Assembly: GCA_963737065.1 (NCBI GenBank)
Contig: CAVTRC010000001.1
Span: forward strand, 1,504,001-1,568,000
Direction of reading: 5' to 3'
DNA from: Candidatus Eremiobacteria bacterium
Lineage (GTDB): Bacteria > Vulcanimicrobiota > Vulcanimicrobiia > Vulcanimicrobiales > Vulcanimicrobiaceae
Length of the DNA stretch: 64,000 nucleotides
The notes beneath the pieces are model-generated. The model was not told the origin of the DNA, ran no database searches, and was given only the letters and a program-made list of their open reading frames with translations. The position numbers and the translations under genes were made by a program. This document shows positions 1 through 64,000 of this stretch, piece by piece. Numbering within the stretch: position 1 is the first letter of the stretch; the number at the start of each line of letters is the position of its first letter.

Positions 1-2
1 TT

Positions 3-1220
3 TCGGTTCAGAGTAACTTCGCGCGCGACTGGGTCGAGAATCGCCTGAAGGGTCAGATCGCCGACGTGCTGACCGAAGTCTTCGGCGCGCGCTGCGAACT
101 CCGGTTTACGGTTGCCGAAGCGGAAGCGCCGCCGCAAGCAACCCAAGCAGGCCCGACCGCGGCGGCGCCGACCCGCGCGCATGAAGAACTGCGCAGTTCC
201 AACCTGAACTCCCGCTATACATTCCAAGAGTTCGTCGTCGGCAATTCCAATCGATTTGCGCACGCCGCCGCGCAAGCCGTTGCCTGCGCGCCCGCGCGAG
301 CATACAATCCGCTGTTTCTCTACGGCGGCGTCGGACTGGGCAAGACGCACTTGATGCACGCGATCGGTCATCGCGTATTGCTGGACACTACGAGCGCAAA
401 CGTGGTGTATGTCACCTGCGAAAAGTTCACGAACGAATTCATCATCGCACTCCAAAACAACCGTACGCCGGAATTTCGCAACCGCTACCGGCAAGTGGAC
501 GTTTTGCTGATCGATGACATTCAGTTTTTAGCCGGCAAAGAGACGACGCAAGAAGAGTTCTTCCACACGTTCAACGCGCTGCACGAATCCGGCCGGCAGC
601 TGATCATCAGCTCGGACCGCCCGCCGAAAGAAATTCAAACGCTCGAATCGCGCTTACGCTCGCGTTTCGAGTGGGGGTTGTTGACGGACATTCAAGCACC
701 CGACATCGAAACGCGTGAAGCTATTCTTCGCAAGAAAGCGGAGAGCGAGAAGATCCCGGTACCCGACGAAGTGACGTCGTTCATCGCGAAAGTCATTCCG
801 TCGAACATCCGTGAACTCGAGGGCGCGCTGATCCGTGTCGTCGCGTACGCGTCGCTCACGAAGTCGCCGATCACACTGGATCTCGCTGCCGAAGTGTTGA
901 AAAGCGCGGTGGCGCAAGCGCCGCTGCAGCGCATTACGATTTTAAAGATCAAGGAGACGGTTGCGAGCGCGCACGGCCTCACGGTAAAGGAAATGGACAA
1001 CGGCCGTCGCGACCAACGTCTGGCGGCACCGCGACAAATCGCAATGTACATTGCGACGGAGCTTACGAATTATTCGCTCCCGCAAATTGCGCGTGATTTC
1101 GGCAAGAAAGATCACACGACGGTCATGTACGCGCGCGACAAGATCAAAGACCAGATACAACGCGACGAAGTGTATCGCAACAAGATCCGCCAACTCGTCG
1201 CGATGTGCCAAAACCCTTAG
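3..1220 (+). CDS. dnaA: Chromosomal replication initiator DnaA (5' end outside window)
   Basis: YNPLFLYGGVGLGKTHL Walker A, LLIDDIQF, RLRSRFEWGL, KDHTTVMYA domain IV; frame is open from position 3. Confidence 0.98.
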   Translation, partial: SVQSNFARDWVENRLKGQIADVLTEVFGARCELRFTVAEAEAPPQATQAGPTAAAPTRAHEELRSSNLNSRYTFQEFVVGNSNRFAHAAAQAVACAPARAYNPLFLYGGVGLGKTHLMHAIGHRVLLDTTSANVVYVTCEKFTNEFIIALQNNRTPEFRNRYRQVDVLLIDDIQFLAGKETTQEEFFHTFNALHESGRQLIISSDRPPKEIQTLESRLRSRFEWGLLTDIQAPDIETREAILRKKAESEKIPVPDEVTSFIAKVIPSNIRELEGALIRVVAYASLTKSPITLDLAAEVLKSAVAQAPLQRITILKIKETVASAHGLTVKEMDNGRRDQRLAAPRQIAMYIATELTNYSLPQIARDFGKKDHTTVMYARDKIKDQIQRDEVYRNKIRQLVAMCQNP

Positions 1221-1561
1221 TGCCCCACACCGTCGCTCGTGTGTCACGGTCCGCGTGAAATCGCCGGGCCGTTTTTCTTTTATCGTCAGCGCATCCGCGG
1301 ATGTGCGCGAACCGCCGCGGGTTCGGTTCCACGGAACCGTGCACAAGGTTGAGCCTTTGTGCGTGGATAACTGCACCGGGGCCGAAGACGGTGGTTATGT
1401 GTATCCGCGGGCGGCCGGCGTGCACAGCTTATTCCAAGCGGAAACCCGCATGGAAACAAGCAAAAATCGACTTATCCGCGAATTACACCGCACTACTACT
1501 GTTACGGCGATATTAGCTAATTCTTACCCGGAAGTTACGCGAGCGGAGCATCGGTGGAGTC
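1221..1561. promoter_or_regulatory. oriC: Replication origin oriC (dnaA-dnaN intergenic)
   Basis: DnaA-box-like CGTGGATAA (1362-1370) and TTATCCGCG (1472-1480), followed by CTACTACTGTTA trio-like repeats and an AT-richer tract. Confidence 0.85.
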
Positions 1562-2677
1562 ATGAAGTTCACCTGTAACACGAAGGCGATCGCAAGTGCG
1601 GTCGGCGCAGCCAGCAAGGTGGTCAATGCACACACGACGGTACCCATACTCTCGAACGTGCTGTTGCAGGCCGACGGCGACAAAATTTCCGTCCGCGCCA
1701 CCGATCTGGAGCTAACGCTGGAACACGCGTTCCAGGCGGAGATCAGCGAAGGCGGCTCGGTGACGGTTCCGGCCAAATTGTTTTCGAGCTACCTTGGAAA
1801 CTTGCCGGCAGGCCTGCTCGAACTCAACGGGACGCCGACGCGTGCCTCCGTCAAATGCGAACGCAGCAACTACGACTTCCACGCGCTGCCGGCCGACGAA
1901 TATCCGCCTCTTCCGGCGGCCACCAAAGGTTCGCACTTCACGATCGGCGCAAAGCGCTTTCGCGACGGCATCGATGCGACGATCTTTGCAGCATCGAGCG
2001 AAGAAGCGCGTGGCGCGGTGCTGATGGGCACGCTGCTCGAGATCGAGGGCAACAACCTCACGATGGTCGCAACCGACGGCTATCGCCTCGCAAAGTATCA
2101 AACCATGCTCGACGACGGCATCACCGGCGCCGAGAAGTACATCGTTCCGTCGCGTGCGCTCGCCGAAGCCGCCCGTAACCTCGGCGGCGGCGACCAAATC
2201 GCGGTGAGCGCGCTCGGCGCGCAATCCAACCAATTGCAGATGACGGCCGCCGATACGTCGATCACCGTTCGCCTCGTCGACGGGCAGTATCCGAACTATC
2301 AGCAAGTCATTCCGTCGAAGTTCGACCGTAGCGTCACGGTGAACACGCAGTCGCTCATTGGAAGCCTTCGCCGCGCCGAGCTGGTCGCCGGCGACCGCGC
2401 GAGCATGGTGAAGCTTTCGGTCGGGAATCAAACGCTGGTCGTGACGGCAAGTTCGGACGTCTCCGGCAACGCCTACGAAGAAATCGAAGTCGAACAGACC
2501 GGCGACGATCTCTCGATCGCGTTTAACGCGCGCTACCTCGTCGAGATCTTGAATCACGTCAAAAGCGCGCAGACCGTCATTGAGTTTCTCGGCCCATTAT
2601 CGCCGGCCGCAATCCGCCCCGTCGAACCGCCAGAAGGCGCGCAGCAACTCTACGTGTTGATGCCGCTGCGGCAATGA
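1562..2677 (+). CDS. dnaN: DNA polymerase III beta sliding clamp
   Basis: ATDLE, MVATDGYRL, GQYPNYQQVIP, IAFNARYL, VLMPLR C-terminus; follows dnaA. Confidence 0.98.
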   Translation: MKFTCNTKAIASAVGAASKVVNAHTTVPILSNVLLQADGDKISVRATDLELTLEHAFQAEISEGGSVTVPAKLFSSYLGNLPAGLLELNGTPTRASVKCERSNYDFHALPADEYPPLPAATKGSHFTIGAKRFRDGIDATIFAASSEEARGAVLMGTLLEIEGNNLTMVATDGYRLAKYQTMLDDGITGAEKYIVPSRALAEAARNLGGGDQIAVSALGAQSNQLQMTAADTSITVRLVDGQYPNYQQVIPSKFDRSVTVNTQSLIGSLRRAELVAGDRASMVKLSVGNQTLVVTASSDVSGNAYEEIEVEQTGDDLSIAFNARYLVEILNHVKSAQTVIEFLGPLSPAAIRPVEPPEGAQQLYVLMPLRQ

Positions 2678-2697
2678 TCCGCGCTCGCCATAAGATG

Positions 2698-2727
2698 AGC
2701 GCCGCCGTCCGCACGGTGGCGCTTTTT
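2698..2727 (+). terminator. Intrinsic terminator after dnaN
   Basis: Stem AGCGCCGCCGT / ACGGTGGCGCT followed by a T run. Confidence 0.7.
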
Positions 2728-2793
2728 ACTGCGAGCGTCGCGCAAGCGCAGACACCTTTCCAGTCAGCGGTTCGCTCTGAATGATACCGTAGC

Positions 2794-3918
2794 GTGCAAC
2801 TAACTCGCGTTCGACTGAGCAACTTTCGTAACTACGTTGAGCTGGATCTCGATCCGGCGCCGGGATTGAACGTATTCGTTGGTCAGAATGCGCAGGGCAA
2901 GAGTAATCTGCTCGAAGCGATTGCCATGCTCGGCACGGGAAAGTCGTTTAGGACTTCGCGTGACGTCGATCTTGTTCGCGAGGGATTGGAGGTTGCGGTT
3001 GTCGCGGGCGATGCGAAGATTCGGGCGGGTATCGTTCACCTCGCGTGCAACATCGCAATGGCGGGACGGGCAATGCGCAAGCAATATACGATCAACGGCC
3101 AAGGCGTACGGTACGCGCGATTCCTCGGCAGTATCCGCGTCGTCACATTCGTTCCGGCCCATTTGCAACTCGTCGGAGGCCCGCCATCACTACGCCGCGC
3201 GCTGATCAACATCGCCTTGGCGCAAGAAGATCGTCAGTATTACCACGAGCTTTCGCGATACCAGAAAGCGGTGCAGCAAAAATCAGCGATGCTGCGCGGC
3301 AATGTCGGTTTCGACCCCGAGTTGCTCGCGATCTACGACAATACGCTCGTCGAAGCGGGCACGTATTTGATGCTCACGCGCAATCACTTCATCACGCAAC
3401 TAGCACGCGAATCGGAGCGCACCCATGCCGAGTGGACGCACGGCGCCGAAACGCTACGCGTCAGTTACGCGCCGAACGTGCCGTTCGAAGCGCCGACCGC
3501 GGATACGGTCGCCGGTGCGCTCGATGCGCGGCTCAAGGCCGTCGCGGAACAAGAGCGAATGCGGAAGATGGCGCTTGCGGGACCGCATCGCGATGATCTC
3601 GCGCTGGAACTCGATGGCCGCTCGTTAGCGGCGTATGGATCGCAGGGCCAGCAAAGGACAGCGGTGCTTGCGCTAAAGGTTGCCGAATATAGTGTGATGC
3701 GCGATCGCGCCAATGAAGCGCCGTTATTATTGCTCGACGACGTGCTCTCGGAACTCGACCAAGAGCGCGCGGGCGCATTTCTCGCCGGCGTCGGCGCGCT
3801 TCGGCAAGCGCACGACGACACGGTGCAGGCGTTTGTCACAGCGACGCATCTGCCGGAGAATTTGCCCGAAAGCGCCCGTGTGTATACGATCGAACGCGCA
3901 ACGGTCGCGTTGTGCTAA
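2794..3918 (+). CDS. recF: DNA replication/repair protein RecF
   Basis: NFRNY, GQNAQGKSNLLEAI, GPHRDDL, GSQGQQR, LLLDDVLSELD. Confidence 0.97.
   Translation: MQLTRVRLSNFRNYVELDLDPAPGLNVFVGQNAQGKSNLLEAIAMLGTGKSFRTSRDVDLVREGLEVAVVAGDAKIRAGIVHLACNIAMAGRAMRKQYTINGQGVRYARFLGSIRVVTFVPAHLQLVGGPPSLRRALINIALAQEDRQYYHELSRYQKAVQQKSAMLRGNVGFDPELLAIYDNTLVEAGTYLMLTRNHFITQLARESERTHAEWTHGAETLRVSYAPNVPFEAPTADTVAGALDARLKAVAEQERMRKMALAGPHRDDLALELDGRSLAAYGSQGQQRTAVLALKVAEYSVMRDRANEAPLLLLDDVLSELDQERAGAFLAGVGALRQAHDDTVQAFVTATHLPENLPESARVYTIERATVALC
3799..3820 (-). repeat. Degenerate palindromic repeat copy inside recF (encodes LRQAHDD)
   Basis: CTTCGGCAAGCGCACGACGACA versus CTTCGACAAGCTCAGGATGACA; 4 mismatches, all at codon position 3. 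Confidence 0.65.
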
Positions 3919-4760
3919 AACTTCGCGAAGCACTCGGCGGCTGGACTCCCGGAGAACGCAGCGGCGCGCAAGCGACCGACCCGCTCGTGTTGCTTGGCGC
4001 AGCATGGTCCGAGATCGTCGGCGAGGCGAACGCACGCAAGTCGCATCCGAGTAAAATCGAAGGCGACACGCTCGTGATTAAAACCGCGGGCAGCGGCTGG
4101 AGCCACGCGCTCAGCTGCGAATCGTCGCAAATCGTCGCCGCGATTCGTTCACGAGTGCCGAAGGCGAAGGTCGAAAAGTTGCGTTTCCGCATCGGTGCGA
4201 TCACTCCGCCCGGCAGCCTTTCCGCTTCGAAACGTGTTAAGGGAAAGGCGGTGACACGCGAATCGCGTGCGCCGGCCGCCGATGCTCGTGAGGCATTGGC
4301 GCGGCTGCGCAGCGACGTTGAGGCCTCAGAGCGGGCGAAACGCGCGCGCGCGTGGAAAGAATGCGCAGGCTGCACCGCCTTGATCGTGCCTGAATCCGGC
4401 CCGTTTTGCGTTACCTGCGACATTGTGCGCAATGACGAACGGGAACGTCTCGTATCACGGCTTCTCTTTGAAGCACCGTGGCTCGGGTTTGCCGGAACCT
4501 CGAGCTTGATCGAGGACCTGACCCATGATGAGTACGAGGGCATCCGCCGGCGCCTCTTGACGCGATGGTGGGAAAGGCTCTCGCGCGCGCGTCTGGCCGG
4601 GAAACTTTCACGCGATCGATCGGAACGACTGATCGCGAGTTCCTACGTCTTGTTGAAGAGCGAACTCGCACCAGAACGAATTGATCCCGCGACGGTGCGC
4701 AATATGCTCGGCGACGAGCTGCACGCTCTCATTTACGGAACGGAACAGTTAGAAAAGTAA
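3912..4760 (+). CDS. DUF721/DciA-family protein with C-terminal CxxC-CxxC extension
   Basis: AWSEIVG..GDTLVIKT..WSHAL..LRFRIG pattern; canonical position between recF and gyrB; CAGC..CVTC. Confidence 0.8.
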   Translation: MLKLREALGGWTPGERSGAQATDPLVLLGAAWSEIVGEANARKSHPSKIEGDTLVIKTAGSGWSHALSCESSQIVAAIRSRVPKAKVEKLRFRIGAITPPGSLSASKRVKGKAVTRESRAPAADAREALARLRSDVEASERAKRARAWKECAGCTALIVPESGPFCVTCDIVRNDERERLVSRLLFEAPWLGFAGTSSLIEDLTHDEYEGIRRRLLTRWWERLSRARLAGKLSRDRSERLIASSYVLLKSELAPERIDPATVRNMLGDELHALIYGTEQLEK

Positions 4761-6658
4761 TGTCAAGCGGTTATAGCGGCGAACACATCGAGGTCCTCAA
4801 GGGGCTCGAGGCCGTTCGCAAACGCCCCGGCATGTACATCGGGAATACGTCGGAGCGCGGTTTGCATCAGCTCGTGTACGAAGCAGTCGACAACGGCGTC
4901 GACGAAGCGCTCGCAGGTTATGCGAAAAACCTGATGGTCACGATCTACAAAGACGGCTCGTGTTCCGTCGAAGACGACGGTCGCGGCATTCCTGTCGACA
5001 TGCATGCGGAAGAGAAGCTGCCGGCTGTTGAGGTCGTCATGACGATTCTGCATGCGGGCGGCAAATTCGGCAAAGGCGGATACAAAGTGTCGGGCGGCTT
5101 GCACGGCGTCGGTATTTCGGTCGTGAACGCGCTCTCGGAGTGGATGATCACGCGCGTCAAGCGCGACGGCAACGTCTACGAGATGAAATTCGAGCGCGGC
5201 ATGACCGTACAGAAGCTGAAGAAAAGCGGCAGGACCGACGAAACGGGCACGTTCCAATGGTGGAAGCCGGATACCGACGTGTTCGAAACGCTCGAGCTGC
5301 ACTGGGACATTCTTCAAAAGCGTTTACGCGAACTGGCATTTTTGAATCGCGGGCTCTCGATCACGTTACGCGACGAACGTCCCGAACAAGTGCGCGAGCG
5401 CACGTACAAGTTCGACGGCGGCATCGTGTCCTTCGTGGAGTATCTCAACGAGAAAAAAGACCCGCTGCATCCGATCATTACGACGCATGCGGAGCGGGAC
5501 GGCGTCGACGTTGAAGTCGCGATGCAGTACACGGATACGTACTCCGAGCAAATTTTCAGCTACGCGAACAACATCAACACGATCGAAGGCGGCATGCATC
5601 TCCAAGGCTTTCGCCAAGCGGTGACGCAAGCGGTCAACAGCTATGCCAAGAAAAAAGGCATGCTCAAAGAATCTGATGGATCGCTTTCCACCGACGACAT
5701 CATGGAAGGCCTCACCGCGGTGGTTTCCGTGAAGTTGCAAGAACCGCAATTCGAGGGGCAAACGAAGACGAAGCTCGGCAATGCCCGCGTGCGCAGTATC
5801 GTGTACGGCCTCGTGAACGAGCGGCTCGATTTTTTCTTCGAAGAGAACCCCAAACAGGCGCGCGTCATCATCGACAAATGCATGCAGGCGCAACGGGCGC
5901 GCGAAGCCGCAAAGAAAGCGCGCGATCTTTCGCGCCGCAAGAACGCGCTCGAAGGGTCGGGTCTCCCGGGCAAACTCGTCGACTGCAAGAACACGAATCC
6001 GTCGGAAAGCGAAATCTTTTTGGTCGAAGGCGATTCAGCCGGCGGTACGGCAAAGGGCGGACGCGATCCGAACACGCAAGCGATTCTGCCGCTGCGCGGC
6101 AAGATTCTCAACGTCGAAAAGGCGCGCCTCGACAAAGTGCTTTCCAACGAAGAGATTCGCACGATGATCACGGCGTTCGGCACCGGCTTCGGCGATGAAT
6201 TCGACCTTGCCAAGCTGCGCTACCACAAGATCATCATCATGACCGACGCGGACGTCGACGGATCGCACATCCGCACGCTGCTGCTGACGTTCTTCTACCG
6301 GCAAATGAAGCCGCTCGTCGAAGGAGGCCACGTCTTCATCGCACAGCCGCCGCTCTACGGCGTGAAGCGCGGCAAGAAGCAGTGGTGGGCGTTCAGCGAC
6401 GGCGATCTCAAATCGATCGTCGGCGACGGCGATCTCAAAGACTTCCAAGTTCAACAGTACAAGGGTTTGGGCGAAATGGACGCCGAGCAGCTTGCCGAGA
6501 CGACGATGGAAATGGGACACCGGCGGCTGAAACAGATCACCGTTGAAGACGCGGTCGAAGCCGAACGAATCTTCACCGACCTGATGGGCGACAAAGTGGA
6601 ACCCCGCAAACAATACATCTTCGACTACGCGAAGTCGGTGAAAAACCTCGACCTCTAG
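4760..6658 (+). CDS. gyrB: DNA gyrase subunit B (short type)
   Basis: [52 protein letters not shown]; follows recF. Confidence 0.96.
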
Positions 6659-6852
6659 TCGTCTCTATCGCGCGAGCGCACCGGTCGAAAACCGGTCACA
6701 TAGCCGCTTGGCTCAGCGACGTGCAATCGGGCGAGCCGACGTGTCGGTGGAGGCCTCGGCACACACGATGAGCAGGGGTGGCCGGCTTCGCCACGCATAG
6801 CGTATTACGTTTGGCGTGTAAGGCGCGTCCCTATACGCTGAGCCGGCGCGGT

Positions 6853-7049
6853 TTGATCGTTCGCCGATTGGCGCGCGCGAAGGTGTTCGCATGCGTTCTG
6901 CGCGCGTTTGCTGCGTTGTAATGCCGCGACATCGCTAATGATCTTTCGGCCGTTCGTGCACGGCGGTTCCACAAACCTTCACCGTTCGCGAGCGACGCAT
7001 ACTCGTCGGGATACGCCGACTTACAATCACGAACCACTATAACGGCTGA
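6853..7049 (+). pseudogene. higB: Decayed HigB-family toxin remnant
   Basis: Fragments in shifting frames: (M)I/SFAD, ARLLRCNAATSL, NDLSAVRARRFHK..DAYS, LTITNHYNG*; stop TGA overlaps higA ATG (TGATG at 7047-7051). Confidence 0.55.
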
Positions 7050-7366
7050 TGCGAGAAACAAGCATGAAAGTATCACGCGTTCACCCTGGTGAAGTTCTTC
7101 GAACGAATTTTCTCGAGCCACTCAACCTGAGCCAAAACCAGCTCGCGCTTGCGCTGCACGTCCCGGCAACGAGGATAAACGAAATTATCAACGGTAAGCG
7201 CAGCATCAGCGCGGAGACGGCGCTTCGGCTCGGACGCTATTTCGGGACGACGCCGGAGTTCTGGCTGAACCTTCAGGCCCGCTACAATCTCGAGGTGGCC
7301 GAAGATGCAATGGCCGAAGCTATTACCCGCGACGTTCGGCCACGTGAAAAAGCTGGAAACGCCTAA
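7049..7366 (+). CDS. higA: HigA-family antitoxin (HTH XRE)
   Basis: VHPGEVL..FLEPL..RINEIINGKRSISAETALRLGRYFGTTPEFWLNLQ. Confidence 0.95.
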   Translation: MRETSMKVSRVHPGEVLRTNFLEPLNLSQNQLALALHVPATRINEIINGKRSISAETALRLGRYFGTTPEFWLNLQARYNLEVAEDAMAEAITRDVRPREKAGNA

Positions 7367-7390
7367 GTTTCGTATCGCGTTATTGCAATA

Positions 7391-10300
7391 ATGCGCAAGC
7401 GAGCGGTTCTGGTCGTGGTAGCCGTATTGCTCGTCCTCGCGGCGGTCCTTTTCGCGCGCCGGCAAGAGGTGATGGCGGCGCTGCTTCCGCGTGCGATGTC
7501 GCTAGCGACGGGTTACGATGTTTCGATCGGCGATCAGCACATCGGGAAATCGCACGCAACGTTCATGCACGTGCACGTGAGCCGGAACGGTGAACCGGTG
7601 CTCGACGCGGCGCAAGTCGAAGTATCGTATGCGTTGCGCGATCTGCTTCCCGGCAGCTCGCATCGTTTCGGCGTCAACGCAATTTACATCGACCATCCGA
7701 CGTTGACGCTCGTTCGGCACAAAGACGGCAGCTACAATATCGCGTTTCCGGAGGCGCAGGCACCGGAGATTACGGCGCCGCACCGGCCGAACCGCGTTCC
7801 GATCGCGATGCGAATCACGATTCGCGACGGCTCGGGCGTCGTGCGCGCGCCGTACACGGTCGACCCGAACTCGCGCACGCTGGAAGTCACGGGAATCAAC
7901 CTCGACGCGAACGTCAACAGCGCGGCGCGCACGCACTACGTGCTGCGCGGCGCGTTCGTCGAACAGGCGCTCGAGCCGTTTCAACTGATCGGAACGGTCG
8001 ACATGAATCGCGGATACGCGCTGCACCACGCGTATGCGAAAGAAATTCCGATGCGCGCAATCGGCAACTATTTCATCAACTCCGATGCGGCGCGTCTGCT
8101 CGGCGGCACCGCCACCGATATGGACTTCAAAGCGTACGCGCTCGACGTCCAACCCGATCAACCGATCAACTACCACTTGGCGGGAGCGATCGACGTCAAC
8201 GACGTGCAGATGCAGGTTGTGGGGCTCGCGACGCCGCTGCAGCACATCGCCGGCCGTTTGCAAATGGTCGACGACACGTTTTTCTTCAATCGCCTCGGCG
8301 CGGACGTTTCCGGGACGGGCGTTGCGGTAAGCGGGGGAATCTACAACTTTGCGGCGCCCCAATACCGTCTGGGCATCGACGCGCACGGAAACCTGCAAAC
8401 GTTGCGCCGGATGTTCGCGTTCACGAAGGATCAGCCCATCGACGGTGCGGCGCACTTGCAAATCGAGGTGCAGGGCGATCTCGGCAATCCGGTCGTGCTT
8501 GCGCGCATGGATTCGCCGCGTGCCGTTTACAGTACGCTTCCGATGCGGGACCTGCACGTCAAGATTGCCTATCAAAACAACAGCGTGATGCTTGCGCCGC
8601 TCCAAGCGACGGTTAACGGCGCGCACGTCGCACTCCGTGGCATGATCGGGATCGGCAAGACGACCCACACGCAAGCCGCGCTGCACTTTGAAGGCGCTGC
8701 GCACACGCTCCCGTACTTCGGCGCACTGCTCGGTAACGAGCCGATCGTCGGCGACGTGATGCTCGACGGGCTCGACACGAAATTTCTCGGATACGGCGCG
8801 ATTCAATCGGCGCGCGATATCAATCGCATGGCCGCGGTCCTGCACGTCGATCGCGCCGGCATCATCGACGTCGGCCCCTTCTGGATCGATACCGAACGCG
8901 GACAGTTTGCCGCGGAATATCACTTGAACCGCCGGACGAACATGAGCGCGTTCTGGATCGATGCGCATCATCTCTCGCTCGACTCACCTTCGCTCGCCGG
9001 CGCATTCGGAAACCTGTTGCCGCCGATCCCGGAATTTGGCGGAACGGTCGATTCATTTTCGCTCGAAGGCGGCGGACCGAGCGGCTTACACGCGCTCGTT
9101 GCCGGTTCGATGAACGGACGCGCGTTGCACATCGCAGGCGTCGGAATCGACGAGGTGCACGCGCAATTCAGCGGCACGCTGCGCGATGCGGCGATCCAAC
9201 CGTTGCACGCGCGCGGCCCGTGGGGGACGATCGACGGGAGCGGCGCACTCTCACTTGCATCGATTGCCGTGCAAGGGATGTACCACGGCACATTGCAGGC
9301 ATTACGCCCGTATCTGCAAGATCCGACCGCGACCGGCACCGTCGACGGTCCCGCGGCAATCGCGATCGCGGGCCGGCGCATTATCGTGCAAGCCGATGGG
9401 CTGACGCTGCGCAATGCAACGATTCATGGGCTTCCGCTCGAAGCGGTGCGCGGAACGCTCTCGATCGACAACGGCGCGCTCAACGTGCTCTCGGCGCATG
9501 CGCGCATTGCGGGCGGCGACGTCGTCGCGGCGGGACGGTTCGATCGCGGTATCACGCTCGTCGCGAGTCGCGCGCACGGCAGCGCCTTGCGCGGGCTCGG
9601 GCTACCGCTCGACGCCGGCTTCGTGAGCGCGACCGGCACGCTCATGCAAGGTGCAAGAATCCCATCGTTTAGCGGCGGCGTCGCAATCGCGCACGGGAAG
9701 ATGCAGCAGTTCGGCATCGACGGGACGGCACTGATCGCGCTGCACAACGATGCCGTCCATCTCGATCACGTCATCGGCGCGCTCGACGGAATGTATACGA
9801 TCGCATCGGGCGATCTCACGCAACTGACGTCGGGCTCGCCGGCATATGCCGTGCACGCCGCCGTGCCGGCCGCGGATATCGGAAACGTCATTCACATGCT
9901 CGCGTTGCCGTCGCTCGTTCCGGTCGACGGAACGTACAGCGCATCGGTCGACGTCGGCGGCCGCGGATTGTTTCCGACGGTGAACGGCCCGGTCAGCGTG
10001 GGTGCCGGCTCGGTGAACGGACTGCCGTTTACCGACGCGCATGCGCTCGTGACGGCGAGCCGCAACGGCGCACGCGCGCGGCGCGGGTCGGTGCAAGTCG
10101 CGTCGACGCACGTGACGTTCGCGGCCGCGAAAAATGCAACGATTCCCGGCGTCGCGGGCAATGCCCCGATCACCGGCGTGCACGTCGTCGCACCCCACGC
10201 GGACTTGGAAGATTTCAACAACTTCTTCGATACCGGCGATACGCTCGACGGAAGCGGCTCCGTTCGATTCGATCTCGTCTCGCAGACGCAGCGTATCAAG

Positions 10301-12623
10301 AGCAACGGGAATATCAACGTTGCCGGGTTTGCGTTACCGCAACTTCGCGATCGGCGATACGCGCGCGGTTTGGGCTAGTTCGCACAATCTGATGAAAGGT
10401 TCGCTCGTGGTGGGCGGCGCGCAAGGCGTGATGCGCGTCAACGGCTCCATCGGCTTCACGCCGTCGTCATCGTGGTTGCACGTGTTGCGCGATTCGCGGT
10501 ACAACGTGTCGATCGACGTGGACGATCTCAACCCCTCGACGTGGCTCGGCGCTTTCGGATTCGGACAAATTCCGATGAGCGGACGGCTCGACGCGGATGC
10601 GAGAATCGAAGGGCGTTATCCGCGCTTGCACGTGAACGGCACGTCGTCGCTGAACGGCGGCAGCATCGGTCCGTTGCCGATCGAGGGCGCGGACTTGGCG
10701 TTTTCGTCGCTCGGCGATCGGCTGCGCATCGATTCGGCGAGCATGGTCACGTCGGGACTGACCGCAACGGCAAGCGGATCGTTCGGACTTGCGGCGACCG
10801 ATCCGATCGACGTCGACGTGTATTTAAATTCGAACGACATGCCGCGGCTGATCGACCAAATCTGGCGCAGAACGGTGCAGCTGCAAGGCGTCTATGAATC
10901 GACGATCAGCGTGCGCGGCACGCCGCGAAACCCGCAATTCGCAGCCGGGTTCGATGCAACAAACGCGGTCGTGTACGGCGTGAAAATTCCGTCGATCTTC
11001 GGATCGCTTCGATGGAATCTCAAGACGAAGACAATTCAGCTCAGTAACGCGGGCGCGCAGTTCGAACACGGCGAGATTTCACTCGCGGGATCGCTTCCGC
11101 TCACCCTGCGTCCGTTCGGCGCCGGACCGCCGCGCGCACCGATCGATCTCGATCTCGCCGTAACGGCGCTCGATCCGTCGACGTTTCAAACCTTGTTGGG
11201 AAATAACACGCAACTCGGTGGGACGATTGACGGCCAGCTTTCGGTGGCGGGGTCGGTCGGTACGCCGCGCGTCTACGGCCGTTTCTCGCTCGCAAAGGGA
11301 AGCTACGTCAGCGACCTCGAGCGCAAGCCGATCAAGAACGCAAACGCGACGCTGACGTTCGATCGCACGCAAGCGACGGTGCAGCACGTCTCGGCCGACT
11401 TCGGCGCGGGCAGTATCGCGGCATCGGGACACGTCGCGTTCGCGACGGGTTCGGGCAACACGTCGTATCGCGTCGAAGCGACCGCGAGGAACGCGCAGCT
11501 CGATATCCCGGCGCTTGGAAGCGGCGCCGTGGACGGACGCATCGCCCTGAACCGCACGGCGAATGAGTTGGCCCGCGTGAGCGGCGATCTCACGCTCCAT
11601 GACGCGGCGATTCCGTTCGCCGCGTTCCTTGCGGCGACGCAAGGCGGCAACGACGGCGGCGGTGGACCGGCGTTCCCGTTCGACCTCGGCTTTAATATGA
11701 AGCTCGCGGTCGGCAAAAACGTCCGCGTCCGCGGTTCGGGCTATGGCGCGGGGCTCGATATCGGCGCGGCGGGATCGGTGAATCTCGCCGGCACGCTGAC
11801 GTCCCCGACGCTCGACGGCCAATTTCGCGGGACGGGCGGAACGCTGACCTATTTCGACCGCGCGTTCCGGCTAACGGATGCCGTCGTGACCTTCACGCCC
11901 TCGCAAGGCATCATTCCGACGCTGCACGCGCAAGGCGTCACGCACGTAACGAATCCCGATCCCCGCGTGCTGGCGCATTCGACCGATGTCACGATCAACG
12001 TCAACGGACCGATCAACGGACTGAAGATTGCCTTCTCTACGAACCCGCCGGGGTACACGAACGAACAAATTCTCGCGATGATCGCACCCTTCAGCGGGCT
12101 CGTCGGCGGCACGAACTACATTCCGACCGGCTCGAACAATCCGACGATCAACGGCGTCACGCCGCAAGGCGCGCTCAACGTCGTGCCCGGCGCGCAGCCG
12201 ATCGGACAACCGTCGTCGGCGATCAGCGTCGGACAGGAAGCGTTCAATATTCTCAACGCGCAGTTTAGCGCGGGTGTGCTTTCGCCGGTCGAGAGCGCGC
12301 TCTCGCAAGGGCTCGGTTTCCAGAACTTCGACGTAAACGTGGACTACTACGGAAACGTCGGCTTTTCGGCGACCCGTCTTCTCGGCAAGACGGTGAACTT
12401 CATATACTCTCAAACGTTCGGCACGCCGTCGCTCTATTCGGCCGGCTTGCAGTTCGTCGGGCCATCGGATACGAGCGCGCAGCTGTCGTTTTTCTGGTCC
12501 ACCGGCCCGCAAGTATTGTTTAAAACGCCCGCCGGTATCTCGACGTCGACGCATCTCTCGGTCGGCCAGCCGCTCCAAGGGCAGAGTGGTTTTGCCTTTA
12601 ACTTGCAACGGCTCTATTGGTGA
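7391..12623 (+). CDS. tamB: TamB / AsmA-like translocation and assembly module protein (one frameshift near 10330)
   Basis: N-terminal TM anchor, long beta-rich body, DUF490-like C-terminus; ORFs 7391-10378 and 10134-12623 join; directly upstream of bamA. Confidence 0.88.
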
Positions 12624-12771
12624 TTTCCACAGCTTCTATGGAAGGCAAGGACCGTCGCCCGCTACCGCGAACCTCGGGCCGGAACTCTGAAAGCCGATGC
12701 GCGTGCTTCCCGCGCGTCGCCTCGCTGACGCCCATCAGGGCTTTCGCCCGTATAGAGGACAACGTTTTCGC

Positions 12772-15030
12772 ATGACCTTAGACCTCCGGCGTGCCGTGCT
12801 CGCCCTCGTTGTCGTGTTGACGCTCGTCTCGCCGCTCGCGGCGTTTTCGGCGTCGGCTCCGGCTGCGCCGAAGATCGTCTCCGTCGATATCACGGGCAAC
12901 GCGCACGTTCCGACCGCGGCCATTATGCAAGTCGTGCAGGCGCGTCCCGGTGAGGTCTACGATCCGCGTATCGTGCAGCAAGATCTTGCGAACATCAATG
13001 CGCTCGGCTATTTCGCCGACGTCGCGCCGCCGCTCGTGCGCGCGCGTCCCGGCGGCGTCGCCATCACGTATCGCGTCATCGAAAATCCCGTCATCAGCAA
13101 GATCAGTTTCGTCGGCAATCAGAAGGTGCCGAACGATACGCTTCTCGCGCTGATGGATCTTTCCGTCGGTCAGGTGTTCAACACGAACACGTTTCGTCAG
13201 GACGTGCTGAAGATCAACAATTACTACGAGCGCATCGGCTACGGCGGCCAAGTCCCCTCGCACGTCAAGGACATCAATCTCGACCCGAAGACCGGTGCAT
13301 TGGCGCTGACGATTCAAGAAGGTTTGATCGTCAAGAACATCATCATCGGCGGCGACCCGGTGCTTCCCCCGAGCGTCATCATCCCGCAACTGACGCTCAA
13401 ACCGGGAATGGTGTATTCCGACGAGATCCGGCAAAAAGACGCCCAGGCGTTGCGCAAGTTCTACGAAGACAAGTTCAAAGTGGAGCTGGGGAACTTTGAA
13501 GGCGGCATCGATCCCGCCACGATCGATGAGAAAGCCGGCACCGCGGACGTGAAATACAACGTCTACGTCGCGCGCGTCGCGGCGGTCCAGATTACCGGGA
13601 ACACGCGAACGAAGGACCAAGTGATCCGCCGCGAATTGCGCGTGCGCCCCGGCATGGTCGTGAACACCGACTGGATCAAGAGCGATTACGAACGCTTGCA
13701 GGCGACCGGATATTTTTCAAAGGTCAATCCGGATATTAAAGAAGGCCCGGATCCGAAGAAGCCGCAGGACGTCACGCTCGTGTGGGAAGTCAGCGAACAG
13801 CGGACGGCATCGGCGAACATCGGCTTCGGATACTCGGGCGGTATCACCGGCCAAGGCTTGTACGGAACGCTCGGATACCAAGACACGAACCTGCACGGCA
13901 CCGGCAACTCGGCGTCGGTGCAATTCCAGCGCGGCTCGCGCACGTATCTCGGACAGATCGGCGTAACGGTTCCCTACGTCGGCAACACGCCGCAATCGCA
14001 GCGCTATTCGCTCAGCGTCAACGTCTTCGACAACGGATCAACGTATTATTATCCGGTCTACTCGGCGACGAGCTCGACGATTGTTGCGCCGGCGCCCGTC
14101 GTCGGTGCGACGCAGCCGCCGATTCCCGTTACGCTCTATCCGAGCACGTCGTCCTCGCTCATCGGCGGCGTCGTCTCGACCAGCTACTCGGCATCGCTCG
14201 GTGGTTCGGTTTCAGTCGGACGTCGCTTGAGCGACTACGTGACCGCGTCGATTACGCCGACGCTCGAAAAAGTGAAGTACGATACGTCGGTTCCGTCGCC
14301 GTACTACTTCCAAGGGTCGCAGCCGAACGTGCTCGCCGGCCCGACGCCGAATCCGCTCAACTCGAATATCGCGAACATCAACGGCTCGTTCGGTATCGCG
14401 GCAACGTCGATCGCAAACGTGAACACCGGGTTGCCGTACCAGTTGAACTACTTAACGTTTGGCCTCGGCACGTCGCCGATCACGATGGACGACCCGTACA
14501 ATCCGCGGCGCGGCTGGCGCGCGAATCTTTCCGAAACCGTCTCGGTTCCGGGATTAGGCTCGAGCTTCAACTACACGGCGACGCAGCTCGATCTCGCGCG
14601 GTTCTTACCGGTGCTCAAATCGGCCACGCTCGGTCTGCACTTGCAGCCGCAGACGACGACCGGCGTGATCCCGCCCAGCCAGCTCTACACGTTCTCCGAT
14701 CAGCAGATGCGCGGCTACAACACGGTCTTTTACGCGACCGATGCGGCGCTCGGACAGATCGAATTGCGCCAACCGCTCACGTCGGACCGGAAGTTGGTAC
14801 TGGCGCTCTTTGCCGATGGGTTGGAGTATCGCATTCGCGGTGCGTATCCGCTGCTCGATCCGTACACGAACCGCATCACGGGATATCCGGGGAACTGGGC
14901 AACCGTCGGTGACATCGGCGCCGGTTTACGATTCGACATTCCGCAACTCAATCTGCGCACCGTGCGCATCGACTTTGCCAAGGGCGCCAACGGCACGCAT
15001 ATGAGCTTCGGCATCGGCCAAAGCTTTTAG
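12772..15030 (+). CDS. bamA: Omp85/BamA outer membrane assembly factor
   Basis: Signal peptide, about three POTRA repeats (ITGNTRTKDQVIRREL), QMRGY motif, C-terminal FGIGQSF; start may be 12697. Confidence 0.92.
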   Translation: MTLDLRRAVLALVVVLTLVSPLAAFSASAPAAPKIVSVDITGNAHVPTAAIMQVVQARPGEVYDPRIVQQDLANINALGYFADVAPPLVRARPGGVAITYRVIENPVISKISFVGNQKVPNDTLLALMDLSVGQVFNTNTFRQDVLKINNYYERIGYGGQVPSHVKDINLDPKTGALALTIQEGLIVKNIIIGGDPVLPPSVIIPQLTLKPGMVYSDEIRQKDAQALRKFYEDKFKVELGNFEGGIDPATIDEKAGTADVKYNVYVARVAAVQITGNTRTKDQVIRRELRVRPGMVVNTDWIKSDYERLQATGYFSKVNPDIKEGPDPKKPQDVTLVWEVSEQRTASANIGFGYSGGITGQGLYGTLGYQDTNLHGTGNSASVQFQRGSRTYLGQIGVTVPYVGNTPQSQRYSLSVNVFDNGSTYYYPVYSATSSTIVAPAPVVGATQPPIPVTLYPSTSSSLIGGVVSTSYSASLGGSVSVGRRLSDYVTASITPTLEKVKYDTSVPSPYYFQGSQPNVLAGPTPNPLNSNIANINGSFGIAATSIANVNTGLPYQLNYLTFGLGTSPITMDDPYNPRRGWRANLSETVSVPGLGSSFNYTATQLDLARFLPVLKSATLGLHLQPQTTTGVIPPSQLYTFSDQQMRGYNTVFYATDAALGQIELRQPLTSDRKLVLALFADGLEYRIRGAYPLLDPYTNRITGYPGNWATVGDIGAGLRFDIPQLNLRTVRIDFAKGANGTHMSFGIGQSF

Positions 15031-15050
15031 CGTTCTTGAAGTAAGGAACA

Positions 15051-15854
15051 ATGAAGAAACGGCTCATCTCATCTCTCGTTGCTACGGCGATGCTTGCGGC
15101 GGCTATTGCGCCGGCCGCGATCGCCGCCGACTTGACCGATGTCGGCTATATCGATCAGACCGCGCTCGGCAGTCTGCCGCAGTTCGCGGCGGCGAACGCG
15201 CAACTCGCGCAGTATAAAGCCGGGCTCGACCGTCAGTTTGCATCGGCCATGAAATCGGCGCGAACGGATGCCGACAAGCAGAGCATCACGATGCGATTCC
15301 AACAACAATTGCAGGACAAGCAACGCGAGCTCGTCGGGCCGCTGTACCAGCGCGCGCAGCTTGCGCTCGCGTCGGTTGCATCGAAACGCAACCTCTCGAT
15401 CGTCGTCGACAAACGGATCATCGTGTACGGCGGGCAAGACGTCACGAGCGACGTCATCAGCGCGATCCGTAGTCCGCAGGCGCTCAATGCGCCGAGCGCG
15501 TCGCCGCCACCGTCGGAAATCGGCTTCGTCGATCAGTCGGCGCTCGACAATTCGACGAAGGTTCAAGACGCGAACAAACAGCTTCAGCAGTACATGGACC
15601 AACAGCGTCCATCGTTCCAGACGAAGCTCAGAGATGCGAAGACCGACGCGGAAAAGAACGACGTTGCCTCACAGTTCGATAAGCTGGTCGCCGACAAACG
15701 GGACCAGCTCCTCAAGCCGCTCGTGAATCAAACCAAAGACGCCACGGCATCCGTTGCGAAGCAAAAGAACCTGCTGCTCGTCATCGATCGCGGCGACGTG
15801 ATCTACGGAGGCACGGACATCACCCAAGATGTCCAGAATTCGCTCAACAAATAG
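15051..15854 (+). CDS. skp: Skp/OmpH chaperone with two tandem Skp domains
   Basis: Signal peptide; repeats VGYID..VYGGQDVT and IGFVD..IYGGTDIT. Confidence 0.85.
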   Translation: MKKRLISSLVATAMLAAAIAPAAIAADLTDVGYIDQTALGSLPQFAAANAQLAQYKAGLDRQFASAMKSARTDADKQSITMRFQQQLQDKQRELVGPLYQRAQLALASVASKRNLSIVVDKRIIVYGGQDVTSDVISAIRSPQALNAPSASPPPSEIGFVDQSALDNSTKVQDANKQLQQYMDQQRPSFQTKLRDAKTDAEKNDVASQFDKLVADKRDQLLKPLVNQTKDATASVAKQKNLLLVIDRGDVIYGGTDITQDVQNSLNK

Positions 15855-17178
15855 CAGACTTTATCTGTCAAAGATAAACCTTTGCCAGCTAAAGTCGGCG
15901 ACCTCGCGGTCGCTGGTGATCCTCGCGCTAGCCATGTCGGTCGTCGGCTGTTCGCGCGTTGACGTGCACTCGAGCACCGTGCGCGGCGTGGCGTACGTTC
16001 GCATCGACGACGTGATCAAGCACCACCCGCTCTACCCGCAAGTGCAACAGCTTGAGGACGCGGTAACCGCGATCAACCTCGAATCGACGATGCCGCGCGC
16101 GCCGCTTTCGCCACAGGAGATCGCGCAGCAGACCGAGTTGCTCAACAAGCAGCTCAAGGACGCGCAAAACCGCGCGAACGCGGCGATTCAACAGAAGCAG
16201 CGCCAATACAGCGAGCAGGAACGCCAAGCCGATATCGCGGCGCTCAAAGCGGCGAACATCGATCCGCGCGCGGCAGGGCTCGGCGAGCAAATGAACGCGA
16301 CCTCGCAGCAGCAGGCCCAAGCAGCGGCGAATGCTGCGCAGCAAGATTATCAACAGTATCAGCAGAGCGTCGTCGCGCAGGACAACACGGCGGTGACATC
16401 GGTCGCGCAGCAACTCAACAAAGAGGCAGATCAAAAATTCCGCGCGCGCGCCGAGCAGTATCAGCAGCAAGAGACGGATCTGTCACTGCGCCTCGCACAG
16501 CAAGACGCGACGCAACGCCTGGCACTGAAGACCAAAGCGAACAACATCGCGATGGACGCGACGCAACGCAAAGCGGTCGGCGATCAACTTGCGGCACTCG
16601 ACAAGAAAGAGGCGGACCAAGTCGCGGCATTGCGCGCGCAGCACCAGCAGGCTCTCGCTGCGTATCAAAAACAACTGCGCGCTGAAACGACCGCCGCGAT
16701 TCAAAAGCAAGCCGGAGCGATCCGCAGCCAGACGCAAGCGAAGCTTTCGGCGCGCCAGCAGCAAGTCGGTGCCCAATTGCGCGGACTCAACGCCGCGCCC
16801 GTTCCGCAGCAGAGCATTCCGCCCGACGTGCAGCAGCAGCTCGCGAAAATCCATCAGCAGTTCGGGGCGAAGTTCCAGGCCGACGCGCAAGCGACCGTTG
16901 CGCAATACAACGCCACGAAGAGCGATCTCGACAAGCAGTTTGCGGCGCTCCACGGCGAAGACGTCGGAGCGACCGGCGCGGCCGCAAAACAACTGAGCGA
17001 CCTGCAGAAGCGCCACGACGACCTTCTCGCCCAAATTCAGTCCCAGATCCAACGCGAAGCCGATCGAATCGCGAAGGATGACGGGTTCACGGTCGTCTTT
17101 GACAATGTCCAAGCCGCGAACGGCGGCTACGATCTCACCAACGATCTCATCCGCGACGTCGAAAGTCTACACGAGTGA
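15829..17178 (+). CDS. Long coiled-coil Skp-like lipoprotein (true start probably near 15890-15935)
   Basis: Lipobox-like VVGC, VAYVRID N-strand, Q/A-rich helices, GGYDLT C-terminal Skp motif. Confidence 0.72.
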   Translation: MSRIRSTNSRLYLSKINLCQLKSATSRSLVILALAMSVVGCSRVDVHSSTVRGVAYVRIDDVIKHHPLYPQVQQLEDAVTAINLESTMPRAPLSPQEIAQQTELLNKQLKDAQNRANAAIQQKQRQYSEQERQADIAALKAANIDPRAAGLGEQMNATSQQQAQAAANAAQQDYQQYQQSVVAQDNTAVTSVAQQLNKEADQKFRARAEQYQQQETDLSLRLAQQDATQRLALKTKANNIAMDATQRKAVGDQLAALDKKEADQVAALRAQHQQALAAYQKQLRAETTAAIQKQAGAIRSQTQAKLSARQQQVGAQLRGLNAAPVPQQSIPPDVQQQLAKIHQQFGAKFQADAQATVAQYNATKSDLDKQFAALHGEDVGATGAAAKQLSDLQKRHDDLLAQIQSQIQREADRIAKDDGFTVVFDNVQAANGGYDLTNDLIRDVESLHE

Positions 17179-17576
17179 AAAATAAACTGATTCTTACCGC
17201 CCTTGCCGCGGCGTTGCTCGCCGGCTGCGGCAACAGTAGCCCCGTCGGCCTCATCGATATCGGCCGCATCGTGGCCAATTGGAAAACGTATCAGCTGAAC
17301 CAGCAGCAGCTCATGATCGACGAGCAGAAGATCGTGCAAAGCCGCGCATCGAACGCGCAGAAGCAACGCGAAGCGATGGTGCTGCAGAAGAAGTACGCCG
17401 GGATCACCGACGATCTCACCAAGCAGATTCGCGAAGCGGCGCAGAAAGTTGCGTCGCAGAAAAATCTGAAGATCGTCGTGACCAAACAGGGCGTCGGTTA
17501 CGGCGGGGTCGACATCACGGCTGATGTCGAGAAGGTCATGAACATCACGGAAGCGAGCGCGTCACCGAACCCGTAG
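17175..17576 (+). CDS. Short Skp/OmpH-like lipoprotein
   Basis: LLAGC lipobox, VGLIDI, GYGGVDIT. Confidence 0.78.
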   Translation: MKNKLILTALAAALLAGCGNSSPVGLIDIGRIVANWKTYQLNQQQLMIDEQKIVQSRASNAQKQREAMVLQKKYAGITDDLTKQIREAAQKVASQKNLKIVVTKQGVGYGGVDITADVEKVMNITEASASPNP

Positions 17577-17587
17577 GACGACGGAGC

Positions 17588-18616
17588 ATGCTGGGGACGC
17601 TCGCGGATCTGCAAGCGAAAGTCGGGGGGCGCGTTGTCGGCGACGGCTCCGTTACGATTGCACGCGTGTCGTCGGTCGATGAAGCGACGAACGACGCGCT
17701 GACGTTTGCGACCGAGGAGAAGTATCTTGCCGCTGCATTCGCGAGCCCGGCGGCGGCGGTATTGGTCGACGATAGCGTTCCGATGGGCGGCGAACCACCG
17801 CCGAAACCGGTGCTGATCGTCGAGAACGCGCGCGCGGCGCTTGCAACGTTTCTTGCGGCGCTCAAACGCCCGCGCCCGCGCGGACCGTTCCGTCATCCGA
17901 GTGCGATCGTCGAAGAGGGCGCGACGCTCGGCGACGACGTCTATCTCGGTGCAAATGCGTACGTGGGAAGCGGCGCGCACGTCGGCGATCGTTCGACGAT
18001 CGGCGTCGGCGCGTATGTCGGCGCCGACGTGCGAATCGGTGAAGATACGTGGCTGCATCCGCACGCGGTCGTGCATGAAGGCTGCGCGATCGGCAGTCGG
18101 GTAGTGTTGCATACCGGCAGCGTGATCGGCAGCGAAGGCTTTGGCTGGGCGTTCATCGAGGGGCGCTTGGAGCGCATCCCGCAAGTCGGCAACGTAGTGC
18201 TCGACGATGAAGTCGAAATCGGCGCCAATACGTGCGTCGATCGCGCGCAAACCGGAAGCACGCAGATTGGACGCGGCACGAAGATCGATAACTTGGTGCA
18301 GATCGGGCACAACTCGCGCATCGGCATGCACTGCGCGATCGCCGCGCAAACCGGCTTTGCAGGTTCGACGAGCGTCGGAGACTTCGTGAAGATCGCGGGG
18401 CAAGTCGGCACGCGCGGACATATGCACATCGGCTCACGTTCGACGGTTGCCGGACAATCGGGCGTGTGGGGCGACGTCGATGAAGGCGCAATGATTTCGG
18501 GCAATCCCGCGCGCGATCATCGCGAGTGGATGAAAGCGGAGGTCATGATTCGCAGGCTGCCAAAGCTCGTCGCTCGTGTCGACAAGTTGGAGCGCGAGCG
18601 CGAGCACGAAGAATAG
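17588..18616 (+). CDS. lpxD: UDP-3-O-acylglucosamine N-acyltransferase
   Basis: Hexapeptide repeats, IGSEGFG, VEIGANTCVDR, TKIDNLVQIGHN. Confidence 0.96.
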   Translation: MLGTLADLQAKVGGRVVGDGSVTIARVSSVDEATNDALTFATEEKYLAAAFASPAAAVLVDDSVPMGGEPPPKPVLIVENARAALATFLAALKRPRPRGPFRHPSAIVEEGATLGDDVYLGANAYVGSGAHVGDRSTIGVGAYVGADVRIGEDTWLHPHAVVHEGCAIGSRVVLHTGSVIGSEGFGWAFIEGRLERIPQVGNVVLDDEVEIGANTCVDRAQTGSTQIGRGTKIDNLVQIGHNSRIGMHCAIAAQTGFAGSTSVGDFVKIAGQVGTRGHMHIGSRSTVAGQSGVWGDVDEGAMISGNPARDHREWMKAEVMIRRLPKLVARVDKLEREREHEE

Positions 18617-18621
18617 CCGGA

Positions 18622-19427
18622 ATGAACGCCGCAACGCTGCGCGAGCCCTTACGTTTCGAGGGTGTCGGATTACATACCGGAACGCGTGCGACGATGCAAG
18701 TTCAGCCGGCGCAACCCGGCACCGGCTACGTGTTCGTTCGCGGCGAGACGCGTATCCCGCAACCGCGGAACATGCGAACGAATCGCCTCTAGCGACCGTC
18801 ATCGCGCATGAAGGGACCAGCATCTCGACGATCGAGCACATTCTCTCCGCGCTCGTCGCGATGGGCGTTAGCGACGCGGAAATCACGATCGAGGGAGACG
18901 AGATTCCGATTCTCGACGGCAGCGCGAAGATCTACGCGGATGCGATCGCGGAGACCGGACTCCGCACGTCCTCGCAAGCGCGTCCGGTGTTTGCTCCGGC
19001 ACAGCCGTTCGAAATTCGTAACGGCGAGAAAGCCGTCGTCGTTCTTCCCGCCGATGCGTTCCGCGTGCGCTTCGTCGGCGAGTACGGCGCGCCGATCGGC
19101 ACGCACTATTACGATGCGATCATCACGCCTGAACGATACCGGACCGACATCGCGCCCGCACGTACGTTCGCGTTTCTGCGCGACGTGGAAGCGATGCGCG
19201 CGCAAGGTTTGGCGCGCGGCGGCAGCTTGGATAACGCGCTGGTCTATGACGAGGAAGGGCCGATGCAGCCGTTGCAATGGCCGAATGAGGCCGTGCGACA
19301 CAAGGTGCTCGACCTGATCGGAGATTTCGCGCTGCTCGGCGCCTATCCCCAATGCGAAGTAATCGCAATCAAAAGCGGACACGCGCTGCATACGCGCTTG
19401 ACGCGTGAATTGAGGAAACGTGCCTGA
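18622..19427 (+). CDS. lpxC: UDP-3-O-acyl-GlcNAc deacetylase (frameshift near 18760)
   Basis: GVGLHTG in one frame; TIEHILSAL, EIPILDGSA, IAPARTF, HKVLDLIGD, KSGH in the next. Confidence 0.94.
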
Positions 19428-19893
19428 TATCGACATACGGCAGATCATGGAGATTTTGCCGCATCGCTATCCGCTTTTGTTGGTGGATCGCATCATCGAA
19501 CTCGAGCCGGGCGTGCGCGCCCGCGGGTTCAAGAACATCACCTACAACGAACCGGTCTTCACCGGGCACTTTCCAGGCAATCCGCTCTTCCCGGGCGTCT
19601 ACATGATCGAAGCGATGGCGCAGCTCGGCGGCTGCGTCGTGTTGGAACCAGGCGAATTCTCACGCAAGGTTCCCTATCTCGCGGGGATCGACAAGGCAAA
19701 ATTTCGCCGTCCCGTCGTGCCCGGTGACCGGCTGATGATGGAAGTGCGTTTGGTCAAACACAAGCGGAACATCGGCTGGGTCGAAGCGGAAGCGAAAGTC
19801 GAAGAACAGCTTGCGTGCTCCGCCGAACTGATGTTCTCGATCGCATCGGATCCGCGCAGCTTCAGCCTTGACGCGGCCGTCCTCCACGTTTAA
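19420..19893 (+). CDS. fabZ: 3-hydroxyacyl-ACP dehydratase
   Basis: LPHRYPLLLVD, FTGHFP, PGVYMIEAMAQ, FRRPVVPGD. Confidence 0.97.
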   Translation: MPDIDIRQIMEILPHRYPLLLVDRIIELEPGVRARGFKNITYNEPVFTGHFPGNPLFPGVYMIEAMAQLGGCVVLEPGEFSRKVPYLAGIDKAKFRRPVVPGDRLMMEVRLVKHKRNIGWVEAEAKVEEQLACSAELMFSIASDPRSFSLDAAVLHV

Positions 19894-19900
19894 ATGACAA

Positions 19901-19957
19901 GGCACTCCGTGCTTCGCTCTGCGCGCCCCCCACGCAGTGGGGCCCCCGAAAAGCGGG
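19901..19957. repeat. Intergenic cluster of short hairpins (possible second palindromic element)
   Basis: GCAC-TCC-GTGC, GCTTCGC, CCCCAC-GCA-GTGGGG. Confidence 0.45.
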
Positions 19958-19961
19958 CAAC

Positions 19962-20729
19962 GTGATCCATCCGACTGCGATCGTGCATCCTAATGCCAAT
20001 ATTGCGCGCGGGGTGGAGATCGGGCCGTATTGCGTCGTCGGTGAAAACGTGTCGATTTCCGTCGGCACCGTGTTACAGGCACACGTCATCGTCAACGGTT
20101 GGACGGAAGTCGGCGAGAATTGCGAGATCTATCCGTTCGCGACGATCGGTGCAGCATCGCAGGACCGAAAATATCACGGCGAGCGCGCGTACACGAAGAT
20201 CGGCAACAACACGATCGTGCGCGAATACGTCTCGATTCAGCGCGCGACGGGCGAAGATCACGTAACCGCGGTGGGCGACGACTGTTTGTTGCTCGCATAC
20301 ACGCACATCGCGCACAACTGCGTCCTCGGCAACTACGTCACGATGTCGAATCTAGCGCAACTCGCGGGACACGTGGAGGTCGGCGATTACGCGACGATCG
20401 GCGGACAAGCGGGCGTCCATCAATTCACGCGCATCGGTCGCTACGCGATGATCGGCGGCGCAAGTAAGATCAGCAAAGACGTACCGCCGTTCTTTCTCGT
20501 CGAAGGCAATCCCGCGGAACCGTACGGGTTGAACTCGGTCGGGCTGCGACGCGCGGGCTTCAGCATCGCAGAACGCAACGAGATCAAGAAGTTTTACAAG
20601 ATTCTCTACAATCCGAAGATGAACGTCTCGCAGGCGGTCGAAGCGATGAAAGCCGAAGCGTCGAGCGATCCCGGCCGCGAAATCATCGCGTTCCTCGAGT
20701 CTCCCTCGCAACGCGGCATCCTCAAATAG
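19962..20729 (+). CDS. lpxA: UDP-GlcNAc O-acyltransferase
   Basis: IHPTAIV, QDRKY, THIAHNC, LAGHV, VHQFTRIG, GLNSVGLRR. Confidence 0.97.
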   Translation: MIHPTAIVHPNANIARGVEIGPYCVVGENVSISVGTVLQAHVIVNGWTEVGENCEIYPFATIGAASQDRKYHGERAYTKIGNNTIVREYVSIQRATGEDHVTAVGDDCLLLAYTHIAHNCVLGNYVTMSNLAQLAGHVEVGDYATIGGQAGVHQFTRIGRYAMIGGASKISKDVPPFFLVEGNPAEPYGLNSVGLRRAGFSIAERNEIKKFYKILYNPKMNVSQAVEAMKAEASSDPGREIIAFLESPSQRGILK

Positions 20730-20741
20730 CGACATCGCACG

Positions 20742-20765
20742 TGTCATCCTGAGCCCGCCGAAGGA
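20742..20765 (+). repeat. Palindromic repeat copy directly upstream of lpxB
   Basis: TGTCATCCTGAGCCCGCCGAAGGA; terminal GAAGGA lies 4 nt before the lpxB ATG. Confidence 0.85.
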
Positions 20766-20769
20766 CCAC

Positions 20770-21894
20770 ATGAGATACTTCTTTTCGAGCGGCGAAGCCT
20801 CAGGCGAGCTAAGTGCAGTGTTGCTCGCCGACGCGATCGCAACCGTCGATCCCGAGGCGCAATTCGAGGGGATCGGTGCAGAACGGATGCGGGAACGCGA
20901 TTTCAATCTGTGGCGCGACCATACCGGGTGGGCGAGTATGGGACCGATCGCGGCGCTTCCGCGAATTCCGAAGTTGCTCAACGCCATGTGGCAAACAGCG
21001 CACCACATCGCCGAAGAGAAACCGGATCTCGTCGTGCTCGTGGACTTCGGCGTGTTCAACATGCGATTGGCGAAAGAGCTGCGCACGAAACACGACTATC
21101 AGGGCCCGATCATGGATCTCTTTCCGCCCGCGACCTGGCTCGACAAAGAGAAAGTCGCCCGCGCCGTTGCGTCGTGGACGGTGCCGGTGACCGCGTTCGC
21201 GCATCAGTACGAGTTTTATAAGCGCCATCGGCTGCCGATCATGTTTTTCGGGCATCCGCTGGCCGGCCGGTACGTGACGCGCGAGGCACGCGCCGCGCCC
21301 GCGAGCGATAACGGCACCGTAGCGCTCTTGCCGGGAAGCCGCGGCACCGAGATGCGGTATCACGTTCCCGCGTTGATTGGTGCGCTCAATGCGTTGCGCG
21401 AACGCCGTCCGCATATGCAGGCAATCTTCGGAGCGGCAAACGACGCATCCGAGCGCGCGATCGCGCGCGCCGTCAAAGACGCGGAACTCGATAACGCCCG
21501 CATCGTGCGCGGGTTGCCGGAAGCGCTGCGCGAGGCCGATGCGGCGTTCGTTGCGTCGGGAACAGCGGTGTTGGAAACGATTCTGCTCGGTGTGCCGGCC
21601 GTTGCGTTGTACATCATCGCACCGTATCTCGTGCATCATGCGCGACGCGTGTATTCCGGCAAATATATTACGCTGCCGAACCTCGTGCTCGGGCGTGAAC
21701 TCGTTCCCGAATTGCTGCAAGACGAGGCAACGCCGGAGCGATTGGCGGAGGCCATGGATCGATTGCTCGACGATCCCTCCGCGCAGTACCGGCATATCGG
21801 TGAAGTGCGCGCTGCGCTCGGCTCGCCGACGGCGCTCGACGACTGCGCGCGATTTGCGGTTGCGCTTGCGAAAGCCGGGCAGCAGCACGCGTGA
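20770..21894 (+). CDS. lpxB: Lipid-A-disaccharide synthase
   Basis: SGEASGE, VDFGVFN, FGHPL, LLPGSRGTE, ASGTAVLE, LPNL, PELLQ. Confidence 0.93.
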   Translation: MRYFFSSGEASGELSAVLLADAIATVDPEAQFEGIGAERMRERDFNLWRDHTGWASMGPIAALPRIPKLLNAMWQTAHHIAEEKPDLVVLVDFGVFNMRLAKELRTKHDYQGPIMDLFPPATWLDKEKVARAVASWTVPVTAFAHQYEFYKRHRLPIMFFGHPLAGRYVTREARAAPASDNGTVALLPGSRGTEMRYHVPALIGALNALRERRPHMQAIFGAANDASERAIARAVKDAELDNARIVRGLPEALREADAAFVASGTAVLETILLGVPAVALYIIAPYLVHHARRVYSGKYITLPNLVLGRELVPELLQDEATPERLAEAMDRLLDDPSAQYRHIGEVRAALGSPTALDDCARFAVALAKAGQQHA

Positions 21895-22682
21895 TCCGGT
21901 TCTATCACACCTCGGATCTGCACGATCATCGCGGCTTTGTGCCGCGCTTGCGCGCATTGCGTGACGAGCGCCCGGGCTTCTACTTCGATTGCGGCGATTC
22001 GCTGCGCGGCAGTCAAACCGTCTATCACCGAAACGAACCGGTCATCGGTGAACTCGATGCCGCGGGCGTCGATGCGCAAGCGATCGGCAATCGCGAGTTT
22101 CACTATCTCTATTCGTTGCTCAGCGCGCGCGCCTCGAAGATGCAGCACCCACTGGTGTGCACGAACCTGCTCGACACGAAGAACCGCGCGCTGCCGTTTA
22201 CCCCTTCTGTCATCCTGAGCTTGTCGAAGGATCGGCTCAATTCAATCGCGCGTAACAATCCTTCGACTGCACTTCGTTCCGCTCAGGATGACACGCGGAT
22301 CCACATCCTTGGGCTACTGATCATGCAGTATCCGGTTGGAAGTCCATACGAGCGAGTCTTCGGGTGGCGATTTCTCGATCCGTGGGATGCGGTCGCGCCG
22401 TACGCGGCGCAGGTTCCGGACGGCGATATGCTGCTCGTCCTCTCGCATGTGGGATTATCACTCGACCGCAAACTCGCAGAGCGTGTGCCGCGCATCGACC
22501 TGATTCTCGGCGGCCACAGCCACGACACATTGTTCGCGCCCGAAGAAGTCAACGGCGTTCCGATCGTGCACGCGGGCCCGTACGGTCAGTACGTTTCTCG
22601 CACGGAACTCGAATATTCGAACCCAAAACGCCGCTTCGCACTTCGCTCGTGCGAGTTGCTGCCGCTGCTCGGGCCTCCATAG
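21891..22682 (+). CDS. Calcineurin-like metallophosphoesterase (5'-nucleotidase N-domain type); candidate UDP-2,3-diacylglucosamine hydrolase
   Basis: TSDLH, DCGDS, IGNRE, LSHVG, GGHSH motifs; no signal peptide; start overlaps lpxB stop. Confidence 0.85.
   Translation: MIRFYHTSDLHDHRGFVPRLRALRDERPGFYFDCGDSLRGSQTVYHRNEPVIGELDAAGVDAQAIGNREFHYLYSLLSARASKMQHPLVCTNLLDTKNRALPFTPSVILSLSKDRLNSIARNNPSTALRSAQDDTRIHILGLLIMQYPVGSPYERVFGWRFLDPWDAVAPYAAQVPDGDMLLVLSHVGLSLDRKLAERVPRIDLILGGHSHDTLFAPEEVNGVPIVHAGPYGQYVSRTELEYSNPKRRFALRSCELLPLLGPP
22208..22293. repeat. Inverted pair of palindromic repeats in-frame in the metallophosphoesterase
   Basis: TGTCATCCTGAGCTTGTCGAAGGA ... TCCTTCGACTGCACTTCGTTCCGCTCAGGATGACA, read as VILSLSKD..PSTALRSAQDD. 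Confidence 0.9.
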
Positions 22683-22692
22683 GGCGAGCTAC

Positions 22693-23847
22693 GTGCGTCT
22701 GCTGTTCGTGTCGAACGGGTACGGCGAAATTGCGATCGCGGATCGCATCGCGGAAGAAATAACACGCCTCGAGCCCGGCACGCAGATCGATCACGTCGCG
22801 CTCGTTGGGGAAAGCCGCGCGCGTTTCATGAACGACGTTGGCCCTCGCCGTACGATGCCGAGCGGCGGCCTCATCGCAATGGCCAACGTACGCAACATCG
22901 CACGCGACGTGCGCGGCGGACTGATCGCCTTGACGCTCGCCCAGCGAAGGTTTTTGAAACACGCGCGCGGCCGTTACGATGGTGCGGCCGCGATCGGCGA
23001 TGTCTTTGCGCTTCTGATGACGCTCGCTGCGCACGCGCCGACGACGTACGTAGGAACCGCGAAGAGCGTGCTGGTCGCACCGTATGGGCCGATGGAACGG
23101 CGCACGATCAAGCGCGCGCGCAATATCTTCGTGCGCGATGATGCAACCGCAGCGGACCTGCGACGCCACCACGTCGACGCTATCGCACCCGGCAACGTCA
23201 TCGTCGACCTGTTCGCGGTCGACGACGACCCGCGCGCCGATGAAGCAGTGGCGCGGTTCAAACCGGCGCTGGCGATCTTTCCCGGGAGCCGCGAGAGCGC
23301 ATATGACGACGGCGAATTTCTACTGCGCGTCATCGCGCGCTGCGCGCAGCAACGTCGCGAACTCGGCGCGGTGTTCTCGGTTGCACCAATGCTCGACGCG
23401 AAACGGTTCGCCGCAGTCGCGCGCGATGCGGGTTTCGACGTGCGCGAGCGCAACGACGAACGCATGCCGTTTGAAGCGTTGCTCGGCGAGCGCGTTGTCG
23501 TGCGCGCGTGGCGCGGAGAAATCGGCGTCTTGTTGCGCCGCGTCGAACTCGTTATCGGGCAAGCGGGTACGGCGAATGAAGCCGCGGCCGCCGCGGGCAT
23601 TCCCGTGATGGCATTCGAACTCGCGGCCGATCGCAAGACGCAGTGGTATCGCATGCGCCAGCAGGGGTTGCTCGGCGAAGCATTGACGGTTCTACCGGCG
23701 GATGTCGAGGTTGCATCGAACGGCGTGCTGCATCTGCTCGAGAACGAGTCGCAACGTGCAGCGATGCGCGCGGTGGGACGCGCGCGAATGGGTCCGCCGG
23801 GCGGCGCCGCCGCAATTGCGCGCGCGATCGTGGGGACGCGCTCGTGA
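22693..23847 (+). CDS. Lipid-A-disaccharide synthase-related GT-B protein (cyanobacterial TIGR03492-like)
   Basis: LFVSNGYGE, MPSGG, VGTAKS, FPGSRE, GQAGTANE pattern; LpxB-like. Confidence 0.75.
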   Translation: MRLLFVSNGYGEIAIADRIAEEITRLEPGTQIDHVALVGESRARFMNDVGPRRTMPSGGLIAMANVRNIARDVRGGLIALTLAQRRFLKHARGRYDGAAAIGDVFALLMTLAAHAPTTYVGTAKSVLVAPYGPMERRTIKRARNIFVRDDATAADLRRHHVDAIAPGNVIVDLFAVDDDPRADEAVARFKPALAIFPGSRESAYDDGEFLLRVIARCAQQRRELGAVFSVAPMLDAKRFAAVARDAGFDVRERNDERMPFEALLGERVVVRAWRGEIGVLLRRVELVIGQAGTANEAAAAAGIPVMAFELAADRKTQWYRMRQQGLLGEALTVLPADVEVASNGVLHLLENESQRAAMRAVGRARMGPPGGAAAIARAIVGTRS

Positions 23848-25058
23848 TACACCGCTGGAACGCATTCGCACCGGTTGGGCTCGCGATCGCGTTCGCATGC
23901 GTGCCGCTCTTTCCGTCGTTCATCACGCTGACGAACGTGCAATTTCCCGGCGTGTCCGTGGTGCCGCTGCCGGCGGCGCTCGTGGTGCTTGCGCTCATGG
24001 GCGTCCTTGCCGTTTGGGGAGTGCCCGCGTTGTTCGTTGCGCCGCACACCGATGTGCCGCTTGCGCGACCGCTCATCGCGTGGTTCTTTGCCGGAATCAT
24101 CAGCGGAATTCTCGGGCTCAATCCGCACGACGGCGCGGTTTTCATCGGCATCTTCGGGCTCTCGCTCATTTGGCACGCCGTTCTCATGCGGTATTACGAC
24201 GCGCCGTACGCCGCGCGCGCGATCTATTGGTCGTACGTCCTTTCTGCGATTCTCGCATGCGGTGCGGCGATCGTGATGCTCACGACGCGCGTTCCCGCGA
24301 GCCTGTATTCGGTTGCAAACGGCCGCGCGGTCGGAACATTCGTCTTGCCGGGCGAACTCGCCGGGTACGCGATCGTATTGTTGCCGATCAGTTATGCGCT
24401 CGCGCGGATCGCGAAAGAACGCGCGCTGCGTATTGCCGCAACCATCGCGCTCCTCGCCGGCGCGCTCGCAATCGTCCTGACGTTCTCGCGTACGGGATGG
24501 ATCGGCCTTGCGTGCGCGATCGCATTTTTCGTGGCGCTGCAGTCACAACGGCAGCGGCGCGGCGTTGCGGTTGCGGCCGCCGTAGTGCTTGCAGGGCTCG
24601 CGATCGTCTTGCTGCTCTTCAACGAGCGTCACAACCCGAGCGAAAACTATACGCGCATTTCGATTTGGCAGGCTGCGCTCGGCGCGATCGATCGCTTCCC
24701 GTTGACGGGGGTCGGGCCGTTCGGCTTTTCACATCTCTATCCGCTCGTGCGCCTGCCGGACGGCGACGAAACCGCGTTCCACGCGCACAGCCTCTATCTC
24801 ACGTTCTTCGCGGAACTGGGCATCGTCGGATTCTCGGCATTTCTGTGGACGCTCTGGGAATTTGCTGCAGAGATGAACCGCCGGCTGCGCGCGGCGTCGG
24901 CGGATGCGCGCATGCTCGGACTTGCAATAGCGGCGGGACTTGTGGGAACGCTCGTGCAAGGGCTGATCGATACCGTGAGCGTGATTATCTTCGGCTTGCT
25001 GCTTCCCATGCTCGCGCTGGCGCTCGCCGCCGCGCGCTCCGGCACCGTTGACGCATGA
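23844..25058 (+). CDS. O-antigen ligase family membrane protein
   Basis: Multi-TM; TFSRTGW, R..IW, P.TGVG, HAHSLYL..AELGIVG. Confidence 0.88.
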   Translation: MIHRWNAFAPVGLAIAFACVPLFPSFITLTNVQFPGVSVVPLPAALVVLALMGVLAVWGVPALFVAPHTDVPLARPLIAWFFAGIISGILGLNPHDGAVFIGIFGLSLIWHAVLMRYYDAPYAARAIYWSYVLSAILACGAAIVMLTTRVPASLYSVANGRAVGTFVLPGELAGYAIVLLPISYALARIAKERALRIAATIALLAGALAIVLTFSRTGWIGLACAIAFFVALQSQRQRRGVAVAAAVVLAGLAIVLLLFNERHNPSENYTRISIWQAALGAIDRFPLTGVGPFGFSHLYPLVRLPDGDETAFHAHSLYLTFFAELGIVGFSAFLWTLWEFAAEMNRRLRAASADARMLGLAIAAGLVGTLVQGLIDTVSVIIFGLLLPMLALALAAARSGTVDA

Positions 25059-25600
25059 CGCGCCGCGCGTTCGCGGCCGGTGCGCTGATCGCGCTTGCAG
25101 CCTGCAATCCGAAATCGCCGAACGGCGGGGTCTCTCCGACGCCGAGCTTGAGCCCGGGCGCGACACCGAGTCCGGTTTCCTTGCGCATCAGCGGCCATGG
25201 GACCGAGAAGCGCCCGGTGCGTTTCATCGAAACAAAGGCGAATCGCAAACAATTCGAGATCCTCACGCGTTCGTTTCAGAGCAAAGGCGCGGCGGGTACG
25301 GCAACGCTCTTGTATAACGACGTGAAGATCAACTTTTTCGGAAAAGATGGGTCGCAGCTGACCTCGACGGCACCGCATGCTACGGTCGATCAGCGGACGA
25401 ATCTGCTTGTCATGACGGGCGGCGTCCACGCGCACAACAACGACGGAATGACGCTGCAATGCGACACGCTCACCTACGACCGTTCAACGGAAATGGTGCA
25501 CGGTGACGGGAACGTCGTGATCACCAATCCCAACGGCTTCCGTGGAACCGGAAACCACGTGGACTCGAATATCGCTCTCACCGACGCAACTATGCAATGA
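25055..25600 (+). CDS. lptC: LptC/LptA-like LPS transport beta-jellyroll protein (lipoprotein signal)
   Basis: ALAAC lipobox; LTSTA..MTGGV..LQCDTLTY..GNVVI; directly upstream of lptB. Confidence 0.78.
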   Translation: MTRRAFAAGALIALAACNPKSPNGGVSPTPSLSPGATPSPVSLRISGHGTEKRPVRFIETKANRKQFEILTRSFQSKGAAGTATLLYNDVKINFFGKDGSQLTSTAPHATVDQRTNLLVMTGGVHAHNNDGMTLQCDTLTYDRSTEMVHGDGNVVITNPNGFRGTGNHVDSNIALTDATMQ

Positions 25601-26343
25601 ACGACAACGAACGCACGATAAAAATCCGCGGACTGGTCAAAAACTACGGCGAACGCACCGTGGTTGCCGGCGTGACGGCCGAAGTCCATCAAGGCGAAGT
25701 GGTGGGACTGCTCGGGCCGAACGGCGCGGGCAAAACCACGACGTTCTACATGGTCGTGGGACTCGTCAAACCCGACGGCGGAACGGTGTTGCTCGATGTC
25801 GGTGAACAGGAGATCGAACTTTCCGGACGCCCGATGTACGAACGCGCGCGCAACGGCATCGGCTACCTCGCCCAAGAGAACTCGATCTTCCGCAAACTTT
25901 CCGTCGAAGACAATATTCGCTTGATCTGGGAACAGAACGGCGTGTCGCGCCGCGAGCAAAATGAACGCTTGCCGTCGCTGCTCGAAGAGTTCGGATTGCG
26001 CGCGCGCATCCACTCGCGCGGCGACAGCTTGTCCGGAGGCGAACGGCGCCGCGTTGAGATCGCGCGCGCGATCGCAATGGAGCCGTCGTTCTTGCTACTC
26101 GACGAACCGTTCACCGGCATCGACCCTATCGCCGTCTCGGACATTCAAGCGATGATCCGCCAATTGCGCGATCGCGGCATCGGCATCCTCATCACCGATC
26201 ACCAAGTTCGAGAAACGCTCGCGATCGTCGACCGTGCGTACATTATGAACAACGGCCGCATCGAAGTTTCCGGAACCGCGCAAGAGGTGCTCGACTCCGC
26301 GATCGCGCGGAAGTTTTATCTCGGCGAAGGATTCCGCCTATAG
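25597..26343 (+). CDS. lptB: LPS export ABC ATPase
   Basis: GPNGAGKTTTFY, YLAQENSIFRKL, LSGGERRRVEIAR, FYLGEGFRL. Confidence 0.97.
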   Translation: MNDNERTIKIRGLVKNYGERTVVAGVTAEVHQGEVVGLLGPNGAGKTTTFYMVVGLVKPDGGTVLLDVGEQEIELSGRPMYERARNGIGYLAQENSIFRKLSVEDNIRLIWEQNGVSRREQNERLPSLLEEFGLRARIHSRGDSLSGGERRRVEIARAIAMEPSFLLLDEPFTGIDPIAVSDIQAMIRQLRDRGIGILITDHQVRETLAIVDRAYIMNNGRIEVSGTAQEVLDSAIARKFYLGEGFRL

Positions 26344-26476
26344 TGACGCCCTCGGTACGTCGCGCGACATGCCCGCCGGTTCTTTTTCGCCTGATGCTTC
26401 GTTGCTCATCGGTCACAACGCTACGGCGTTGCTTCCTCTTCGCGCCTCGCCCCGACGAAAAAGCCCTCGTCGGATC

Positions 26477-27637
26477 ATGTCACGAGACGTATCGAGGGCG
26501 CCACTAGTGGGATTGGTGCGCGCGTTACGGCCCTTGCGCTTCACGATCCTCGACCGGTACATGATCTCGGAGCTTTCGGGTCCGTTTACGTTTGGGTTCG
26601 CGGCGTTCACGTTGATTTTCGCGGCAACGCAGTTGCTCGCCATCGGACGGTTGGTGTCGACGGAGCATGCGCCGTTGTGGGCGGCGACGCAAGTGTTTTT
26701 GTGGTCGCTGCCGTCGTACATGTCGATCGTCATTCCGATGGCCTTGTTGCTCGGGACACTGCTTGCGATTCAGCGTCTCTCGGGCGAGAGCGAGATCGTG
26801 GCGATGAAAGCGGGCGGGATCAGCTTTTGGCGCATGACGCTCCCGCTGCTGATTTCGGGGCTCGTCATGTCGGCGGTCACGTTCGTCGTACAAGAACGTC
26901 TCGCGCCCTATGCCGCCGACCGCGTCGCTTCGATTGAAAACAACACGATTCTGCACACGAACGTCTTCAATCGCGACGTGACGGTCTCGGCGCCGCTGCC
27001 GGGCGGCGGACGGCAAGAAACGATTGCAACGTCGCTCGATCCGCGCACGCAAGCGTTGCTGCACGTCACGCTGATACAGTACGACCGCAACAGCGCACCG
27101 ACGCAAATCGTGTTTGCCGAGCGCGCGAACTTCTCGCAATCGAAATGGGTGCTCGAGAACGCGAGCTTCTACCGGTTCAATCCCGACGGGACGCTCTTAG
27201 CCGAACCGAAGGTTGCGGAGCAGCAGGTTGAACTCGGCGAGAACCCGGCGCAGATCGTCAACCGGATTCAGATGAGCGATCCCGAGCAGATGAGCCGCAA
27301 GCAAATCCGCACGATCGTGCAGTCGGGGCAACTCACGCAGCTCGAATTGCGCAAATACGTCACGACGTATCAGGAGAAGCTCGCGCAGCCGTTTGCTTGT
27401 TTCGTCTTCGTGCTGATCGCGATCCCGTACGGCATGCGCGCCGCGCGCAGCGGCGGCGGTACGAGCGTCGGCTTCGGCGTTGCCGTCGCCATCGTGTTCA
27501 TCTATTACATCGTGACCGTGGTGTTTTCGTATGTCTCCGAAGCGTTTCTGTCGCTCGCCGGGCTTTGGGCCTGGATGCCTAACGTGATCTTTACAATCGT
27601 CGGCCTGCTGCGACTTCGGCGAGCCTCGCAGGTATAG
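26477..27637 (+). CDS. LptF/LptG family permease
   Basis: ILDRY, LSGESEIVAMKAGGIS, AWMPN; 3+3 TM layout. Confidence 0.92.
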   Translation: MSRDVSRAPLVGLVRALRPLRFTILDRYMISELSGPFTFGFAAFTLIFAATQLLAIGRLVSTEHAPLWAATQVFLWSLPSYMSIVIPMALLLGTLLAIQRLSGESEIVAMKAGGISFWRMTLPLLISGLVMSAVTFVVQERLAPYAADRVASIENNTILHTNVFNRDVTVSAPLPGGGRQETIATSLDPRTQALLHVTLIQYDRNSAPTQIVFAERANFSQSKWVLENASFYRFNPDGTLLAEPKVAEQQVELGENPAQIVNRIQMSDPEQMSRKQIRTIVQSGQLTQLELRKYVTTYQEKLAQPFACFVFVLIAIPYGMRAARSGGGTSVGFGVAVAIVFIYYIVTVVFSYVSEAFLSLAGLWAWMPNVIFTIVGLLRLRRASQV

Positions 27638-27643
27638 CGTAGT

Positions 27644-28588
27644 ATGGTTGCCGACATCGTCCGCGGTACGCTCACGATTCTGATCATTATGATCGTGTCG
27701 GGCGTTATCGCGTACGTCGGCGATCGCGTCGGCCATCAAGTCGGCCGCAAGCGCTTGACGCTCTTCGGCATTCGTCCCCGCTACACGTCGACGATCGTGG
27801 CCGTCGGCACCGGCATGTTCATCGCATTGCTCGCGATGCTGATTGCGATCATCTGGTCGCAACAAGTGAAGACCGCGCTCTTCCGCATGAATCAGATCAG
27901 TCTCGAGATTTCGCAGTTGCAAGCACAGAAGAAGAATCTCGAGAGCAAAGTCAACACGGGCCAGCTGGTGGTGCGCGTCGATAGTCTCATGTTTCCGTTT
28001 TTCAAGGAAATCAAGATGGGCACGCCGGCCGACGAGCGATTGAAAGAAGTGCAAGACTTCTACCATCAAGCCGTCGTTTGGATGAATACGAACTACACGC
28101 AACTCGGATTGAAGAAATTCACGCCGCCGGCGGATTTACAGCAGAAACTCGAGCAAATCGCGGCGCAACCGAGCGTGACGGCGGTCGGCATGGATAACGA
28201 TTTACTCGTGTACATGACCGCCGATCAGAACCTCTATCGCAACGACGATATCCACTTCCAGATCAACTTGATTCCCGATTCCAAGCGCCTCAGCAAAGGT
28301 CAGAATATCGGGTACTTGCTCATTCCGGGCGGGCACAACGCGAACATCAATCTTGCGGTCGGTCAACTCATCGGAGTTGTGTCGACGGCCGCGGCTCGGT
28401 ACGGTGGATTGCCGCCGTTCGTCGTCTCGAACACACGCCTCGTGGAAGCATATCCCGCGCTTGGCGTGATGCAGCAGACGCTGGACAAGGGAAGCGGAAA
28501 CTACGCGCTCACGGCATTTGCGGCCGTTGACGTGTACCCTCATGTGGGCGGTGTGCCGATCGTCGTAACGTTGACCAAGACGAAGTGA
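27644..28588 (+). CDS. DUF3084 domain membrane protein
   Basis: GVIAYVGDRVG..VGRKRLTLFGIRPRYTS. Confidence 0.85.
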   Translation: MVADIVRGTLTILIIMIVSGVIAYVGDRVGHQVGRKRLTLFGIRPRYTSTIVAVGTGMFIALLAMLIAIIWSQQVKTALFRMNQISLEISQLQAQKKNLESKVNTGQLVVRVDSLMFPFFKEIKMGTPADERLKEVQDFYHQAVVWMNTNYTQLGLKKFTPPADLQQKLEQIAAQPSVTAVGMDNDLLVYMTADQNLYRNDDIHFQINLIPDSKRLSKGQNIGYLLIPGGHNANINLAVGQLIGVVSTAAARYGGLPPFVVSNTRLVEAYPALGVMQQTLDKGSGNYALTAFAAVDVYPHVGGVPIVVTLTKTK

Positions 28589-29004
28589 ACGGGTTCGTTC
28601 TTGGTATCGATCCCGGCACGCGCAAGGCGGGGTTTGCGATCGTCGACGGCGCGGACGGCGCGGTGATCGAGCGAGGAATCGAACCGATCGACGCGCTGCT
28701 CGCTCGCGCCAAAATACTGGTCGAGCGTCACGAAGTGGTAACGATAGCGCTTGGAGCGGGTACGAATGCTACCGCTCTGAGCGCGGCCCTGGCCCCGCTC
28801 GGAGTGCCGGTTCGACCGGTGGACGAACGGGAAACGACCCTGCGTGCTCGCTCGCTTTACTTTGCAGACAACCCGCCGCGCGGGTGGCGGCGACTCATAC
28901 CGCTTGGAATGCAAGTGCCGCCCAGACCAATCGACGATTACGCAGCGGTCCTGATCGCCCGTCGCTACCTGGCCGACGCGGGTAAGCGCAGCGATATGCT
29001 ATAA
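28585..29004 (+). CDS. YqgF/RuvX-like RNase H-fold nuclease
   Basis: LGIDPG, VDERETT, IDDYAA. Confidence 0.85.
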   Translation: MNGFVLGIDPGTRKAGFAIVDGADGAVIERGIEPIDALLARAKILVERHEVVTIALGAGTNATALSAALAPLGVPVRPVDERETTLRARSLYFADNPPRGWRRLIPLGMQVPPRPIDDYAAVLIARRYLADAGKRSDML

Positions 29005-29080
29005 CTGAAACTACCCCTCGGCGCGGTCGATAACAGGAAATACCCGCGGCGAGTGGTGTCGCGGAGTTCGGGAGGAAATC

Positions 29081-30226
29081 ATGCGTCGCGCGGTCAGCGT
29101 GCTATCGATCGGGGCCCTCGTAGGGGCGCTCTGGTCCGCTGTTGTTCCCGCTTCCGCATACCCGGCACTCGACGCTTCATCGATGTCGCTCGCGACCGAC
29201 CTCTTCAACCGATGCTTTAGCGATCCGAACACGAGCAGTGAATCACCGCTCGGCGTCTTCGCATTCAACGTTTCGCCGACGATCGTGATCGCCGCGCAGC
29301 CCGCGGTGCTCGCGATGCCGCAGCTTTCGCTCTCGCGGCTGGCGTCGATGATCGTGACCGTGCCGGCGCCGCGCGCGCCGGGGCTCACGACGACGCCCGA
29401 CGTTGCCGCCGCGGTTCGTTCCAACACGCAGCCGACGCTGACCCTCACCTCGCCGCAACTGTCATCGCCGCAACCGGTGATCGGCTACTATCAGGATCCC
29501 GCGCCCGCGCCGACGGTCGCGCCGGAATCGTTGCGTTTCGATCTGCCGAGCGGCGATCAAAACACTTCGCTGAGTTTTAGCCCCGTATTGACGTCGGCGG
29601 CCGGCTTCGCGGCGCCTGAGATCGGCGCGGATGCGAAAGGCACCGTTCCGCAGACCAATGCCAACGTTTCGCTTCCCTTGCGCGTCGGTCACGTTCATTT
29701 AGAGACGCATGCTGATGCCGGCGAAGCGCGTTCCGACGCAATTGCGTTCAAGGACACGGCGTACGGCGGCGGCGCGACGTTCGATGCGCGCATCGGCAAA
29801 CAGAAGCTCGGTCTGGATTTATCGAGCCACACCGAGCACGTGACGGTGAATCAACCGGTGTTCGATGCGGCGAGCCTCGACGGTCAGTCGAACTTCGAAC
29901 TCTCGAACAATCTTCCGGTGTTCGTGCCGGCCTATGCCGACATCAATAAGCAAACACTGTCGGCCGGTGTCGCGGTGCCGGTGAACCGGCGCTTGACGGC
30001 GAGCGTGCAAGTCAATGCGCAGCATTTGACCGGCGGCTACGGCGTGCAAGGTCTCTCGAACGTTGACGTCAACAACACGATCTACGGCGCGCGTCTGACG
30101 TATCAGTTAAAGGGCACGAGCGCGATCTCGCTCTCGGCGAATCAGTTCCACTTTCAGGACAATCTCATTCCGCTCAACACCTTCAATCAGACGAGCGCGA
30201 ACCTCAACTTCACCGTCAAGTTTTAA
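29081..30226 (+). CDS. Secreted protein, probable outer membrane beta-barrel
   Basis: Signal peptide, Pro-rich linker, amphipathic strands, terminal NLNFTVKF. Confidence 0.6.
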   Translation: MRRAVSVLSIGALVGALWSAVVPASAYPALDASSMSLATDLFNRCFSDPNTSSESPLGVFAFNVSPTIVIAAQPAVLAMPQLSLSRLASMIVTVPAPRAPGLTTTPDVAAAVRSNTQPTLTLTSPQLSSPQPVIGYYQDPAPAPTVAPESLRFDLPSGDQNTSLSFSPVLTSAAGFAAPEIGADAKGTVPQTNANVSLPLRVGHVHLETHADAGEARSDAIAFKDTAYGGGATFDARIGKQKLGLDLSSHTEHVTVNQPVFDAASLDGQSNFELSNNLPVFVPAYADINKQTLSAGVAVPVNRRLTASVQVNAQHLTGGYGVQGLSNVDVNNTIYGARLTYQLKGTSAISLSANQFHFQDNLIPLNTFNQTSANLNFTVKF

Positions 30227-30235
30227 AGGACGCGT

Positions 30236-30971
30236 TTGAGCGTTTCGCGGCGTCTGCCGCGCGCCATCGTCGTTGCAGTGGTCGTCGTCGTGCTCGCACT
30301 GCTCGGCGTGGTGCAATGCGCGTCGGCGTCGTTCGTCGCCGAGCCGCATACGCTTCTCCGCGTTGATTCCGCGATCGTTCGGACTCGCGGTGTATGGCGC
30401 GCTCGATCGCATCGCGCCGGCTGCGTACGTTGAAGAGACGCTTGCGCAAAACGATCTTTCGCGCGGCGACCTCGACGGCGCGGAGCACTATGCGGTACGT
30501 TTGCCGGCCGGTCCGCGTCGCGACGATCTGCTGGGACGCATAGCCGCCGCGCGCGGCCAGGCGAAGCTTGCGCGCGAATATTATTTTGCCGCACCGGATT
30601 TCGACCGGATGCAAAGCGCGATTGCAGAGCTCGCGAAAAGCGATCCGGCCGGTGCGTACGAGCTCGAAATGCGGTTCGGTGCGCGCCTTGCGTCGCTGCG
30701 AACGCATCCTGATGCGCTCGCCGAATCGTACTTTATTGCGGGACAGTTAGCCGATGCGATGTCGCGCCGTGGCCTATCGTTGCACGATTACGAAGCGGCG
30801 CTCGCGCTCGCGCCGTTCGATATGAAGTATCTCTTGAACGCAGCGAACGAAGCGATCGCGCTCGGTGCGTACGACAAGGCCGGCCGGTATTTCGTTCGTT
30901 GTCTCAATATCGATCCGGTGAGCCGCGACTGTCTGCGTGGACGGGAGAAATTGCGCACGAGGCCGCGATGA
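30236..30971 (+). CDS. Membrane-anchored TPR-like protein (frameshift near 30350)
   Basis: TM segment in ORF 30236; TPR-like helices (YEAALALAP, CLNIDP) in ORF 30273. Confidence 0.6.
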
Positions 30972-31994
30972 AGGTCGGGATCGATGCGCAGCTGATGGTC
31001 GGCACGGCGACGGGCATCGGTGAATACGTCCGCGGATTGATCGCCGCGTTGCGCGATGCGGGCGCGGCCGTCGTCGAACTCTCGGAGCCGAAACTCGATC
31101 CGTGGCGCTTCGACCGGCGCGTGATATGGGATCAGGTTTTGCTGCCGCAGCGCGCGCGCGCGGAGGCGGTCGACGTGCTGCATTGCGCGTCGGGAACGAT
31201 TCCGCTTACCGCCGCGATGCCGGTCGTTGCGACGGTGCACGATGTTGCATGGCTACGCGTGCAATCGCACGCGCGTCCGTACGCGCGATATTACTTCGGA
31301 AAGTTTTCCGTCGACCGCTATCGCCGCGCGCAAGCCATTGCCGTCGATTCGGAGTTCTCGCGCCGCGAACTGCTCGACGTCGTCCCCGGCATTGATCCCG
31401 AGCGAGTGCGCGTCGTGTACCCCGGCGTCGCGCAAGATTATTGCACGCTCGAACGCCGGCGCGGCGACGGACGGACGATTCTCGTCGTCGGCACCGTTGA
31501 ACGGCGTAAGAACTTGCAGTTCCTCATCGAGGCGTTGCCCGAACTTCCCAGTGCGCGGATCGTTTCGGTCGGTCCACCGACGACGTATCGAGATGAATGC
31601 GCGGCGCGCGCGGCCGAATTACGCGTGGGCGATCGGGTGGAATTTCGCGGGTACGTTGCGCGTGAAGAGTTGTTGAAATTATACGCCACGTGCGCGGTCG
31701 TCGCGATGCCGTCGCGATACGAAGGGTTCGGCTACGGCGCGGCGCAAGCGCTTTGCGCGGGAACGCCCGTCATCGCCGCCGATCGAGCGTCGCTTCCGGA
31801 AATCGTCGACGGCGATGCGCTCGTGCTGCCGCTCGATGACCTCGCCGCGTGGATCGACGCCTTGCGTTCGGCACTCGCCGGTGATGCAGACGAACGGGCG
31901 CGTGAAGTGCGTCCGCGGGCGCGTCGCGCGCTTCGCGTGGCCGAAGAGCGCGGGTAATATGATCGCCGTATACGAAATGGCGGCTGCATCATGA
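30968..31994 (+). CDS. Glycosyltransferase, GT-B family 4-like (frameshift near 3' end)
   Basis: TGIGEY, TVHD, GTVERRKN, PSRYEGFG, SLPEI. Confidence 0.9.
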
Positions 31995-32988
31995 TCGATC
32001 GTGCGCGCGCGCTTCTCGACTCGTCGCTCGTCTGGAACAACCACACCTGTCTTCCGCTTCGGCCCGACGCCTATGACGTTTTTCGAACAGATCGAACGCG
32101 AACGCACAGCCGGCATCGACGTTACGAGCATTAACGTCGGATTCGGGCCGCAGTCACTCGAGAGTCACGTCCGCGTGCTCGCCGGAATGCGCGACTGGTT
32201 CGCTCAGCGTAGCGATCGTTACGTCGTCGTCGATTGCGTTGCGGACATCGACGCCGCGCGCAACGCCGGAAAGCTCGCCGTGCATTTCGACGTCGAAGGA
32301 ATGGCGATTCTCGACGACGGCAATCCGGGCATCGTTGCGATGTTACGCGATCTCGGCGTTCGTTGGATCTCGATCGCGTACAATCGCAACAACGCGATCG
32401 GCGGCGGGTGCTACGATGACGATCCGGGATTGACGGCGTACGGGCGCAGCGTGCTGCGCGAGGTGCGTCGCGCCGGGATGCTCATCTGCTGTTCGCATAC
32501 CGGTCATCGCACCGCGCGTGCGGTGCTCGATGAGGCGGATGGGCCGGTGATTTTCTCGCACTCCAACTGCAGCGCCGTCTATCCGCATCCGCGCAACATC
32601 GCCGACGATTTGCTGCGTGCGTGCGCGCAAACCGGGGGCGTCGTCGGCATCAACGGAATCGGCCCGTTTCTCGACGCCGGCGACGACGGGCTCGTCGAGG
32701 CGTTCGTGCGTCACGTGGACCACGCGGTGCAGGTTGCAGGACCCAATCACGTCGGCATCGCGCTCGACTTTTGCTACGACCAGGCGGAGCTCGCGAAGTA
32801 CATCCGCACGATGCGCGAGACGTTTCCCGACGATGCGACCTTCTCGCGCGCGCCGAACATGATCGCGCCGGAAGCGCTCATCGACATCGTCACCGGCCTG
32901 TGCGGTCTCGGATACGATGACGAGACGATTCGCAAGATCCTCGGCGGAAATTGGCGCCGCGTTCGCGGAGACCGCCTGGGTTTTATAG
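31991..32988 (+). CDS. Membrane dipeptidase, peptidase M19 family (frameshifted)
   Basis: WNNHTC, SHTG, FSHSN, HPRNI, GGVVGI, HVGIALD, ILGGNW. Confidence 0.88.
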
Positions 32989-33053
32989 GCGCCGCTGCGA
33001 CGCTCAGGGCGCTCGCGCGTGTTTCTTTGTCATGCGGCGGGTAACGAACGCCT

Positions 33054-36000
33054 ATGGCGGCACGCTCAACACCCGGCCCGGCGACCCACTGGCGACGGGT
33101 CGTGTTCGTGCTTGCCTGTATTGCCGCTGTCATCGTTGTCGTGTGCGCGTTGGCCCTCTCGAAGGCCGGAATCGAAACACTCGCCAGTATGGCGACCGGC
33201 ACGAAGGTGTCGATCGGCGGCAATGCACGCGTCACGCCGACGCATGCGTCGCTCGACGACGTCACCATCAAAGCCAAGACCGGCGAGCCGCTCTTGCATG
33301 TTGCGCATGTCGATGCGCAATACAGCCTGCGCGATTTACTGCCCGGCGGAAAACGGCTTTTCGGATTGCGCGGATTCAATGTCGTCGGTCCGCAGTTGAC
33401 GCTGATTCGGCACAAAGACGGCACGTGGAACTATTCGCTGCCGCCTGCGAAGAAGAACGGCGCGCCCGGGCCGCCGATGGATTTCGACGGCCGCTTGAGC
33501 AACGGCAGCGTCACGGTCATCGATCAGAGTCAAGGCGTTCCGGCCGCGCGCGAATTGCACGTCAACGGCCTGAACGCCGACTTGCACATGCATCCGTCGC
33601 GTTCGCAGTATCGCATTGCGGCGAATTACATCGAAAGCGGACGCGCGTACACGATCGGCGGCAGCGGCGACATTAACCCGTCCGCCGGTTATAGCGTGCA
33701 GCACATCCACGTGCCGCCCATGCCCATCGCGCGGCTCGTGGATTTCGGTTTGAACAATCCGAGCATGCATCTCGCGAGCGGAGCCATCAGCGGTTCGGAC
33801 GTACGCATCCTCGGCTTGCCGGACGGAAACGGCGGATTGCAGCAGCATATTACCGCGACGACGATGCTGCGCGACGTGCGTGTCGCCGTCGGCGGCCTTT
33901 CGAAGCCGATTCGCGACGTGCACGGCCGCCTCGACGTCTACGATAACGGCGCGACGTTCGACGGCGTCGACGGCACGCTCGCAAGCGTCCCGTTCGATCT
34001 GCGCGGCGGCGTGTACGATTTGACGAAGCCGCATTTCCGCTTCGCGCTGCAGATGCACGGCGACGTCGCGAAACTGCGTACGGCGGTCACGCAAGCAGCG
34101 CACCTGCCCGCGCGCGGCAACATCGACCTCGCGATTCTTCTGGAAGGCGCCGCATCGAATCCGCTCGCGATGATCGCGGTCGACGGCAAACGCATCGATT
34201 ACGCCGGCCAGCGCATCGACGGCGCGCACGGATTGGTCGCATTCAATCAGGCCGAAGTGGATCTGCTCGACGTGCACGCGCGTTGGCACGGCGCGCAAGC
34301 GGGCGCGCAAGGACGCGTCGCGCTCACGAAGCGTCCGAACGGCGTCGAAGTCATCGCGGGCGCGCAAGCACCGTCATCGGCGCTTGCCGTACGTTCCGAT
34401 GATTCTGCCCGGCATGCCGCTCAACGGCATGATGCTCGCAAGCGCCGACGATCCGAAGCACGTACAAACGCGCGGCGTCGTCCACGGTGTTTCCGGTTCG
34501 CAACGGTTAGCGGGCGCGTTTAGCGTGACGAGCGACGGCGTCGGCACCGTCGGACCGTTGATCGTCGACGGCGCGAACGGGACGCTGTACGGCCAACTCG
34601 CGCTCGATCATCCGCACGGGCACCACGTCGGGTTCCTCGACGCGCGTAATTTCCGTGTCGCGGCGCGCGGCATGCGTAACGCCGTAATTCTCAACGGCGA
34701 CGTGCTCGGCACCGCAAGCAACACGCGCGTGACCGCGATGACCGCGAAGGCGCGCGTACACGGTTCGCTCGATGCGCTCGACGCGTTCATGCCGGGCGCC
34801 GGCGTGCACGGCACGCTCGATGCGCCGGTGCTCGCCGTTTCCGACGGGCAGAACATCATCGCGCAAGTGGACGGCGCGCAGTTCCATCACGCGTCGGTAC
34901 GCGGCGTCACGCTGCAAGGCGTGAATGCAACGGTCGCCTCGGATCTCGGCGGACACGTCCGCGTGCTCGCAGCCAACGCGCGCGTCAGCGGCCGCGACAT
35001 CATCGCGAATGGAACGCTCAGCACGCGCGGCACCAACATGGCAATTTCCGCCGGACGCGTGCCGCTGATGCATGGCGCGGTGAGCGCCGCCGCATTGGTG
35101 AGCGGAACCGCGCAAGCGCCGGTCGTGACGGCAGCGGCCGTTGCGAACGGCGTGAAGTATGCGAACTACGGTATCGGCGGCCTGGCGTCGCTGAACTACA
35201 ACGGATCGACGCTCAATATTCGCGACACCGCGGTTGACGCCGGTCCCGCGCTCGTCGCGCTCGACGGAACGGTGGCGCATCCCGGAACGTCGTCGCAGTC
35301 ATACGATATCGCGGCACGGACGAGCGCCGCGCACGTGCAGCAGCAGCTCGTCGACGTGTACGTTGATGCCGACGTGCATGCACGCGGCACCGGGATGACG
35401 CCGCACATCAGCGGGCTCGTCGACGTGCCGACCGGCAGCGTCAACGGTCAAGCGTTCCGCGATCTGCACGCGACGCTCAACGGTACGCCGAACGCGCTCG
35501 CCGTCTCGAACGGCGGCGTCCTGGTCAACACGACGAACGTCGCGTTCAACGGCGTGGCCGATGCGATGCGTCGCGGCGGTACGATTTCCGTGCGCGCGCC
35601 GCACGCCGATCTCTCCGACTTCAACGATCTCTTCGATACCGGCGAAACGCTCGGCGGAACCGGCAGCGTCGCGATGACCGCATCGTATGCGCCCGGCGCG
35701 CCGATCGTCACGAGCGGCAACGTGAATCTCGCGGATGTGCGCTACCGCCGCTTCGACATCGGAAACGCCGTCGCGAATTGGCACTCTTCGCACGGCACTC
35801 GTGAACTTCGTCGCGTCGGCCGGCGGCGCAAACGGCACGATTCACGCGAACGGCACGCGAATCCGTCGACGTACGCGGTCGTGGCAAACGCAAACGTCAG
35901 CCGCCTGAACTTGCAGACGTGGCTGCCGATGATCGGCATGACGATGCCGGTTATGGGGCGCGTCGACGCCAACGCAAGCGTCGCCGGACGGTTCCCGGAC

Positions 36001-37886
36001 ATGAACGCGCGGTTGAACGCGCGCGTGCTGCAAGGCATGGCGTGGGGCATTCCGGTGCAAGAAGCGACCGTTGCATTGCACACGGCCGGCGGCCGCGGCA
36101 CGCTCGACCGCGCAACGTTGCGCATTCCGAACGCCGTTGCGGATGCATCCGGAACGTTTGGATTGCATCCGCGCGATCGACTCGCGCTCGTCGCGCACGC
36201 GAGTACGCCGAACATCGGTGCGGTCGCGCGTGAAGCCGGCATGAAGATGCCGTCGCTCGCAGGACGCGTTCAGACGGCGGCAACCGTGCGCGGCACGCGC
36301 GCGAATCCGCAACTCGCCGACACGACGACGGTCGATGAACTGAAGTATGAGAAACTCACCGTTCCGCATGCGAGCGCGCAAGTCGCGGCAACGATGCGGC
36401 GCGTGACGCTTGCAGCGCGGCGAAATCGATCTCGCACCGGGCCGGCTGCTCTTCGCCGGAAGTGCACCGTTCCGCTGCGCGATGCACCGTTCGATGCCTC
36501 GGTCGTCGCGGACAACGTGGAACTGGGACAATTCGCCTCGCTCTTGCCGCAGGGAACGAAGCTCACCGGGCGCATCGACGGCCGCGTGACCGCGAACGGG
36601 CGCACCGACAATCCGCAGTTCGGCGGATTGATGACGCTCGCGAACGCGTCGTACTCTTCGCCGCTGGAAAAGTGCCGATTACCGGCATCGGTTCGCAGCT
36701 CGCGTTCCACGGTACGCGCGTCGACCTGCAGAACACGCGAGCAAATGTCGGCGGCGGCACGTTGACGCGCATCGGGCAACGCATCGGTTCCGACGATCCG
36801 TGACATCGGCGCGATCGCATTCAACCTGCGCGCGGATGCGAACGCACGTGCGTATCGATTCGCCGCAATACTATAAAGGCTTGATCGACGGCACGGTCAC
36901 CGCGACGCGCGCGCCGCGCGGGCTCATCAACATCGGCGGCAGCGTCGCGGTTTCGTCCGCGCGCATTCCGCTGACCGCGCTCTTCAATCCGTCGTCATCG
37001 AAGGCGCCGTCGGGTCCGGCGCTGCCGATCGGATTCGATAATTTGCGCGCTCGTCGTTGGACGTGACGTGCGCGTACAGAGCCCAAACGTCGATGTCGGC
37101 GGTGAAGGCGGCATCACGCTCGCCGGTACGCTCGCATCGCCGCGCGTGCGAGGCAGCGTCGTATCGACCGGCGGAACCGTCAGTTTCTATCGTGACTTCA
37201 CCGTGAATCATGCGACGGTCGCGTTCGATGGCAGCGGCGTCATTCCGGACATCAATGCGGTCGCGACGACGTACATTACGAATCCCGATACGTACATCCG
37301 CATTCACGTGACCGGGCCCGGCGACCGACATGAACCTCGCGCTCGCATCCGATCCGCCCTACGACCGTACGCAGATCCTCGGACTGCTTGCGGGCGTACA
37401 GCAATTCGGCGCGGTACAAGGGGTTGCCACCACGTCCGGCGGCACGAAGGAGAATGCATTCACATCGATGGCGGCCGGTCAGCTCAATACGGTCTTTACG
37501 CGCAACCTGCTCGAACCGCTCTCGACCGCGCTCGGCGGCGCGTTCGGCTTCAATGACGTGCAATTGAGCAATTCGCTCACCGGCGGCTTCGGTGCGAGCG
37601 TCACGAAAGGGCTCGGCAAACATTTCAATGCGATTTTCGCCGAGAATTTTGGTCAGCCACGTCGCCAAAGTTTGACACTCGAGACGGTGTCGCACAAAGC
37701 GATCTCGCTGCGCGGTACGTTTTATTCGCAAGATCAGGCGACGGTGTTCGGTACGAACCCGCGCCGCAATCGACCGTCGGCATGAACGCGTTCGGCGGCA
37801 ATCTGTTGTCGATCCAACCGATGAGCGGTACGAGCGGTTTCGATCTCAACCTCGCGAGGAAGTTCCCATGCGCTGGCTGTCCGTAA
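33054..37886 (+). CDS. tamB: Second TamB/AsmA-like protein (several frameshifts)
   Basis: Shares YSLRDLLPG, LIRHKDG, APHADL.DFN..DTG.TL motifs with tamB at 7391; DUF490-like C-terminus. Confidence 0.8.
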
Positions 37887-39113
37887 TCGCGATCGCGTTC
37901 ATTGCGGGTTGCGCGGCATCGGCGCAGCCGGCGCCGCACAACGCGACGCACGGCCTGGCGTACGTCGACGTGCGCCGCATCGAGGCGATGCCGCAATGCG
38001 CGGATTTTACGCGGCGTACGATCGCGAAGCCGCTTCGCTCAAAGCGACGCAACACATTCCGCAGTTGACCGACACGCGGCCGATCGCGCAACGGCAAGCG
38101 CAGGTCGTGCAGAACGGTGCGCGTGAAGCGAACGCGGCGCTGAGCGCGTTGCGCTCGCGCGTGTCGCAGTACGCACCGCGCGAAGACGCGATGCTCTCGT
38201 CGAACGTTCGCTCGCAGATGATCAGCAACTACGCGCGCGAAGCGTCGGCAGTTCGCTCGAAAGTCGGCACGTCGGCGAACGTCTATCGCAGCGAATTGAA
38301 CCGCGAAGCGAATGCCTCGCTCGCGCAATATCGTGCGTCGCTCGATTCCCGCGTGAACAGCGCGTATGCGGCGCGCGCGCAGCAGCTGCGCGAAAAAGAA
38401 TCCGACCTCGAAATCAAACTGATGCGCGCCGATGCGGCGCAGGATATGCTGCTGCGCGTGAAGCTGCAGAATTTGAAGGCGCCGCAAGTCAACCGCGCCG
38501 CGCTACGCGCGCGACTGAACGCGCTCGAAGCGCCGCGAGAATCGCGCGGTCAACGCGCTTCGCGCGAAGGATGCGCGGACGCTCGCTGCGTACCGCGCGC
38601 AACTCGTCGCGTGCTGCCACGCGCGACTACGCAAACACGGCGCAGCAACTGCAGGCGAAAGCGCAAGCGAATTGGCAGTTGCGCCAGCGCGTGACGCAAG
38701 CGCAGCTGCAGATGCCGCAGCAGCTGGCGATCGGTGTCGGAAGTGCGAACGGTTCGTTCGGCGATCGCCTCGTCGCCACGGCGAACGACTTGCGCGACTA
38801 CGTGCGCACGCGGTTCAACAACGATGCGTCGACGACGGGTACGGCGTTTACGAGCGCGGCGTCGGATATCGCGCAACGCTTCACGACCATCGCGGCGTTG
38901 GATACCGACGCGCGCGGTTCGGCATCGAATGAAATTATCGCCTTGCGTCGCTATCGCGGGGCGCTTACCGATCAAGTCGATCGCGAAGCCCGCACGGTGG
39001 CGCAGCGCATCGCCGCCCAACGCGGACTGGCGTTGACCGATTCACCGGCGCCCGGTGCGGTCGATCTGACGCCCGAGGTGATGCGTCAACTGAGCACGAT
39101 TTTCGGGCACTAA
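37868..39113 (+). CDS. Long Skp-like lipoprotein, paralogue of 15829-17178 (frameshifted)
   Basis: IAGC lipobox, GLAYVD, ARAQQLREKESDL, GAVDLT. Confidence 0.68.
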
Positions 39114-39121
39114 CCCGCTAT

Positions 39122-41196
39122 GTGCGGGAGGGCGAACGCGGGTTCACGCTCGTAGAGATGGTAATCGCGGTGGCAATCGCCGCGATTCTTCTTGTCGCGG
39201 GCGGCGCATGGATGATGTCGATGCGCCCCGGCGCACTGCGCGGCGCCGTCAACGATTTCGACAGCGCGCTCGCGGTCGCGCGCCAACTCGCTGCAACAAG
39301 CGGGAACGGCGCAACGCTCGCCTTTCTTCCTCGAACGGACGGCGCGCAAGGCTTCATGCTACGCGTGTATTCCGGCCGGCCGAATGTTGCAAATGCGGTC
39401 ACCGCAACAAACACGATGATCGTCTCGAGCAATGCAACGGTCAGCGACGCTACATATGGTTCGCCGCCGTTTGCGATCTTTTTGAGCAGCGCCGGGTATC
39501 CGACCGGGAAAGCATCGTATCCGGCGATCGATCGATCGGGAAACATTACGTTTCCCGTTGTCGCAACGCAGCCGCCATGTCCGTCGGGCGGCATCGCGCT
39601 TACGTTTACGTCGCCGCAGGGCGCGACGCAAACGCGGTCGTTGCAATGCAACGTGGTCGTCACCGGTGTCGCGGCTGCCAATCCGTCTCCGACGCCGAAC
39701 CCGCCGCACATCGTGCCGCAATTCATGCTCGCCCATTGGACCGGCGATGCGAATCCGCTGCAATTCAAGGTTGCCGAGATGGGCTACGCTCATTGGTTTG
39801 CGTCGTCCACCGGGACCGATTGCCAAACGCAAGGTTCCGATAACGGAAACGCGCCCGCAGCCTTTCCATCCGGTTGGCCGTATTCGTCGCCGTTGACGCC
39901 GGGTGAAACATCGCTCGCGCCGTCTGCGCCTGCGGCGCCGTATTCCTGGCCGAACGGCGATGTCGACGATCCCGTCGCCGCATTTCACATGCAGCCCTCA
40001 GTCGGCGGAACGTGCGCCGTTCGCATCGTCGACGACTACAATCAAGAAGTCGACGCGCAAGTGCAAGTCATGGGAAATCTCACTTCGAGCACGCCGTCGC
40101 TGTCGTTCAGTGCTCCAACCGCGCCCGCGCAAACGATCACGTTAACGAAGACGTGGGACAGCGAACCGCTTCAACTCCAAGCCGGCGGCGGTTGCGGCGG
40201 AGTGATTAGTGTCTCGAAGGGAACGGTAAAGACTCCCGCGTCGCCCGGTACGACGCCGGCGACGGCGCAACTTATCGTCGCGCCGTCATCGGCCGGCTCA
40301 TGCACGCTGATCGTCGGCGATCAATACGGCGAACCCACGATTAGCATCCCGATCAACGTCAAGAATCCCACGGGACCGCTGAACACGCTCGGCGCGATCG
40401 AATTCGGGAACCAAACCCTCGCGTACGAACCGATGGACGTGCGCGTCGCCGAAATTATTGAACAAGATGCTTGTCGGCGGCAACGCGATCGCCGATGCGT
40501 CGATGTGCACGAGTTATCCGTATGCGCGGCTTGTGGCTGCAAGGCGGCAACTGTCGACGCAAATTCTGCCGACGGCTTCAATACGACGGACGCAACCGGC
40601 TGTATGAGCAACGGACAGCTGCCAAAACTATGGGCGACAGAAGAGCGGCTACAGCGGACAATTCGACTGCGGTCTTTAACGCGTGCCAGAATTATGCCTC
40701 GATCAGTGCATCGAACTGGAGTGTCAGCAAGCTACGCGACGATCACGCCGGTTGCGCCTACGACTGGCTGCGTTTTTCCCGTTGAGTCGACGGATAAGAC
40801 AGTCGCGAACGGTGGCAGCAAGAACGTTACGCTCGTTGTCGATCGCTGATTGTACGAATCTCAGCGGTCAAGCGACATCCCGCGATCCGGTAAAGATGGC
40901 TGTGGGACAGACGTGCACGATTCCGATCACATCGGTCGAGAACGATAGTCCTTGGTGCGACAATGGCGGTGGCGGCGAGCTCGACGGTTACACCGGCCTC
41001 TATCAAACGATAATCAAAGGTTCCGGCGGGGGTGGTACCGTTTCGGGGGGCGACGGCTCTCTGACAGTTAACAGCGACTCGTGCGGGTTTGCTTTGGGTG
41101 CAGGTCCAATGGCAGTATCAAACTTACACAGGCCACTGTCAACCGAATCTGCGGTATCAAGATGAGGGCGACTACTATTTCGAAATTGATTCGTAG
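39122..41196 (+). CDS. Large prepilin-type N-methylation domain protein with Cys-containing Ig-like repeats (3' part frameshifted)
   Basis: RG/FTLVEMVIAVAIAAILL class III signal; repeated C.V.I.D.Y units; end coordinate reconstructed. Confidence 0.72.
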
Positions 41197-41357
41197 AAAA
41201 TAATTAAAACGGAGCGCGACTTTTACCGGTGCGTTCCGTATCGTTTATCGTGTTTTTGGTTATGCCCAGGATGCCAGGCGTCTGCGCTGGGTATGGCCTC
41301 GAGCGACGATCAACCATTTCTTTCACGGCGCGTTGCGTGTTGTTACCGTGCTTTTGC

Positions 41358-42221
41358 TCATGGCCAGGGATGCGACGGCGACGGCGATGGATACGGCGTG
41401 GCCCGCGGATCGACCATCCCTTCGGACGTTGCTACATTGTGCGCTCCACCGTTGTCGCCATCGAAGTACGCCGTCTGCGCGTACGACATCCACCAACCGA
41501 GAACAAAGCCGCTATTGATCATGTCCGAACAGTCCTGGCCATTGCCATCGCCTGAATTGTAGTTCGTCAGTACGTTCGGGTCTTGAGGAAAGCTGTTCGT
41601 CGTAGTTGCAACCGACCAATAGCCACGATGATCTTCCGTAAGCCATTCATCTGAAACGACAGTCGATAGGCCGTGGGATTGGCGCGTACTGTTTTCCAAA
41701 GCGAGACATGCTTGTTCGGCGGACGTTAACGTTGTCAAACGAAACTTGCCGGAATACTCAATCGGATTCGCGGTTGCTCCGGGCGCGGGGCCGATCTTCG
41801 GCGCGGTCAGTGAATTCGCGCCGGGCGTCAACGTCACCATGTCGTGAATCGTCGGACGATTACTCGCGTCGGGATACGTGTCGTTTCCGATCACGAGTAA
41901 ATACGTGCCCGGCGCATGCGTGCACCGTGAACGAACCGTCCGCTGCCGTCGTGCCTTGCGGATTCGGTGTTGCGCCGGCGGTGTTTGGCTGCGAGACCAA
42001 CCTAAGATTCCCGCGAGTGCAGTGCCCGTTTCGTGGTCGACGAGTACACCCGACGCCGTCGCGGTCGCCGGCGTGGTGCTTGCCGTCGGAAACACGATCG
42101 GCGTTGATGTCGTCGACGGCGTGGTACCGCCGCCACCGCCGCCGCCGCATGCGACCAGTGCCGCACATAATACAATTCCGGCCGCGATATAACGCGGCGA
42201 CTCCATACGCCCGAAATGCAA
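41358..42221 (-). CDS. Lipoprotein with carboxypeptidase-regulatory-like and CAP-like domains (local frameshift likely)
   Basis: LVAC lipobox, G/T/P linker, SGVLVD.ETG, EQACLALENSTRQSHGL. Confidence 0.6.
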   Translation of the reverse strand: MHFGRMESPRYIAAGIVLCAALVACGGGGGGGTTPSTTSTPIVFPTASTTPATATASGVLVDHETGTALAGILGWSRSQTPPAQHRIRKARRQRTVRSRCTHAPGTYLLVIGNDTYPDASNRPTIHDMVTLTPGANSLTAPKIGPAPGATANPIEYSGKFRLTTLTSAEQACLALENSTRQSHGLSTVVSDEWLTEDHRGYWSVATTTNSFPQDPNVLTNYNSGDGNGQDCSDMINSGFVLGWWMSYAQTAYFDGDNGGAHNVATSEGMVDPRATPYPSPSPSHPWP

Positions 42222-42287
42222 AGTTCGTTCTCCTTAACGCGCCCGTCTCGTTTGCTCGCACAGCGAAAGGAAACCTGGCGAAAGAGT

Positions 42288-42743
42288 TTATTCCGCGTTA
42301 GCGCGCTTTAAAATATCGGTAAAGTGCTGCTCGGCCTGCGGATATAGACGCCGGTCCTCCTCGTTCATGCGCGCCTCCAGCGCCTCGCGTACGGTTGTCC
42401 ACTGCTCGAAAAACGCGGCGCGATCGCGATCGATCGATGCAGCATCGGGCCATCGCGCTTCCAGGTCGGCAAACGCGCGCATCACACCGCCCATCTCGAT
42501 GCGAAACTCGCGCGCGGTTGCGCGCACGATTTCGTCGGATGCGCGCGAGAGTGACGGGTAGAGCTGATCGTCTTCTAAGCGCAAATGCCGAACGAGAATC
42601 ACCTTCAATCGTTCGCGCAACAGCATCATCTCTTCGCCGGTGAACGGTTCACACGTCGGAAATTCGCTCAGCATATGACGCAAGACCGTGTGCTGCTGCC
42701 GGCACGTATGGAGCTCGATCCGCCGGTTCAGTGCGTCGCCCAC
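42288..42743 (-). CDS. Hemerythrin-like domain protein
   Basis: QH, HLRLEDDQLYP, RMNEEDRRLYP. Confidence 0.8.
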   Translation of the reverse strand: MGDALNRRIELHTCRQQHTVLRHMLSEFPTCEPFTGEEMMLLRERLKVILVRHLRLEDDQLYPSLSRASDEIVRATAREFRIEMGGVMRAFADLEARWPDAASIDRDRAAFFEQWTTVREALEARMNEEDRRLYPQAEQHFTDILKRANAE

Positions 42744-44514
42744 TTAATACACGGGCGATCCCGGCGCGCCGGGTGCGACTGAGCCGTCGTCTGGGGCGAA
42801 GACCAGTCGAAGCGGATAACTCGACCCGGCCTCAGGCATGGTCACGATTGTAACACGAACGAAGCCGCGCGCGGGAACGACGTATTGGCGCACCTTGTAG
42901 CGGCTAAACGGCGGCGCGCGATGCGATTGCACGAGCACGTTATCGATCAGGTACGTGCCGGTCGCGCCGCCGCCGCGCGGGTTCTCGTAGATCGCGATGC
43001 GCTGCGGCGTCGAGAGCGGGTTCTGCACGTTCACGACAAACGACTCGAGCACGCCGTAATCGCCCGCGAGCGCCTCGCCCGCGAGCGTGTTCGGCAGTGG
43101 AATCTGCCCGATCGGTAACTCGAGATAATCATCGGTGACGTTCCACTGCGTCGCGAAGTGAGAACTCGGGAATCTTATAGATCCCGCGCGCGTGCTTGAC
43201 CGTGCTCGTCAGCAGCTGCCCGGTGGTGAGCGCGTTGTCCGGATTATCGGTTGCGTCTTGCGCGACGAGCGTTAAGTGAATGTTCGGGCCTTCCAGCACG
43301 CGCAGCTGCAACAGATTCGCGACGATCGAGCCCGCCGGTAATTCTTGTGTCGCGAGCACCTGCGTCGAATTGCCGCCGATCTGCACGAGCCGCCCTTGAT
43401 TCTGCACGACGTTGACGAGAAACGCTTTGGTCGCCGCGTGGCCGACCTCCATCTCGTTTCTCGTCGGGCCGCCGCGACCGTCGATGTACTGCACGGTTGC
43501 GGGATCGCCGGAATGATTCTCCGCAACGAGCACGATGCGGCGGTCTTTCTTCGCTCGGCGGATTGTAATGGAAGTAGAGGAAGCGCGACGGCACGCCGCG
43601 CTCCAAATCGGCGGAGAACAGAATGCCGTTCTGCGTCAACTTTTCGGGAAAGTCGCTGACCATCAGCACGTCGGGCGAGATGCGCGGCACGGCGATGTTC
43701 TGCACGTAGACGTGCGTGTTGCCCGTGACGCTGAAGTACTGCTCGCCTTGAACGAGCACCGGAACTTCGAGATTCTTCTCCATGTCCTGACGCAGCGGCG
43801 AACGGATATCGACGTCGTCTTGCGAGACGACGACTTGCGCGCCCGGTTGCGTCTGCGTGCGCCGCACGATCGTGCGCTGCACGAGATCGCGCACGTAATC
43901 CGCGTTTGCGGGATCGCCGGTGAGGCGCACCTCGATGTAATTCGGAATCACGCCGGCGTTGTACGCGACGCGCACGCCGGCTGCGGCGCTCACGCCGCGC
44001 GAATCGGTGACGGTGATTACCGTCGATCCCGGCGCTTTGCCGTAAACCGAAATCGTTTGGTCTTGTTGATTCGCGGTGACGGTGAGCACGTTCGGATCTT
44101 GCACCGTCGCGGTGAACTGACCGAACGCGCCGTTGATGCGCGCGGTTTGCGTCGAACCGACCGGCACTTGCAGCGTGCCGGGATTGATGGTGATCGGTGG
44201 CGGCGTCGGCGTCGCAGTCGGCGGCGGTGACGACGTTCGCCGTCGGAACCGGCGACGGCGAACCGCTCGGCGTGACGCTCGCACTTGGCGTGACGAGCGG
44301 CTGGCGTGACGCTCGCGCTCGGCGTGACGCTCTCACTTGGCATCGGCGTCGCAATGCCGGGTGGCGGTGTTTCCGTCGGCGGTGGAGGCGACGGCGATTC
44401 CGTAACGGGAGCAGCGAATGGCGTCGCCGATGCATACGGCGTCGGTTCCGTTTGTTGCGCGCGCGCTGAAGACGCCCAACTGAGGGCGGCTCCAACGCAG
44501 GCAACGAGCATCAA
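42744..44514 (-). CDS. Secreted protein with Pro/Thr linker, Ig-like domain and DUF3370-like C-terminus (frameshifted into four ORFs)
   Basis: Signal peptide ending ARA-Q; GKAPGSTVITVTD; MVSDFPEKLTQNGILF. Confidence 0.6.
44266..44341 (-). repeat. Short coding tandem repeat (about 18 nt, PSASVT-like)
   Basis: Four GGCGTGACG cores at about 18-nt spacing. Confidence 0.7.
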
Positions 44515-44560
44515 CGAGCGTGCAAGCGCGTGGTGCAGGTGCTAACTCCCGAGTAGCAAG

Positions 44561-44581
44561 TTTATCCTGAGCGTCGAAGGG
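44561..44581 (+). repeat. Shortened palindromic repeat copy downstream of recQ
   Basis: TTTATCCTGAGCGTCGAAGGG abutting the stop at 44582. Confidence 0.6.
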
Positions 44582-46269
44582 TTAGGCGATCTTCGCAGTC
44601 TTGGCGGGAGTTACTGCCGATGCGAGCAGCGTCTTGTATCCGACGTTCGGGAAGAGCACGGTCACCAAATCTTTTTCCGCGCGCTCGATCGTGCCGGTGC
44701 CGAACTTCGGATGCGTCACCACATCGGAGATGCGGAAACCGCTCGTCGAGAAAGCCGCCTTCGACGGGCTCGGACGATGTTTCATCGGTCGTCGCGGCCG
44801 TCGTTCCGCACGCGCCGCGCGTCGCGCGCAGGCAGTTATCGCACGTGCCGCAGTTCGACGTGTCGTAATCCTCGCCGAAGTAGTTGAGGATGAAGCGCCG
44901 GCGGCACGAGGCGTTCTCCGCATACTGCAGCATCATCGCGAGCTTCGATTGGTCGTACGACTTCTTCGTCTCGTAATTCGCGAGGCTCAACACCAGCTCG
45001 CGATTCTTGCGCACCGCTTCGGTCAGCTTGTACGCCGATTTGCCGGCCGTTTCGATGTAGCCGGATTTCTTGAGCAGCGCGAGGATGACTTTGAGCTTGG
45101 TGAGCGGCAGCTGCAGAATCTTGCGCAGATCGGTCATCGAGACGCCGTCTTCTTGATCGCCGAAGACTTCGATCGTGCCGAAGACGCGCTGCACTTCTTC
45201 GATGTCGGGATACTTGCCGGTGAGGAAGTAATTCTGCACGCGCGTATCGCTCATGCGATAGATGAGGATGCAGCGCGACTTCTCGCCGTCGCGTCCCGCG
45301 CGTCCGGCTTCTTGCGTGTAGGCTTCGAGCGAGCCCGGCAGATCGTAGTGCACGACGAAGCGGATGTTCGACTTGTCGATGCCGAGGCCAAAGGCGTTGG
45401 TCGCGACGACCGCGCGAATCGTCTCGTTCATGAAGCACTCGTGCACGAGCGTGCGATCTTCTTTATGCAGTTTCGAGTGGTACACCGCCGCCGGAATGTT
45501 CATCGTGTCGGTCAGGTACTTCTGCACTTCGAGCGCGTTCTTGATCGTCGCGGTGTAGATGATGCCGGTGCCTTCGAGCGTGTCGCGTCCGGTGAAGAGC
45601 TGCTGCAGAATCTTGAACTTGTCGGCTTCTTTGTCGGCCTTGCGCGCTTCGTACTGCAGGTTCGGCCGATCGAACCCTTTGACGATCGGCTTGACGTGCT
45701 CGATGCCGAGCTGATGCAGAATGTCTTCGCGCACGGCCGGCGTCGCGGTCGCGGTGAGCGCGAGCACCGTCGGATGCTGCAGCCGTTTGATCACCGCGCC
45801 GAGCGCGAGATAGGCGGGGCGGAAATCGTGTCCCCACTGCGAGATACAGTGCGCTTCATCGACGACGAAGAGCGGCACGTTGATCGATTGCAGCAGCTCG
45901 AGAAAGCTTTGATCTTCGAGCTTTTCCGGCGTCGTGTACGCGATCCTGAATCGTGCCTTGGCCGATACGCTCGCGCGCGACGATTTCTTGTTCTTCGGAG
46001 AGCGTGGAGTTGAGCGCGACGACGTCGGTGATGCCGCGTTCGCGCAGCATGTCGAGCTGATCTTTCATTAACGCGATCAGCGGCGAAACGACGACGGTGG
46101 TGCCTTCGAGCAAGAGCGCCGGCAGCTGATACGTCAGGCTTTTGCCCGCGCCGGTCGCGAGAATCGCGAGCGTATCGTGCCCCGCCAATATGCGGGAGAT
46201 CACTTCTTCTTGGCCCGGATAGAATTGCTCGAATCCGAACTTGTCCTGAAGGGCAGAACGCAAATCCAC
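44582..46269 (-). CDS. recQ: RecQ-family helicase with C-terminal Tudor-like domain (frameshifted)
   Basis: ATGAGKS, VDEAHCISQWGHDFRPAY, QEAGRAGRDG, CRR..CGTCDNC zinc site. Confidence 0.93.
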
Positions 46270-46392
46270 GACGAGTTTCTATAGCCTCCCCACCGATGAG
46301 CATAACCCATCGGTGGCGCGAGAAGCATTACTTATGCAATATGATTACCCCCGGGCAAGCGGAGCCAAACTGCTTGCCTCGAAGTCCCCCGG

Positions 46393-48091
46393 GTGTCCCT
46401 CTATCGAACCTGGCGCCCCAAGTCGTTCGCCGATTTGGTCGGCCAAGACGCCGTTGTCCGCACCTTAACGCACGCAATCGAAAGCGGAAAACTCGCCCAC
46501 GCCTACTTGTTTTCCGGACCGCGCGGTTCCGGGCAAAACATCCGCCGCCAAAATTCTGGCACGGTGCATCGACTGCGTCAACGGGCCAACGGCCCACCCC
46601 GATAATACGTGCGAAAATTGTGTTGCTATGCTCAACGGCACGGCCTTGGACGTGTTGGAGATCGACGCAGCCAGCAATCGCGGCATCGATGAAATTCGCG
46701 CGTTGCGCGATGCGGTGAAGTTTGCGCCGAGCGCGATGCGCATGAAAGTGTACATCATCGATGAAGCGCACATGCTCACCAAAGAAGGCGCCAACGCGTT
46801 TCTGAAAACGCTCGAAGAGCCGCCGCCGCACGCCGTCTTCATTTTGGCGACGACGGAACCCGAAAAGTTGCCGGTCACCATCCTCTCGCGTTGCCAGCGC
46901 TATGCATTCCGCCGCATTTCGATTCCCGTGATGATCGAGCGGATGCGCGAGATCGCAACGTACGAAGGGATCAAAATCGACGACGACGCGCTCGCAACAA
47001 TTGCCTATCGCGCCGACGGCGGATTGCGCGACGCGCTCACGATGCTCGAACAAGCCGCGGCGTTCGCCGAAGGCAAGGTAACGGCCGCGACGATCGACTT
47101 GGCATTCGGCGCAACGGGCCGCGGCTACGCAAACGAGTTGATCGACGCGGTGTTGGCGCGCGACGCGTCGTCGATGCTGCGCATCATCGAAGAAGCGAGC
47201 GACGCCGGCACCGATATGCAGGTGCTGATCCGCTCGTTGATCGCGATGTTCCGCAATTTGCTTGTTGCGCGGGTCGATGCGGAGTTGCTGGCGCGCGATT
47301 TGGCGCCGGAAGATGCGCAGCGCGCGACGGAACGCGCGCAAGGTGTCGCGCAGGCGACGATCGTGCGCGCGTTGCGCGTGTTGAGCGACGCCGCTTCACT
47401 GGCGCGCACGGGTGGAAATCCGCGGCTCGAGTTGGAGACGGCGCTGCTGCGGTTTGTGTTGTCGAGCGAAGATCCGACACTGGAGGCGCTTTCGGCGCGC
47501 GTCGCCGCGATCGAAGAAAACGGTGTCACCGCTGCACGCGGCGCTTCGTCTGAAAGCGCCGCCATGAGCGCAGCTCCGCCAGGGGCGGAGTCGACGACCA
47601 CCCACATCACGCGCACGCAAACCCGAACCCGTCCCCCATCCGCACACCGCAACCGCCACCCGAGATCCCGGATCCCGAACCGCGAACCGAAGCCGGCACC
47701 GCAAGCTGCACGCGCGAAGCCGAGCAACGGCCCCGTGACCGTGCAAAAAGTCCGCGCAGCCTGGACGAACATCCGCGGCAAAGCCGAACACGAACGCGCG
47801 TCGTTGCGCGCGCCACTCTCCGGCGCAATGGTCGACTCAATCGACAGCGACGGCAACCTCCTGCTCAAGCTGCGAAGCAAACTCGACCTCGACATCATGA
47901 AGGGCCACGTGGCGACGCTGGAATCCGCGATCGCCGACGTCCTCGGCTCACCGATCAAGGTTCGGCTCGAATCCGGCGGCGGTGCAGCGCCGAGCGCACC
48001 GGTTGAAGAAGAGAAGCCGCAATTCGAAGAGCCGGCCGAAGACGCCGACGTGCTCTTCAACTACGCTAACGAAAGAATCCGCGAACGATGA
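46393..48091 (+). CDS. dnaX: DNA polymerase III gamma/tau (frameshift near 46535)
   Basis: [50 protein letters not shown]. Confidence 0.95.
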
Positions 48092-48396
48092 ATCAAGCGC
48101 AATTGATGGCGCAAGTCAAAAAGATGCAAGCCGAAATGGTGAAGGCGCAAGAAGAACTCGCCACCACCGTCGTCACCGGCAGCGCCGCAAACGGCATCGT
48201 CACCGTCGAAATGACCTGCGATCAACGCATGAAGTCAATCAAAATCGGCAAAGACGCCGTCGACCCCGACGACATCGAAACGCTCGAAGACCTCGTTACC
48301 GTAGCCGTCAACGACGCACTAACAAAAGCCGGCGAAAAAGCCCAACAACGCATGGGCGGCCTAACCGGCGGCATGCGCATCCCAGGATTGATGTGA
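48088..48396 (+). CDS. ybaB: YbaB/EbfC nucleoid-associated protein
   Basis: AVDPDDIETLEDLV..AVNDA; between dnaX and recR. Confidence 0.95.
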   Translation: MNQAQLMAQVKKMQAEMVKAQEELATTVVTGSAANGIVTVEMTCDQRMKSIKIGKDAVDPDDIETLEDLVTVAVNDALTKAGEKAQQRMGGLTGGMRIPGLM

Positions 48397-48439
48397 CGAC
48401 TATCACTCGCGCGGAACCGATTGCGAACGCTTCGCACAG

Positions 48440-48480
48440 TGTCATCCTGAGCGAAGCGCCGAAGGCGCGTAGTCGAAGGA
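48440..48480 (+). repeat. Long-form palindromic repeat copy directly upstream of recR
   Basis: TGTCATCCTGAGC-GAAGCGCCGAAGGCGCGTA-GTCGAAGGA; GAAGGA lies 4 nt before ATG. Confidence 0.88.
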
Positions 48481-48484
48481 CCGT

Positions 48485-49096
48485 ATGCCATCAACTGGAT
48501 CAATTGCCGGGCCTGTTCAAGCCCTTATCAACGAATTCTCGAAACTCCCAACCGTCGGCCCTAAAACCGCTGCACGGTTGGTGTTTTATTTGCTGAATCG
48601 TCCGCGTCACGAAGCGCAATCGCTCGCTGAAGCGATCCTTGCAGTCAAAGACAAGGTTCGCTTCTGTTCGATTTGTTTTTCGCTGACGGAGCACGATCCG
48701 TGCGATATCTGCAGCGACGAACATCGCGATGCAACGACGATTTGCGTCGTTGCGGAGGCGAAGGACATCTACGCGATCGAACGCACTGGCGTGTTCAAGG
48801 GCCGCTATCACGTTCTCGGTGGGCTGATTTCGCCGATGGACGGCATCGGCGCTGCGCAGCTGCGCGTTAAAGAGCTTGATTGAGCGAATCGGCGCGAGAA
48901 CGCCGTCTCGAAATCATCATCGCAACAAATCCAAACGCTGAAGGTGAGGCGACGGCGCTTTACTTGTCGCGATTGCTTCAGCCGCTCGACGTTAGCAGTG
49001 AGCCGCTTAGCCTACGGATTGCCAATTGGCGGCGATCTGGATTATGCGGACGAAGTCACGTTAGCAAAAGCGCTTGAAGGGCGTCGAGCGATTTGA
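48485..49096 (+). CDS. recR: Recombination mediator RecR (frameshifts near 48880 and 49000)
   Basis: [13 protein letters not shown]4 finger, [34 protein letters not shown]. Confidence 0.95.
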
Positions 49097-49099
49097 CCG

Positions 49100-50066
49100 C
49101 TATCGAAATAGCGGAAGGTCACGCGCTCGCCGATTTAATGGGACGAGTTCATTGCCGCTCTGGGAAATAAAGGCAACGCCGTTCTCTTCGAGGATCGTCG
49201 AAACGAAGCTTGTTTCTCGATTCGGCGCACTTCCAATGCTAGCACTGGAAATGCGTCTTGCAGTTGCGCGCGATAGCGGACTTTATAGTCAAGGAGCTGC
49301 CCCAGCCCATACCTCATCTTATTCACCGCGTCGCGAAGATTAGTAACGCTCTTTGCCTCAATCAGCTCGCGGTGTCCAGGGAATTCGACGACGAGATCAA
49401 GGTGATTGTTATACCAGAACCAGCCCCCTTTTTGTTTGACTTGCCTTCCTATCTTACGCAGGACGTTTTGATGATCTGCGCGAGCGCGCTCCTGCAACGC
49501 TGCTGATTCCTGACCGTCGAGCTTTCGATCGGGGTTCGGCACGTAGCCCGCACCCGGTGGGATTTCTTGAATCCTTCGAATGCCGTCTATCGGCGGCGTG
49601 ACGGCCGGACCGAGGTAGATTCCATTGCTGATTTCTTCGGTGCTTGGTAGAAGCGATATGCCGGCTGAGGAAACATCCGCTGCTGCAAGTATCCGCTGGT
49701 ATGTAATGTCGCTGAGGCGCGGACGGCAGAAACACCTTGGATCGGTCGATGCGACTCCGTCTCGTAATACCGCCCAAACTGGTCGCGCAACGGAACAAGG
49801 ATGGGGAACACTTCGTATTTCAATAAGGGAACGAATCGGTGCTTTTCATCGTCTAAATCTTCAAATGGGACGCCGAGGATTCCGTGACCAAAATAGTGAG
49901 ACGCATCAGGACGTGGGCGCCGTTTCCCCGCCGGCCGATAGTAGATGAATCGATCATACGGAACGATCCGCGAAAAGTATATGCGCGGATAGTGATAGAG
50001 CGAGCCCTCTGCATCCTTATAGATCCGCTCGCCAGGCTCAAAAATTTGTGAAAGGACGACGGGCAC
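49100..50066 (-). CDS. Putative restriction-type endonuclease: PUA/EVE-like N-domain plus PD-(D/E)xK C-domain (frameshifted)
   Basis: YKD..G..YHYP..DRFIYYR..YFGHG; HLDL..LIEAKS..RYGLGQLLDY; ORFs 49587-50066 and 49135-49542 join. Confidence 0.68.
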
Positions 50067-50141
50067 GCTTACTTCTTCCCCCGAGCGCGCTTACGGCCTC
50101 TAAAAGCTTATTAGTCGCATCGCTGCTCGGACGTTGAACTG

Positions 50142-50501
50142 CTACAGCTCATTGTATTTCTTCGCAGAGCCTCGAACGCGCGCGGTTGGATATTTTGTTC
50201 TGTTTTTTTCGAGCTTTTTTAGCAGGGACGTTCCGAGATCAATCTGCCAGTCATGGCTCATCAGGAGCAGCCAGTAGAAGATGTCGGCCATCTCATCGGA
50301 CAGGCCTTCGCGGTTAGCATTGAGGTAGTGTTCGTCTGTCTGATCAACCCACTGAAAGAGTTCCAGCAACTCCGAGGCTTCGAGCGAAAGGGAGATTGCT
50401 ACATCTTTCGCATTATGAAATTGTTTCCAGTCTCGCTCGTCGCGGAAGGCAATGACCGCCTCCGTTAGTGATGCGAGAGTGGGCGTTTGCGTGTCGCTCA
50501 T
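50142..50501 (-). CDS. MazG-like nucleotide pyrophosphohydrolase
   Basis: FRDERDWKQFHNAKD..EASELLELFQW..DEMAD..KYP. Confidence 0.93.
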   Translation of the reverse strand: MSDTQTPTLASLTEAVIAFRDERDWKQFHNAKDVAISLSLEASELLELFQWVDQTDEHYLNANREGLSDEMADIFYWLLLMSHDWQIDLGTSLLKKLEKNRTKYPTARVRGSAKKYNEL

Positions 50502-50522
50502 GAACGTGAGGTACGAGGCCAG

Positions 50523-52409
50523 GTGCAGCTTTACTGCGGACTAACGCCAGACTTCATACAAATCGAGGCGCAACGTCAAATTGTACGGCGCTTAGGGGTC
50601 AGCTTTTTCGAGTACTATCGCTATGAGCCGTCAGAATCCGAGAAGCGCTCTTGGCACAACTCGCTTCATGCGTTGAGCGCGCAGCTTAAGCGATCAAACT
50701 TCCTCAACCACGGGATTATCGTCGAGATGCAGCTTCCGCTCACCTCGCGCCGGATTGACTGCATGCTGACCGGGCACGATAGAGATGGCGCTCAACAAGC
50801 AGTACTCATCGAGCTCAAGCAGTGGACTGACGCAGCGCCAGCGGAGGAAGACCTGTGCGTGGAGGTACTTTATGGCGCAGGGGTTCGCACACAGCCTCAT
50901 CCGTCGGTCCAAGCCCGCGATTACGCTGAATATTTACGGCAGTACCGGTCGGCATTCTATGAAGACCCGACAGTTGCGCTCAGTCCGTGCGCATGGCTTC
51001 ACAACTTTCAGCATGACCCAGACTCGACTCTATTGGATCACACGAAGTTTGGTGCGGTCCTCGACGACGTCCCGCTTTTCGCAGCTAATGACAGCGACGC
51101 GTTCGGATCGTTCCTAGAGGATAGAATCGGACCTGGAAAAGGCGAGCCCGTGCTCAATCGTATCGTCAACAGCCGCTATGCACCTAGTAAGAAACTGATG
51201 GAACATACCGCGGCGGTCATCCAAGGGCGACGTGAGTACACGTTGTTAGACGAGCAGCTCGTTGCGTACGAGAAGATTATGCTCGCTTCACGAAAAGCGA
51301 CGAGGAGCAAAGCGCCGCGCACCGTCATCATCGTAGAGGGTGGCCCCGGAACCGGAAAATCTGTTATCGCCCTCAATGTGATGGCCGACTTGCTGAAAGA
51401 TGGAAAGAACGTTCAGCACGCTACTGGGTCGAAAGCGTTCACAGAAAATCTTCGCAACACGCTTGGCTCGAGAGCCGCGTATCAGTTTCGCTATTTCAAC
51501 AGCTTCGTAGATGCAGAGCAAGCAGAAATCGACGTGCTGATCTGCGACGAAGCGCACCGCGTTCGTGAGTCGAGCAACAATCGCTTCACGGCTAAGGGGC
51601 GGCGCTCCACGATGCCTCAAATCGAAGAGCTCATCTCTGCCTCAAGGGTTACTGCATTCTTCATCGACAACCAGCAGGTCGTTCGCCCCGGTGAAATCGG
51701 TTCAACAGCCGTCATCAGAGAAGCTGCTCAAACGCTCGGTGCGAGAGTCGTTGAGGAACGACTGGAAGCGCAGTTCCGTTGCGCGGGGTCCGACGAGTAC
51801 ATCGACTGGGTCGATGGGCTGCTTGGCATCCGCGAGACGGACGTCGAGCGATATGATGTGTCGAATAACTTTCAGTTTCGGATGTTCGACTCGCCAGAAT
51901 CGCTTGACGACGAAATCCGGCGGCGCGCGGCCGACGGACAATCGGCGCGTCTAACTGCTGGATTCTGCTGGCCTTGGTCTAACCCTGAAGGCGGAAGGCT
52001 TGTCGAGGACGTCGCTATCGGGTCGTTCGCGAAGCCTTGGAACGCAAAACCGGATGCCGGGCGGCTTCCGATTGGCGTGCCCAAGTCGAACTTCTGGGCC
52101 ACGGATGCAAACGGCATAAATCAAGTTGGTTGTGTCTACACCGCGCAAGGCTTTGAGTTTGATTATGTCGGGGTGATTTGGGGTCGCGACCTGATTGTTC
52201 GCAATGGTGAATGGGTTGCCGACCGACGTGCGTCTTTTGACATGGCGGTGAGACGCGCGAAAGATGAGCACTTCAAGGTGCTTGTAAAAAATACATACCG
52301 CGTCCTTCTCACTCGTGGTTTGAAGGGTTGTTTCGTCTTCTTTCAAGACGCAGAGACGCGTTCGTTTTTCGAGAGTCATCTTGAAGCATACCAAAGCAGA
52401 GGTCATTGA
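50523..52409 (+). CDS. DUF2075 (Schlafen group 3-like) helicase with N-terminal PD-(D/E)xK domain
   Basis: RIDCML..LIELKQW; GGPGTGKS; DEAH; VGCVYTAQGFEFDYVGV; YRVLLTRG; GTG at 50523 preferred as start. Confidence 0.9.
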   Translation: MQLYCGLTPDFIQIEAQRQIVRRLGVSFFEYYRYEPSESEKRSWHNSLHALSAQLKRSNFLNHGIIVEMQLPLTSRRIDCMLTGHDRDGAQQAVLIELKQWTDAAPAEEDLCVEVLYGAGVRTQPHPSVQARDYAEYLRQYRSAFYEDPTVALSPCAWLHNFQHDPDSTLLDHTKFGAVLDDVPLFAANDSDAFGSFLEDRIGPGKGEPVLNRIVNSRYAPSKKLMEHTAAVIQGRREYTLLDEQLVAYEKIMLASRKATRSKAPRTVIIVEGGPGTGKSVIALNVMADLLKDGKNVQHATGSKAFTENLRNTLGSRAAYQFRYFNSFVDAEQAEIDVLICDEAHRVRESSNNRFTAKGRRSTMPQIEELISASRVTAFFIDNQQVVRPGEIGSTAVIREAAQTLGARVVEERLEAQFRCAGSDEYIDWVDGLLGIRETDVERYDVSNNFQFRMFDSPESLDDEIRRRAADGQSARLTAGFCWPWSNPEGGRLVEDVAIGSFAKPWNAKPDAGRLPIGVPKSNFWATDANGINQVGCVYTAQGFEFDYVGVIWGRDLIVRNGEWVADRRASFDMAVRRAKDEHFKVLVKNTYRVLLTRGLKGCFVFFQDAETRSFFESHLEAYQSRGH

Positions 52410-52497
52410 AGCGCACTCGCGCAGCTTTCATGTGCCGTTAACCTAATTCACCAATCGCACTCAACCGCTAGCGCGAGAATGGCATCGGAGGAATCTG

Positions 52498-54113
52498 ATG
52501 TCTACTCAATCGCTTACCGCCCCTCGAGGGCTTCCAGAGATCGGCCGGTCGCTCGGCAGAGCCTTTAGCAACATTCCGCGATGGCTGCTCATCGCGCTCG
52601 CGGCGCTCGTGATCGTGGGCCTGATCGCAGGCACGGTCATTTCGCGCACGCAGAGCGCGACGCAGGTCGTCACCGCTCCGGTCGTCCGTCAGACGCTGAC
52701 GCAGTCCGTAACCGCGTCCGGTACGGTGAACGCGCAAAACAGCGTTACCGTCGGCAGCCAAGTTTCGGGAACGATCTCGCAGCTCTACGCCGACTACAAC
52801 TCAAAGGTCAAACAAGGCCAAGTCCTCGCGCGCATCGATCCGAGCAACTTCCAAGCGCAGCTCGCGAAAGATGAAGCCGCTCTCGCGCAAGCGCAGGCGC
52901 AAGCCGGCGAAGCCGCCGCAAACGCCAACGGCGCGGGCGCGGGCGTAACCGTCGCGCAGGCAAACGCGAACGCGCAAGAAGCCGCCGCAAACGCCGCCAA
53001 GACGAACATCGCCAAGGCGCAATCAGCACTGACGCTCGCGCAGCAACAGCTCGCGCGCGATCAACAGTTGCTCGCGCAAGGCTACATCGCGCAAGCAACG
53101 GTGCAGAGCGGATCAGTCGACGGTCGCGCAAGACGAATCGGCCGTAGCCCAGGCACAAGCCGCCTACGCGCAAGCGCAAGCGCAAGCGCAGGCGAGCAAC
53201 GCAACGATCGGACAAAACGGTTCGACCGCGCAAGCGCAAGCCGCAAGCGCAGACGCTGCGCAAGCCGCCGTGCAAGCCGCGGAAGCCACCGTGCAAACGG
53301 ATAAACTCAATCTCGAACACACCGTCATCACCTCGCCGGTGAACGGTACGGTCGTCTCGCGCGCCGTGTCGGTCGGTCAGACGGTTGCCGCATCGCTGCA
53401 AGCGCCGACGCTCTTCACGATCGCGCAAGACCTCTCCAAGATGGAAGTCGACATCAACGTCGGCGAGCCGGATATCGGCGGCGTGAAACCGGGCGATACG
53501 GTTGACTTCACGGTGCTCGCGTACCCGAACCAAACGTTCCACGGCACCGTGCAACAGGTTCGCATCAATCCGCAAACCGTGAACAACGTCGTAACGTATG
53601 ATGTCGTCGTCGACGTCAACAACAAGGACAACAAGTTGCTTCCGGGCATGACGGCCAACGCGACGATCAACGTCGCGAGCTCGCCGAACGCCCTCGTGGT
53701 TCCGCTCACCGCACTGCACACGCGTAGCGCCCTTCGACAGGCTCAGGGTGACACGGGGGCGGCTCAAGGTGACACGGCGAGCGCACAACCGCAAGCCGCC
53801 GGCGCATCGCAGTCGCCGTGGGGCGGCACGGCGGGCACGAGCAGCGGCAGCATCGCGACGGGACAAACGGCGTCGCTGATGGTGCAACGCGCGGGCAAAC
53901 TGCAACGCGTGAAGGTCCAAGTCGGACTCGTCACCGCCACGCAGGCGGCGGTAACGCCGACCGACGGCAGCACGCTCAGCGAAGGTGACAACGTCGTCAC
54001 AGCATTCAGCGGAACGCGCAGCGGCAGCGGTAAGAACGGCCAAAACGCGCCAGTCGCGCAGCCCGCTTCAGGGCGGCGGCGCCCCGCGTGGCGCAATGCG
54101 CGGCATGCCGTAA
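52498..54113 (+). CDS. MacA-like efflux periplasmic adaptor (frameshifted)
   Basis: VGSQVSGTI..DYNS.VK.GQ; ITSPVNG; GQTVAASLQAPTLF; LLPGMTAN. Confidence 0.9.
53730..53774 (-). repeat. Palindromic repeat copy plus partial tandem copy, in-frame in the adaptor gene
   Basis: CCCTTCGACAGGCTCAGGGTGACA then GGCTCAAGGTGACA; reads ALRQAQGDTGAAQGDT. Confidence 0.85.
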
Positions 54114-54115
54114 CG

Positions 54116-54137
54116 CTTCGACAGGCTCAGGGTGACA
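54116..54137 (-). repeat. Palindromic repeat copy just after the adaptor gene
   Basis: CTTCGACAGGCTCAGGGTGACA. Confidence 0.85.
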
Positions 54138-54192
54138 CTGAGTACGCCATCAGCAATCGGGCGAAGCGCATGCGCGTGGGTATGCTGCGCGA

Positions 54193-55189
54193 ATGAGCGA
54201 CGAACAACCATCAGACGAGACGAGCATTTGTTGGAACGGTTGGGACGGGAATTGCGGCAGCTGCGTTGACGCAAAACGCGTCCGCGCAAGGCAGCACACA
54301 AGGATGAGCCGGCGCTTCCGAATCCGACCGACCGGTATCAGAAAACGTTTCCGATGCAGCAACAACCGTGGCCCGGTTTGCAATCGAAGATGGATCCGCG
54401 ACCGGATTGCGGCGAGACATCATATCAAGGCACGCGGGCGGCTACGCGGCCGCAAAATGCTTGTCACGGGCGCAGATTCCGGCATCGGGCGCGCCGCAGC
54501 GATCGCATTTGCGAAAGAAGGCGCCGACGTTGCGCTCAATTATCTTCCTCAAGAAGAAGCCGACGCGCGCGAAGTCGTGCAAGTGGTCGCACTGCGCGGC
54601 CGCAAAGCCGTGCCGATTCCGGGCGACATTCGTGAAGAGGGTTCTGCCGCAACTCGTCGATCGCGCCGTGCAGCAGCTCGGCGGACTCGATACCATCGTG
54701 AACGTCGCCGGCAGGCAGAACGCGATCGAAAACATCGAGGATCTCTCAACCGAACATATCGATTGGACGTTCAAAACCAACGTCTATGCGATGGTGTGGA
54801 TCGTGAAGGCCGCGTTGCCGCACTTGCGTCCCGGGTCAGTCATTATCAATACCGCATCCGAGCAGGGCTACAATCCCGACCCCTGGCTCGTCGATTACGC
54901 GATGACGAAAGCCGCGATCGTGAATTTCACGAAGTCGATGGCCAAGCAACTGGCAAAGCGCGGTATTCGTGTCAATGCGGTCGCGCCCGGACCGTTCTGG
55001 ACGGCACTGCAAATTACCGGCGGAACGATGCCCTCGAAGATCCCGACGTTCGGTCAGCAAACGCCGCTCGGTCGCGCCGGGCAACCGGTAGAAATCGCGC
55101 CGGTCTACGTCGCGCTTGCGGCGGGTGATCTATCGTACGGAACGGGCGGCATTTGGGGCGACACCGGCGGCAATCCCGGGCCGGGTTAG
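54193..55189 (+). CDS. YghA-like SDR oxidoreductase with twin-arginine-like leader (frameshifted)
   Basis: [42 protein letters not shown]. Confidence 0.88.
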
Positions 55190-55570
55190 TTCGGAAGGTT
55201 TGCGAAAACTTCGTCGACGTCGAATTGAAGCCACGGCAATTCGATACTGACGAAACGCTCGCCCATCACTAGCGTCGTCGCGCCGACGCGCGTAATTGCG
55301 CGAATCGTTCGCTTCTCCGGAAGCACGTCGAATGCGACGATCGTGCCTTTCGCGAGATACGCTTGCATCTTCCACTCCACGTTCTTAGTTTGTCGCCTGG
55401 CGAACGAATTTCGAACGCTACGTCGGGTGCAAACGGCGGCTCTTCCCGCTGCTTGTGATCCAACGCATTGAGACGCTCGCGCGACACGAAGGCAACGTCC
55501 GGCACGAGCGAGGTCGGCGGGTCGCCCGGTGCGCTCAACCAAAAGCGCCATTCGGTCGCGACATCGCTGC
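55186..55570 (-). pseudogene. Uma2/DUF820 endonuclease, apparently N-truncated and frameshifted
   Basis: LVPDVAFV..APDVAFEIRSPGD; usual N-terminal part not recognisable. Confidence 0.65.
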
Positions 55571-55708
55571 GATCCCGGGCTCGATATAGGGCTTCTCGTC
55601 GATCGATCGCATCGCGGTCCTCGATTCCTCACGACTACCGTATCACTGCCCGCGCTGTGACAGCGCGAGACGGCAAAGGGACTGCCGGGAAACGAGCTGC
55701 GCCGCCGG

Positions 55709-55743
55709 TTGACGCAGCGTACAGACTAGACTAAGCTTAGTCG
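55709..55743 (+). promoter_or_regulatory. Sigma70-type promoter with palindromic operator
   Basis: TTGACG-17 nt-TAAGCT; perfect palindrome GACTAAGCTTAGTC at 55729-55742. Confidence 0.75.
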
Positions 55744-55983
55744 ATGGAAATGGTGAACGTCCACGAGGCGAAAACGCACTTCTCCCGTCTGGTGGACAAG
55801 GCGGCCGCCGGTGAGGAAATCGTCATTGCAAAGGCCGGCAAACCCGTTGCCAAACTTGTGCCGCTCGATAAACCCGAAGGGAAGCGACAGCTCGGCCAGC
55901 TTGCTCATCTTGGAATAACTATACCGGACGACTTTGATGATCCGTTGCCTGATGACATTCTCGACGCATTTGAAGGTCGATGA
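55744..55983 (+). CDS. Phd/YefM-family antitoxin
   Basis: VNVHEAKTHFSRLVD.AAAGEEIVIAKAGKPVAKLVP. Confidence 0.95.
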   Translation: MEMVNVHEAKTHFSRLVDKAAAGEEIVIAKAGKPVAKLVPLDKPEGKRQLGQLAHLGITIPDDFDDPLPDDILDAFEGR

Positions 55984-56366
55984 GGATTCTTCTTGACACG
56001 CATCTGCTGCTGTGGTCGCATATGAACGATCGAAGGCTTTCGCAGACGGTTCGCGAGCTGCTCGAATCTCGAGAAAACGACGTGTACTTCAGCGCCGCAA
56101 GTATTTGGGAAATTGCGATCAAAGCGCAGTTAAAGCGGCTGGAATCTACCGTCGACCCGCAGCAAATCGTACGTGCGGCCCTCGATAGCGATTTTGAAGA
56201 ACTGCCGGTAACCGCCAGCAGCGCAGTTTTAGTCAGCGCACTGCCGATGCATCACCGCGACCCGTTCGACCGCCTTTTGGTAGCTCAGGCGATGTCGGTG
56301 CCGCTTACCCTCATGACGGCAGACCCGCAGCTGCTGCAATATTCCGAACTGGTACGTCTCGTATAA
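55980..56366 (+). CDS. vapC: VapC-family PIN toxin
   Basis: LLDTH, SAASIWEIAIK, HHRDPFDRLLVAQA, TAD. Confidence 0.95.
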   Translation: MRILLDTHLLLWSHMNDRRLSQTVRELLESRENDVYFSAASIWEIAIKAQLKRLESTVDPQQIVRAALDSDFEELPVTASSAVLVSALPMHHRDPFDRLLVAQAMSVPLTLMTADPQLLQYSELVRLV

Positions 56367-56372
56367 AACAAG

Positions 56373-57452
56373 ATGGCGAAAAAGGTCGATAAGCGCGTCT
56401 TCGATGTGAGAGCTGCCGTCAGCGACGATCCCTCAACGTGGCGGCTCGTCGCGGTAAGTTCCGATGCAGTGCTTCCCGAGTTTTACCGCACGATCCAAGG
56501 CGCGTTCGAGTGGGTGTGGCCTACGTTTGCAAAGATGCTCGTTGGCGAAGCGATGTTCTTCGGCGGCAAAGGATCGCGCACGCCGCTGCGGCGCGTCTTC
56601 TCCATCGGCGATCGAGGAATGCTCTCGTTCGCCGATGACGACGGCGATACGATCGTCGTGCGTTTCGAAGTGTTGCGCGTCTACGAAGTTCCGTCTCGCC
56701 GCCATTACCCAAAGGTGTTGGACGGCGCGGGCATGTACCGGCCCAGCTACTCCGAGAAACAGTTTTGGTGCGACACGAGCACGTGGGTCGCCCAAGAGCT
56801 TGCGCGTTACGGATTCAGGGAGCAACGCCCGACTCGAGCGGCCGATTCGAAGCGCCACCTTTCGCGCGATGAATGCGACGAGCTGGAAGCGCTGATGCAA
56901 CGCCGCGATCCGGCGTGCTCCGGACCGATGCATGGTTCGATAACGTGCCTCCACGGTTTCCTCACGTGCGTGATTTCCGGGCCGCTCATTCTGCCGTCAG
57001 AATGGTTTCCCGTCGTGTTCGGTGACGAAAACAACGACGTGCCCTGGGAAACGATGCAGGAAGTCCAGCGCGCGACTTCGCTCGTCATGCAGTTCTACAA
57101 CGGCATTGTGGACGATCTGCGCAGCGACGACTTTCGCATCATCATGGATCCAATTGCCGATGGTCCCGAGGCGTTGGGCCGCGTCGAGAATTGGTGTCGC
57201 GGCTTTCTGGTCGGAACGGCGCTACGCGCCGACGAGTGGCAAAGCGCGATGCAAGATCAGTATCTGGACGCCCGCATGACGGCAATTATTGCGCTCGGCC
57301 GCCCTGATGCGCCGCCGGTTTTCGATCCCGTGAAGCACCCGCGCGAATACCAGGAAGCGCGCGAAGTTCTCCCGCAGTGCGCACTCGACATGTATCGTTG
57401 GTGGAGGCGTGCAACGCCGAAAGGTTCGCCTCCTCCGTTGCGCGCGGTGTGA
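56373..57452 (+). CDS. UPF0149/YecA-like protein with pRiA4b-ORF3-like N-terminus
   Basis: LHGFLT..SGP.ILPSEW; WCRGFL.G; N-part WRLVAV..IQGAFEW..YPKVLDG. Confidence 0.68.
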   Translation: MAKKVDKRVFDVRAAVSDDPSTWRLVAVSSDAVLPEFYRTIQGAFEWVWPTFAKMLVGEAMFFGGKGSRTPLRRVFSIGDRGMLSFADDDGDTIVVRFEVLRVYEVPSRRHYPKVLDGAGMYRPSYSEKQFWCDTSTWVAQELARYGFREQRPTRAADSKRHLSRDECDELEALMQRRDPACSGPMHGSITCLHGFLTCVISGPLILPSEWFPVVFGDENNDVPWETMQEVQRATSLVMQFYNGIVDDLRSDDFRIIMDPIADGPEALGRVENWCRGFLVGTALRADEWQSAMQDQYLDARMTAIIALGRPDAPPVFDPVKHPREYQEAREVLPQCALDMYRWWRRATPKGSPPPLRAV

Positions 57453-57532
57453 TTCTTCTCATTCGGCTTTAACCCGCCGTCGCCGCGCGCTCTCAAGCGC
57501 CGGCGGTACGATTCCACTCGGAGGAATCTAGA

Positions 57533-58265
57533 GTGGAATTCAAGGGTGACGACCCGGTCGTCAAAGTGAAGGACCTGCGCAAGGTCTACACGCTCGGTGA
57601 CGCGCAAGTCATTGCGCTTGCCGGCATCGATCTCGAGATTCATCGCGGCGAATTCGTCGCGGTGATGGGCCCATCGGGCTCGGGCAAGTCGACGTTCATG
57701 CAGATCAGCGGGCTGCTCGACAACCCGACGTCGGGACAGTATTGGTTCGAAGGCCAAGACGTCTCGCATCTCGATCGTGATGCGCGCGCCGACATCCGCA
57801 GCCGCCGGCTCGGCTTCGTCTTCCAAGCGTACAACTTGCTCTCGCGAACGACCGCGCTCGAGAACGTCGAGTTGCCGATGGTTTACGCGGGCGTGCCGGA
57901 AACGGAACGCAAGCGAATCGCGCTTGCCAAGATGGACGATCGTCGGCGTCGACCATCTCGCCGATCATGCGCCGAACCAAATGTCGGGCGGACAACAACA
58001 GCGCGTCGCGATCGCGCGATCGCTCGTGAACAATCCGGGACTCATTCTCGCGGACGAACCGACCGGCGCGCTCGACACGAAAACGTCGGAAGACGTCATG
58101 CGCATCTTCAAAGAATTAAACGAAGAAGAGGGCATCACGATCATGCTGGTCACGCACGAACCGGATATCGCGGCGCACGCGAAGCGGATCGTGACGTTCC
58201 GCGACGGCCGCATCGTGAGCGACCGCCCTTCGACAGCTCAGCGTGACAAGGGGGAAGCAGCATGA
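57533..58265 (+). CDS. MacB/LolD-type ABC ATPase (frameshift near 57937)
   Basis: [41 protein letters not shown]. Confidence 0.93.
58226..58248 (-). repeat. Palindromic repeat copy in the 3' coding tail of the ABC ATPase
   Basis: CCCTTCGACAGCTCAGCGTGACA. Confidence 0.75.
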
Positions 58266-59483
58266 GCGACTTCAAAGGCATTTTCCGCCTCGCGCTTCAA
58301 GCGCTGCATGCGTAACAAGGCGCGTTCGATCATGACGATGCTCGGCATCGTCATCGGCGTCGCGGCCGTCATCGTAACGGTTGCGATCGGATCGGGTGCG
58401 CGTACCTCGGTGCAGAACAGCATCAATTCGCTCGGATCCAATTTGATCGTCGTGCAGCCGGGATCGCTGACGACGAGCGGTTCGCGCGGCGGCAACGGTA
58501 CCGCCTCGACGCTCACGCCGGCTGACGGTTTAGCGCTCGTGCATCTGCCCGGCGTCGCAGCCGTCTCGCCCAGCGTGACCGTTCGCGCGCAAGTCGTCGC
58601 CGACGGCAACAACTGGCAGACGCAAATCCAAGGCGTTGCGCCGACGTATCAAGCGATTCGTTCGTGGCCGATCGCGACCGGTGCGTTTTTCTCTCAATCC
58701 GACGTCGACAGTTCCGCAAAAGTGGCGGTGCTCGGGCAAACGGTGGTCCAGCAACTGTTTCCGAACGGCGCCAATCCGATCGGTCAAACGGTGATCGTTC
58801 GTAACGTTCCGTTCACCGTGGTCGGAACGCTCGCGCCACTCGGACAAAGCGGCATGGGCCAAGACCAAGACGACACCGTGCTGATTCCGTACACGTCCGC
58901 GATGCAGCGCCTGACGGGCCTCACGACGGTGAACTCGCTGATGGTCTCTGCAACCACGCCCGATGAAGTCGATCCGGTGCAAACCGAAGTGACGTCGATG
59001 CTCGAACAGCGCCATCGCATTCCGGCGGGACAACCCGACGACTTCCAAGTGCGTAATCTGCAATCGATCGCAGCCGCCGCATCGTCGACGGGCGCGGTGA
59101 TGGAGTTCTTACTCGCCGGCGTCGCAGCGGTCTCGCTGATCGTCGGCGGCATCGGCATCATGAACATCATGATGGTGTCGGTAACGGAACGCACGCGCGA
59201 AATTGGTTTGCGCATGTCGGTCGGTGCGCGCGCGCGGACGATCCTCAATCAGTTCCTGACGGAATCGGTCGTGCTCTCGTCGATCGGCGGCCTGATCGGC
59301 ATCGCATTCGGATTCGTCGGCACGTTCTTCGTCGCCGCGCTCGCAAAGTGGCCGACGCAAATCCCGGTCGGCTGGGTGATCGCATCCGTCGTCTTCTCCG
59401 GCCTCGTCGGCGTGTTCTTCGGCTACTACCCGGCGAAGAAAGCCGCCGATCTGAATCCTATCGAAGCGTTGCGCTTCGAATAG
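58262..59483 (+). CDS. MacB-type ABC permease (frameshift near 58305)
   Basis: [41 protein letters not shown]. Confidence 0.94.
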
Positions 59484-59491
59484 GTTGGTCG

Positions 59492-59515
59492 CCCTCCGAC
59501 AAGTTCAGGGTGACA
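59492..59515 (-). repeat. Palindromic repeat copy after the permease
   Basis: CCCTCCGACAAGTTCAGGGTGACA. Confidence 0.8.
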
Positions 59516-59520
59516 CGACG

Positions 59521-59563
59521 GAGTCCCGGCGCATTGATTCCTCCTGCGCCGGGGCTCGTTTTG
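59521..59563 (+). terminator. Probable intrinsic terminator
   Basis: GAGTCCCGGCGCA / TGCGCCGGGGCTC stem followed by GTTTTG. Confidence 0.6.
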
Positions 59564-59602
59564 TGCCATGCAGGTGACATTTCTCACGTCTACGATCGAG
59601 GC

Positions 59603-59770
59603 ATGAGCTTGTTTTTGATCGGCCTCGTCCTGTACGTGGGTGGAAAAGCGCTGTTGCAAGTACCGGCCGTAAAGCGATTTATGGAGAAGCCGTCATTGAT
59701 GGAGTTGTATCGCACGGGGAAAGTCACGTTTCACGACGGCAGGGCTCTCTACTGGCGCGATCCAGATTAA
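59603..59770 (+). CDS. Small membrane-anchored hypothetical protein (55 aa)
   Basis: MSLFLIGLVLYVGG hydrophobic start; TACGAT 6 nt upstream of ATG. Confidence 0.45.
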   Translation: MSLFLIGLVLYVGGKALLQVPAVKRFMEKPSLMELYRTGKVTFHDGRALYWRDPD

Positions 59771-60208
59771 CTATGTCTTCGCAACCTTCTTCGGTCTGCC
59801 GCCTTTGCGGCCGTTTGCCCGTGATGCGGCCGCTTTCGCACGGCTCGTCTTGCCGTGAGCGCGCCGGCCGTGTCCGCGCGCAACAACGGGTCCCAGCTCT
59901 TCAGCAAGAAGTCCTGCGACGGAGATGTCCACGTCAAGCGAGCGGATCGAGATCCCGTCGCCTCCCGGTTGAACTTCGACGCGAGCAACGTCCGATGGCG
60001 AAGCATCCGCGATCTCGCGAATTTGCTTGCGTAGAAATGCGACGATCATCCCACTACGAAGCGTTAGAACGAGGCGATCGCTGCGGCGATCGTACTTTGC
60101 GTCTATCGCATCAGTCGGACGTTCCTTGTTTGTGGCCCGGCCGGCTTCGTACATTTCATCCGTTAGTTCAGGCAGCGGACGCTTCGGTCTGGAGGTCACT
60201 TTAGCCAT
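59771..60208 (-). CDS. DUF2442 domain protein
   Basis: LVLTLRSG..GDGI...LDVDISV.GLL; basic tail KAAASRANGRKGGRPKK. Confidence 0.82.
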   Translation of the reverse strand: MAKVTSRPKRPLPELTDEMYEAGRATNKERPTDAIDAKYDRRSDRLVLTLRSGMIVAFLRKQIREIADASPSDVARVEVQPGGDGISIRSLDVDISVAGLLAEELGPVVARGHGRRAHGKTSRAKAAASRANGRKGGRPKKVAKT

Positions 60209-60434
60209 TGCATTTATCCCGTAGATCAGCGAAGTAGTCGAAATATTTCGCAACGAGTTCTCGTGCGCGTCGTACGTCGGTCGAACGCATCTTCACATCA
60301 TATGGCAGTAGATTTTCATCGAGCATTATTTTGCACTTGCTCTTCCCGCGAATGACGTGAACATGCGGTTTGTGTCCGCGTTCGTCGCGTGTATTCACGA
60401 CGATTCGAAAGCCTTCTACTTCCTTACCGGGCAC
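60201..60434 (-). CDS. DUF4160 domain protein
   Basis: GFRIVV..H.PHVHV; overlaps the DUF2442 gene. Confidence 0.82.
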   Translation of the reverse strand: MPGKEVEGFRIVVNTRDERGHKPHVHVIRGKSKCKIMLDENLLPYDVKMRSTDVRRARELVAKYFDYFADLRDKCNG

Positions 60435-60469
60435 ACAACGATATTAACCTAAGCGCCTTAGGTTTTCAA
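60435..60469 (-). promoter_or_regulatory. Sigma70-type promoter with inverted-repeat operator
   Basis: Minus strand TTGAAA-17 nt-TAATAT; AACCTAAG-CGC-CTTAGGTT at 60446-60464. Confidence 0.78.
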
Positions 60470-60511
60470 TGGTACGGGAAGCGGGAAAAACCTTCGTCGC
60501 CGGGCGTGCAA

Positions 60512-62318
60512 TCACGTGCTGCTGCTTAAGTCCGGGCGTAAGGCGAGTTCGGGAGGCGGTTTGGGAAGATTGTCATCCGGATGCGTGGCGGCGTCGAACT
60601 GTTCCGTCAGCCGGCGGAGATCGCGCAGCAACGCTACGATGCGCTGTGCGGTGTCGCTTGTCACTTCGTACGCGCCGCGCGGTGGATCGTTCACCAACTG
60701 CGCCCACGCGCCCGGGTCGGGGTCGTAGCCTTCGTCGTATTCGTCGAGATACGCTTGCAGCGCACCGAGCAATGTCCGCAACCTCAGCCAGCGATGATTT
60801 TTCCAGTCCATCCGGCTTTTCGGCTGCTCTCCCGCGGCGTCCGCGAAGTGTGAAACGATCAGATAGCCCGCGGCCGCGCCGCGCGCGCGAAGGCGATCGA
60901 GAAGCGTTGGCGGCATGTCGAGATTCAAGCCGCCTTCATTTGCATCGAGCCACACGGTAACGATGCGATCGCGATAGCCCGGCAGCACGGCTTGCGTCGT
61001 GTCGACCCAGTTCTGCATCGTGTCGAGGATCGAACGTAGAAATCCCGTCATATTGCCGAACCGATTGAACTGACGCAGAATCCCCGACGCATTGCTGCTC
61101 GGCATCCACACGTTCTTCGCCGCATCCGAATCGACGTGCCGGTCGGGTGGAAACGCATCGAGGTTGATCGCAAACGTGGGCCACAGCGGCAGCGGCGTAT
61201 CGAACATCGCGACCGGGAAGTTGCTCGAAAGGCCGCCGTCGGTGAACCAGCACGGCTCGAGCGCCGGAAGCGCGTTCTCCGGCGCGTGATTTGCCTTCAA
61301 CCGGAAATCGACCAGGTGAAACGGCACGGCGCTGAAGAGCACCGGAAACGACAGGCTCATGCGCGTTGCGACGATGACCGGCATGTCGGCGATCGGCGGT
61401 AACGGGATAAAGCCGAGCTGCTCGCGCTTGCGGTGCCGCTCCGCCTCGGCTTCGTCGACCGGCGTGCGCCGGCAACGCATCATCCACTCGACGACGTGAG
61501 CGGGGAAGTATCGCGTCATCTCATCGGGGCGGAAATAGAACCGCGTCGTATCGAACGGGTACTTGAACGGACGCGCGAGCGTGATGCAGGTCGTTACGAC
61601 CTCGAGATTCACGTCGACATCCGGCGGCCGTTCCTTCAAACCACACGGTCCGGTCGTGGCGCGATCCCACAACATTCCGAACGTGAGCGGAGTCGCCGCA
61701 TCGTCAATCCCGGCCGCGATGCGAAGCTTCTCTTCGAGCCAAGACGTGAGCGCCGGCGAGCCGGAATTATCGTCGGCGATCCCGGTAACCAAGCCGTATC
61801 CGTTATCACGCGCGCCGCGCAGAAAATCATACGCGAATTGCGCGCCGGCCGCGCACACCGCGCCGCCGAACGCGAGCAACAGCGCCGGCGGAAGATCGAA
61901 CCATTGTCGCTTCGTTCGCACAAACAATGCCAGCGCGGGAAGCGCGCCGAGAATCGACGCTTGAGGATGCGCGCTCAACACGGACGCGATCTTTTCCGGC
62001 AGCGACTTGCGCGCAAACAACGCCGTGACGCGCATTGAACAATCCGGCGGTCTTGCGGTTTGGGTGAAAGAGCCGGAACAACAGATTGTCGTTCGCGAGT
62101 TCTTGCGGAAGCCCGGCGAGCACTTCGAAGCCGCGTTCCGTGCCTCGAAGGCGCCCGAGTTGCGCGGCGGCGGTGAGCGCGGCAGCGATCGCACCGGCCG
62201 AGGTGCCGCCGACGTTCTTGAACGAAAACGTGCGCGCGATTTCAACGATCGCGGGCGGATACACGACGCCGCTCGTGACGCCGCCCTTCATAACGATGTC
62301 GCAATACGCGGTCGGCAC
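60512..62318 (-). CDS. Patatin-like phospholipase (frameshift near 62030)
   Basis: KGGVTSG, GGTSAG, RMSLSFP, FTDGGLSSNFP. Confidence 0.88.
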
Positions 62319-62345
62319 AGTTCCGCAATCTTTCGCGCAGCGACG

Positions 62346-64000
62346 TTACATCGCTGCTAGGCGACTTCGGTGTTCTTTCGCGACTGCGATATCGACGGGC
62401 AATGTCACCGCGATGTGACTGCCCATGCCCGGCAGCCGTTCGACCTTCACATCACGCGCGAGCATCGAAATCAAAAACAAGCCGCGTCCGGATTCCGCCC
62501 ACACGTTTGCGGGCAGCGACGGCTCATAGTCGAAGCCCGGGCCCTTGTCGATCAGATGCAAAACGAGCACTTCGCCGCGCACCTCTAACGAGATGCTGAG
62601 TGAACCGGGTGCATGGCGCACGACGTTGCCGATCAGTTCGGCAAAAATCAATCCGCACGTCGCAAGATCGTCCTCCGAGGCGTCGCACAGGTTCTCCACG
62701 ATGCGCAAGTACTCGTGACGCAACGTATACACCGCGCGCGCGTCATCGGCTGCGAACTGCCAGGTGCGTTGCGCGCAGTTGAAATTGACCGCGAGAATCG
62801 CAATATCGTCGCGCGGATGCTGGTGCGCGATCGCGCGTTCGATGAACTCCGCCGGATTCGACGCGTGCAAAACCGCCCGCGTCGCGAGCACCCGCGCAAG
62901 CATCTCTTCGCCCGCCAAGATGTCTCGCGAAATCTCGATGACGCCGTCCGTATACAGAACGAGCACGCTGTCTTCCGGGCACATCATCTCGTGCTGTTCG
63001 AACGTTGTATTTGCGAATGCGCCCAGCGGCGGCGACGGCGATTCGAGACGTACGACCGTGCCGTCGGGACAACGAAGCAGCGGCGGCGCGTGCCCGGCCG
63101 ACGCGTAGCGCATCACGCGTGTCTTCGGTTCGATCACGCCGATGAACGAACTTGCGAGCCGATCGCCCTCGGCGATCAACAACTTGTTCGCAATCTGCGC
63201 GATCTGGTCGGGTTCGCGCGCGGTGAGCGCGGCAACGCGAATCGCTTGGCGCATCAGCACCATCAACCGCGCCGCTTCAATTCCTTTGCCGGTCACGTCG
63301 CCGATCGTTACGAGGACTTCGCCGCTTTCGGTTTCGAACGCATCGTACCAATCGCCGCCGATGTCGGCTTCCGTCGAACCAGGCCGATAGTGTGCGCTGA
63401 TCTCGAAGCCTTTGCCGGTCGGGAAGTGGCGCGGCAAGAACGCGCGCTGCAGCGTCTCCGCAACGTACTGTTCGCGGTGGAATTGCTTCGCGTTTGCAAC
63501 CGCGAGACCGGCGCGACGCCCAAGCTCGATCGCGAAGAGCAAGTCGGCTTGATCGAATTCGTCGTTGTTGCCCGTGCGCACGAACGTGAGGGCACCGAAA
63601 ATATGATTTTGCGCGATGACCGGCACGACGATCTTCGAGCGGTAGCCGAAGCGGCGCATGTATTCTTCGTGCTGACGCGACGCCGCGTGCGCGATGATGA
63701 TCTCGTCGTTGACATGCGGCAAGAAAAACGGCTCGCCGGTCTGCGTCACGCGCACGACCGGATGCACGCCGAACTCTTGGACGTAGAGCACGTTCGAAAT
63801 CGCGGAAAGTGCTTCTTCCTTCGACGGATCGCGGTGCGCCGACGCGGTAACGAAGAGCCGCTCGGAACGTTCGTCGATCAAATCGAAGAGGCAAATGTCC
63901 GCAAACGATTCGACCGCGAGCCGTGCAACGTTATTCAACGTCGCCGTAACATCGAGCGACTGGTGGAACATTTCGCCGGCGCGCACGAGCAATTCGAGAC
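62346..64000 (-). CDS. GAF + SpoIIE/PP2C phosphatase + HATPase signalling protein (5' end outside window)
   Basis: LQRAFLP, IGGDWYD, GDVTGKG, YTDG, DD; ELIGNVVRH, D.GPG, SGRGL. Confidence 0.93.
   Translation of the reverse strand, partial: LELLVRAGEMFHQSLDVTATLNNVARLAVESFADICLFDLIDERSERLFVTASAHRDPSKEEALSAISNVLYVQEFGVHPVVRVTQTGEPFFLPHVNDEIIIAHAASRQHEEYMRRFGYRSKIVVPVIAQNHIFGALTFVRTGNNDEFDQADLLFAIELGRRAGLAVANAKQFHREQYVAETLQRAFLPRHFPTGKGFEISAHYRPGSTEADIGGDWYDAFETESGEVLVTIGDVTGKGIEAARLMVLMRQAIRVAALTAREPDQIAQIANKLLIAEGDRLASSFIGVIEPKTRVMRYASAGHAPPLLRCPDGTVVRLESPSPPLGAFANTTFEQHEMMCPEDSVLVLYTDGVIEISRDILAGEEMLARVLATRAVLHASNPAEFIERAIAHQHPRDDIAILAVNFNCAQRTWQFAADDARAVYTLRHEYLRIVENLCDASEDDLATCGLIFAELIGNVVRHAPGSLSISLEVRGEVLVLHLIDKGPGFDYEPSLPANVWAESGRGLFLISMLARDVKVERLPGMGSHIAVTLPVDIAVAKEHRSRLAAM

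Follow-up and report, generated by a model that had tools for sequence, protein, structure and literature searches.

The window analysed here, a stretch of 64,000 nucleotides from a Candidatus Eremiobacteria genome, carried recF, lpxA and lpxB, a metallophosphoesterase gene, recQ, recR, and genes for an RND/MacA-type periplasmic adaptor, an ABC ATPase and a MacB-type permease. Copies of a short repeat lay within and between these genes (Table 1). The repeat described in the original prediction was present at all eleven window positions, and both variable centres named there (GCGAAGC and GCGCCGAAGGCGC) were confirmed. Copies had been placed in four genes with the reading frame kept. This held for recF, the metallophosphoesterase and the adaptor linker (53730), while the ABC ATPase copy encoded only the C-terminal tail, continuing a frameshifted gene in frame. 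The copy at 54116, taken as intragenic, proved to be intergenic: the true adaptor gene ended in GMP-stop at 54111-54113, as in G003, and the copy fell inside the listed open reading frame only because of a frameshift in this sequence.

Table 1. Repeat copies in the window and the state of each site in related genomes (G numbers).
Position	Strand	Copy	State in relatives
3797..3820	-	Decayed copy, in frame in recF	Perfect copy at same codon in G001; decayed in G006
20742..20765	+	Intergenic monomer, lpxA stop to lpxB start	Empty in G006; G001, G002, G003 and G005 carry other loop or dimer variants
22208..22231	+	Intact monomer, in frame in metallophosphoesterase gene; first arm of 86-bp inverted dimer	G001 and G005 carry the dimer, G003 a monomer; shorter in G002, G006
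22259..22293	-	Long-loop monomer, second arm of metallophosphoesterase dimer	
44561..44581	+	Variant copy adjoining recQ stop codon (44582-44584); TTTA head, collapsed loop	Absent in G001 and G003
48440..48480	+	Long-loop monomer just 5' of recR start codon; GAA/GAA/GTA turns	Empty in G003; G001 and G006 carry other variants
53730..53753	-	Monomer, in frame in linker of RND/MacA-type periplasmic adaptor	Occupied in G001; empty in G003; different variant in G006
53761..53774	-	Half copy (head side), in frame, tandem to 53730 copy	Not in G001 or G003
54114..54137	-	Intergenic monomer directly after true adaptor stop	No right-hand anchor
58226..58248	-	Monomer with 1-base loop deletion, encoding C-terminal tail of ABC ATPase	Occupied by different variants in 3/3 relatives
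59492..59515	-	Monomer 9 bases after stop of MacB-type permease gene	

Genome-wide, a weight-matrix scan at a 20-bit threshold found 45 copies, against none in one Markov simulation. Regular-expression matches numbered 39, whereas two order-5 Markov simulations of contig C1 gave 0 and 2. These counts are far above the Markov expectation, and the 24-base repeat is a non-chance feature of the genome.

The repeat had the architecture of an imperfect hairpin, TGTCA-(4-bp stem)-GAGC-loop-GTCGA-(stem'), and was not the true palindrome that had been proposed. In a nearest-neighbour DNA model, four monomers gave folds no better than those of shuffled sequences (z = -0.96, -1.85, -0.04, and -0.04); the inverted dimer at 22208-22293 did fold better (z -4.4). 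Among 261 monomers, the 4-bp stem covaried across phyla, with Watson-Crick pairs in 204, 224, 230, and 235 monomers (shuffle means 78, 88, 119, and 141, respectively). The first A paired no better than in shuffles (115 vs. 114). The 4-bp stem was followed by two inner pairs and interrupted by a G-A/G-A mismatch pair and a bulge, and the loops were 2-3 nt or branched, mostly TT/CT or GNA, the G-A and GNA letters of this monomer set being partly fixed by the search patterns used. The unpaired head read TGTC in 221 of the 261 monomers and CGTC in 25. Some repeat variants had TTTA or CCTG heads.

Compared with the intact copy at 22208, the recF copy had 6 mismatches in 24 bases. It formed part of a net 7-codon insert, in which ALRQAHDDTV replaced G-Y-E, and the insert was absent in 31 of 33 relatives (G002, G003, and all 29 aligned family genomes). 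The doubtful match is nonetheless a real copy, because G001 carried a perfect one at the same codon and G002 and G003 carried none. The metallophosphoesterase segment holding the dimer was 45 aa long, vs. 24-30 aa in the 22 family loci read. In total, six of the seven comparable window sites lacked the copy in some congener; the copies are not fixed at orthologous positions, and the repeat has been gained at new sites. The description of the element as active or recently active stands for differences between species (78-97% flank identity), and present-day activity lies beyond that level.

Gains also fell in frame in core genes. Lineage-specific in-frame inserts like that of recF were found in ligA, alaS, and metG; five in-frame inserts were each present in one of three congeners, and in-frame copies occurred in at least 14 genes of this genome. 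Net in-frame gain was 15-27 bp per monomer and about 60 bp for a dimer, and 12 of the 13 scored single copies in coding regions were in reverse complement. A codon-model call of "intragenic" was crude, accepting 217 of 400 random positions, missing the metallophosphoesterase copies and wrongly including one copy before rpsC; gene-level claims therefore rest on Pfam spans. Six in-frame junctions were inspected by eye in alignments of about 80-88% identity; 0-8 target bases were replaced there or short microhomology was seen, with no regular duplication, unlike a classical MITE (terminal inverted repeats and a fixed target-site duplication). Microhomology on the 3' side was seen at the recF and class II tRNA synthetase sites and not at ligA or metG, and was rejected as a general rule of insertion. 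The occupancy of the recF site (G000, G001, and G006 vs. G002 and G003) fitted neither tree, so repeated gain and allele exchange read alike there. In G021, with a complete list of 64 copies, orientation by replichore had no clear switch at the origin.

The original prediction had suggested looking for a HUH/RAYT transposase or GIY-YIG nuclease gene flanked by copies. The latter was found: a GIY-YIG gene of 100 aa lay 69 kb beyond the window (C1:1636823-1637125 of this genome, G000) with inverted repeat copies on both sides, and no HUH/RAYT gene was detected. PF01541 was its only domain, an NCBIfam search gave no match, and the downstream repeat copy supplied its stop codon. Residues Y7, Y17, R27, and E65 were invariant in 19 of 19 aligned homologues; Y7, Y17, and E65 match Y6/Y17/E64, which SsnA requires (PMC11893778). 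The predicted model had a pLDDT of 89.9, and the best sequence and fold matches were UPF0213/YhbQ/YazA structures (PDB 1zg2, 1ywl). A sigma-70 promoter scan at the cassette found none. The cassette has relocated within the genus: across seven congeners it occupied five sites or more, and empty alleles and a single inversion were seen. Tandem and half-copy arrays of the repeat were also seen beside the nuclease gene.

Linkage between nuclease and repeat was tight. A repeat lay within 400 bp of the gene in 22 of 22 close homologues vs. 0 of 8 distant YhbQ-like homologues, and the repeat-less YhbQ/YazA-like proteins formed their own branch (98/98). Among 80 further nuclease loci in other genomes (Bacteroidota, Nitrospirota, Nitrospinota, Peregrinibacteria, Vulcanimicrobiota, and others), 55 matched a strict repeat pattern and 66 a relaxed one, leaving 14 without a relaxed match; shuffled flanks gave 3 and 34 matches in 1600, respectively. 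At least 15 copies were present in 20 of 22 genomes with the nuclease vs. 4 of 39 without it (kin are not independent), and 31 of the 39 had zero copies. In 17 of 20 genomes, the loop type next to the nuclease gene was also the commoner one across the genome. No close nuclease was found in G010 (one contig; 19 copies, 0 perfect), G036 (95% complete; 49 copies, many perfect) or G018 (26 copies), and G033 and G034 had the nuclease and 1 copy of the searched patterns. Among 239 open reading frames between repeat clusters, in 18 stretches of G011, G012, G021, G030, and G036, none matched the nuclease profile as a second nuclease-like gene.

Pairing of a GIY-YIG gene with hairpins is already published for the Ssn/NTS-SRM system (SsnA, CDD cd10448; Chenal et al., 2025, PMC11893778), which the original prediction missed. 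Shared features are a single-domain gene of ~100 aa with inverted flanking hairpins, an oriented hairpin with an unpaired (C/T)GTC head, the catalytic Tyr/Tyr/Glu, tens to hundreds of copies per genome, and wide phyletic spread. However, the published SRM search string matched none of the 45 genome copies and none of the sets of 80 and 22 nuclease loci, but did match six Ssn-like reference loci; the stem here is broken by the G-A/G-A mismatches and bulge; and the nuclease falls outside the Ssn clade, closer to the UPF0213 structures. Against the N. gonorrhoeae homologue (L190, a stand-in for Neisseria SsnA) it had 36% identity (E 5.6e-7 at proteome size), short of the blastp E < 1e-10 with 75% cover to Neisseria SsnA that defines Ssn (PMC11893778); 4 of 93 hairpin-flanked relatives pass. 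A single clade with nine Ssn references was rejected (p-AU 0.0044). The careful tree held 35 hand-picked rows and a quick tree 122 rows (two broken and two duplicate rows dropped). Repeat and nuclease thus look like a variant of the Ssn partnership that fails its motif and clade tests. In N. meningitidis 2% of NTS are intragenic (PMC11893778), vs. at least 14 genes with in-frame copies here, and cassette relocation with empty alleles, seen here, is hypothesis only for Ssn.

REPs had been regarded as normally extragenic, but intragenic CGTC-tagged REPs are already published (CGTC-1 to -4; Di Nocera et al., 2013, PMC3733652). These share the TGTC head (a listed variant), placement after stop codons, inverted dimers, and an enrichment of in-frame copies in genes for DNA repair, ligases, and tRNA synthetases; no dedicated enzyme was found for them. 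As far as the consulted parts of that paper describe families 1-4, their stems are 8-9 bp and open with A-T pairs, with 4-5-nt loops and a CCA-like tail, whereas the repeat here has 4 bp plus two inner pairs and 2-3-nt or branched loops. The peptides encoded by the present repeat do not figure among the REP-encoded residues listed for those families, and LSLSK and RQAQ had no match in four supplements of that paper. Rickettsia palindromic elements likewise insert in frame into unrelated housekeeping proteins, but RPE-1 is about 150 bp according to the consulted part of a review (PMC10969869), much longer than the gains measured here, and the present repeat, for which there is a candidate enzyme, belongs to a free-living lineage of soil bacteria.

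Taken together, the dispersed, lineage-variable repeat brackets the gene of a single-domain GIY-YIG nuclease, is likely its single-stranded DNA hairpin target, and probably owes its spread to that enzyme (probability about 0.65). An unlikely alternative is that the nuclease recognises the hairpin only as a host-serving modulator of ssDNA restriction or recombination, as in Neisseria SsnA, and that the repeat spreads by host recombination, slippage or gene conversion without a cut. Restriction of transforming DNA is the only function shown in vivo for a relative, mobility there being hypothetical (PMC11893778); the arrays beside the nuclease gene resemble slippage, and repeat-rich genomes with no detected nuclease exist. 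Yet the cassette shifts site and orientation within one genus, unexpected for a settled host gene, and most nuclease-less genomes are devoid of copies.

Still less probable is that hosts keep the repeat as an RNA element in the classic role of REPs (terminator aid, mRNA stabiliser or translation control) and that its link to the nuclease is historical. Many copies do border stop or start codons, terminator-like hairpins lie within some dimers, and REPs generally lie behind genes (PMC3733652); but the sites are not conserved between congeners, coding-region copies are mostly in reverse complement, and GNA triloops suggest DNA rather than RNA structure, GNA mini-hairpins being far more stable in DNA (PMC13037366, in the part consulted). 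Mobilisation in trans by a RAYT/IS200-type HUH transposase, REPIN-style, is very improbable. It would account for the inverted dimers and REP-like placement, and REPIN/RAYT systems also have one repeat-flanked enzyme gene per genome. However, PF01797 had no match here (genome 95% complete), nor in any of 19 repeat-rich genomes (37 searched), four genomes with PF01797 had zero repeat copies, the GTAG tag is absent, and the enzyme gene here relocates within the genus. DUF559, tried as the partner of the repeat, was not found in this genome.

If the nuclease drives the spread, it would, by analogy with Ssn, bind one hairpin strand and cut a few bases 5' of the TGTCA head. The junctions suggest that short stretches of hairpin (about 19-45 nt), dimers or even the entire cassette may be cut out or copied and that host repair may capture them at breaks or gaps; capture would replace 0-8 bases of the target, in some cases with short microhomology, and would leave no regular target duplication. 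GIY-YIG enzymes hydrolyse DNA, and no strand-transfer step is known for them; insertion would therefore need host functions. The current variant of a genome may overwrite existing copies, and selection would retain copies that follow a stop codon and those that sit in protein loops without breaking the frame, the latter presumably decaying mostly at silent positions.

A broader reading is offered tentatively, as a possibility below even odds: a class of transposase-free mobile DNA in which a 100-residue GIY-YIG nuclease and host repair move the nuclease's own hairpin-bracketed gene and 19-45-base mini-hairpins (G-A mismatches, GNA turns) in many phyla and thereby keep adding small loops (PSTSSGQ, LRQAQDD, VILSLSK) to essential proteins, with Ssn as one derived branch.

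It is an open question by what means CGTC-type REPs spread in the absence of a transposase (PMC3733652), and movement of GIY-YIG/hairpin cassettes has so far been hypothesis only (PMC11893778). With filled and empty alleles for repeat and cassette, a named 100-aa protein, and a 24-base candidate substrate, both questions can be put to a direct test. The Ssn tool set would also be broadened by a second ssDNA specificity. The in-frame copies are small loops added to and retained in essential enzymes, recF and DNA ligase being among the core genes hit.

A repeat, or part of one, was found at all 11 sites where the original prediction had placed it. Chance, one of the alternatives named in that prediction, gave far lower counts. 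The repeat regex matched in full 39 times across the 3.08-Mb genome, and two Markov-simulated versions of its contig C1 gave 0 and 2 matches. A weight matrix scored 45 copies, compared with 0 in one simulation. About 14 more copies had the same core with GCCTG/AGCTTG replacing the TGTCA head. The window, which begins at dnaA and is origin-proximal, contained eight of the 45 scored copies where 0.94 were expected, clustered copies being non-independent. The orthologous region of congener G001 was likewise repeat-rich. The repeat is real, mobile on an evolutionary scale, and has a strong candidate enzyme.

Each unit had two complementary arms, the first of 4 bases lying between TGTCA and GAGC and the second following GTCGA, with a loop between GAGC and GTCGA. 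With the arm letters unconstrained in the search pattern, 261 distinct monomers were gathered from 95 of 102 nuclease loci (about nine expected by chance). The stem arms covaried: Watson-Crick pairing occurred at the four arm positions in 204, 224, 230, and 235 monomers, compared with shuffle means of 78, 88, 119, and 141 (kin among loci included), and a one-base slide of the arms lowered pairing to 111, 110, and 27. Arm types included TCCT/AGGA, CCCT/AGGG, TGGT/ACCA, GGTC/GACC, and AATC/GATT. The commonest loops were TT (56), GCA (49), CT (42), GGA (28), and a branched loop with three GNA turns (24). Inward of the arm, GA stood opposite GA, followed by G-C, a bulge, and C-G. The GA/GA may represent sheared G-A pairs and the GNA turns mini-hairpins, the GA letters being preset by the search pattern. 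Under a standard DNA folding model the monomer folded no better than shuffles. According to the accessible part of PMC13037366, GCGNAGC hairpins contain a sheared G-A pair, have far lower stability in RNA form, and behave in ways that conventional thermodynamic models do not explain.

Empty alleles in relatives, proposed as a check in the original prediction, were found among the congeners. Seven of nine window sites could be anchored; at six of these the copy was missing from at least one congener, and the seventh (58226) was occupied in three of three congeners by different variants. A wider scan covered 880 kb each of congeners G001 and G003. Orthologous sites without a scored copy, a class that takes in decayed copies and larger indels, made up 4 of 10 source-genome sites in G001, 15 of 21 G001 sites in the source genome, 13 of 22 G001 sites in G003, and 12 of 16 G003 sites in the source genome.

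The repeat was gained at new sites. A 7-codon recF insert in the source genome, G001, and G006 is a gain, since it was absent from G002, G003, and the best-scoring 29 of 57 family genomes. The copy was perfect in G001, and the source-genome insert, read from the alignment, differed by five silent changes and one replacement, which suggests that the repeat-coded loop is translated and retained. The carriers grouped neither in the recF tree nor in a nine-gene tree, a pattern that either recurrent gain at this site or exchange of alleles would account for. The metallophosphoesterase segment was 45 aa in the source genome vs. 24–30 aa in the 22 readable of 29 family loci. Fifteen further sites, 12 with orthologues, were compared in three congeners. 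Five in-frame inserts were found, each present in one of the three: alaS (+18) and ligA (+21) in the source genome, ligA at another position (+18) and a class II tRNA synthetase (+21) in G001, and metG (+15) in G003. At junctions read by eye, 0–8 target bases were replaced, two inserts shared 4–7 bases with the target, and no regular target duplication was seen.

Of 13 candidates fetched from the source genome, 10 genes, all beyond the window, had repeat-coded peptides within or between Pfam domains: thiolase, acyl-CoA dehydrogenase, 3-hydroxyacyl-CoA dehydrogenase, ETF-QO, isocitrate/isopropylmalate dehydrogenase, RF3, alaS, ligA, an alanine-racemase-domain protein, and dnaE. The empty-allele comparison covered alaS and ligA. 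Within the window, copies had been assigned to the interior of four genes. Those in recF and the metallophosphoesterase were indeed in frame; of the adaptor copies, the one at 54114 lay behind the true adaptor stop, and the ABC ATPase copy encoded the tail only. Frameshifts interrupted or shortened the adaptor, ABC ATPase, recQ, and recR genes (probably dnaX too). Where G003 was compared, it had none of these; the G001 adaptor gene had its own frameshift. The window frameshifts may be assembly indels.

The reverse complement was on the coding strand in 12 of 13 single in-frame copies (source-genome loci L328–L337 and the window; p about 0.003), giving the peptides PSTSSGQ and LRQAQ. Two explanations could fit this bias: tolerance of the encoded peptides, and avoidance of a non-template strand that can be cleaved. 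The head-less form was the one without TGA in the PSTSSG frame. The source-genome counterpart of the terminator-like hairpin near G001:C1 1500001 was a similar hairpin without repeats, as if a terminator already in place had acquired an arm on either side.

Coordinates of repeat-associated and neighboring features (G000, source genome; G001 and G003, congeners; G036, related genome; L numbers, individual loci).
Feature	Sequence	Position
Nuclease gene, 100 aa	G000:C1	1636823-1637125
Half-copy tandem arrays beside nuclease cassette (~22-bp, 19-bp units)	L001	1240-1440, 1800-1870
CGCAG(T/C)AG-like motif (homologous in L004-L024)	L003	1480-1500
Long perfect inverted duplication near contig end, possibly assembly artefact (L310)	G036:C7	302200-304200
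Head-variant copy behind recQ stop	window	44561
Copy at adaptor gene	window	54114
Frameshifted gene spans	window	44582-46269, 46296-48091, 48485-48883, 52498-54113, 57533-58265
Possible defence gene near recR, with Schlafen group 3 helicase domain (PF09848)	window	50487-52409
PST(S/G)SG repeat-coded peptide near N-terminus, release factor (PCRF/RF-1 domains) and DXP reductoisomerase frames (L339, L340)	G000:C1	166513, 204343
27-bp copy directly upstream of ligA	G000:C1	1862699
Terminator-like hairpin enclosed by inverted dimers	G001:C1	about 1500001-1500102
Terminator-like hairpin enclosed by inverted dimers	G001:C1	about 1852341-1852460
Terminator-like hairpin enclosed by inverted dimers	G003:C1	about 2891504

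Two kinds of partner had been proposed for the repeat. No HUH/RAYT (Y1) transposase was found in the source genome or in 19 repeat-rich genomes (37 searched), and the four genomes with one had no copies. A GIY-YIG nuclease gene with repeats on both sides was found. Of the genome's two PF01541 matches, one fell in a 698-aa frame and the other was the 100-aa gene. A perfect copy of the repeat lay upstream of this gene, and an inverted copy provided its stop codon. The best structure matches of the nuclease were UPF0213 proteins, which we take to be CDD cd10456. Half-copy tandem arrays lay on both sides of the cassette; G001 and G003 had none at their orthologous site. At many loci a CGCAG(T/C)AG-like motif, often following TTGCCG, stood 10–25 bases before the nuclease start and is perhaps the promoter of a leaderless transcript.

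The cassette changes location among congeners, with at least five sites in seven genomes. The source-genome site was empty in G003 and had a single hairpin in G001. At a site common to G002 and G006, G001 carried a second, frameshifted copy in opposite orientation and G003 nothing. G003 and G005 shared another site, where the source genome had no cassette, and the G001 and G004 cassettes were at other sites, the G004 left flank lying beyond the contig.

Nuclease and repeat were linked across genomes. Among 61 related genomes the repeat was within 400 bp of 22 of 22 close nuclease homologues and 0 of 8 distant YhbQ-like ones. The best 80 of 560 loci from other genomes had 55 strict and 66 relaxed matches (3 and 34 of 1600 shuffles), with strict matches on both flanks at 41. 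Twenty of 22 nuclease-bearing genomes had at least 15 copies vs. 4 of 39 without the nuclease (Fisher p 3e-10; within family 9e-5, kin being non-independent). The loop type adjoining the nuclease gene was the commoner type genome-wide in 17 of 20 genomes, counting the long form by exact pattern and the short form with two mismatches allowed. Counting against linkage, no close nuclease was found in two repeat-rich genomes, G036 with 49 copies (many of them perfect) and G018 with 26, and G033 and G034 had the nuclease with one copy of the searched patterns. G010 had no close nuclease and 19 copies, none perfect. The counted rows included unpublished genomes G025, G027, G034, G035, and G059; no conclusion rests on them alone.

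The pair probably works like the published Ssn/NTS system (PMC11893778), which has a GIY-YIG gene and a hairpin. By analogy with SsnA, as described in the accessible part of that source, the nuclease would bind one strand of the hairpin, with the cut falling a few bases to the 5' side of the repeat head. The junctions suggest that host repair may capture hairpin pieces at new sites and that old copies may be overwritten by the variant now current in the genome. Overwriting is suggested because four of nine sites common to G001 and G003 had a short loop in G001 and a long loop in G003, with none reversed. The whole mechanism of SsnA-like recognition and cutting, repair capture, and overwriting is predicted with a probability of about 0.65. 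That the nuclease recognizes the hairpin and plays no part in its spread, the main rival, appears unlikely.

By the tests in the accessible part of PMC11893778 the pair is not an Ssn member, because none of 45 source-genome copies matched the repeat string SRM, the nuclease had an E of 5.6e-7 to a Neisseria homologue (a stand-in), and a single clade with nine Ssn-like references was rejected (p-AU 0.0044). The hairpin-flanked proteins did not make up a clean sister clade but a grade, with repeat-less YhbQ/YazA-like proteins on one side and Ssn on the other; 4 of 93 passed the blastp threshold for Ssn. The CGTC REPs have their head and habits in common with the repeat, and genes for repair proteins, ligases, and synthetases had already been described as carrying copies within them, as far as the accessible part of PMC3733652 goes. 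In open-access text, no paper among the matches listed was on the repeat motif or its nuclease pairing, none linking GIY-YIG to repetitive extragenic palindromic or MITE literature, and only PMC11893778 on Ssn since 2024. The repeat/nuclease pair is a variant of the published GIY-YIG/hairpin kind.

Other hairpin variants flanked related nucleases at loci L017 (G033), L150, and L158: GAGGAGC...GTCTCGAAG; CCTGAGG...CCTCGAAG; and, in Planktothrix, TCATTCTGAG. These variants suggest a continuum of enzyme-hairpin pairs. The Planktothrix nuclease grouped next to Ssn.

Follow-up and report, generated by a model that had tools for sequence, protein, structure and literature searches.

A single-domain 5'-nucleotidase-type metallophosphoesterase encoded behind lpxB in Eremiobacterota is a candidate fourth UDP-2,3-diacylglucosamine pyrophosphatase

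We identified, directly behind lpxB in the lipid A cluster of an Eremiobacterota genome, a single-domain metallophosphoesterase (MPE) that we propose, with a probability of roughly 55%, to be a fourth UDP-2,3-diacylglucosamine pyrophosphatase, not orthologous to the known enzymes and sharing a His-to-Arg change with LpxH by convergence. The step in question, which yields lipid X, is to our knowledge the only one in lipid A synthesis known to be carried out by unrelated enzymes in different bacteria. For this step, a 2025 review still lists LpxH, LpxI and LpxG (PMC12444477), and lineages with only lpxA, lpxC, lpxD and lpxB and no known lipid X-step enzyme, cyanobacteria included, have been on record since 2010 (PMC3087551). 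In the openly accessible literature, we found no described fourth enzyme and no description of the MPE family in Eremiobacterota, Armatimonadota or cyanobacteria.

The host genome comprises 3.08 Mb in 2 contigs, is 95.3% complete and belongs to the phylum Eremiobacterota. Within the window, the whole stretch of 64,000 nucleotides that was analysed, the following features surround the MPE gene:

17588..18616, + strand: lpxD (Pfam LpxD 2.2e-10, Hexapep 1.9e-26)
18576..19427, + strand: lpxC (Pfam LpxC 7.3e-72)
19420..19893, + strand: fabZ (Pfam FabA 5.4e-32)
19962..20729, + strand: lpxA (Hexapep 4.3e-26, Acetyltransf_11 8.7e-25)
20770..21894, + strand: lpxB, lipid A disaccharide synthase (Pfam LpxB 2.2e-57)
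21891..22682, + strand: MPE, candidate UDP-2,3-diacylglucosamine pyrophosphatase, single-domain 5'-nucleotidase-type metallophosphoesterase with a GNRE motif
22209..22292, + strand: 84-bp in-frame insertion inside the MPE gene (sequence; regex count in the genome)
22693..23847, + strand: LpxB-related GT-B protein of the TIGR03492 family, no assigned function (NCBIfam TIGR03492 7.8e-61)
23643..25058, + strand: O-antigen ligase-like membrane protein (Pfam Wzy_C 8.7e-23 in this frame)
25055..25600, + strand: lptC (Pfam LptC 2.6e-8)
25597..26343, + strand: lptB (ABC_tran 1.3e-32)
26369..27637, + strand: lptF/G-type permease (LptF_LptG 3.8e-74)

The lpx run D, C, A and B recognised in an earlier, sequence-only reading was confirmed by Pfam, which also placed FabZ inside it, in the order LpxD-LpxC-FabZ-LpxA-LpxB. 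With 205.9 bits, the TIGR03492 protein fell short of the cut-off of its NCBIfam model, which is 219.2 bits. The true start of the Wzy_C gene probably lies downstream of position 23847. An open reading frame at 23702-25051, considered as an unknown gene, was rejected as a wrong reading frame with an Arg-rich translation, the Wzy_C gene being the real one; because the frame is wrong, conservation at this position in related loci is that of DNA only. The C-terminal extension of a fused LpxB (family f6) showed no homology to this translation, a comparison that the wrong frame renders meaningless.

MPE spans 263 amino acids, and its GTG start overlaps the 3' end of lpxB at 21891-21894, so that the two genes are translationally coupled as originally claimed. 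Strand 1 and motif I (YHTSDLHDH), which begins at residue 9, stand at the very N-terminus; there is no earlier start in the open frame, and a crude hydropathy scan detected no transmembrane-like segment. For these reasons, the protein lacks a signal peptide, in agreement with the earlier description of it as signal-less. The motifs are D9-x-H11, G35-D36, G66-N67-R68-E69, H186 and G208-H209-x-H211, and all six metal ligands of the metallophosphoesterase superfamily are present. The GNRE of the earlier reading, here placed at residues 66–69, where the superfamily has GNH(D/E), is invariant in the 28 aligned close homologues and in the wider alignments (62/62 and 94/94), as are D9, H11, D36, N67, H186, H209 and H211 in 94 aligned sequences from both clades of the family. 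Arginine occupies motif III in all 66 full-length short relatives (representatives of 225–290 residues); GNH(D/E) is found in 52 of 57 long two-domain relatives (representatives of at least 445 residues), and all three long proteins that carry GNRE are fusions. The gene is real: a relative was found in 199 of the 201 genomes sampled from the phylum, and the motif does not vary among the 28 close homologues. The 84-bp insertion, whose ends form perfect 12-bp terminal inverted repeats, adds 28 residues to a surface loop at about residues 107–134, modelled with pLDDT of 53–64; across the 28 aligned homologues, insertions at this loop vary in length.

The AlphaFold2 (AF2) model of MPE (pLDDT 93.9) has the fold of a 5'-nucleotidase N-domain. 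Foldseek matched it to structures of the 5'-nucleotidase family with E-values of 7.7e-19 to 1e-14, and VIA superposed it on the N-domains of YunD, NadN, CD73, UshA and SoxB with Z of 25–27 and rmsd of 2.2–3.0 over about 230 residues, its Z-scores for the family as a whole running from 24.1 to 27.3. From residue 93 to 175, the model has three beta strands with two short helices, the arrangement seen in 5'-nucleotidase N-domains, and it contains no four-helix insertion or acyl-chain lid of the LpxH type. LpxH was absent among the 50 Foldseek and VIA matches listed, which does not show that the folds differ. The NCBIfam matches at E<=1 numbered 14, did not include the LpxH model TIGR01854 and comprised SoxB (1.5e-21), UshA-like (7.8e-16) and UshA (1.8e-9), all far under their cut-offs. 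The only Pfam domain was Metallophos (PF00149), at 21.1 bits against a cut-off of 21.5; relatives of MPE scored 36.7–46.5 bits with this model, and a fusion protein, P0154, scored 39.2 bits. A profile of the MPE family matched UshA with E 1.1e-34, and there was no LpxH chain among the 48 PDB sequences that it matched at E<=10. Matches to MPE cover only the N-terminal part of chains of 500–560 residues, up to about residue 350. Profile, predicted fold and the lack of a second Pfam domain uphold the claim that MPE resembles only the N-domain of UshA and the 5'-nucleotidases. A predicted complex of MPE with the TIGR03492 protein scored 0.00, which is uninformative in either direction.

The view that no recognisable lpxH or lpxI accompanies this cluster was borne out by profile searches of the host genome. 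TIGR01854, whose family cut-off is 190 bits, had no match at E<=1, and the best matches of LpxI_C (E 0.86) and LpxI_N (E 0.12) fell under cut-off and away from the MPE gene. Across the phylum, LpxH was found in 0 of 201 sampled genomes, and LpxI_C (PF06230) had no match at E<=1e-5 in the same set. The other phosphoesterases of the host genome are encoded by eight ORFs, none of them LpxH-like, and the sole membrane-bound one is found in 60 of the 201 genomes. Searches of the host genome found neither KdtA nor LpxK, and across the phylum LpxK gave a single, weak match (1/201). MPE itself is not an orthologue of LpxH or LpxI, whose models it does not match, and is set apart from LpxG by motif and topology.

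The phylum survey of 201 sampled genomes supported co-occurrence with lpxB, which had been proposed as a check: MPE, LpxB and the TIGR03492 protein are each present in 199. MPE is missing from two fragmented assemblies, G130 (220 contigs) and G197 (410 contigs), which also lack TIGR03492 and have weaker LpxB matches. In 80 related loci, all of the Eremiobacterota type, where MPE identity ranges from 64 to 85%, the order lpxB-MPE-TIGR03492 is kept wherever the contig is long enough: lpxB lies immediately upstream in 78, the other two having no upstream room, and TIGR03492 immediately downstream in 79, the last locus ending at the gene. In the close families of the phylum, nearly every genome carries MPE, and in one copy. 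Among 20 genomes from other classes of the phylum, TIGR03492 abuts MPE in 19, and 13 have lpxB on the MPE contig no more than 5 kb away. Fusions occur with both neighbours: P0154 (650 residues) joins MPE to a full TIGR03492 domain (6e-91), and P0128, P0157, P0260, P0129 and P0145 join LpxB sequence to MPE. The MPE gene is locked to lpxB across the phylum; its tightest partner, by most conserved neighbour and cleanest fusion, is the TIGR03492 gene. Among control genomes, those of Deinococcus radiodurans and Synechococcus elongatus also gave TIGR03492 matches, the former with no match to LpxB (PF02684).

The sister clade of MPE belongs to Armatimonadota, judged by source names. The metagenome contexts were gathered with an alignment of this clade, narrower than the 62-sequence one, and are therefore biased to it. 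The MPE gene, with GNRE kept, lies within 60 bp behind kdsD-kdsC in 38 of 56 loci and by lpxB in only two, and 54 have no TIGR03492 match in flanks of up to 7 kb on each side.

We favour the lipid X reading because the lpx pathway is present and LpxH and LpxI were not found, because MPE tracks LpxB across the 201 genomes from a fixed position in the lpx cluster, and because some proteins fuse MPE to LpxB or to TIGR03492. It is further favoured because the metal site is intact in a confidently modelled 5'-nucleotidase N-domain fold, because the motif III arginine, described as unique to LpxH in two studies (Okada 2016, PMC5016852; Opiyo 2010, PMC3087551), occurs in MPE, because no other phosphoesterase of the host is LpxH-like and the membrane-bound one is confined to 60 of 201 genomes, and because kdsD-kdsC gives the sister clade an independent link to LPS. 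Several observations count against it: the model lacks the helical insertion or lid that buries the acyl chains in LpxH; the nucleoside-binding C-terminal domain is missing and a site that could hold uridine is not evident; the tightest linkage is to TIGR03492, which also occurs in D. radiodurans without an LpxB match; and the sister clade seldom places MPE by lpxB. Nor does a missing LpxH by itself point to the MPE family, because cyanobacteria also lack LpxH and no cyanobacterial name is among the 334 matches listed from three homologue searches. The sequence-only reading, a non-orthologous and possibly convergent lipid X-producing enzyme, stands for non-orthology, fold, arginine, the lack of LpxH and LpxI matches and the lpxB linkage, and its catalytic part is that of a candidate.

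In the proposed reaction, MPE would be a cytoplasmic binuclear-metal pyrophosphatase that converts UDP-2,3-diacylglucosamine to UMP and lipid X, the latter being the acceptor substrate for the LpxB encoded just upstream. A metal-bound hydroxide would attack the alpha-phosphate of the UDP moiety, as in the action of UshA on UDP-sugars and in LpxH (Okada 2016). Arg68 would stand in for the general-acid histidine and hold the beta-phosphate, which ends up as the 1-phosphate of lipid X; the histidine may be dispensable because the leaving group is a phosphate. The pathway so served would operate without LpxK and KdtA. In it, the TIGR03492 glycosyltransferase probably extends the lipid A disaccharide, the Wzy_C-type ligase adds O-antigen, and LptC, LptB and LptF/G export the product.

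An alternative that we regard as unlikely is that MPE is a lipid A or LPS phosphoesterase working with the TIGR03492 glycosyltransferase and not with LpxB. Its activity might, for example, be to remove or trim a 1-phosphate or diphosphate on a lipid A intermediate, or to hydrolyse some other glycolipid precursor linked to a nucleotide; TIGR03492 could then attach the first sugar of the core where KdtA and LpxK are lacking. The abutting genes in close loci and other classes, the full-length fusion P0154, the shared absence from the same two genomes and the lack of KdtA and LpxK all suit such a partnership, as does cyanobacterial LPS, reported to be without phosphate and Kdo (PMC3087551). However, the His-to-Arg change would fit a phosphoanhydride better than a sugar-phosphate monoester, as we infer from the LpxH work (PMC5016852); nearly all sister-clade loci keep GNRE with no TIGR03492 match nearby; and the lipid X step would still have no enzyme.

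That MPE acts in the cytoplasm as a general pyrophosphatase on nucleotides or UDP-sugars, with a non-obligatory role of supply or quality control in LPS operons such as clearing surplus UDP-linked intermediates, appears improbable. Its nearest relatives are indeed broad-specificity nucleotidases and UDP-sugar hydrolases, it occurs in two different operon contexts, and a lipid-binding module is not visible in the model; however, such a role accords poorly with a near-universal, single-copy gene that keeps its place between two glycosyltransferase genes of the lipid A type, is fused with these in some genomes and is as strongly conserved as the 80 loci indicate. That MPE scaffolds or regulates LpxB or TIGR03492 without catalysis, its chemistry lost with the catalytic histidine, is hardly credible: the replaced histidine and the fusions would allow it, but the metal-site residues listed above are invariant in both clades, and LpxH is fully active with the same arginine (PMC5016852).

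Returning to the lipid X reading, we extend it tentatively, at odds a little short of even, to the short GNRE proteins as a class. These may constitute a fourth class of UDP-2,3-diacylglucosamine pyrophosphatase with an evolutionary origin of its own, a 5'-nucleotidase catalytic domain stripped of export signal and C-terminal domain that converged on the His-to-Arg switch of LpxH in two diderm phyla (Eremiobacterota and, by source names, Armatimonadota). The class would complete a minimal LPS line in Eremiobacterota, consisting of LpxA, LpxC, LpxD, MPE, LpxB, the TIGR03492 transferase, O-antigen ligase and Lpt, without LpxK or KdtA and with TIGR03492 in place of the Kdo transferase. If correct, a fourth enzyme would account for the lipid X step in at least one soil phylum that is widespread, exemplify convergent active-site evolution through the same switch in two distant branches of the superfamily, and open a way into a minimal LPS pathway that lacks Kdo and the 4'-phosphate. 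The function is directly testable with existing tools, namely an E. coli lpxH complementation screen (PMC4807358) and the cultured Vulcanimicrobium alpinus (PMC9758169).

Among known enzymes, the two-domain family of UshA, 5'-nucleotidase, NadN, YunD and SoxB has the catalytic N-domain fold predicted for MPE. UshA hydrolyses UDP-sugars to UMP and sugar-1-phosphate, and the C-terminal domain of 5'-nucleotidases binds the nucleoside. Unlike UshA, 5'-nucleotidase and SoxB, MPE has no C-terminal substrate-binding domain (263 residues versus about 500–560) and no signal peptide of the kind that exports periplasmic or surface enzymes, carries arginine for the catalytic histidine and is encoded in a lipid A operon. 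LpxI (PF06230/PF17930), whose gene in many genomes sits between lpxA and lpxB, acts at the step for which MPE is a candidate, with an unrelated fold and chemistry.

LpxH, whose motif III reads GNRD, resembles MPE as a cytoplasmic member of the metallophosphoesterase superfamily of about 240 residues with arginine in this motif, and the reaction proposed for MPE, attack at the alpha-phosphate, is the same. The two have no detectable sequence relation, MPE coming from the 5'-nucleotidase N-domain branch of the superfamily, and MPE, unlike LpxH, is encoded inside the lpx cluster. In the P. aeruginosa structure report (PMC5016852), Arg80 of LpxH holds the lipid X phosphate and a helical insertion domain forms the acyl-chain cavity; the model of MPE is without this domain. 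LpxG of Chlamydia (CT461) retains GNHD and carries a transmembrane helix at its N-terminus (PMC4807358), whereas MPE has GNRE and, in the crude hydropathy scan, no transmembrane-like segment. As proposed here for MPE, LpxG, a phosphoesterase of the calcineurin-like type, takes the place of LpxH in a lineage without LpxH and LpxI, and, by the same account (PMC4807358), it was likewise found because the rest of the pathway is conserved.

In the Eremiobacterota genome G000 (3.08 Mb, 2 contigs, 95.3% complete), the genes from 12.7 to 28.6 kb of the window all lie on one strand, and the candidate phosphoesterase is located among them between two GT19-type transferases:

12697-17576 (+), bamA, then three OmpH/Skp-like genes
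17588-18616 (+), lpxD
18576-19427 (+), lpxC
19420-19893 (+), fabZ
19962-20729 (+), lpxA
20770-21894 (+), lpxB
21891-22682 (+), candidate phosphoesterase
22693-23847 (+), LpxB-related TIGR03492 gene
frame of 23643-25058 (+), Wzy_C-type O-antigen ligase
25055-25600 (+), lptC
25597-26343 (+), lptB
26369-27637 (+), lptF/G-type permease
27644-28588 (+), DUF3084 gene

Close homologues of the candidate carry the source names Candidatus Baltobacteraceae, Aquilonibacter, Eremiobacteraeota and Vulcanimicrobiota. The three consecutive OmpH/Skp-like genes (15051-17576), the middle one encoding 449 aa with an OmpH match confined to its last 110 residues, are retained between bamA and lpxD in related loci extending that far; the DUF3084 gene directly 3' of lptF/G keeps its place in all related loci that reach it. 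The long ORFs 23643-25058 and 23702-25051 overlap but are read in different frames. The 471-aa frame 23643-25058 contains the Wzy_C match (8.7e-23), and its translation probably begins beyond the TIGR03492 stop (23847). The 449-aa ATG frame 23702-25051 was rejected as a gene because its translation is Arg-rich nonsense.

The candidate spans 263 aa, and its GTG start overlaps the lpxB stop, in agreement with the coupling proposed by the sequence-only reading. The first strand and motif I are placed right at the N-terminus, there is no earlier in-frame start and no TM-like segment was found in the protein, which bears out its description as signal-less; the candidate is cytoplasmic. Its motifs (D9-x-H11, GD36, G66-N67-R68-E69, H186 and GH209-x-H211) comprise an intact binuclear metal site, with the previously noted GNRE in place of GNH(D/E), so that Arg replaces His in motif III. 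By sequence, the candidate resembles solely the N-terminal halves of SoxB (1.5e-21), UshA-like (7.8e-16) and UshA (1.8e-9) proteins, all far under the family cut-offs. Its family profile retrieved UshA and CD73 from the PDB sequences at about 1e-34, with no LpxH chain among the 48 PDB sequences at E<=10. The confident AlphaFold2 model, built from 94 sequences (pLDDT 93.9, pTM 0.91), superposes over ~230 residues on the N-domains of YunD, NadN, Thermus 5'-nucleotidase, CD73, UshA and SoxB (Z 27.3-24.1) and lacks a helical insertion domain. Sequence, profile and model thus all match N-domains, as first suggested, and the nucleoside-binding domain is lost. A surface loop of the candidate contains an 84-bp element inserted in frame (22209-22292) with perfect 12-bp terminal inverted repeats. 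Genome-wide, one arm 12-mer is present 15 times and the other 7 times, where 0.37 would be expected. Insertions of other lengths occur at this loop among close relatives, most of which have none.

Searches of the G000 genome returned no match to the LpxH model TIGR01854 at E<=1 and sub-threshold noise at most for LpxI_C and LpxI_N, consistent with the earlier statement that no lpxH or lpxI is recognisable in the lpx run. LpxK and KdtA were not found in this genome, and a weak 27.9-bit match to the KdsB-type family lies inside a 468-aa frame. The genome encodes eight metallophosphoesterase ORFs including the candidate; the remaining seven score as YfcE-type (three), CpdA-type with a leader, TIGR00282, PdeM and an unknown membrane protein (one each). 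PMC4807358 defines LpxG by GNHD and an N-terminal TM helix; by this definition only the membrane protein, which has a GNND motif and is found in 60/201 genomes of the phylum, could be an LpxG. The proposed search for all three enzymes gave no LpxH or LpxI match over cut-off, with LpxG judged by published motif and topology. Outside the window, G000:C1:1077409-1079957 encodes two tandem paralogous GNND phosphoesterases, 40% identical, patchy in the phylum (60/201 genomes); the ends of the 456-aa copy look hydrophobic on inspection.

A profile search over 1.84 billion representatives gave 9904 matches at E<=1e-3, 87 of them at E<=1e-30. Among the best 150 of the 9904, all 66 proteins of 225-290 aa have Arg in motif III (65 GNRE, 1 GDRK); the 57 of at least 445 aa comprise 52 with GNH(D/E) and no GNR, three with GNRE and two with neither. 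The three long GNRE proteins are fusions. P0154, in which a complete TIGR03492 domain (6e-91) comes after the phosphoesterase, looks whole. In P0128 and P0157 LpxB sequence precedes the phosphoesterase; on short contigs, reading through the overlapping stop and start may account for some of the LpxB fusions. The short proteins form two clades with 100/99 support: clade A, containing the candidate and other classes of the phylum, and clade B, from Armatimonadota or Abditibacteriota wherever source names are given. When a clade A member with a long branch was the query, the named matches were again confined to Eremiobacterota, Vulcanimicrobiaceae and Armatimonadota; the Atlas leads are in accord, with Bacillota in addition for related clusters. 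The description that fits the candidate best is a separate single-domain branch of the 5'-nucleotidase catalytic domain.

We sampled 201 genomes of the phylum (21 families, 80 genera, G000 included), scoring the candidate with its family profile at E<=1e-20. The candidate, LpxB and TIGR03492 were each detected in 199/201 genomes, confirming the expected co-occurrence with lpxB; LpxH and LpxI_C were found in 0/201, and LpxK in 1/201 (26.7 bits). Because kin are not independent, these counts should be read as one trait fixed in the phylum and not as 199 independent confirmations. Two genomes flagged as unpublished, G127 and G177, are counted here; each has all three genes, and without them the count is 197/199. 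Both genomes without the candidate, G130 and G197, are fragmented assemblies in which TIGR03492 is also missing and LpxB matches more weakly; the cluster was probably split by a contig break.

In 80 closely related loci of the genome collection (64-85% identical to the query), lpxB is directly upstream in 78, the other two contigs beginning at the gene, and TIGR03492 is directly downstream in 79, the remaining contig ending at the gene. Across 20 genomes of other classes, analysed from hit positions, TIGR03492 adjoins the candidate on the same strand in 19, and lpxB is on the same contig within 5 kb in 13; in the rest it is on a different contig or unlisted. One to three genes separate lpxB and the candidate in these classes, among them an ICMT/PEMT-type membrane methyltransferase (L175:7786-8364, L176:5383-5967, L173:3841-4464). 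This gene recalls LmtA of Leptospira, the lipid A 1-phosphate methyltransferase; if the parallel holds, the lipid A of those classes would carry a 1-phosphate. Other classes also have a GFO/IDH/MocA oxidoreductase between fabZ and lpxA (L175:3575-4546, L176:2421-3422); it is possibly GnnA-like and would then serve a 2,3-diamino sugar backbone. L173:1404-3845 and another 11 open frames (807-857 aa; family f6, genera g51 and g75) encode LpxB fused at its C-terminus to an extension of ~450 aa that matches no family.

Clade B has a second genomic context. Of 80 metagenome loci found with clade B, 24 (L149-L172, 31-34% identity) hold the long 5'-nucleotidase-like form and were excluded. Among the 56 short-form loci (L093-L148), only L141 and L142 show the order lpxA-lpxB-gene-TIGR03492. 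The phosphoesterase instead follows a KdsC-type phosphatase on the same strand, within 60 bp in 38/56 and within 1 kb in three more, with a KdsD/KpsF isomerase upstream of KdsC (bit scores 144 for KdsC, cut-off 107, and 311.6 for KpsF, cut-off 203.7) and an ArnT/PMT-like GT-C membrane protein and a polyprenyl-phosphate glycosyltransferase downstream. The hot-spring-type contig L141 (2473-4766) contains two tandem TIGR03492 genes after the phosphoesterase, then a Wzy_C ligase and lpt genes. The family is therefore linked to LPS genes by two distinct arrangements, and in Armatimonadota it has no tie to either lpxB or TIGR03492.

The gene family is real and well defined, and the genomic evidence that it acts in lipid A or LPS synthesis is strong. 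Having given up the general acid, the candidate would handle a phosphoanhydride, because such a leaving group needs no protonation, and cleavage of UDP-2,3-diacylglucosamine to UMP and lipid X would be the sole phosphoanhydride cleavage missing from the pathway. UshA, its nearest characterised relative, cuts UDP-sugars in the way proposed here. We consider the candidate a fourth UDP-2,3-diacylglucosamine pyrophosphatase with a probability of roughly 55%. Of the original proposal, the separation from LpxH and LpxI by models, the GNRE motif and the lpxB linkage stand, whereas the case for lipid X production is good but unproven. Against it, the model predicts no acyl-chain lid, and the closest genomic partner is TIGR03492. 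That family is not confined to lipid A in all organisms: it scored above cut-off in two control genomes, Synechococcus elongatus and Deinococcus radiodurans, and in the second of these LpxB had no match over cut-off. According to PMC3087551, Cyanobacteria have the same four-enzyme pathway, yet they apparently lack this family: none of the 334 rows listed in three named searches bears a cyanobacterial name, which is weak evidence as most rows are nameless.

The close partnership would also suit a lipid A phosphoesterase linked to TIGR03492, a possible but rather unlikely role. A general UDP-sugar or nucleotide pyrophosphatase is improbable, and with its metal site intact the protein is very unlikely to be non-catalytic.

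A 2025 review still names LpxH, LpxI and LpxG as the enzymes of the lipid X step (PMC12444477), and full-text literature searches yielded no description of a fourth. According to PMC9758169, the cultured member Vulcanimicrobium alpinus possesses an outer membrane and is rich in 3-hydroxy iso-C13/C14 fatty acids, which fits with real lipid A. In LpxH, as stated in PMC5016852, the motif III Arg is joined by a bidentate salt bridge to the lipid X phosphate, the substrate beta-phosphate, and water attacks the alpha-phosphate; in other metallophosphoesterases His at this position is a proton donor or stabiliser. The same source and PMC3087551 call this Arg unique to LpxH. The candidate falls outside LpxH, LpxI, LpxG (by its published description) and the two-domain 5'-nucleotidases; it is like LpxH in its proposed reaction and like UshA in its fold.

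Follow-up and report, generated by a model that had tools for sequence, protein, structure and literature searches.

We describe a small chromosomal islet of an Eremiobacterota (Vulcanimicrobiota) genome, lodged between recR and an efflux operon where gene content varies. It lies in the window, by which we mean the whole stretch of 64,000 nucleotides analysed here and to which all coordinates refer. With a probability of roughly one in two, the islet is a defence locus that combines a candidate type IV restriction gene (gene A) with a module of two further genes, encoding a MazG-like hydrolase (gene B) and a DUF2075 nuclease-helicase (gene C). This reading draws on gene content, domain architecture, intact motifs, the variable spot and the recurrent adjacency of genes B and C. 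An earlier note on this DNA had proposed a module against phages with modified bases, which cuts modified DNA and also removes the modified dNTP; judged from the sequence, this is plausible.

Results

Gene content and composition of the block

Genes A, B and C are the only genes between recR and the gene for a HlyD-type adaptor in the window, and a cognate DNA methyltransferase is absent from this interval. The right flank was located with open reading frames of two related loci, L003 and L001. The features are as follows.

48485..49096, forward strand: recR (Pfam RecR_HhH, RecR_ZnF and Toprim_4), conserved left flank of the variable spot
49100..50066, reverse strand: gene A, member of a family of ~322 aa with a putative PUA-like and a PD-(D/E)xK domain, candidate type IV endonuclease
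50142..50501, reverse strand: gene B, MazG-like all-alpha NTP pyrophosphohydrolase (PF12643), 119 aa, intact
50502..50522, no strand: divergent spacer of 21 nt that separates the start of gene B from the probable start (GTG) of gene C
50523..52409, forward strand: gene C, intact SF1B helicase (DUF2075/Schlafen group 3) whose N-terminus carries a PD-(D/E)xK motif
52498..54196, forward strand: HlyD-type efflux adaptor (located by tblastn, with ORFs of L003 and L001 as queries), conserved right flank

The three coding regions listed in the earlier note all exist, but gene A is not one open frame. It consists of pieces in three frames, which jointly align end to end with intact homologues of 320-326 aa. 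The frame changes, near 49718 and 49236, are of a single base each, and at both of them a run is one base short compared with relatives (CC for CCC, TT for TTT). Both lie outside the nuclease motif. If they are real, the islet is partly decayed in the window. The flanking genes also carry frame changes, three within the last third of recR and one near 53100 in the adaptor gene.

The GC content of the block (49097-52409) is 0.542 compared to 0.611 for the whole window, and 0.3% of sliding 3.3-kb windows (sd 0.023) are as low. An AT-richer block had been reported directly after the recR stop. Its position is correct, since the gene A stop (49100-49102) lies 3 nt from that of recR (49094-49096), and so is its low GC. 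The AT-richness, however, does not begin there: ybaB (0.557) and recR (0.551) are equally low, so the AT-richer stretch starts at about 48090, and composition by itself is no marker of insertion. At the block boundaries we found no flanking repeats, no tRNA-like Rfam matches and no mobility genes.

Gene A is a candidate reader-nuclease

The gene A protein has no match in Pfam (even at E<=10), NCBIfam or PADLOC, and none to EVE, SRA, ASCH or YTH. Its AlphaFold2 (AF2) model (pLDDT 87.2) gave Foldseek matches of two kinds, PUA-type readers and PD-(D/E)xK nucleases, with E from 2e-3 to 0.1 and none at E<=1e-3. Matches on the reader side (E 4e-3 to 0.1, target TM about 0.5-0.6) were to EVE (2p5d, 1zce, 2eve), ASCH (5y6c), YTH (4rdo) and McrB-N (6n0s) domains. 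Known modification-dependent enzymes were also matched (VcaM4I, 6yex; MspJI, 4f0q; AspBHI, 4oc8), as were the PD-(D/E)xK proteins Cdn1, XisH, AF1548 and Card1. Across 50 sequences, D224, E237-x-K239 and Q257 do not vary, and this motif and the Foldseek matches point to a nuclease domain with intact catalytic residues. The modelled protein resembles a PUA-type reader followed by a nuclease of the PD-(D/E)xK type. The proposed fusion is thus supported at the level of the fold but not by sequence models, and the combination of domains makes gene A a candidate for a restriction endonuclease of the modification-dependent (type IV) kind. Members of the family come almost exclusively from Eremiobacterota MAGs, and a search for plasmid homologues found none. 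Language-model look-alikes in the Atlas were of the type EVE+NucS_C (score 0.88) and serve as leads only.

Genes B and C encode a MazG-like enzyme and a DUF2075 nuclease-helicase

Gene B matches PF12643 (E 1.9e-13, 50.9 bits) above the curated cut-off of 27, which confirms the earlier MazG-like assignment, and has 2478 homologues. The metal-binding acidic residues E41, E44, E47, E70 and D73, which we take to be the E-x2-E ... E-x2-D motif, are invariant (38 and 32 sequences).

The gene C reading frame opens at TTG 50487, and homologue lengths of 620-632 aa place the probable start at GTG 50523. The DUF2075 assignment is borne out by a match to PF09848 (E 1.9e-90). Residues 1-278 have no Pfam match. 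Within them, E68...D79...E97-L-K99 is invariant among 49 homologues and sits on consecutive predicted strands (64-70, 77-85 and 91-99), so that an N-terminal PD-(D/E)xK nuclease is supported by motif and predicted secondary structure. Walker A (273-280) and DE (342-343) are likewise invariant. The AF2 model (pLDDT 88.8) resembles RecD2 (1e-11) and SLFN11 (1e-10) in Foldseek, plus Dda and Dna2. The SF1B helicase fold and the motif together (E97-x-K99 in its general form) uphold the term 'nuclease-helicase'. PADLOC returned partial matches to PDC-S41, AbiO and Nhi, the best being to the candidate system PDC-S41 (E 5.6e-21, partial). In the Atlas, a NERD look-alike scored 0.84, again a lead only.

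Genes B and C stand head to head in the window, as they do in L003 and in record MT836681 (locus L102). The 21-nt spacer between them contained no recognizable sigma-70-like promoter.

The recR-HlyD interval differs between related genomes

The content between recR and the HlyD gene was compared in three related genomes and differs among them.

Window: recR, gene A, MazG-like, DUF2075, HlyD
L003: as in the window, plus HNH_2 and an F420-type oxidoreductase
L001: recR, HNH_2, gene A, McrC, McrB-like AAA_5, hypothetical, two D12 methyltransferases, transposase, oxidoreductase

In both L003 and L001, recR and ybaB flank gene A, and HlyD homologues lie across the variable region. The three genomes thus carry differing defence cargo between conserved flanks, as in a defence island. 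The two D12 methyltransferases of L001 lie 3-5 kb from gene A, beyond McrBC. Insertion or replacement between recR and HlyD is supported by this comparison, not by composition or boundary marks. A relative of 94-97% identity has intact copies of all three genes, gene A (94% identical) among them; P0001, P0363 and P0243 each list one contig of 3,421,103 bp.

Gene A usually keeps other company

The earlier note had treated the three genes as one unit, a view that co-occurrence did not sustain. Among 80 gene A loci, a MazG-like gene is present in one and DUF2075 in three, and 77 have neither. The exact trio was found at 1 of the 80 related loci and in the near-identical (94%) relative. The usual neighbours of gene A are methyl-dependent nucleases (DpnI-family, VcaM4I-like HNH and McrBC). 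A DpnI-family enzyme is near gene A at 29/80 loci (18 at <=300 bp) and an HNH_2 enzyme at 21/80 (19 at <=300 bp), and at least one of the two kinds lies within 5 kb at 42/80. PADLOC labels the DpnI-type neighbour a methyl-directed REase, and the HNH_2 protein of L001 matches VcaM4I (PDB 6yex, E 4e-6). Three of three nucleases found beside DUF2075 on plasmids showed no detectable homology to gene A.

The MazG-like/DUF2075 pair recurs across phyla

A MazG-like gene adjoins DUF2075 in Eremiobacterota (L003), Priestia, the haloarchaeon Halalkalicoccus, Ligilactobacillus, Bacillus mycoides and two loci of B. thuringiensis pKK1. Coordinates compared by hand added Nocardiopsis eucommiae and at least 20 further plasmids of the B. 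cereus group. In phage-collection records with a DUF2075 homologue, the MazG-like gene was adjacent in 4/4. Many of these cases are closely related Bacillus plasmids, so that independent events are far fewer than records. Gene-by-gene inspection of 12 pair-bearing loci revealed an adjacent reader-type or HNH nuclease in eight.

Window and L003: PUA-like-PD-(D/E)xK
L083: MrcB_N-HNH
L090 and L094: HNH
L092: HNH_2
L102: AspBHI_N+Mrr_cat, overlapping the DUF2075 stop (PADLOC mREase_II, 1e-154)
L104: PLD-helicase-DUF3427, SauUSI-like

That the pair recurs across phyla, often next to unrelated modification-dependent nucleases, lends support to the idea behind the earlier note. Non-homologous proteins occupy the position of the nuclease, and L084, L100 and L101 have the pair without a reader-nuclease. 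The trio should thus read as a conserved pair plus an interchangeable reader-nuclease. The pairing also has limits on both sides. At 8 of 11 DUF2075-anchored plasmid loci (two of Hymenobacter, four of Streptomyces, and one each of Methanosphaera and Nocardiopsis flavescens) no MazG-like gene was present within 3 kb. More distant MazG-like genes were beside DUF2075 at 0/5 loci, and a close one in Paenibacillus adjoins topoisomerase III.

The conserved pair is missed by the defence-finder models of PADLOC 2.0. Our literature search retrieved no description of it and no publication joining the terms 'MazG' and 'DUF2075'.

Discussion

Comparison with known systems

Defence functions are already known both for type IV restriction enzymes and for nuclease-helicases of the Nhi type. 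The literature searches agree with the earlier statement that no characterised system contains this trio, and partial precedents exist.

PUA-superfamily enzymes (TspA15I/VcaM4I, EVE-HNH and MspJI/AspBHI; PMC6765204, cited in part) are, like gene A, single chains of ~300 aa. As modelled, gene A would share with them a two-domain layout, with a reader-like beta-barrel first and the nuclease at the C-terminus, and it has no adjacent methyltransferase in the window. It differs from the VcaM4I group in having a PD-(D/E)xK rather than an HNH nuclease, and from all of these enzymes in lacking a sequence match, with every Foldseek E above 1e-3.

Gene C resembles Nhi of S. epidermidis (SERP2475) and the 'Nhi-like' protein in joining an N-terminal PD-(D/E)xK motif to an SF1B helicase that overlaps DUF2075, and the structural neighbours of gene C and Nhi include Dda and Dna2. 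Nhi requires its PD-(D/E)xK and helicase motifs alike (Bari 2021 preprint, 10.1101/776245, in the part cited), and an Nhi-like protein of nuclease plus DUF2075 defends alone, according to the cited part of the Millman 2022 preprint (10.1101/2022.05.11.491447). We considered gene C as an Nhi orthologue and rejected this: the 470-position Nhi model aligns with residues 249-405 only (E 3.1e-12), and the PADLOC Nhi and AbiO models cover only 249-407 of 640 residues (E ~3e-12). By sequence, gene C shares the Nhi architecture but is no Nhi orthologue. Gene C and many of its relatives are also paired with a MazG-like gene, a pairing that goes unmentioned in the cited parts of the Nhi and Nhi-like papers, supplements aside.

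The closest analogy for gene B is offered by SauUSI. At least 60 SauUSI-like genes are linked to a MutT/Nudix-like pyrophosphohydrolase, whose role is unexplained in the cited part of Xu 2011 (PMC3141236; see also Bell 2020, PMC7641849, likewise in part). There, too, a type IV nuclease is linked to a small pyrophosphohydrolase, and the pair locus L104 itself carries a SauUSI-like gene. The hydrolase here is all-alpha and MazG-like rather than Nudix, and a separate DUF2075 helicase-nuclease is present in addition. In Lutz 2019 (PMC6765204), modification-dependent enzymes of the McaZI group (DUF3427-DUF3883) adjoin a DUF2075 NTPase; joint action is proposed and joint testing suggested. Their reader and nuclease domains are different ones, and the cited part of that report mentions no MazG-like partner.

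Possible mechanism

Restriction of a virus, or protection of the genome, by hydrolysis of (modified) dNTPs is an idea also associated with the nucleotide-depleting dCTP deaminase and dGTPase defences and with mammalian DCTPP1, which belong to a different enzyme family from gene B. At the present locus, we infer a defence role, modification dependence, substrates and cooperation of the proteins along the following lines. The PUA-like domain of gene A would recognise a modified base, and its PD-(D/E)xK domain would nick or cut phage DNA. The DUF2075 helicase-nuclease would enter at the breaks, and unwind and degrade the DNA as Nhi does. The MazG-like enzyme might hydrolyse non-canonical dNTPs from the phage precursor pool or from salvage of degraded phage DNA. 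Modified dNTPs so hydrolysed would be of no use for phage replication and would be kept out of host DNA, in which they would expose the host to its own type IV enzyme.

More speculatively, the MazG-like and DUF2075 genes could form an undescribed phylum-spanning core, which plugs into interchangeable modification-dependent nucleases and couples DNA destruction with dNTP clean-up; we regard this broader proposal as rather unlikely. If true, clean-up by the core would deprive the phage of the special precursors it needs and solve the risk of self-targeting inherent in type IV enzymes, and this would also account for the Nudix gene linked to SauUSI as well as for a Ham1-like gene in L103. Counting against the inferred cooperation, a single gene suffices in the case of Nhi and of Nhi-like proteins, which thus need no partner.

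Alternative explanations

The three genes may instead be independent occupants of a defence hot spot, with A and C acting alone, B a passenger or a partner of C, and A uncoupled from both. We consider this quite possible, if short of an even chance. It accords with the 77 of 80 gene A loci that lack both other genes, with the self-sufficient nucleases that usually neighbour gene A, with the different nuclease family beside the pair in each lineage, and with the quite different cargo of L001; that Nhi and Nhi-like proteins defend alone (in the preprints above, as cited) fits as well. It does not readily account for the 8 of 12 pair loci that adjoin reader or HNH nucleases and not the many other kinds of defence gene, nor for the co-directional, tightly spaced or overlapping genes in L083, L094, L102 and L104. 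The theme also repeats with other pyrophosphohydrolase folds, Nudix beside SauUSI (PMC3141236, in part) and Ham1-like in L103.

It is improbable that the MazG-like enzyme restrains a toxic DUF2075 effector as its regulator or 'antidote', in an abortive-infection or toxin-antitoxin-like pair to which modified DNA is irrelevant. For example, the helicase-nuclease might be activated by a nucleotide signal or substrate that the MazG-like enzyme clears away. Tight adjacency in many lineages, both head to head and co-directional, would suit such a pair, as would L084, L100 and L101 with their lack of a reader-nuclease, and one Nhi homologue is toxic when induced (10.1101/776245, in part). Against this, modified-base readers recur beside the pair, DUF2075 homologues frequently lack a MazG-like gene, and no nucleotide-signal synthase was present in any inspected locus.

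Very improbable, finally, is a housekeeping role, with MazG-like pool cleaning, DUF2075 repair beside recR and gene A as a decaying remnant: the block does adjoin a dnaX-ybaB-recR repair/replication cluster and resembles ybaB and recR in GC, window gene A is out of frame and MazG-family proteins are classic house-cleaning enzymes (general knowledge; PMC10014863, in part). Against it, recR linkage occurs in only 2/80 gene A loci, and L001 fills the same spot with McrBC, methyltransferases and a transposase. On plasmids and in phage-collection records, the pair has restriction enzymes, type I R-M genes and transposases as neighbours. DUF2075 nuclease-helicases have demonstrated anti-phage activity (10.1101/2022.05.11.491447 and 10.1101/776245, both in part), and the 94% relative has an intact gene A.

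Implications

If the islet is a defence locus, it bears on a remark left unexplained since 2011, the presence of small NTP pyrophosphohydrolases beside such defences. The locus and its analogues lead to a testable proposal, namely that nucleotide-pool sanitation is an accessory or self-protection arm of modified-DNA restriction. The conserved MazG-like/DUF2075 gene pair is new to the PADLOC 2.0 models. The ~322-aa family of gene A is a new candidate reader-nuclease family without an existing model, and could serve as a modification-specific enzyme. Its N-terminal domain is a shuffled module: in 59 distant relatives scanned, the partner was NOV_C/DUF3883 in 33, HNH in 13, no Pfam domain in 11 and another in 2, and one of the NOV_C relatives additionally has an EVE domain.

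Gene content and reading frames of the locus

Between recR and an HlyD-type efflux adaptor, the window carries three genes: a putative reader-nuclease (gene A), a MazG-like gene (gene B) and a DUF2075 nuclease-helicase (gene C). The earlier note had proposed them, from the sequence alone, as an island directed against phages with modified bases. All three are real at the locus, but two frame changes break up gene A in the present assembly.

Features of the locus, in window positions
46628-48091, dnaX, upstream of ybaB
48088-48396, ybaB, GC 0.557
48485-49096, recR, GC 0.551
49100-50066, minus strand, gene A, spliced from three frames by alignment with intact proteins of 320-326 aa
50142-50501, minus strand, gene B, 119 aa, PF12643
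50487 (TTG) to 52409, plus strand, gene C, probable GTG start at 50523, PF09848
52498-54196, HlyD-type efflux adaptor, starting 3' of gene C

The GTG at 50523 was taken as the start of gene C because its homologues measure 620-632 aa, and with this start the divergent starts of genes B and C are separated by 21 nt. Gene A is not a single ORF in the window; it is found as ORFs at 49587-50066 and 49135-49542, completed 3' by a third frame. These pieces align consecutively to the intact relatives, which places the gene at 49100-50066 and the breaks in its frame near 49718 and 49236. The stop codons of recR and gene A stand 3 nt apart (49096-49100), with no HNH_2 gene there.

Genes B and C are uninterrupted. 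Three frame changes fall in the last third of recR (48880-49096) and one in the HlyD-type adaptor (near 53100), and the N-terminus of dnaX apparently lies in a separate ORF (46296-46718 versus 46628-48091). Real decay of gene A, and likewise of the affected housekeeping genes, may account for these interruptions. At both breaks in gene A, however, a homopolymer is one base too short for the relatives' frame, and the changes in gene A, recR and the adaptor look like consensus error of a long-read assembly; those in the housekeeping genes (recR, the adaptor and dnaX) suggest single-base indel errors. Gene A is intact in a 94%-identical relative (P0001, 322 aa), in which genes B (P0363, 97%) and C (P0243, 94%) are also intact; each of the three proteins is listed on a single contig of 3,421,103 bp.

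The block has a GC content of 0.542 versus 0.611 for the window, below that of 99.7% of equal-sized windows. The AT-richer composition noticed earlier is thus real, but the stretch is wider than had been described and does not start at the recR stop, since ybaB and recR have equally low GC. For the same reason, composition was rejected as proof of insertion. No flanking repeats beyond short chance-level ones were found at the island edges, no Rfam families in 40000-58000, and no sigma-70-like promoter; the two terminator-like sites are fewer than in shuffled sequence.

Protein families and predicted folds

Gene A gave no meaningful match in Pfam (E ≤ 10), NCBIfam, PADLOC or PDB sequences, whether searched as pieces or as the full-length P0001. 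Its family comprises 180 proteins at E ≤ 1e-3 among 442 candidates, is tight (mean column identity 63% over 50 aligned sequences) and is nearly confined to metagenome-assembled genomes of Eremiobacterota/Vulcanimicrobiota. D224, E237-x-K239 and Q257 are invariant (50 sequences) and constitute a PD-(D/E)xK signature. The confident AlphaFold model built from the alignment (pLDDT 87.2, pTM 0.83) had no Foldseek match in the PDB at E ≤ 1e-3, and the best matches (E 2e-3 to 0.1) form two coherent groups. One consists of PD-(D/E)xK nucleases (Cdn1, the nuclease region of DrmA, XisH, AF1548, Card1 and Can2). The other consists of modified-base readers of the PUA superfamily (S. marinus McrB-N, ASCH, several EVE, YTH and THYN1), together with the modification-dependent enzymes VcaM4I, MspJI and AspBHI. 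Look-alikes in the Atlas were kept as leads only.

The N-terminal piece of gene A, searched without a profile, retrieved 123 proteins. In a domain scan of 59 distant relatives of this piece, the domain was joined to NOV_C/DUF3883 in 33 (one of them also with EVE), to HNH in 13, to other domains in 2 and to nothing recognizable in 11. A small domain repeatedly fused to nucleases has the look of a target-recognition module, and a PUA-like reader joined to a PD-(D/E)xK nuclease was accepted as the best reading of gene A. The evidence for the reader half is at the level of fold and of moderate strength. Gene A represents a putative reader-nuclease family that lacks an existing model, and is one of two new elements at the locus.

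Gene B matches PF12643 (MazG-like) with an E-value of 1.9e-13 (50.9 bits, cut-off 27) and has 2478 homologues. E41, E44, E47, E70 and D73 are invariant in alignments of 38 and 32 sequences; these acidic residues are the metal ligands of all-alpha NTP pyrophosphohydrolases.

Residues 278-621 of gene C match PF09848, the Schlafen group 3 helicase family once named DUF2075 (E 1.9e-90), and the gene has at least 7774 homologues. Across 49 of these, E68, D79 and E97-L-K99 (all within the N-terminal 100 residues), the Walker A motif (273-280) and E343 are invariant, and D342 is nearly so. The domain calls of the earlier note hold for genes B and C, and the call for gene A has support at the level of fold. 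Foldseek matched the gene C model (pLDDT 88.8) to RecD2 (1e-11), RecD, SLFN11, SLFN14, Dda and Dna2; in the PDB, a profile made from the DUF2075 alignment found only a Walker-A match, to HelD.

Nhi has the same architecture as gene C, with an N-terminal PD-(D/E)xK domain and an SF1B helicase overlapping DUF2075. According to a preprint (10.1101/776245), Nhi immunity requires both domains. The architecture is also common to the single-gene "Nhi-like" defence described by Millman et al. (preprint 10.1101/2022.05.11.491447). Orthology of gene C with Nhi was rejected, as the PADLOC Nhi and AbiO models cover only residues 249-407 (E about 3e-12); the top PADLOC match, to the candidate PDC-S41, is likewise partial (E 5.6e-21).

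Neighbourhood of gene A

From 115 relatives in the species-level genome set, 80 gene A loci were kept and inspected with tblastn and phmmer; 52 of the 80 have 3 kb or more of sequence on each side. A MazG-like gene is present in 1/80 (L003, one of the two closest genomes), and DUF2075 in 3/80 (L003; L018, directly downstream; L040, 6 kb away). The exact trio thus scarcely recurs. Both recR and ybaB occur in 2/80 loci, those of the two closest genomes (L001 and L003).

The usual neighbours of gene A are other methyl-dependent nucleases. A DpnI-family enzyme, called a methyl-directed REase by PADLOC, was found in 29/80 loci (18 within 300 bp) and an HNH_2 enzyme of ∼310 aa in 21/80 (19 within 300 bp); at least one nuclease of these two types lies within 5 kb of gene A in 42/80. 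The HNH_2 protein of L001 is equal in length to VcaM4I (PDB 6yex), a 5hmC/5mC-dependent enzyme, and matches it at E 4e-6. A 445-aa HNH protein adjoins gene A in 13/80 loci, and across the set, strings of several modification-dependent nucleases are frequent in Eremiobacterota genomes.

Comparison of three related genomes identifies the interval between recR and the oxidoreductase/HlyD genes as a variable defence spot.

Cargo between recR and the oxidoreductase/HlyD genes
Window: genes A, B and C
L003: HNH_2, genes A, B and C
L001: HNH_2, gene A, McrC, McrB-like AAA_5, hypothetical protein, two D12 methyltransferases, transposase

The VcaM4I-like HNH_2 gene (310 aa) lies between gene A and recR at 11026-11958 in both L001 and L003. 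In L001 a more extensive defence island occupies this chromosomal spot (4418-9995), with two D12-class adenine methyltransferases, a hypothetical protein, an McrB-like AAA_5 protein, McrC directly upstream of gene A, and a transposase. In L018, from a metagenome-assembled genome labelled Proteobacteria, gene A is apparently split in two ORFs, a divergent HNH_2 gene flanks it, and DUF2075 follows it directly without a MazG-like gene (9033-12854); a WYL/WCX regulator is found 1 kb further on (13912-14988).

Distribution of the B-C pair

A search of the plasmid collection gave 107 records for gene C and 99 for gene B, and the taxa in the two sets are strikingly parallel. Among 11 DUF2075-anchored plasmid loci that were opened, a MazG-type gene was found within 3 kb in three (Priestia, Halalkalicoccus and Bacillus thuringiensis pKK1) and not in the other eight (two Hymenobacter, four Streptomyces, Methanosphaera and Nocardiopsis flavescens). 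Among MazG-anchored loci, B. mycoides and another locus of pKK1 have the two genes adjacent, a Paenibacillus copy adjoins topoisomerase III instead of DUF2075, and of the more distant MazG-like genes (32-41% identity) 0/5 had a DUF2075 neighbour. In Ligilactobacillus, a type I R-M system adjoins the pair. Comparison of coordinates by hand placed the pair also in Nocardiopsis eucommiae and on at least 20 other plasmids of the B. cereus group; these plasmids are closely related and count as few independent events.

Of the phage-collection records, four contain a gene C homologue, and in all four a homologue of gene B lies no more than 600 bp away; one of them, L102, shows the head-to-head arrangement of the window. 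L101 (PP438423, Microcystis phage Mwe-JY31), submitted as a complete phage genome of 22 kb, has a string of TPR protein, MazG-like, DUF2075 and an unknown 416-aa protein at 1521-7033; either a phage carries this copy of the pair, or the region is not truly phage. Metagenome contigs of equal length, which are hints only, are shared by the hit lists of genes B and C, among the closest homologues (12,105 and 2,858 bp), and by those of genes A and C (2,970, 3,147, 9,014 and 219,752 bp).

Twelve pair-bearing loci were inspected gene by gene, and a reader-type or HNH-type nuclease adjoins the pair in eight.

Genes adjoining the B-C pair
Window and L003: PUA-like-PD-(D/E)xK nuclease
L083 (Priestia plasmid): MrcB_N-HNH nuclease
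L090 and L094 (plasmids): HNH nuclease
L092 (B. thuringiensis plasmid): HNH_2 nuclease
L102 (phage collection): AspBHI_N+Mrr_cat nuclease, start overlapping the DUF2075 stop, PADLOC mREase_II 1e-154
L104 (phage collection): PLD-helicase-DUF3427 nuclease, SauUSI-like, 1033 aa
L084 (plasmid): hypothetical protein and EEP-family nuclease
L100 (plasmid): type I R-M genes
L101 (phage collection): TPR protein and unknown protein
L103 (phage collection): second DUF2075 protein fused to GIY-YIG, and Ham1-like NTPase

Homology between gene A and the nucleases beside DUF2075 on plasmids was found in 0/3 comparisons (hhalign), and P0001 had no tblastn match in the plasmid collection. The nuclease slot beside the pair is functional rather than familial. 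Co-occurrence favours the pair, which recurs across lineages, and not the trio; the conserved unit is the MazG-like/DUF2075 pair plus an interchangeable modification-dependent nuclease.

The pair is widely distributed and apparently undescribed, and forms the second new element beside the gene A family. No paper naming DUF2075 together with MazG, and no description of a MazG-like/DUF2075 system, was found in the literature searched, in agreement with the earlier statement that the trio matches no characterized system; the supplements of the Nhi and Millman et al. preprints might list such neighbours. Related linkages have been reported. Lutz et al. 2019 (PMC6765204) describe DUF3427-DUF3883 modification-dependent enzymes that adjoin DUF2075 and suggest a joint assay. 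According to Xu et al. 2011 (PMC3141236), at least 60 genomes have a conserved MutT/Nudix-like pyrophosphohydrolase gene of unknown function in linkage with SauUSI, and a figure legend in Bell et al. 2020 (PMC7641849) restates this linkage.

Proposed mechanism

Type IV restriction and the Nhi-type nuclease-helicase are the known kinds to which the locus is assigned, and activity against modified DNA, as first suggested, is the best available reading of it. We infer a mechanism of three steps. The reader-nuclease would mark or cut DNA with modified bases, the DUF2075 nuclease-helicase would enter at breaks and degrade the DNA, as Nhi does, and the MazG-like enzyme would remove non-canonical dNTPs. 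The last step could deplete the phage's modified precursor, or it could keep nucleotides salvaged from degraded phage DNA out of host DNA, where they would turn a type IV enzyme on the cell's own chromosome.

A role in blocking salvage would also explain the other NTP pyrophosphohydrolase folds in analogous positions near the pair, Nudix/MutT in L083 and L092 and Ham1-like in L103. The Nudix/MutT-type (d)NTP pyrophosphohydrolase genes (L083, 960-1334; L092, 1543-1926) lie a gene or two upstream of nuclease-MazG-DUF2075 strings, a placement that echoes the SauUSI-Nudix linkage reported in 2011. In L103 (MT838580, 3064-7459), the string of DUF2075, MazG-like, second DUF2075 fused to GIY-YIG and Ham1-like non-canonical NTPase amounts to two helicase-nucleases and two nucleotide-cleaning enzymes.
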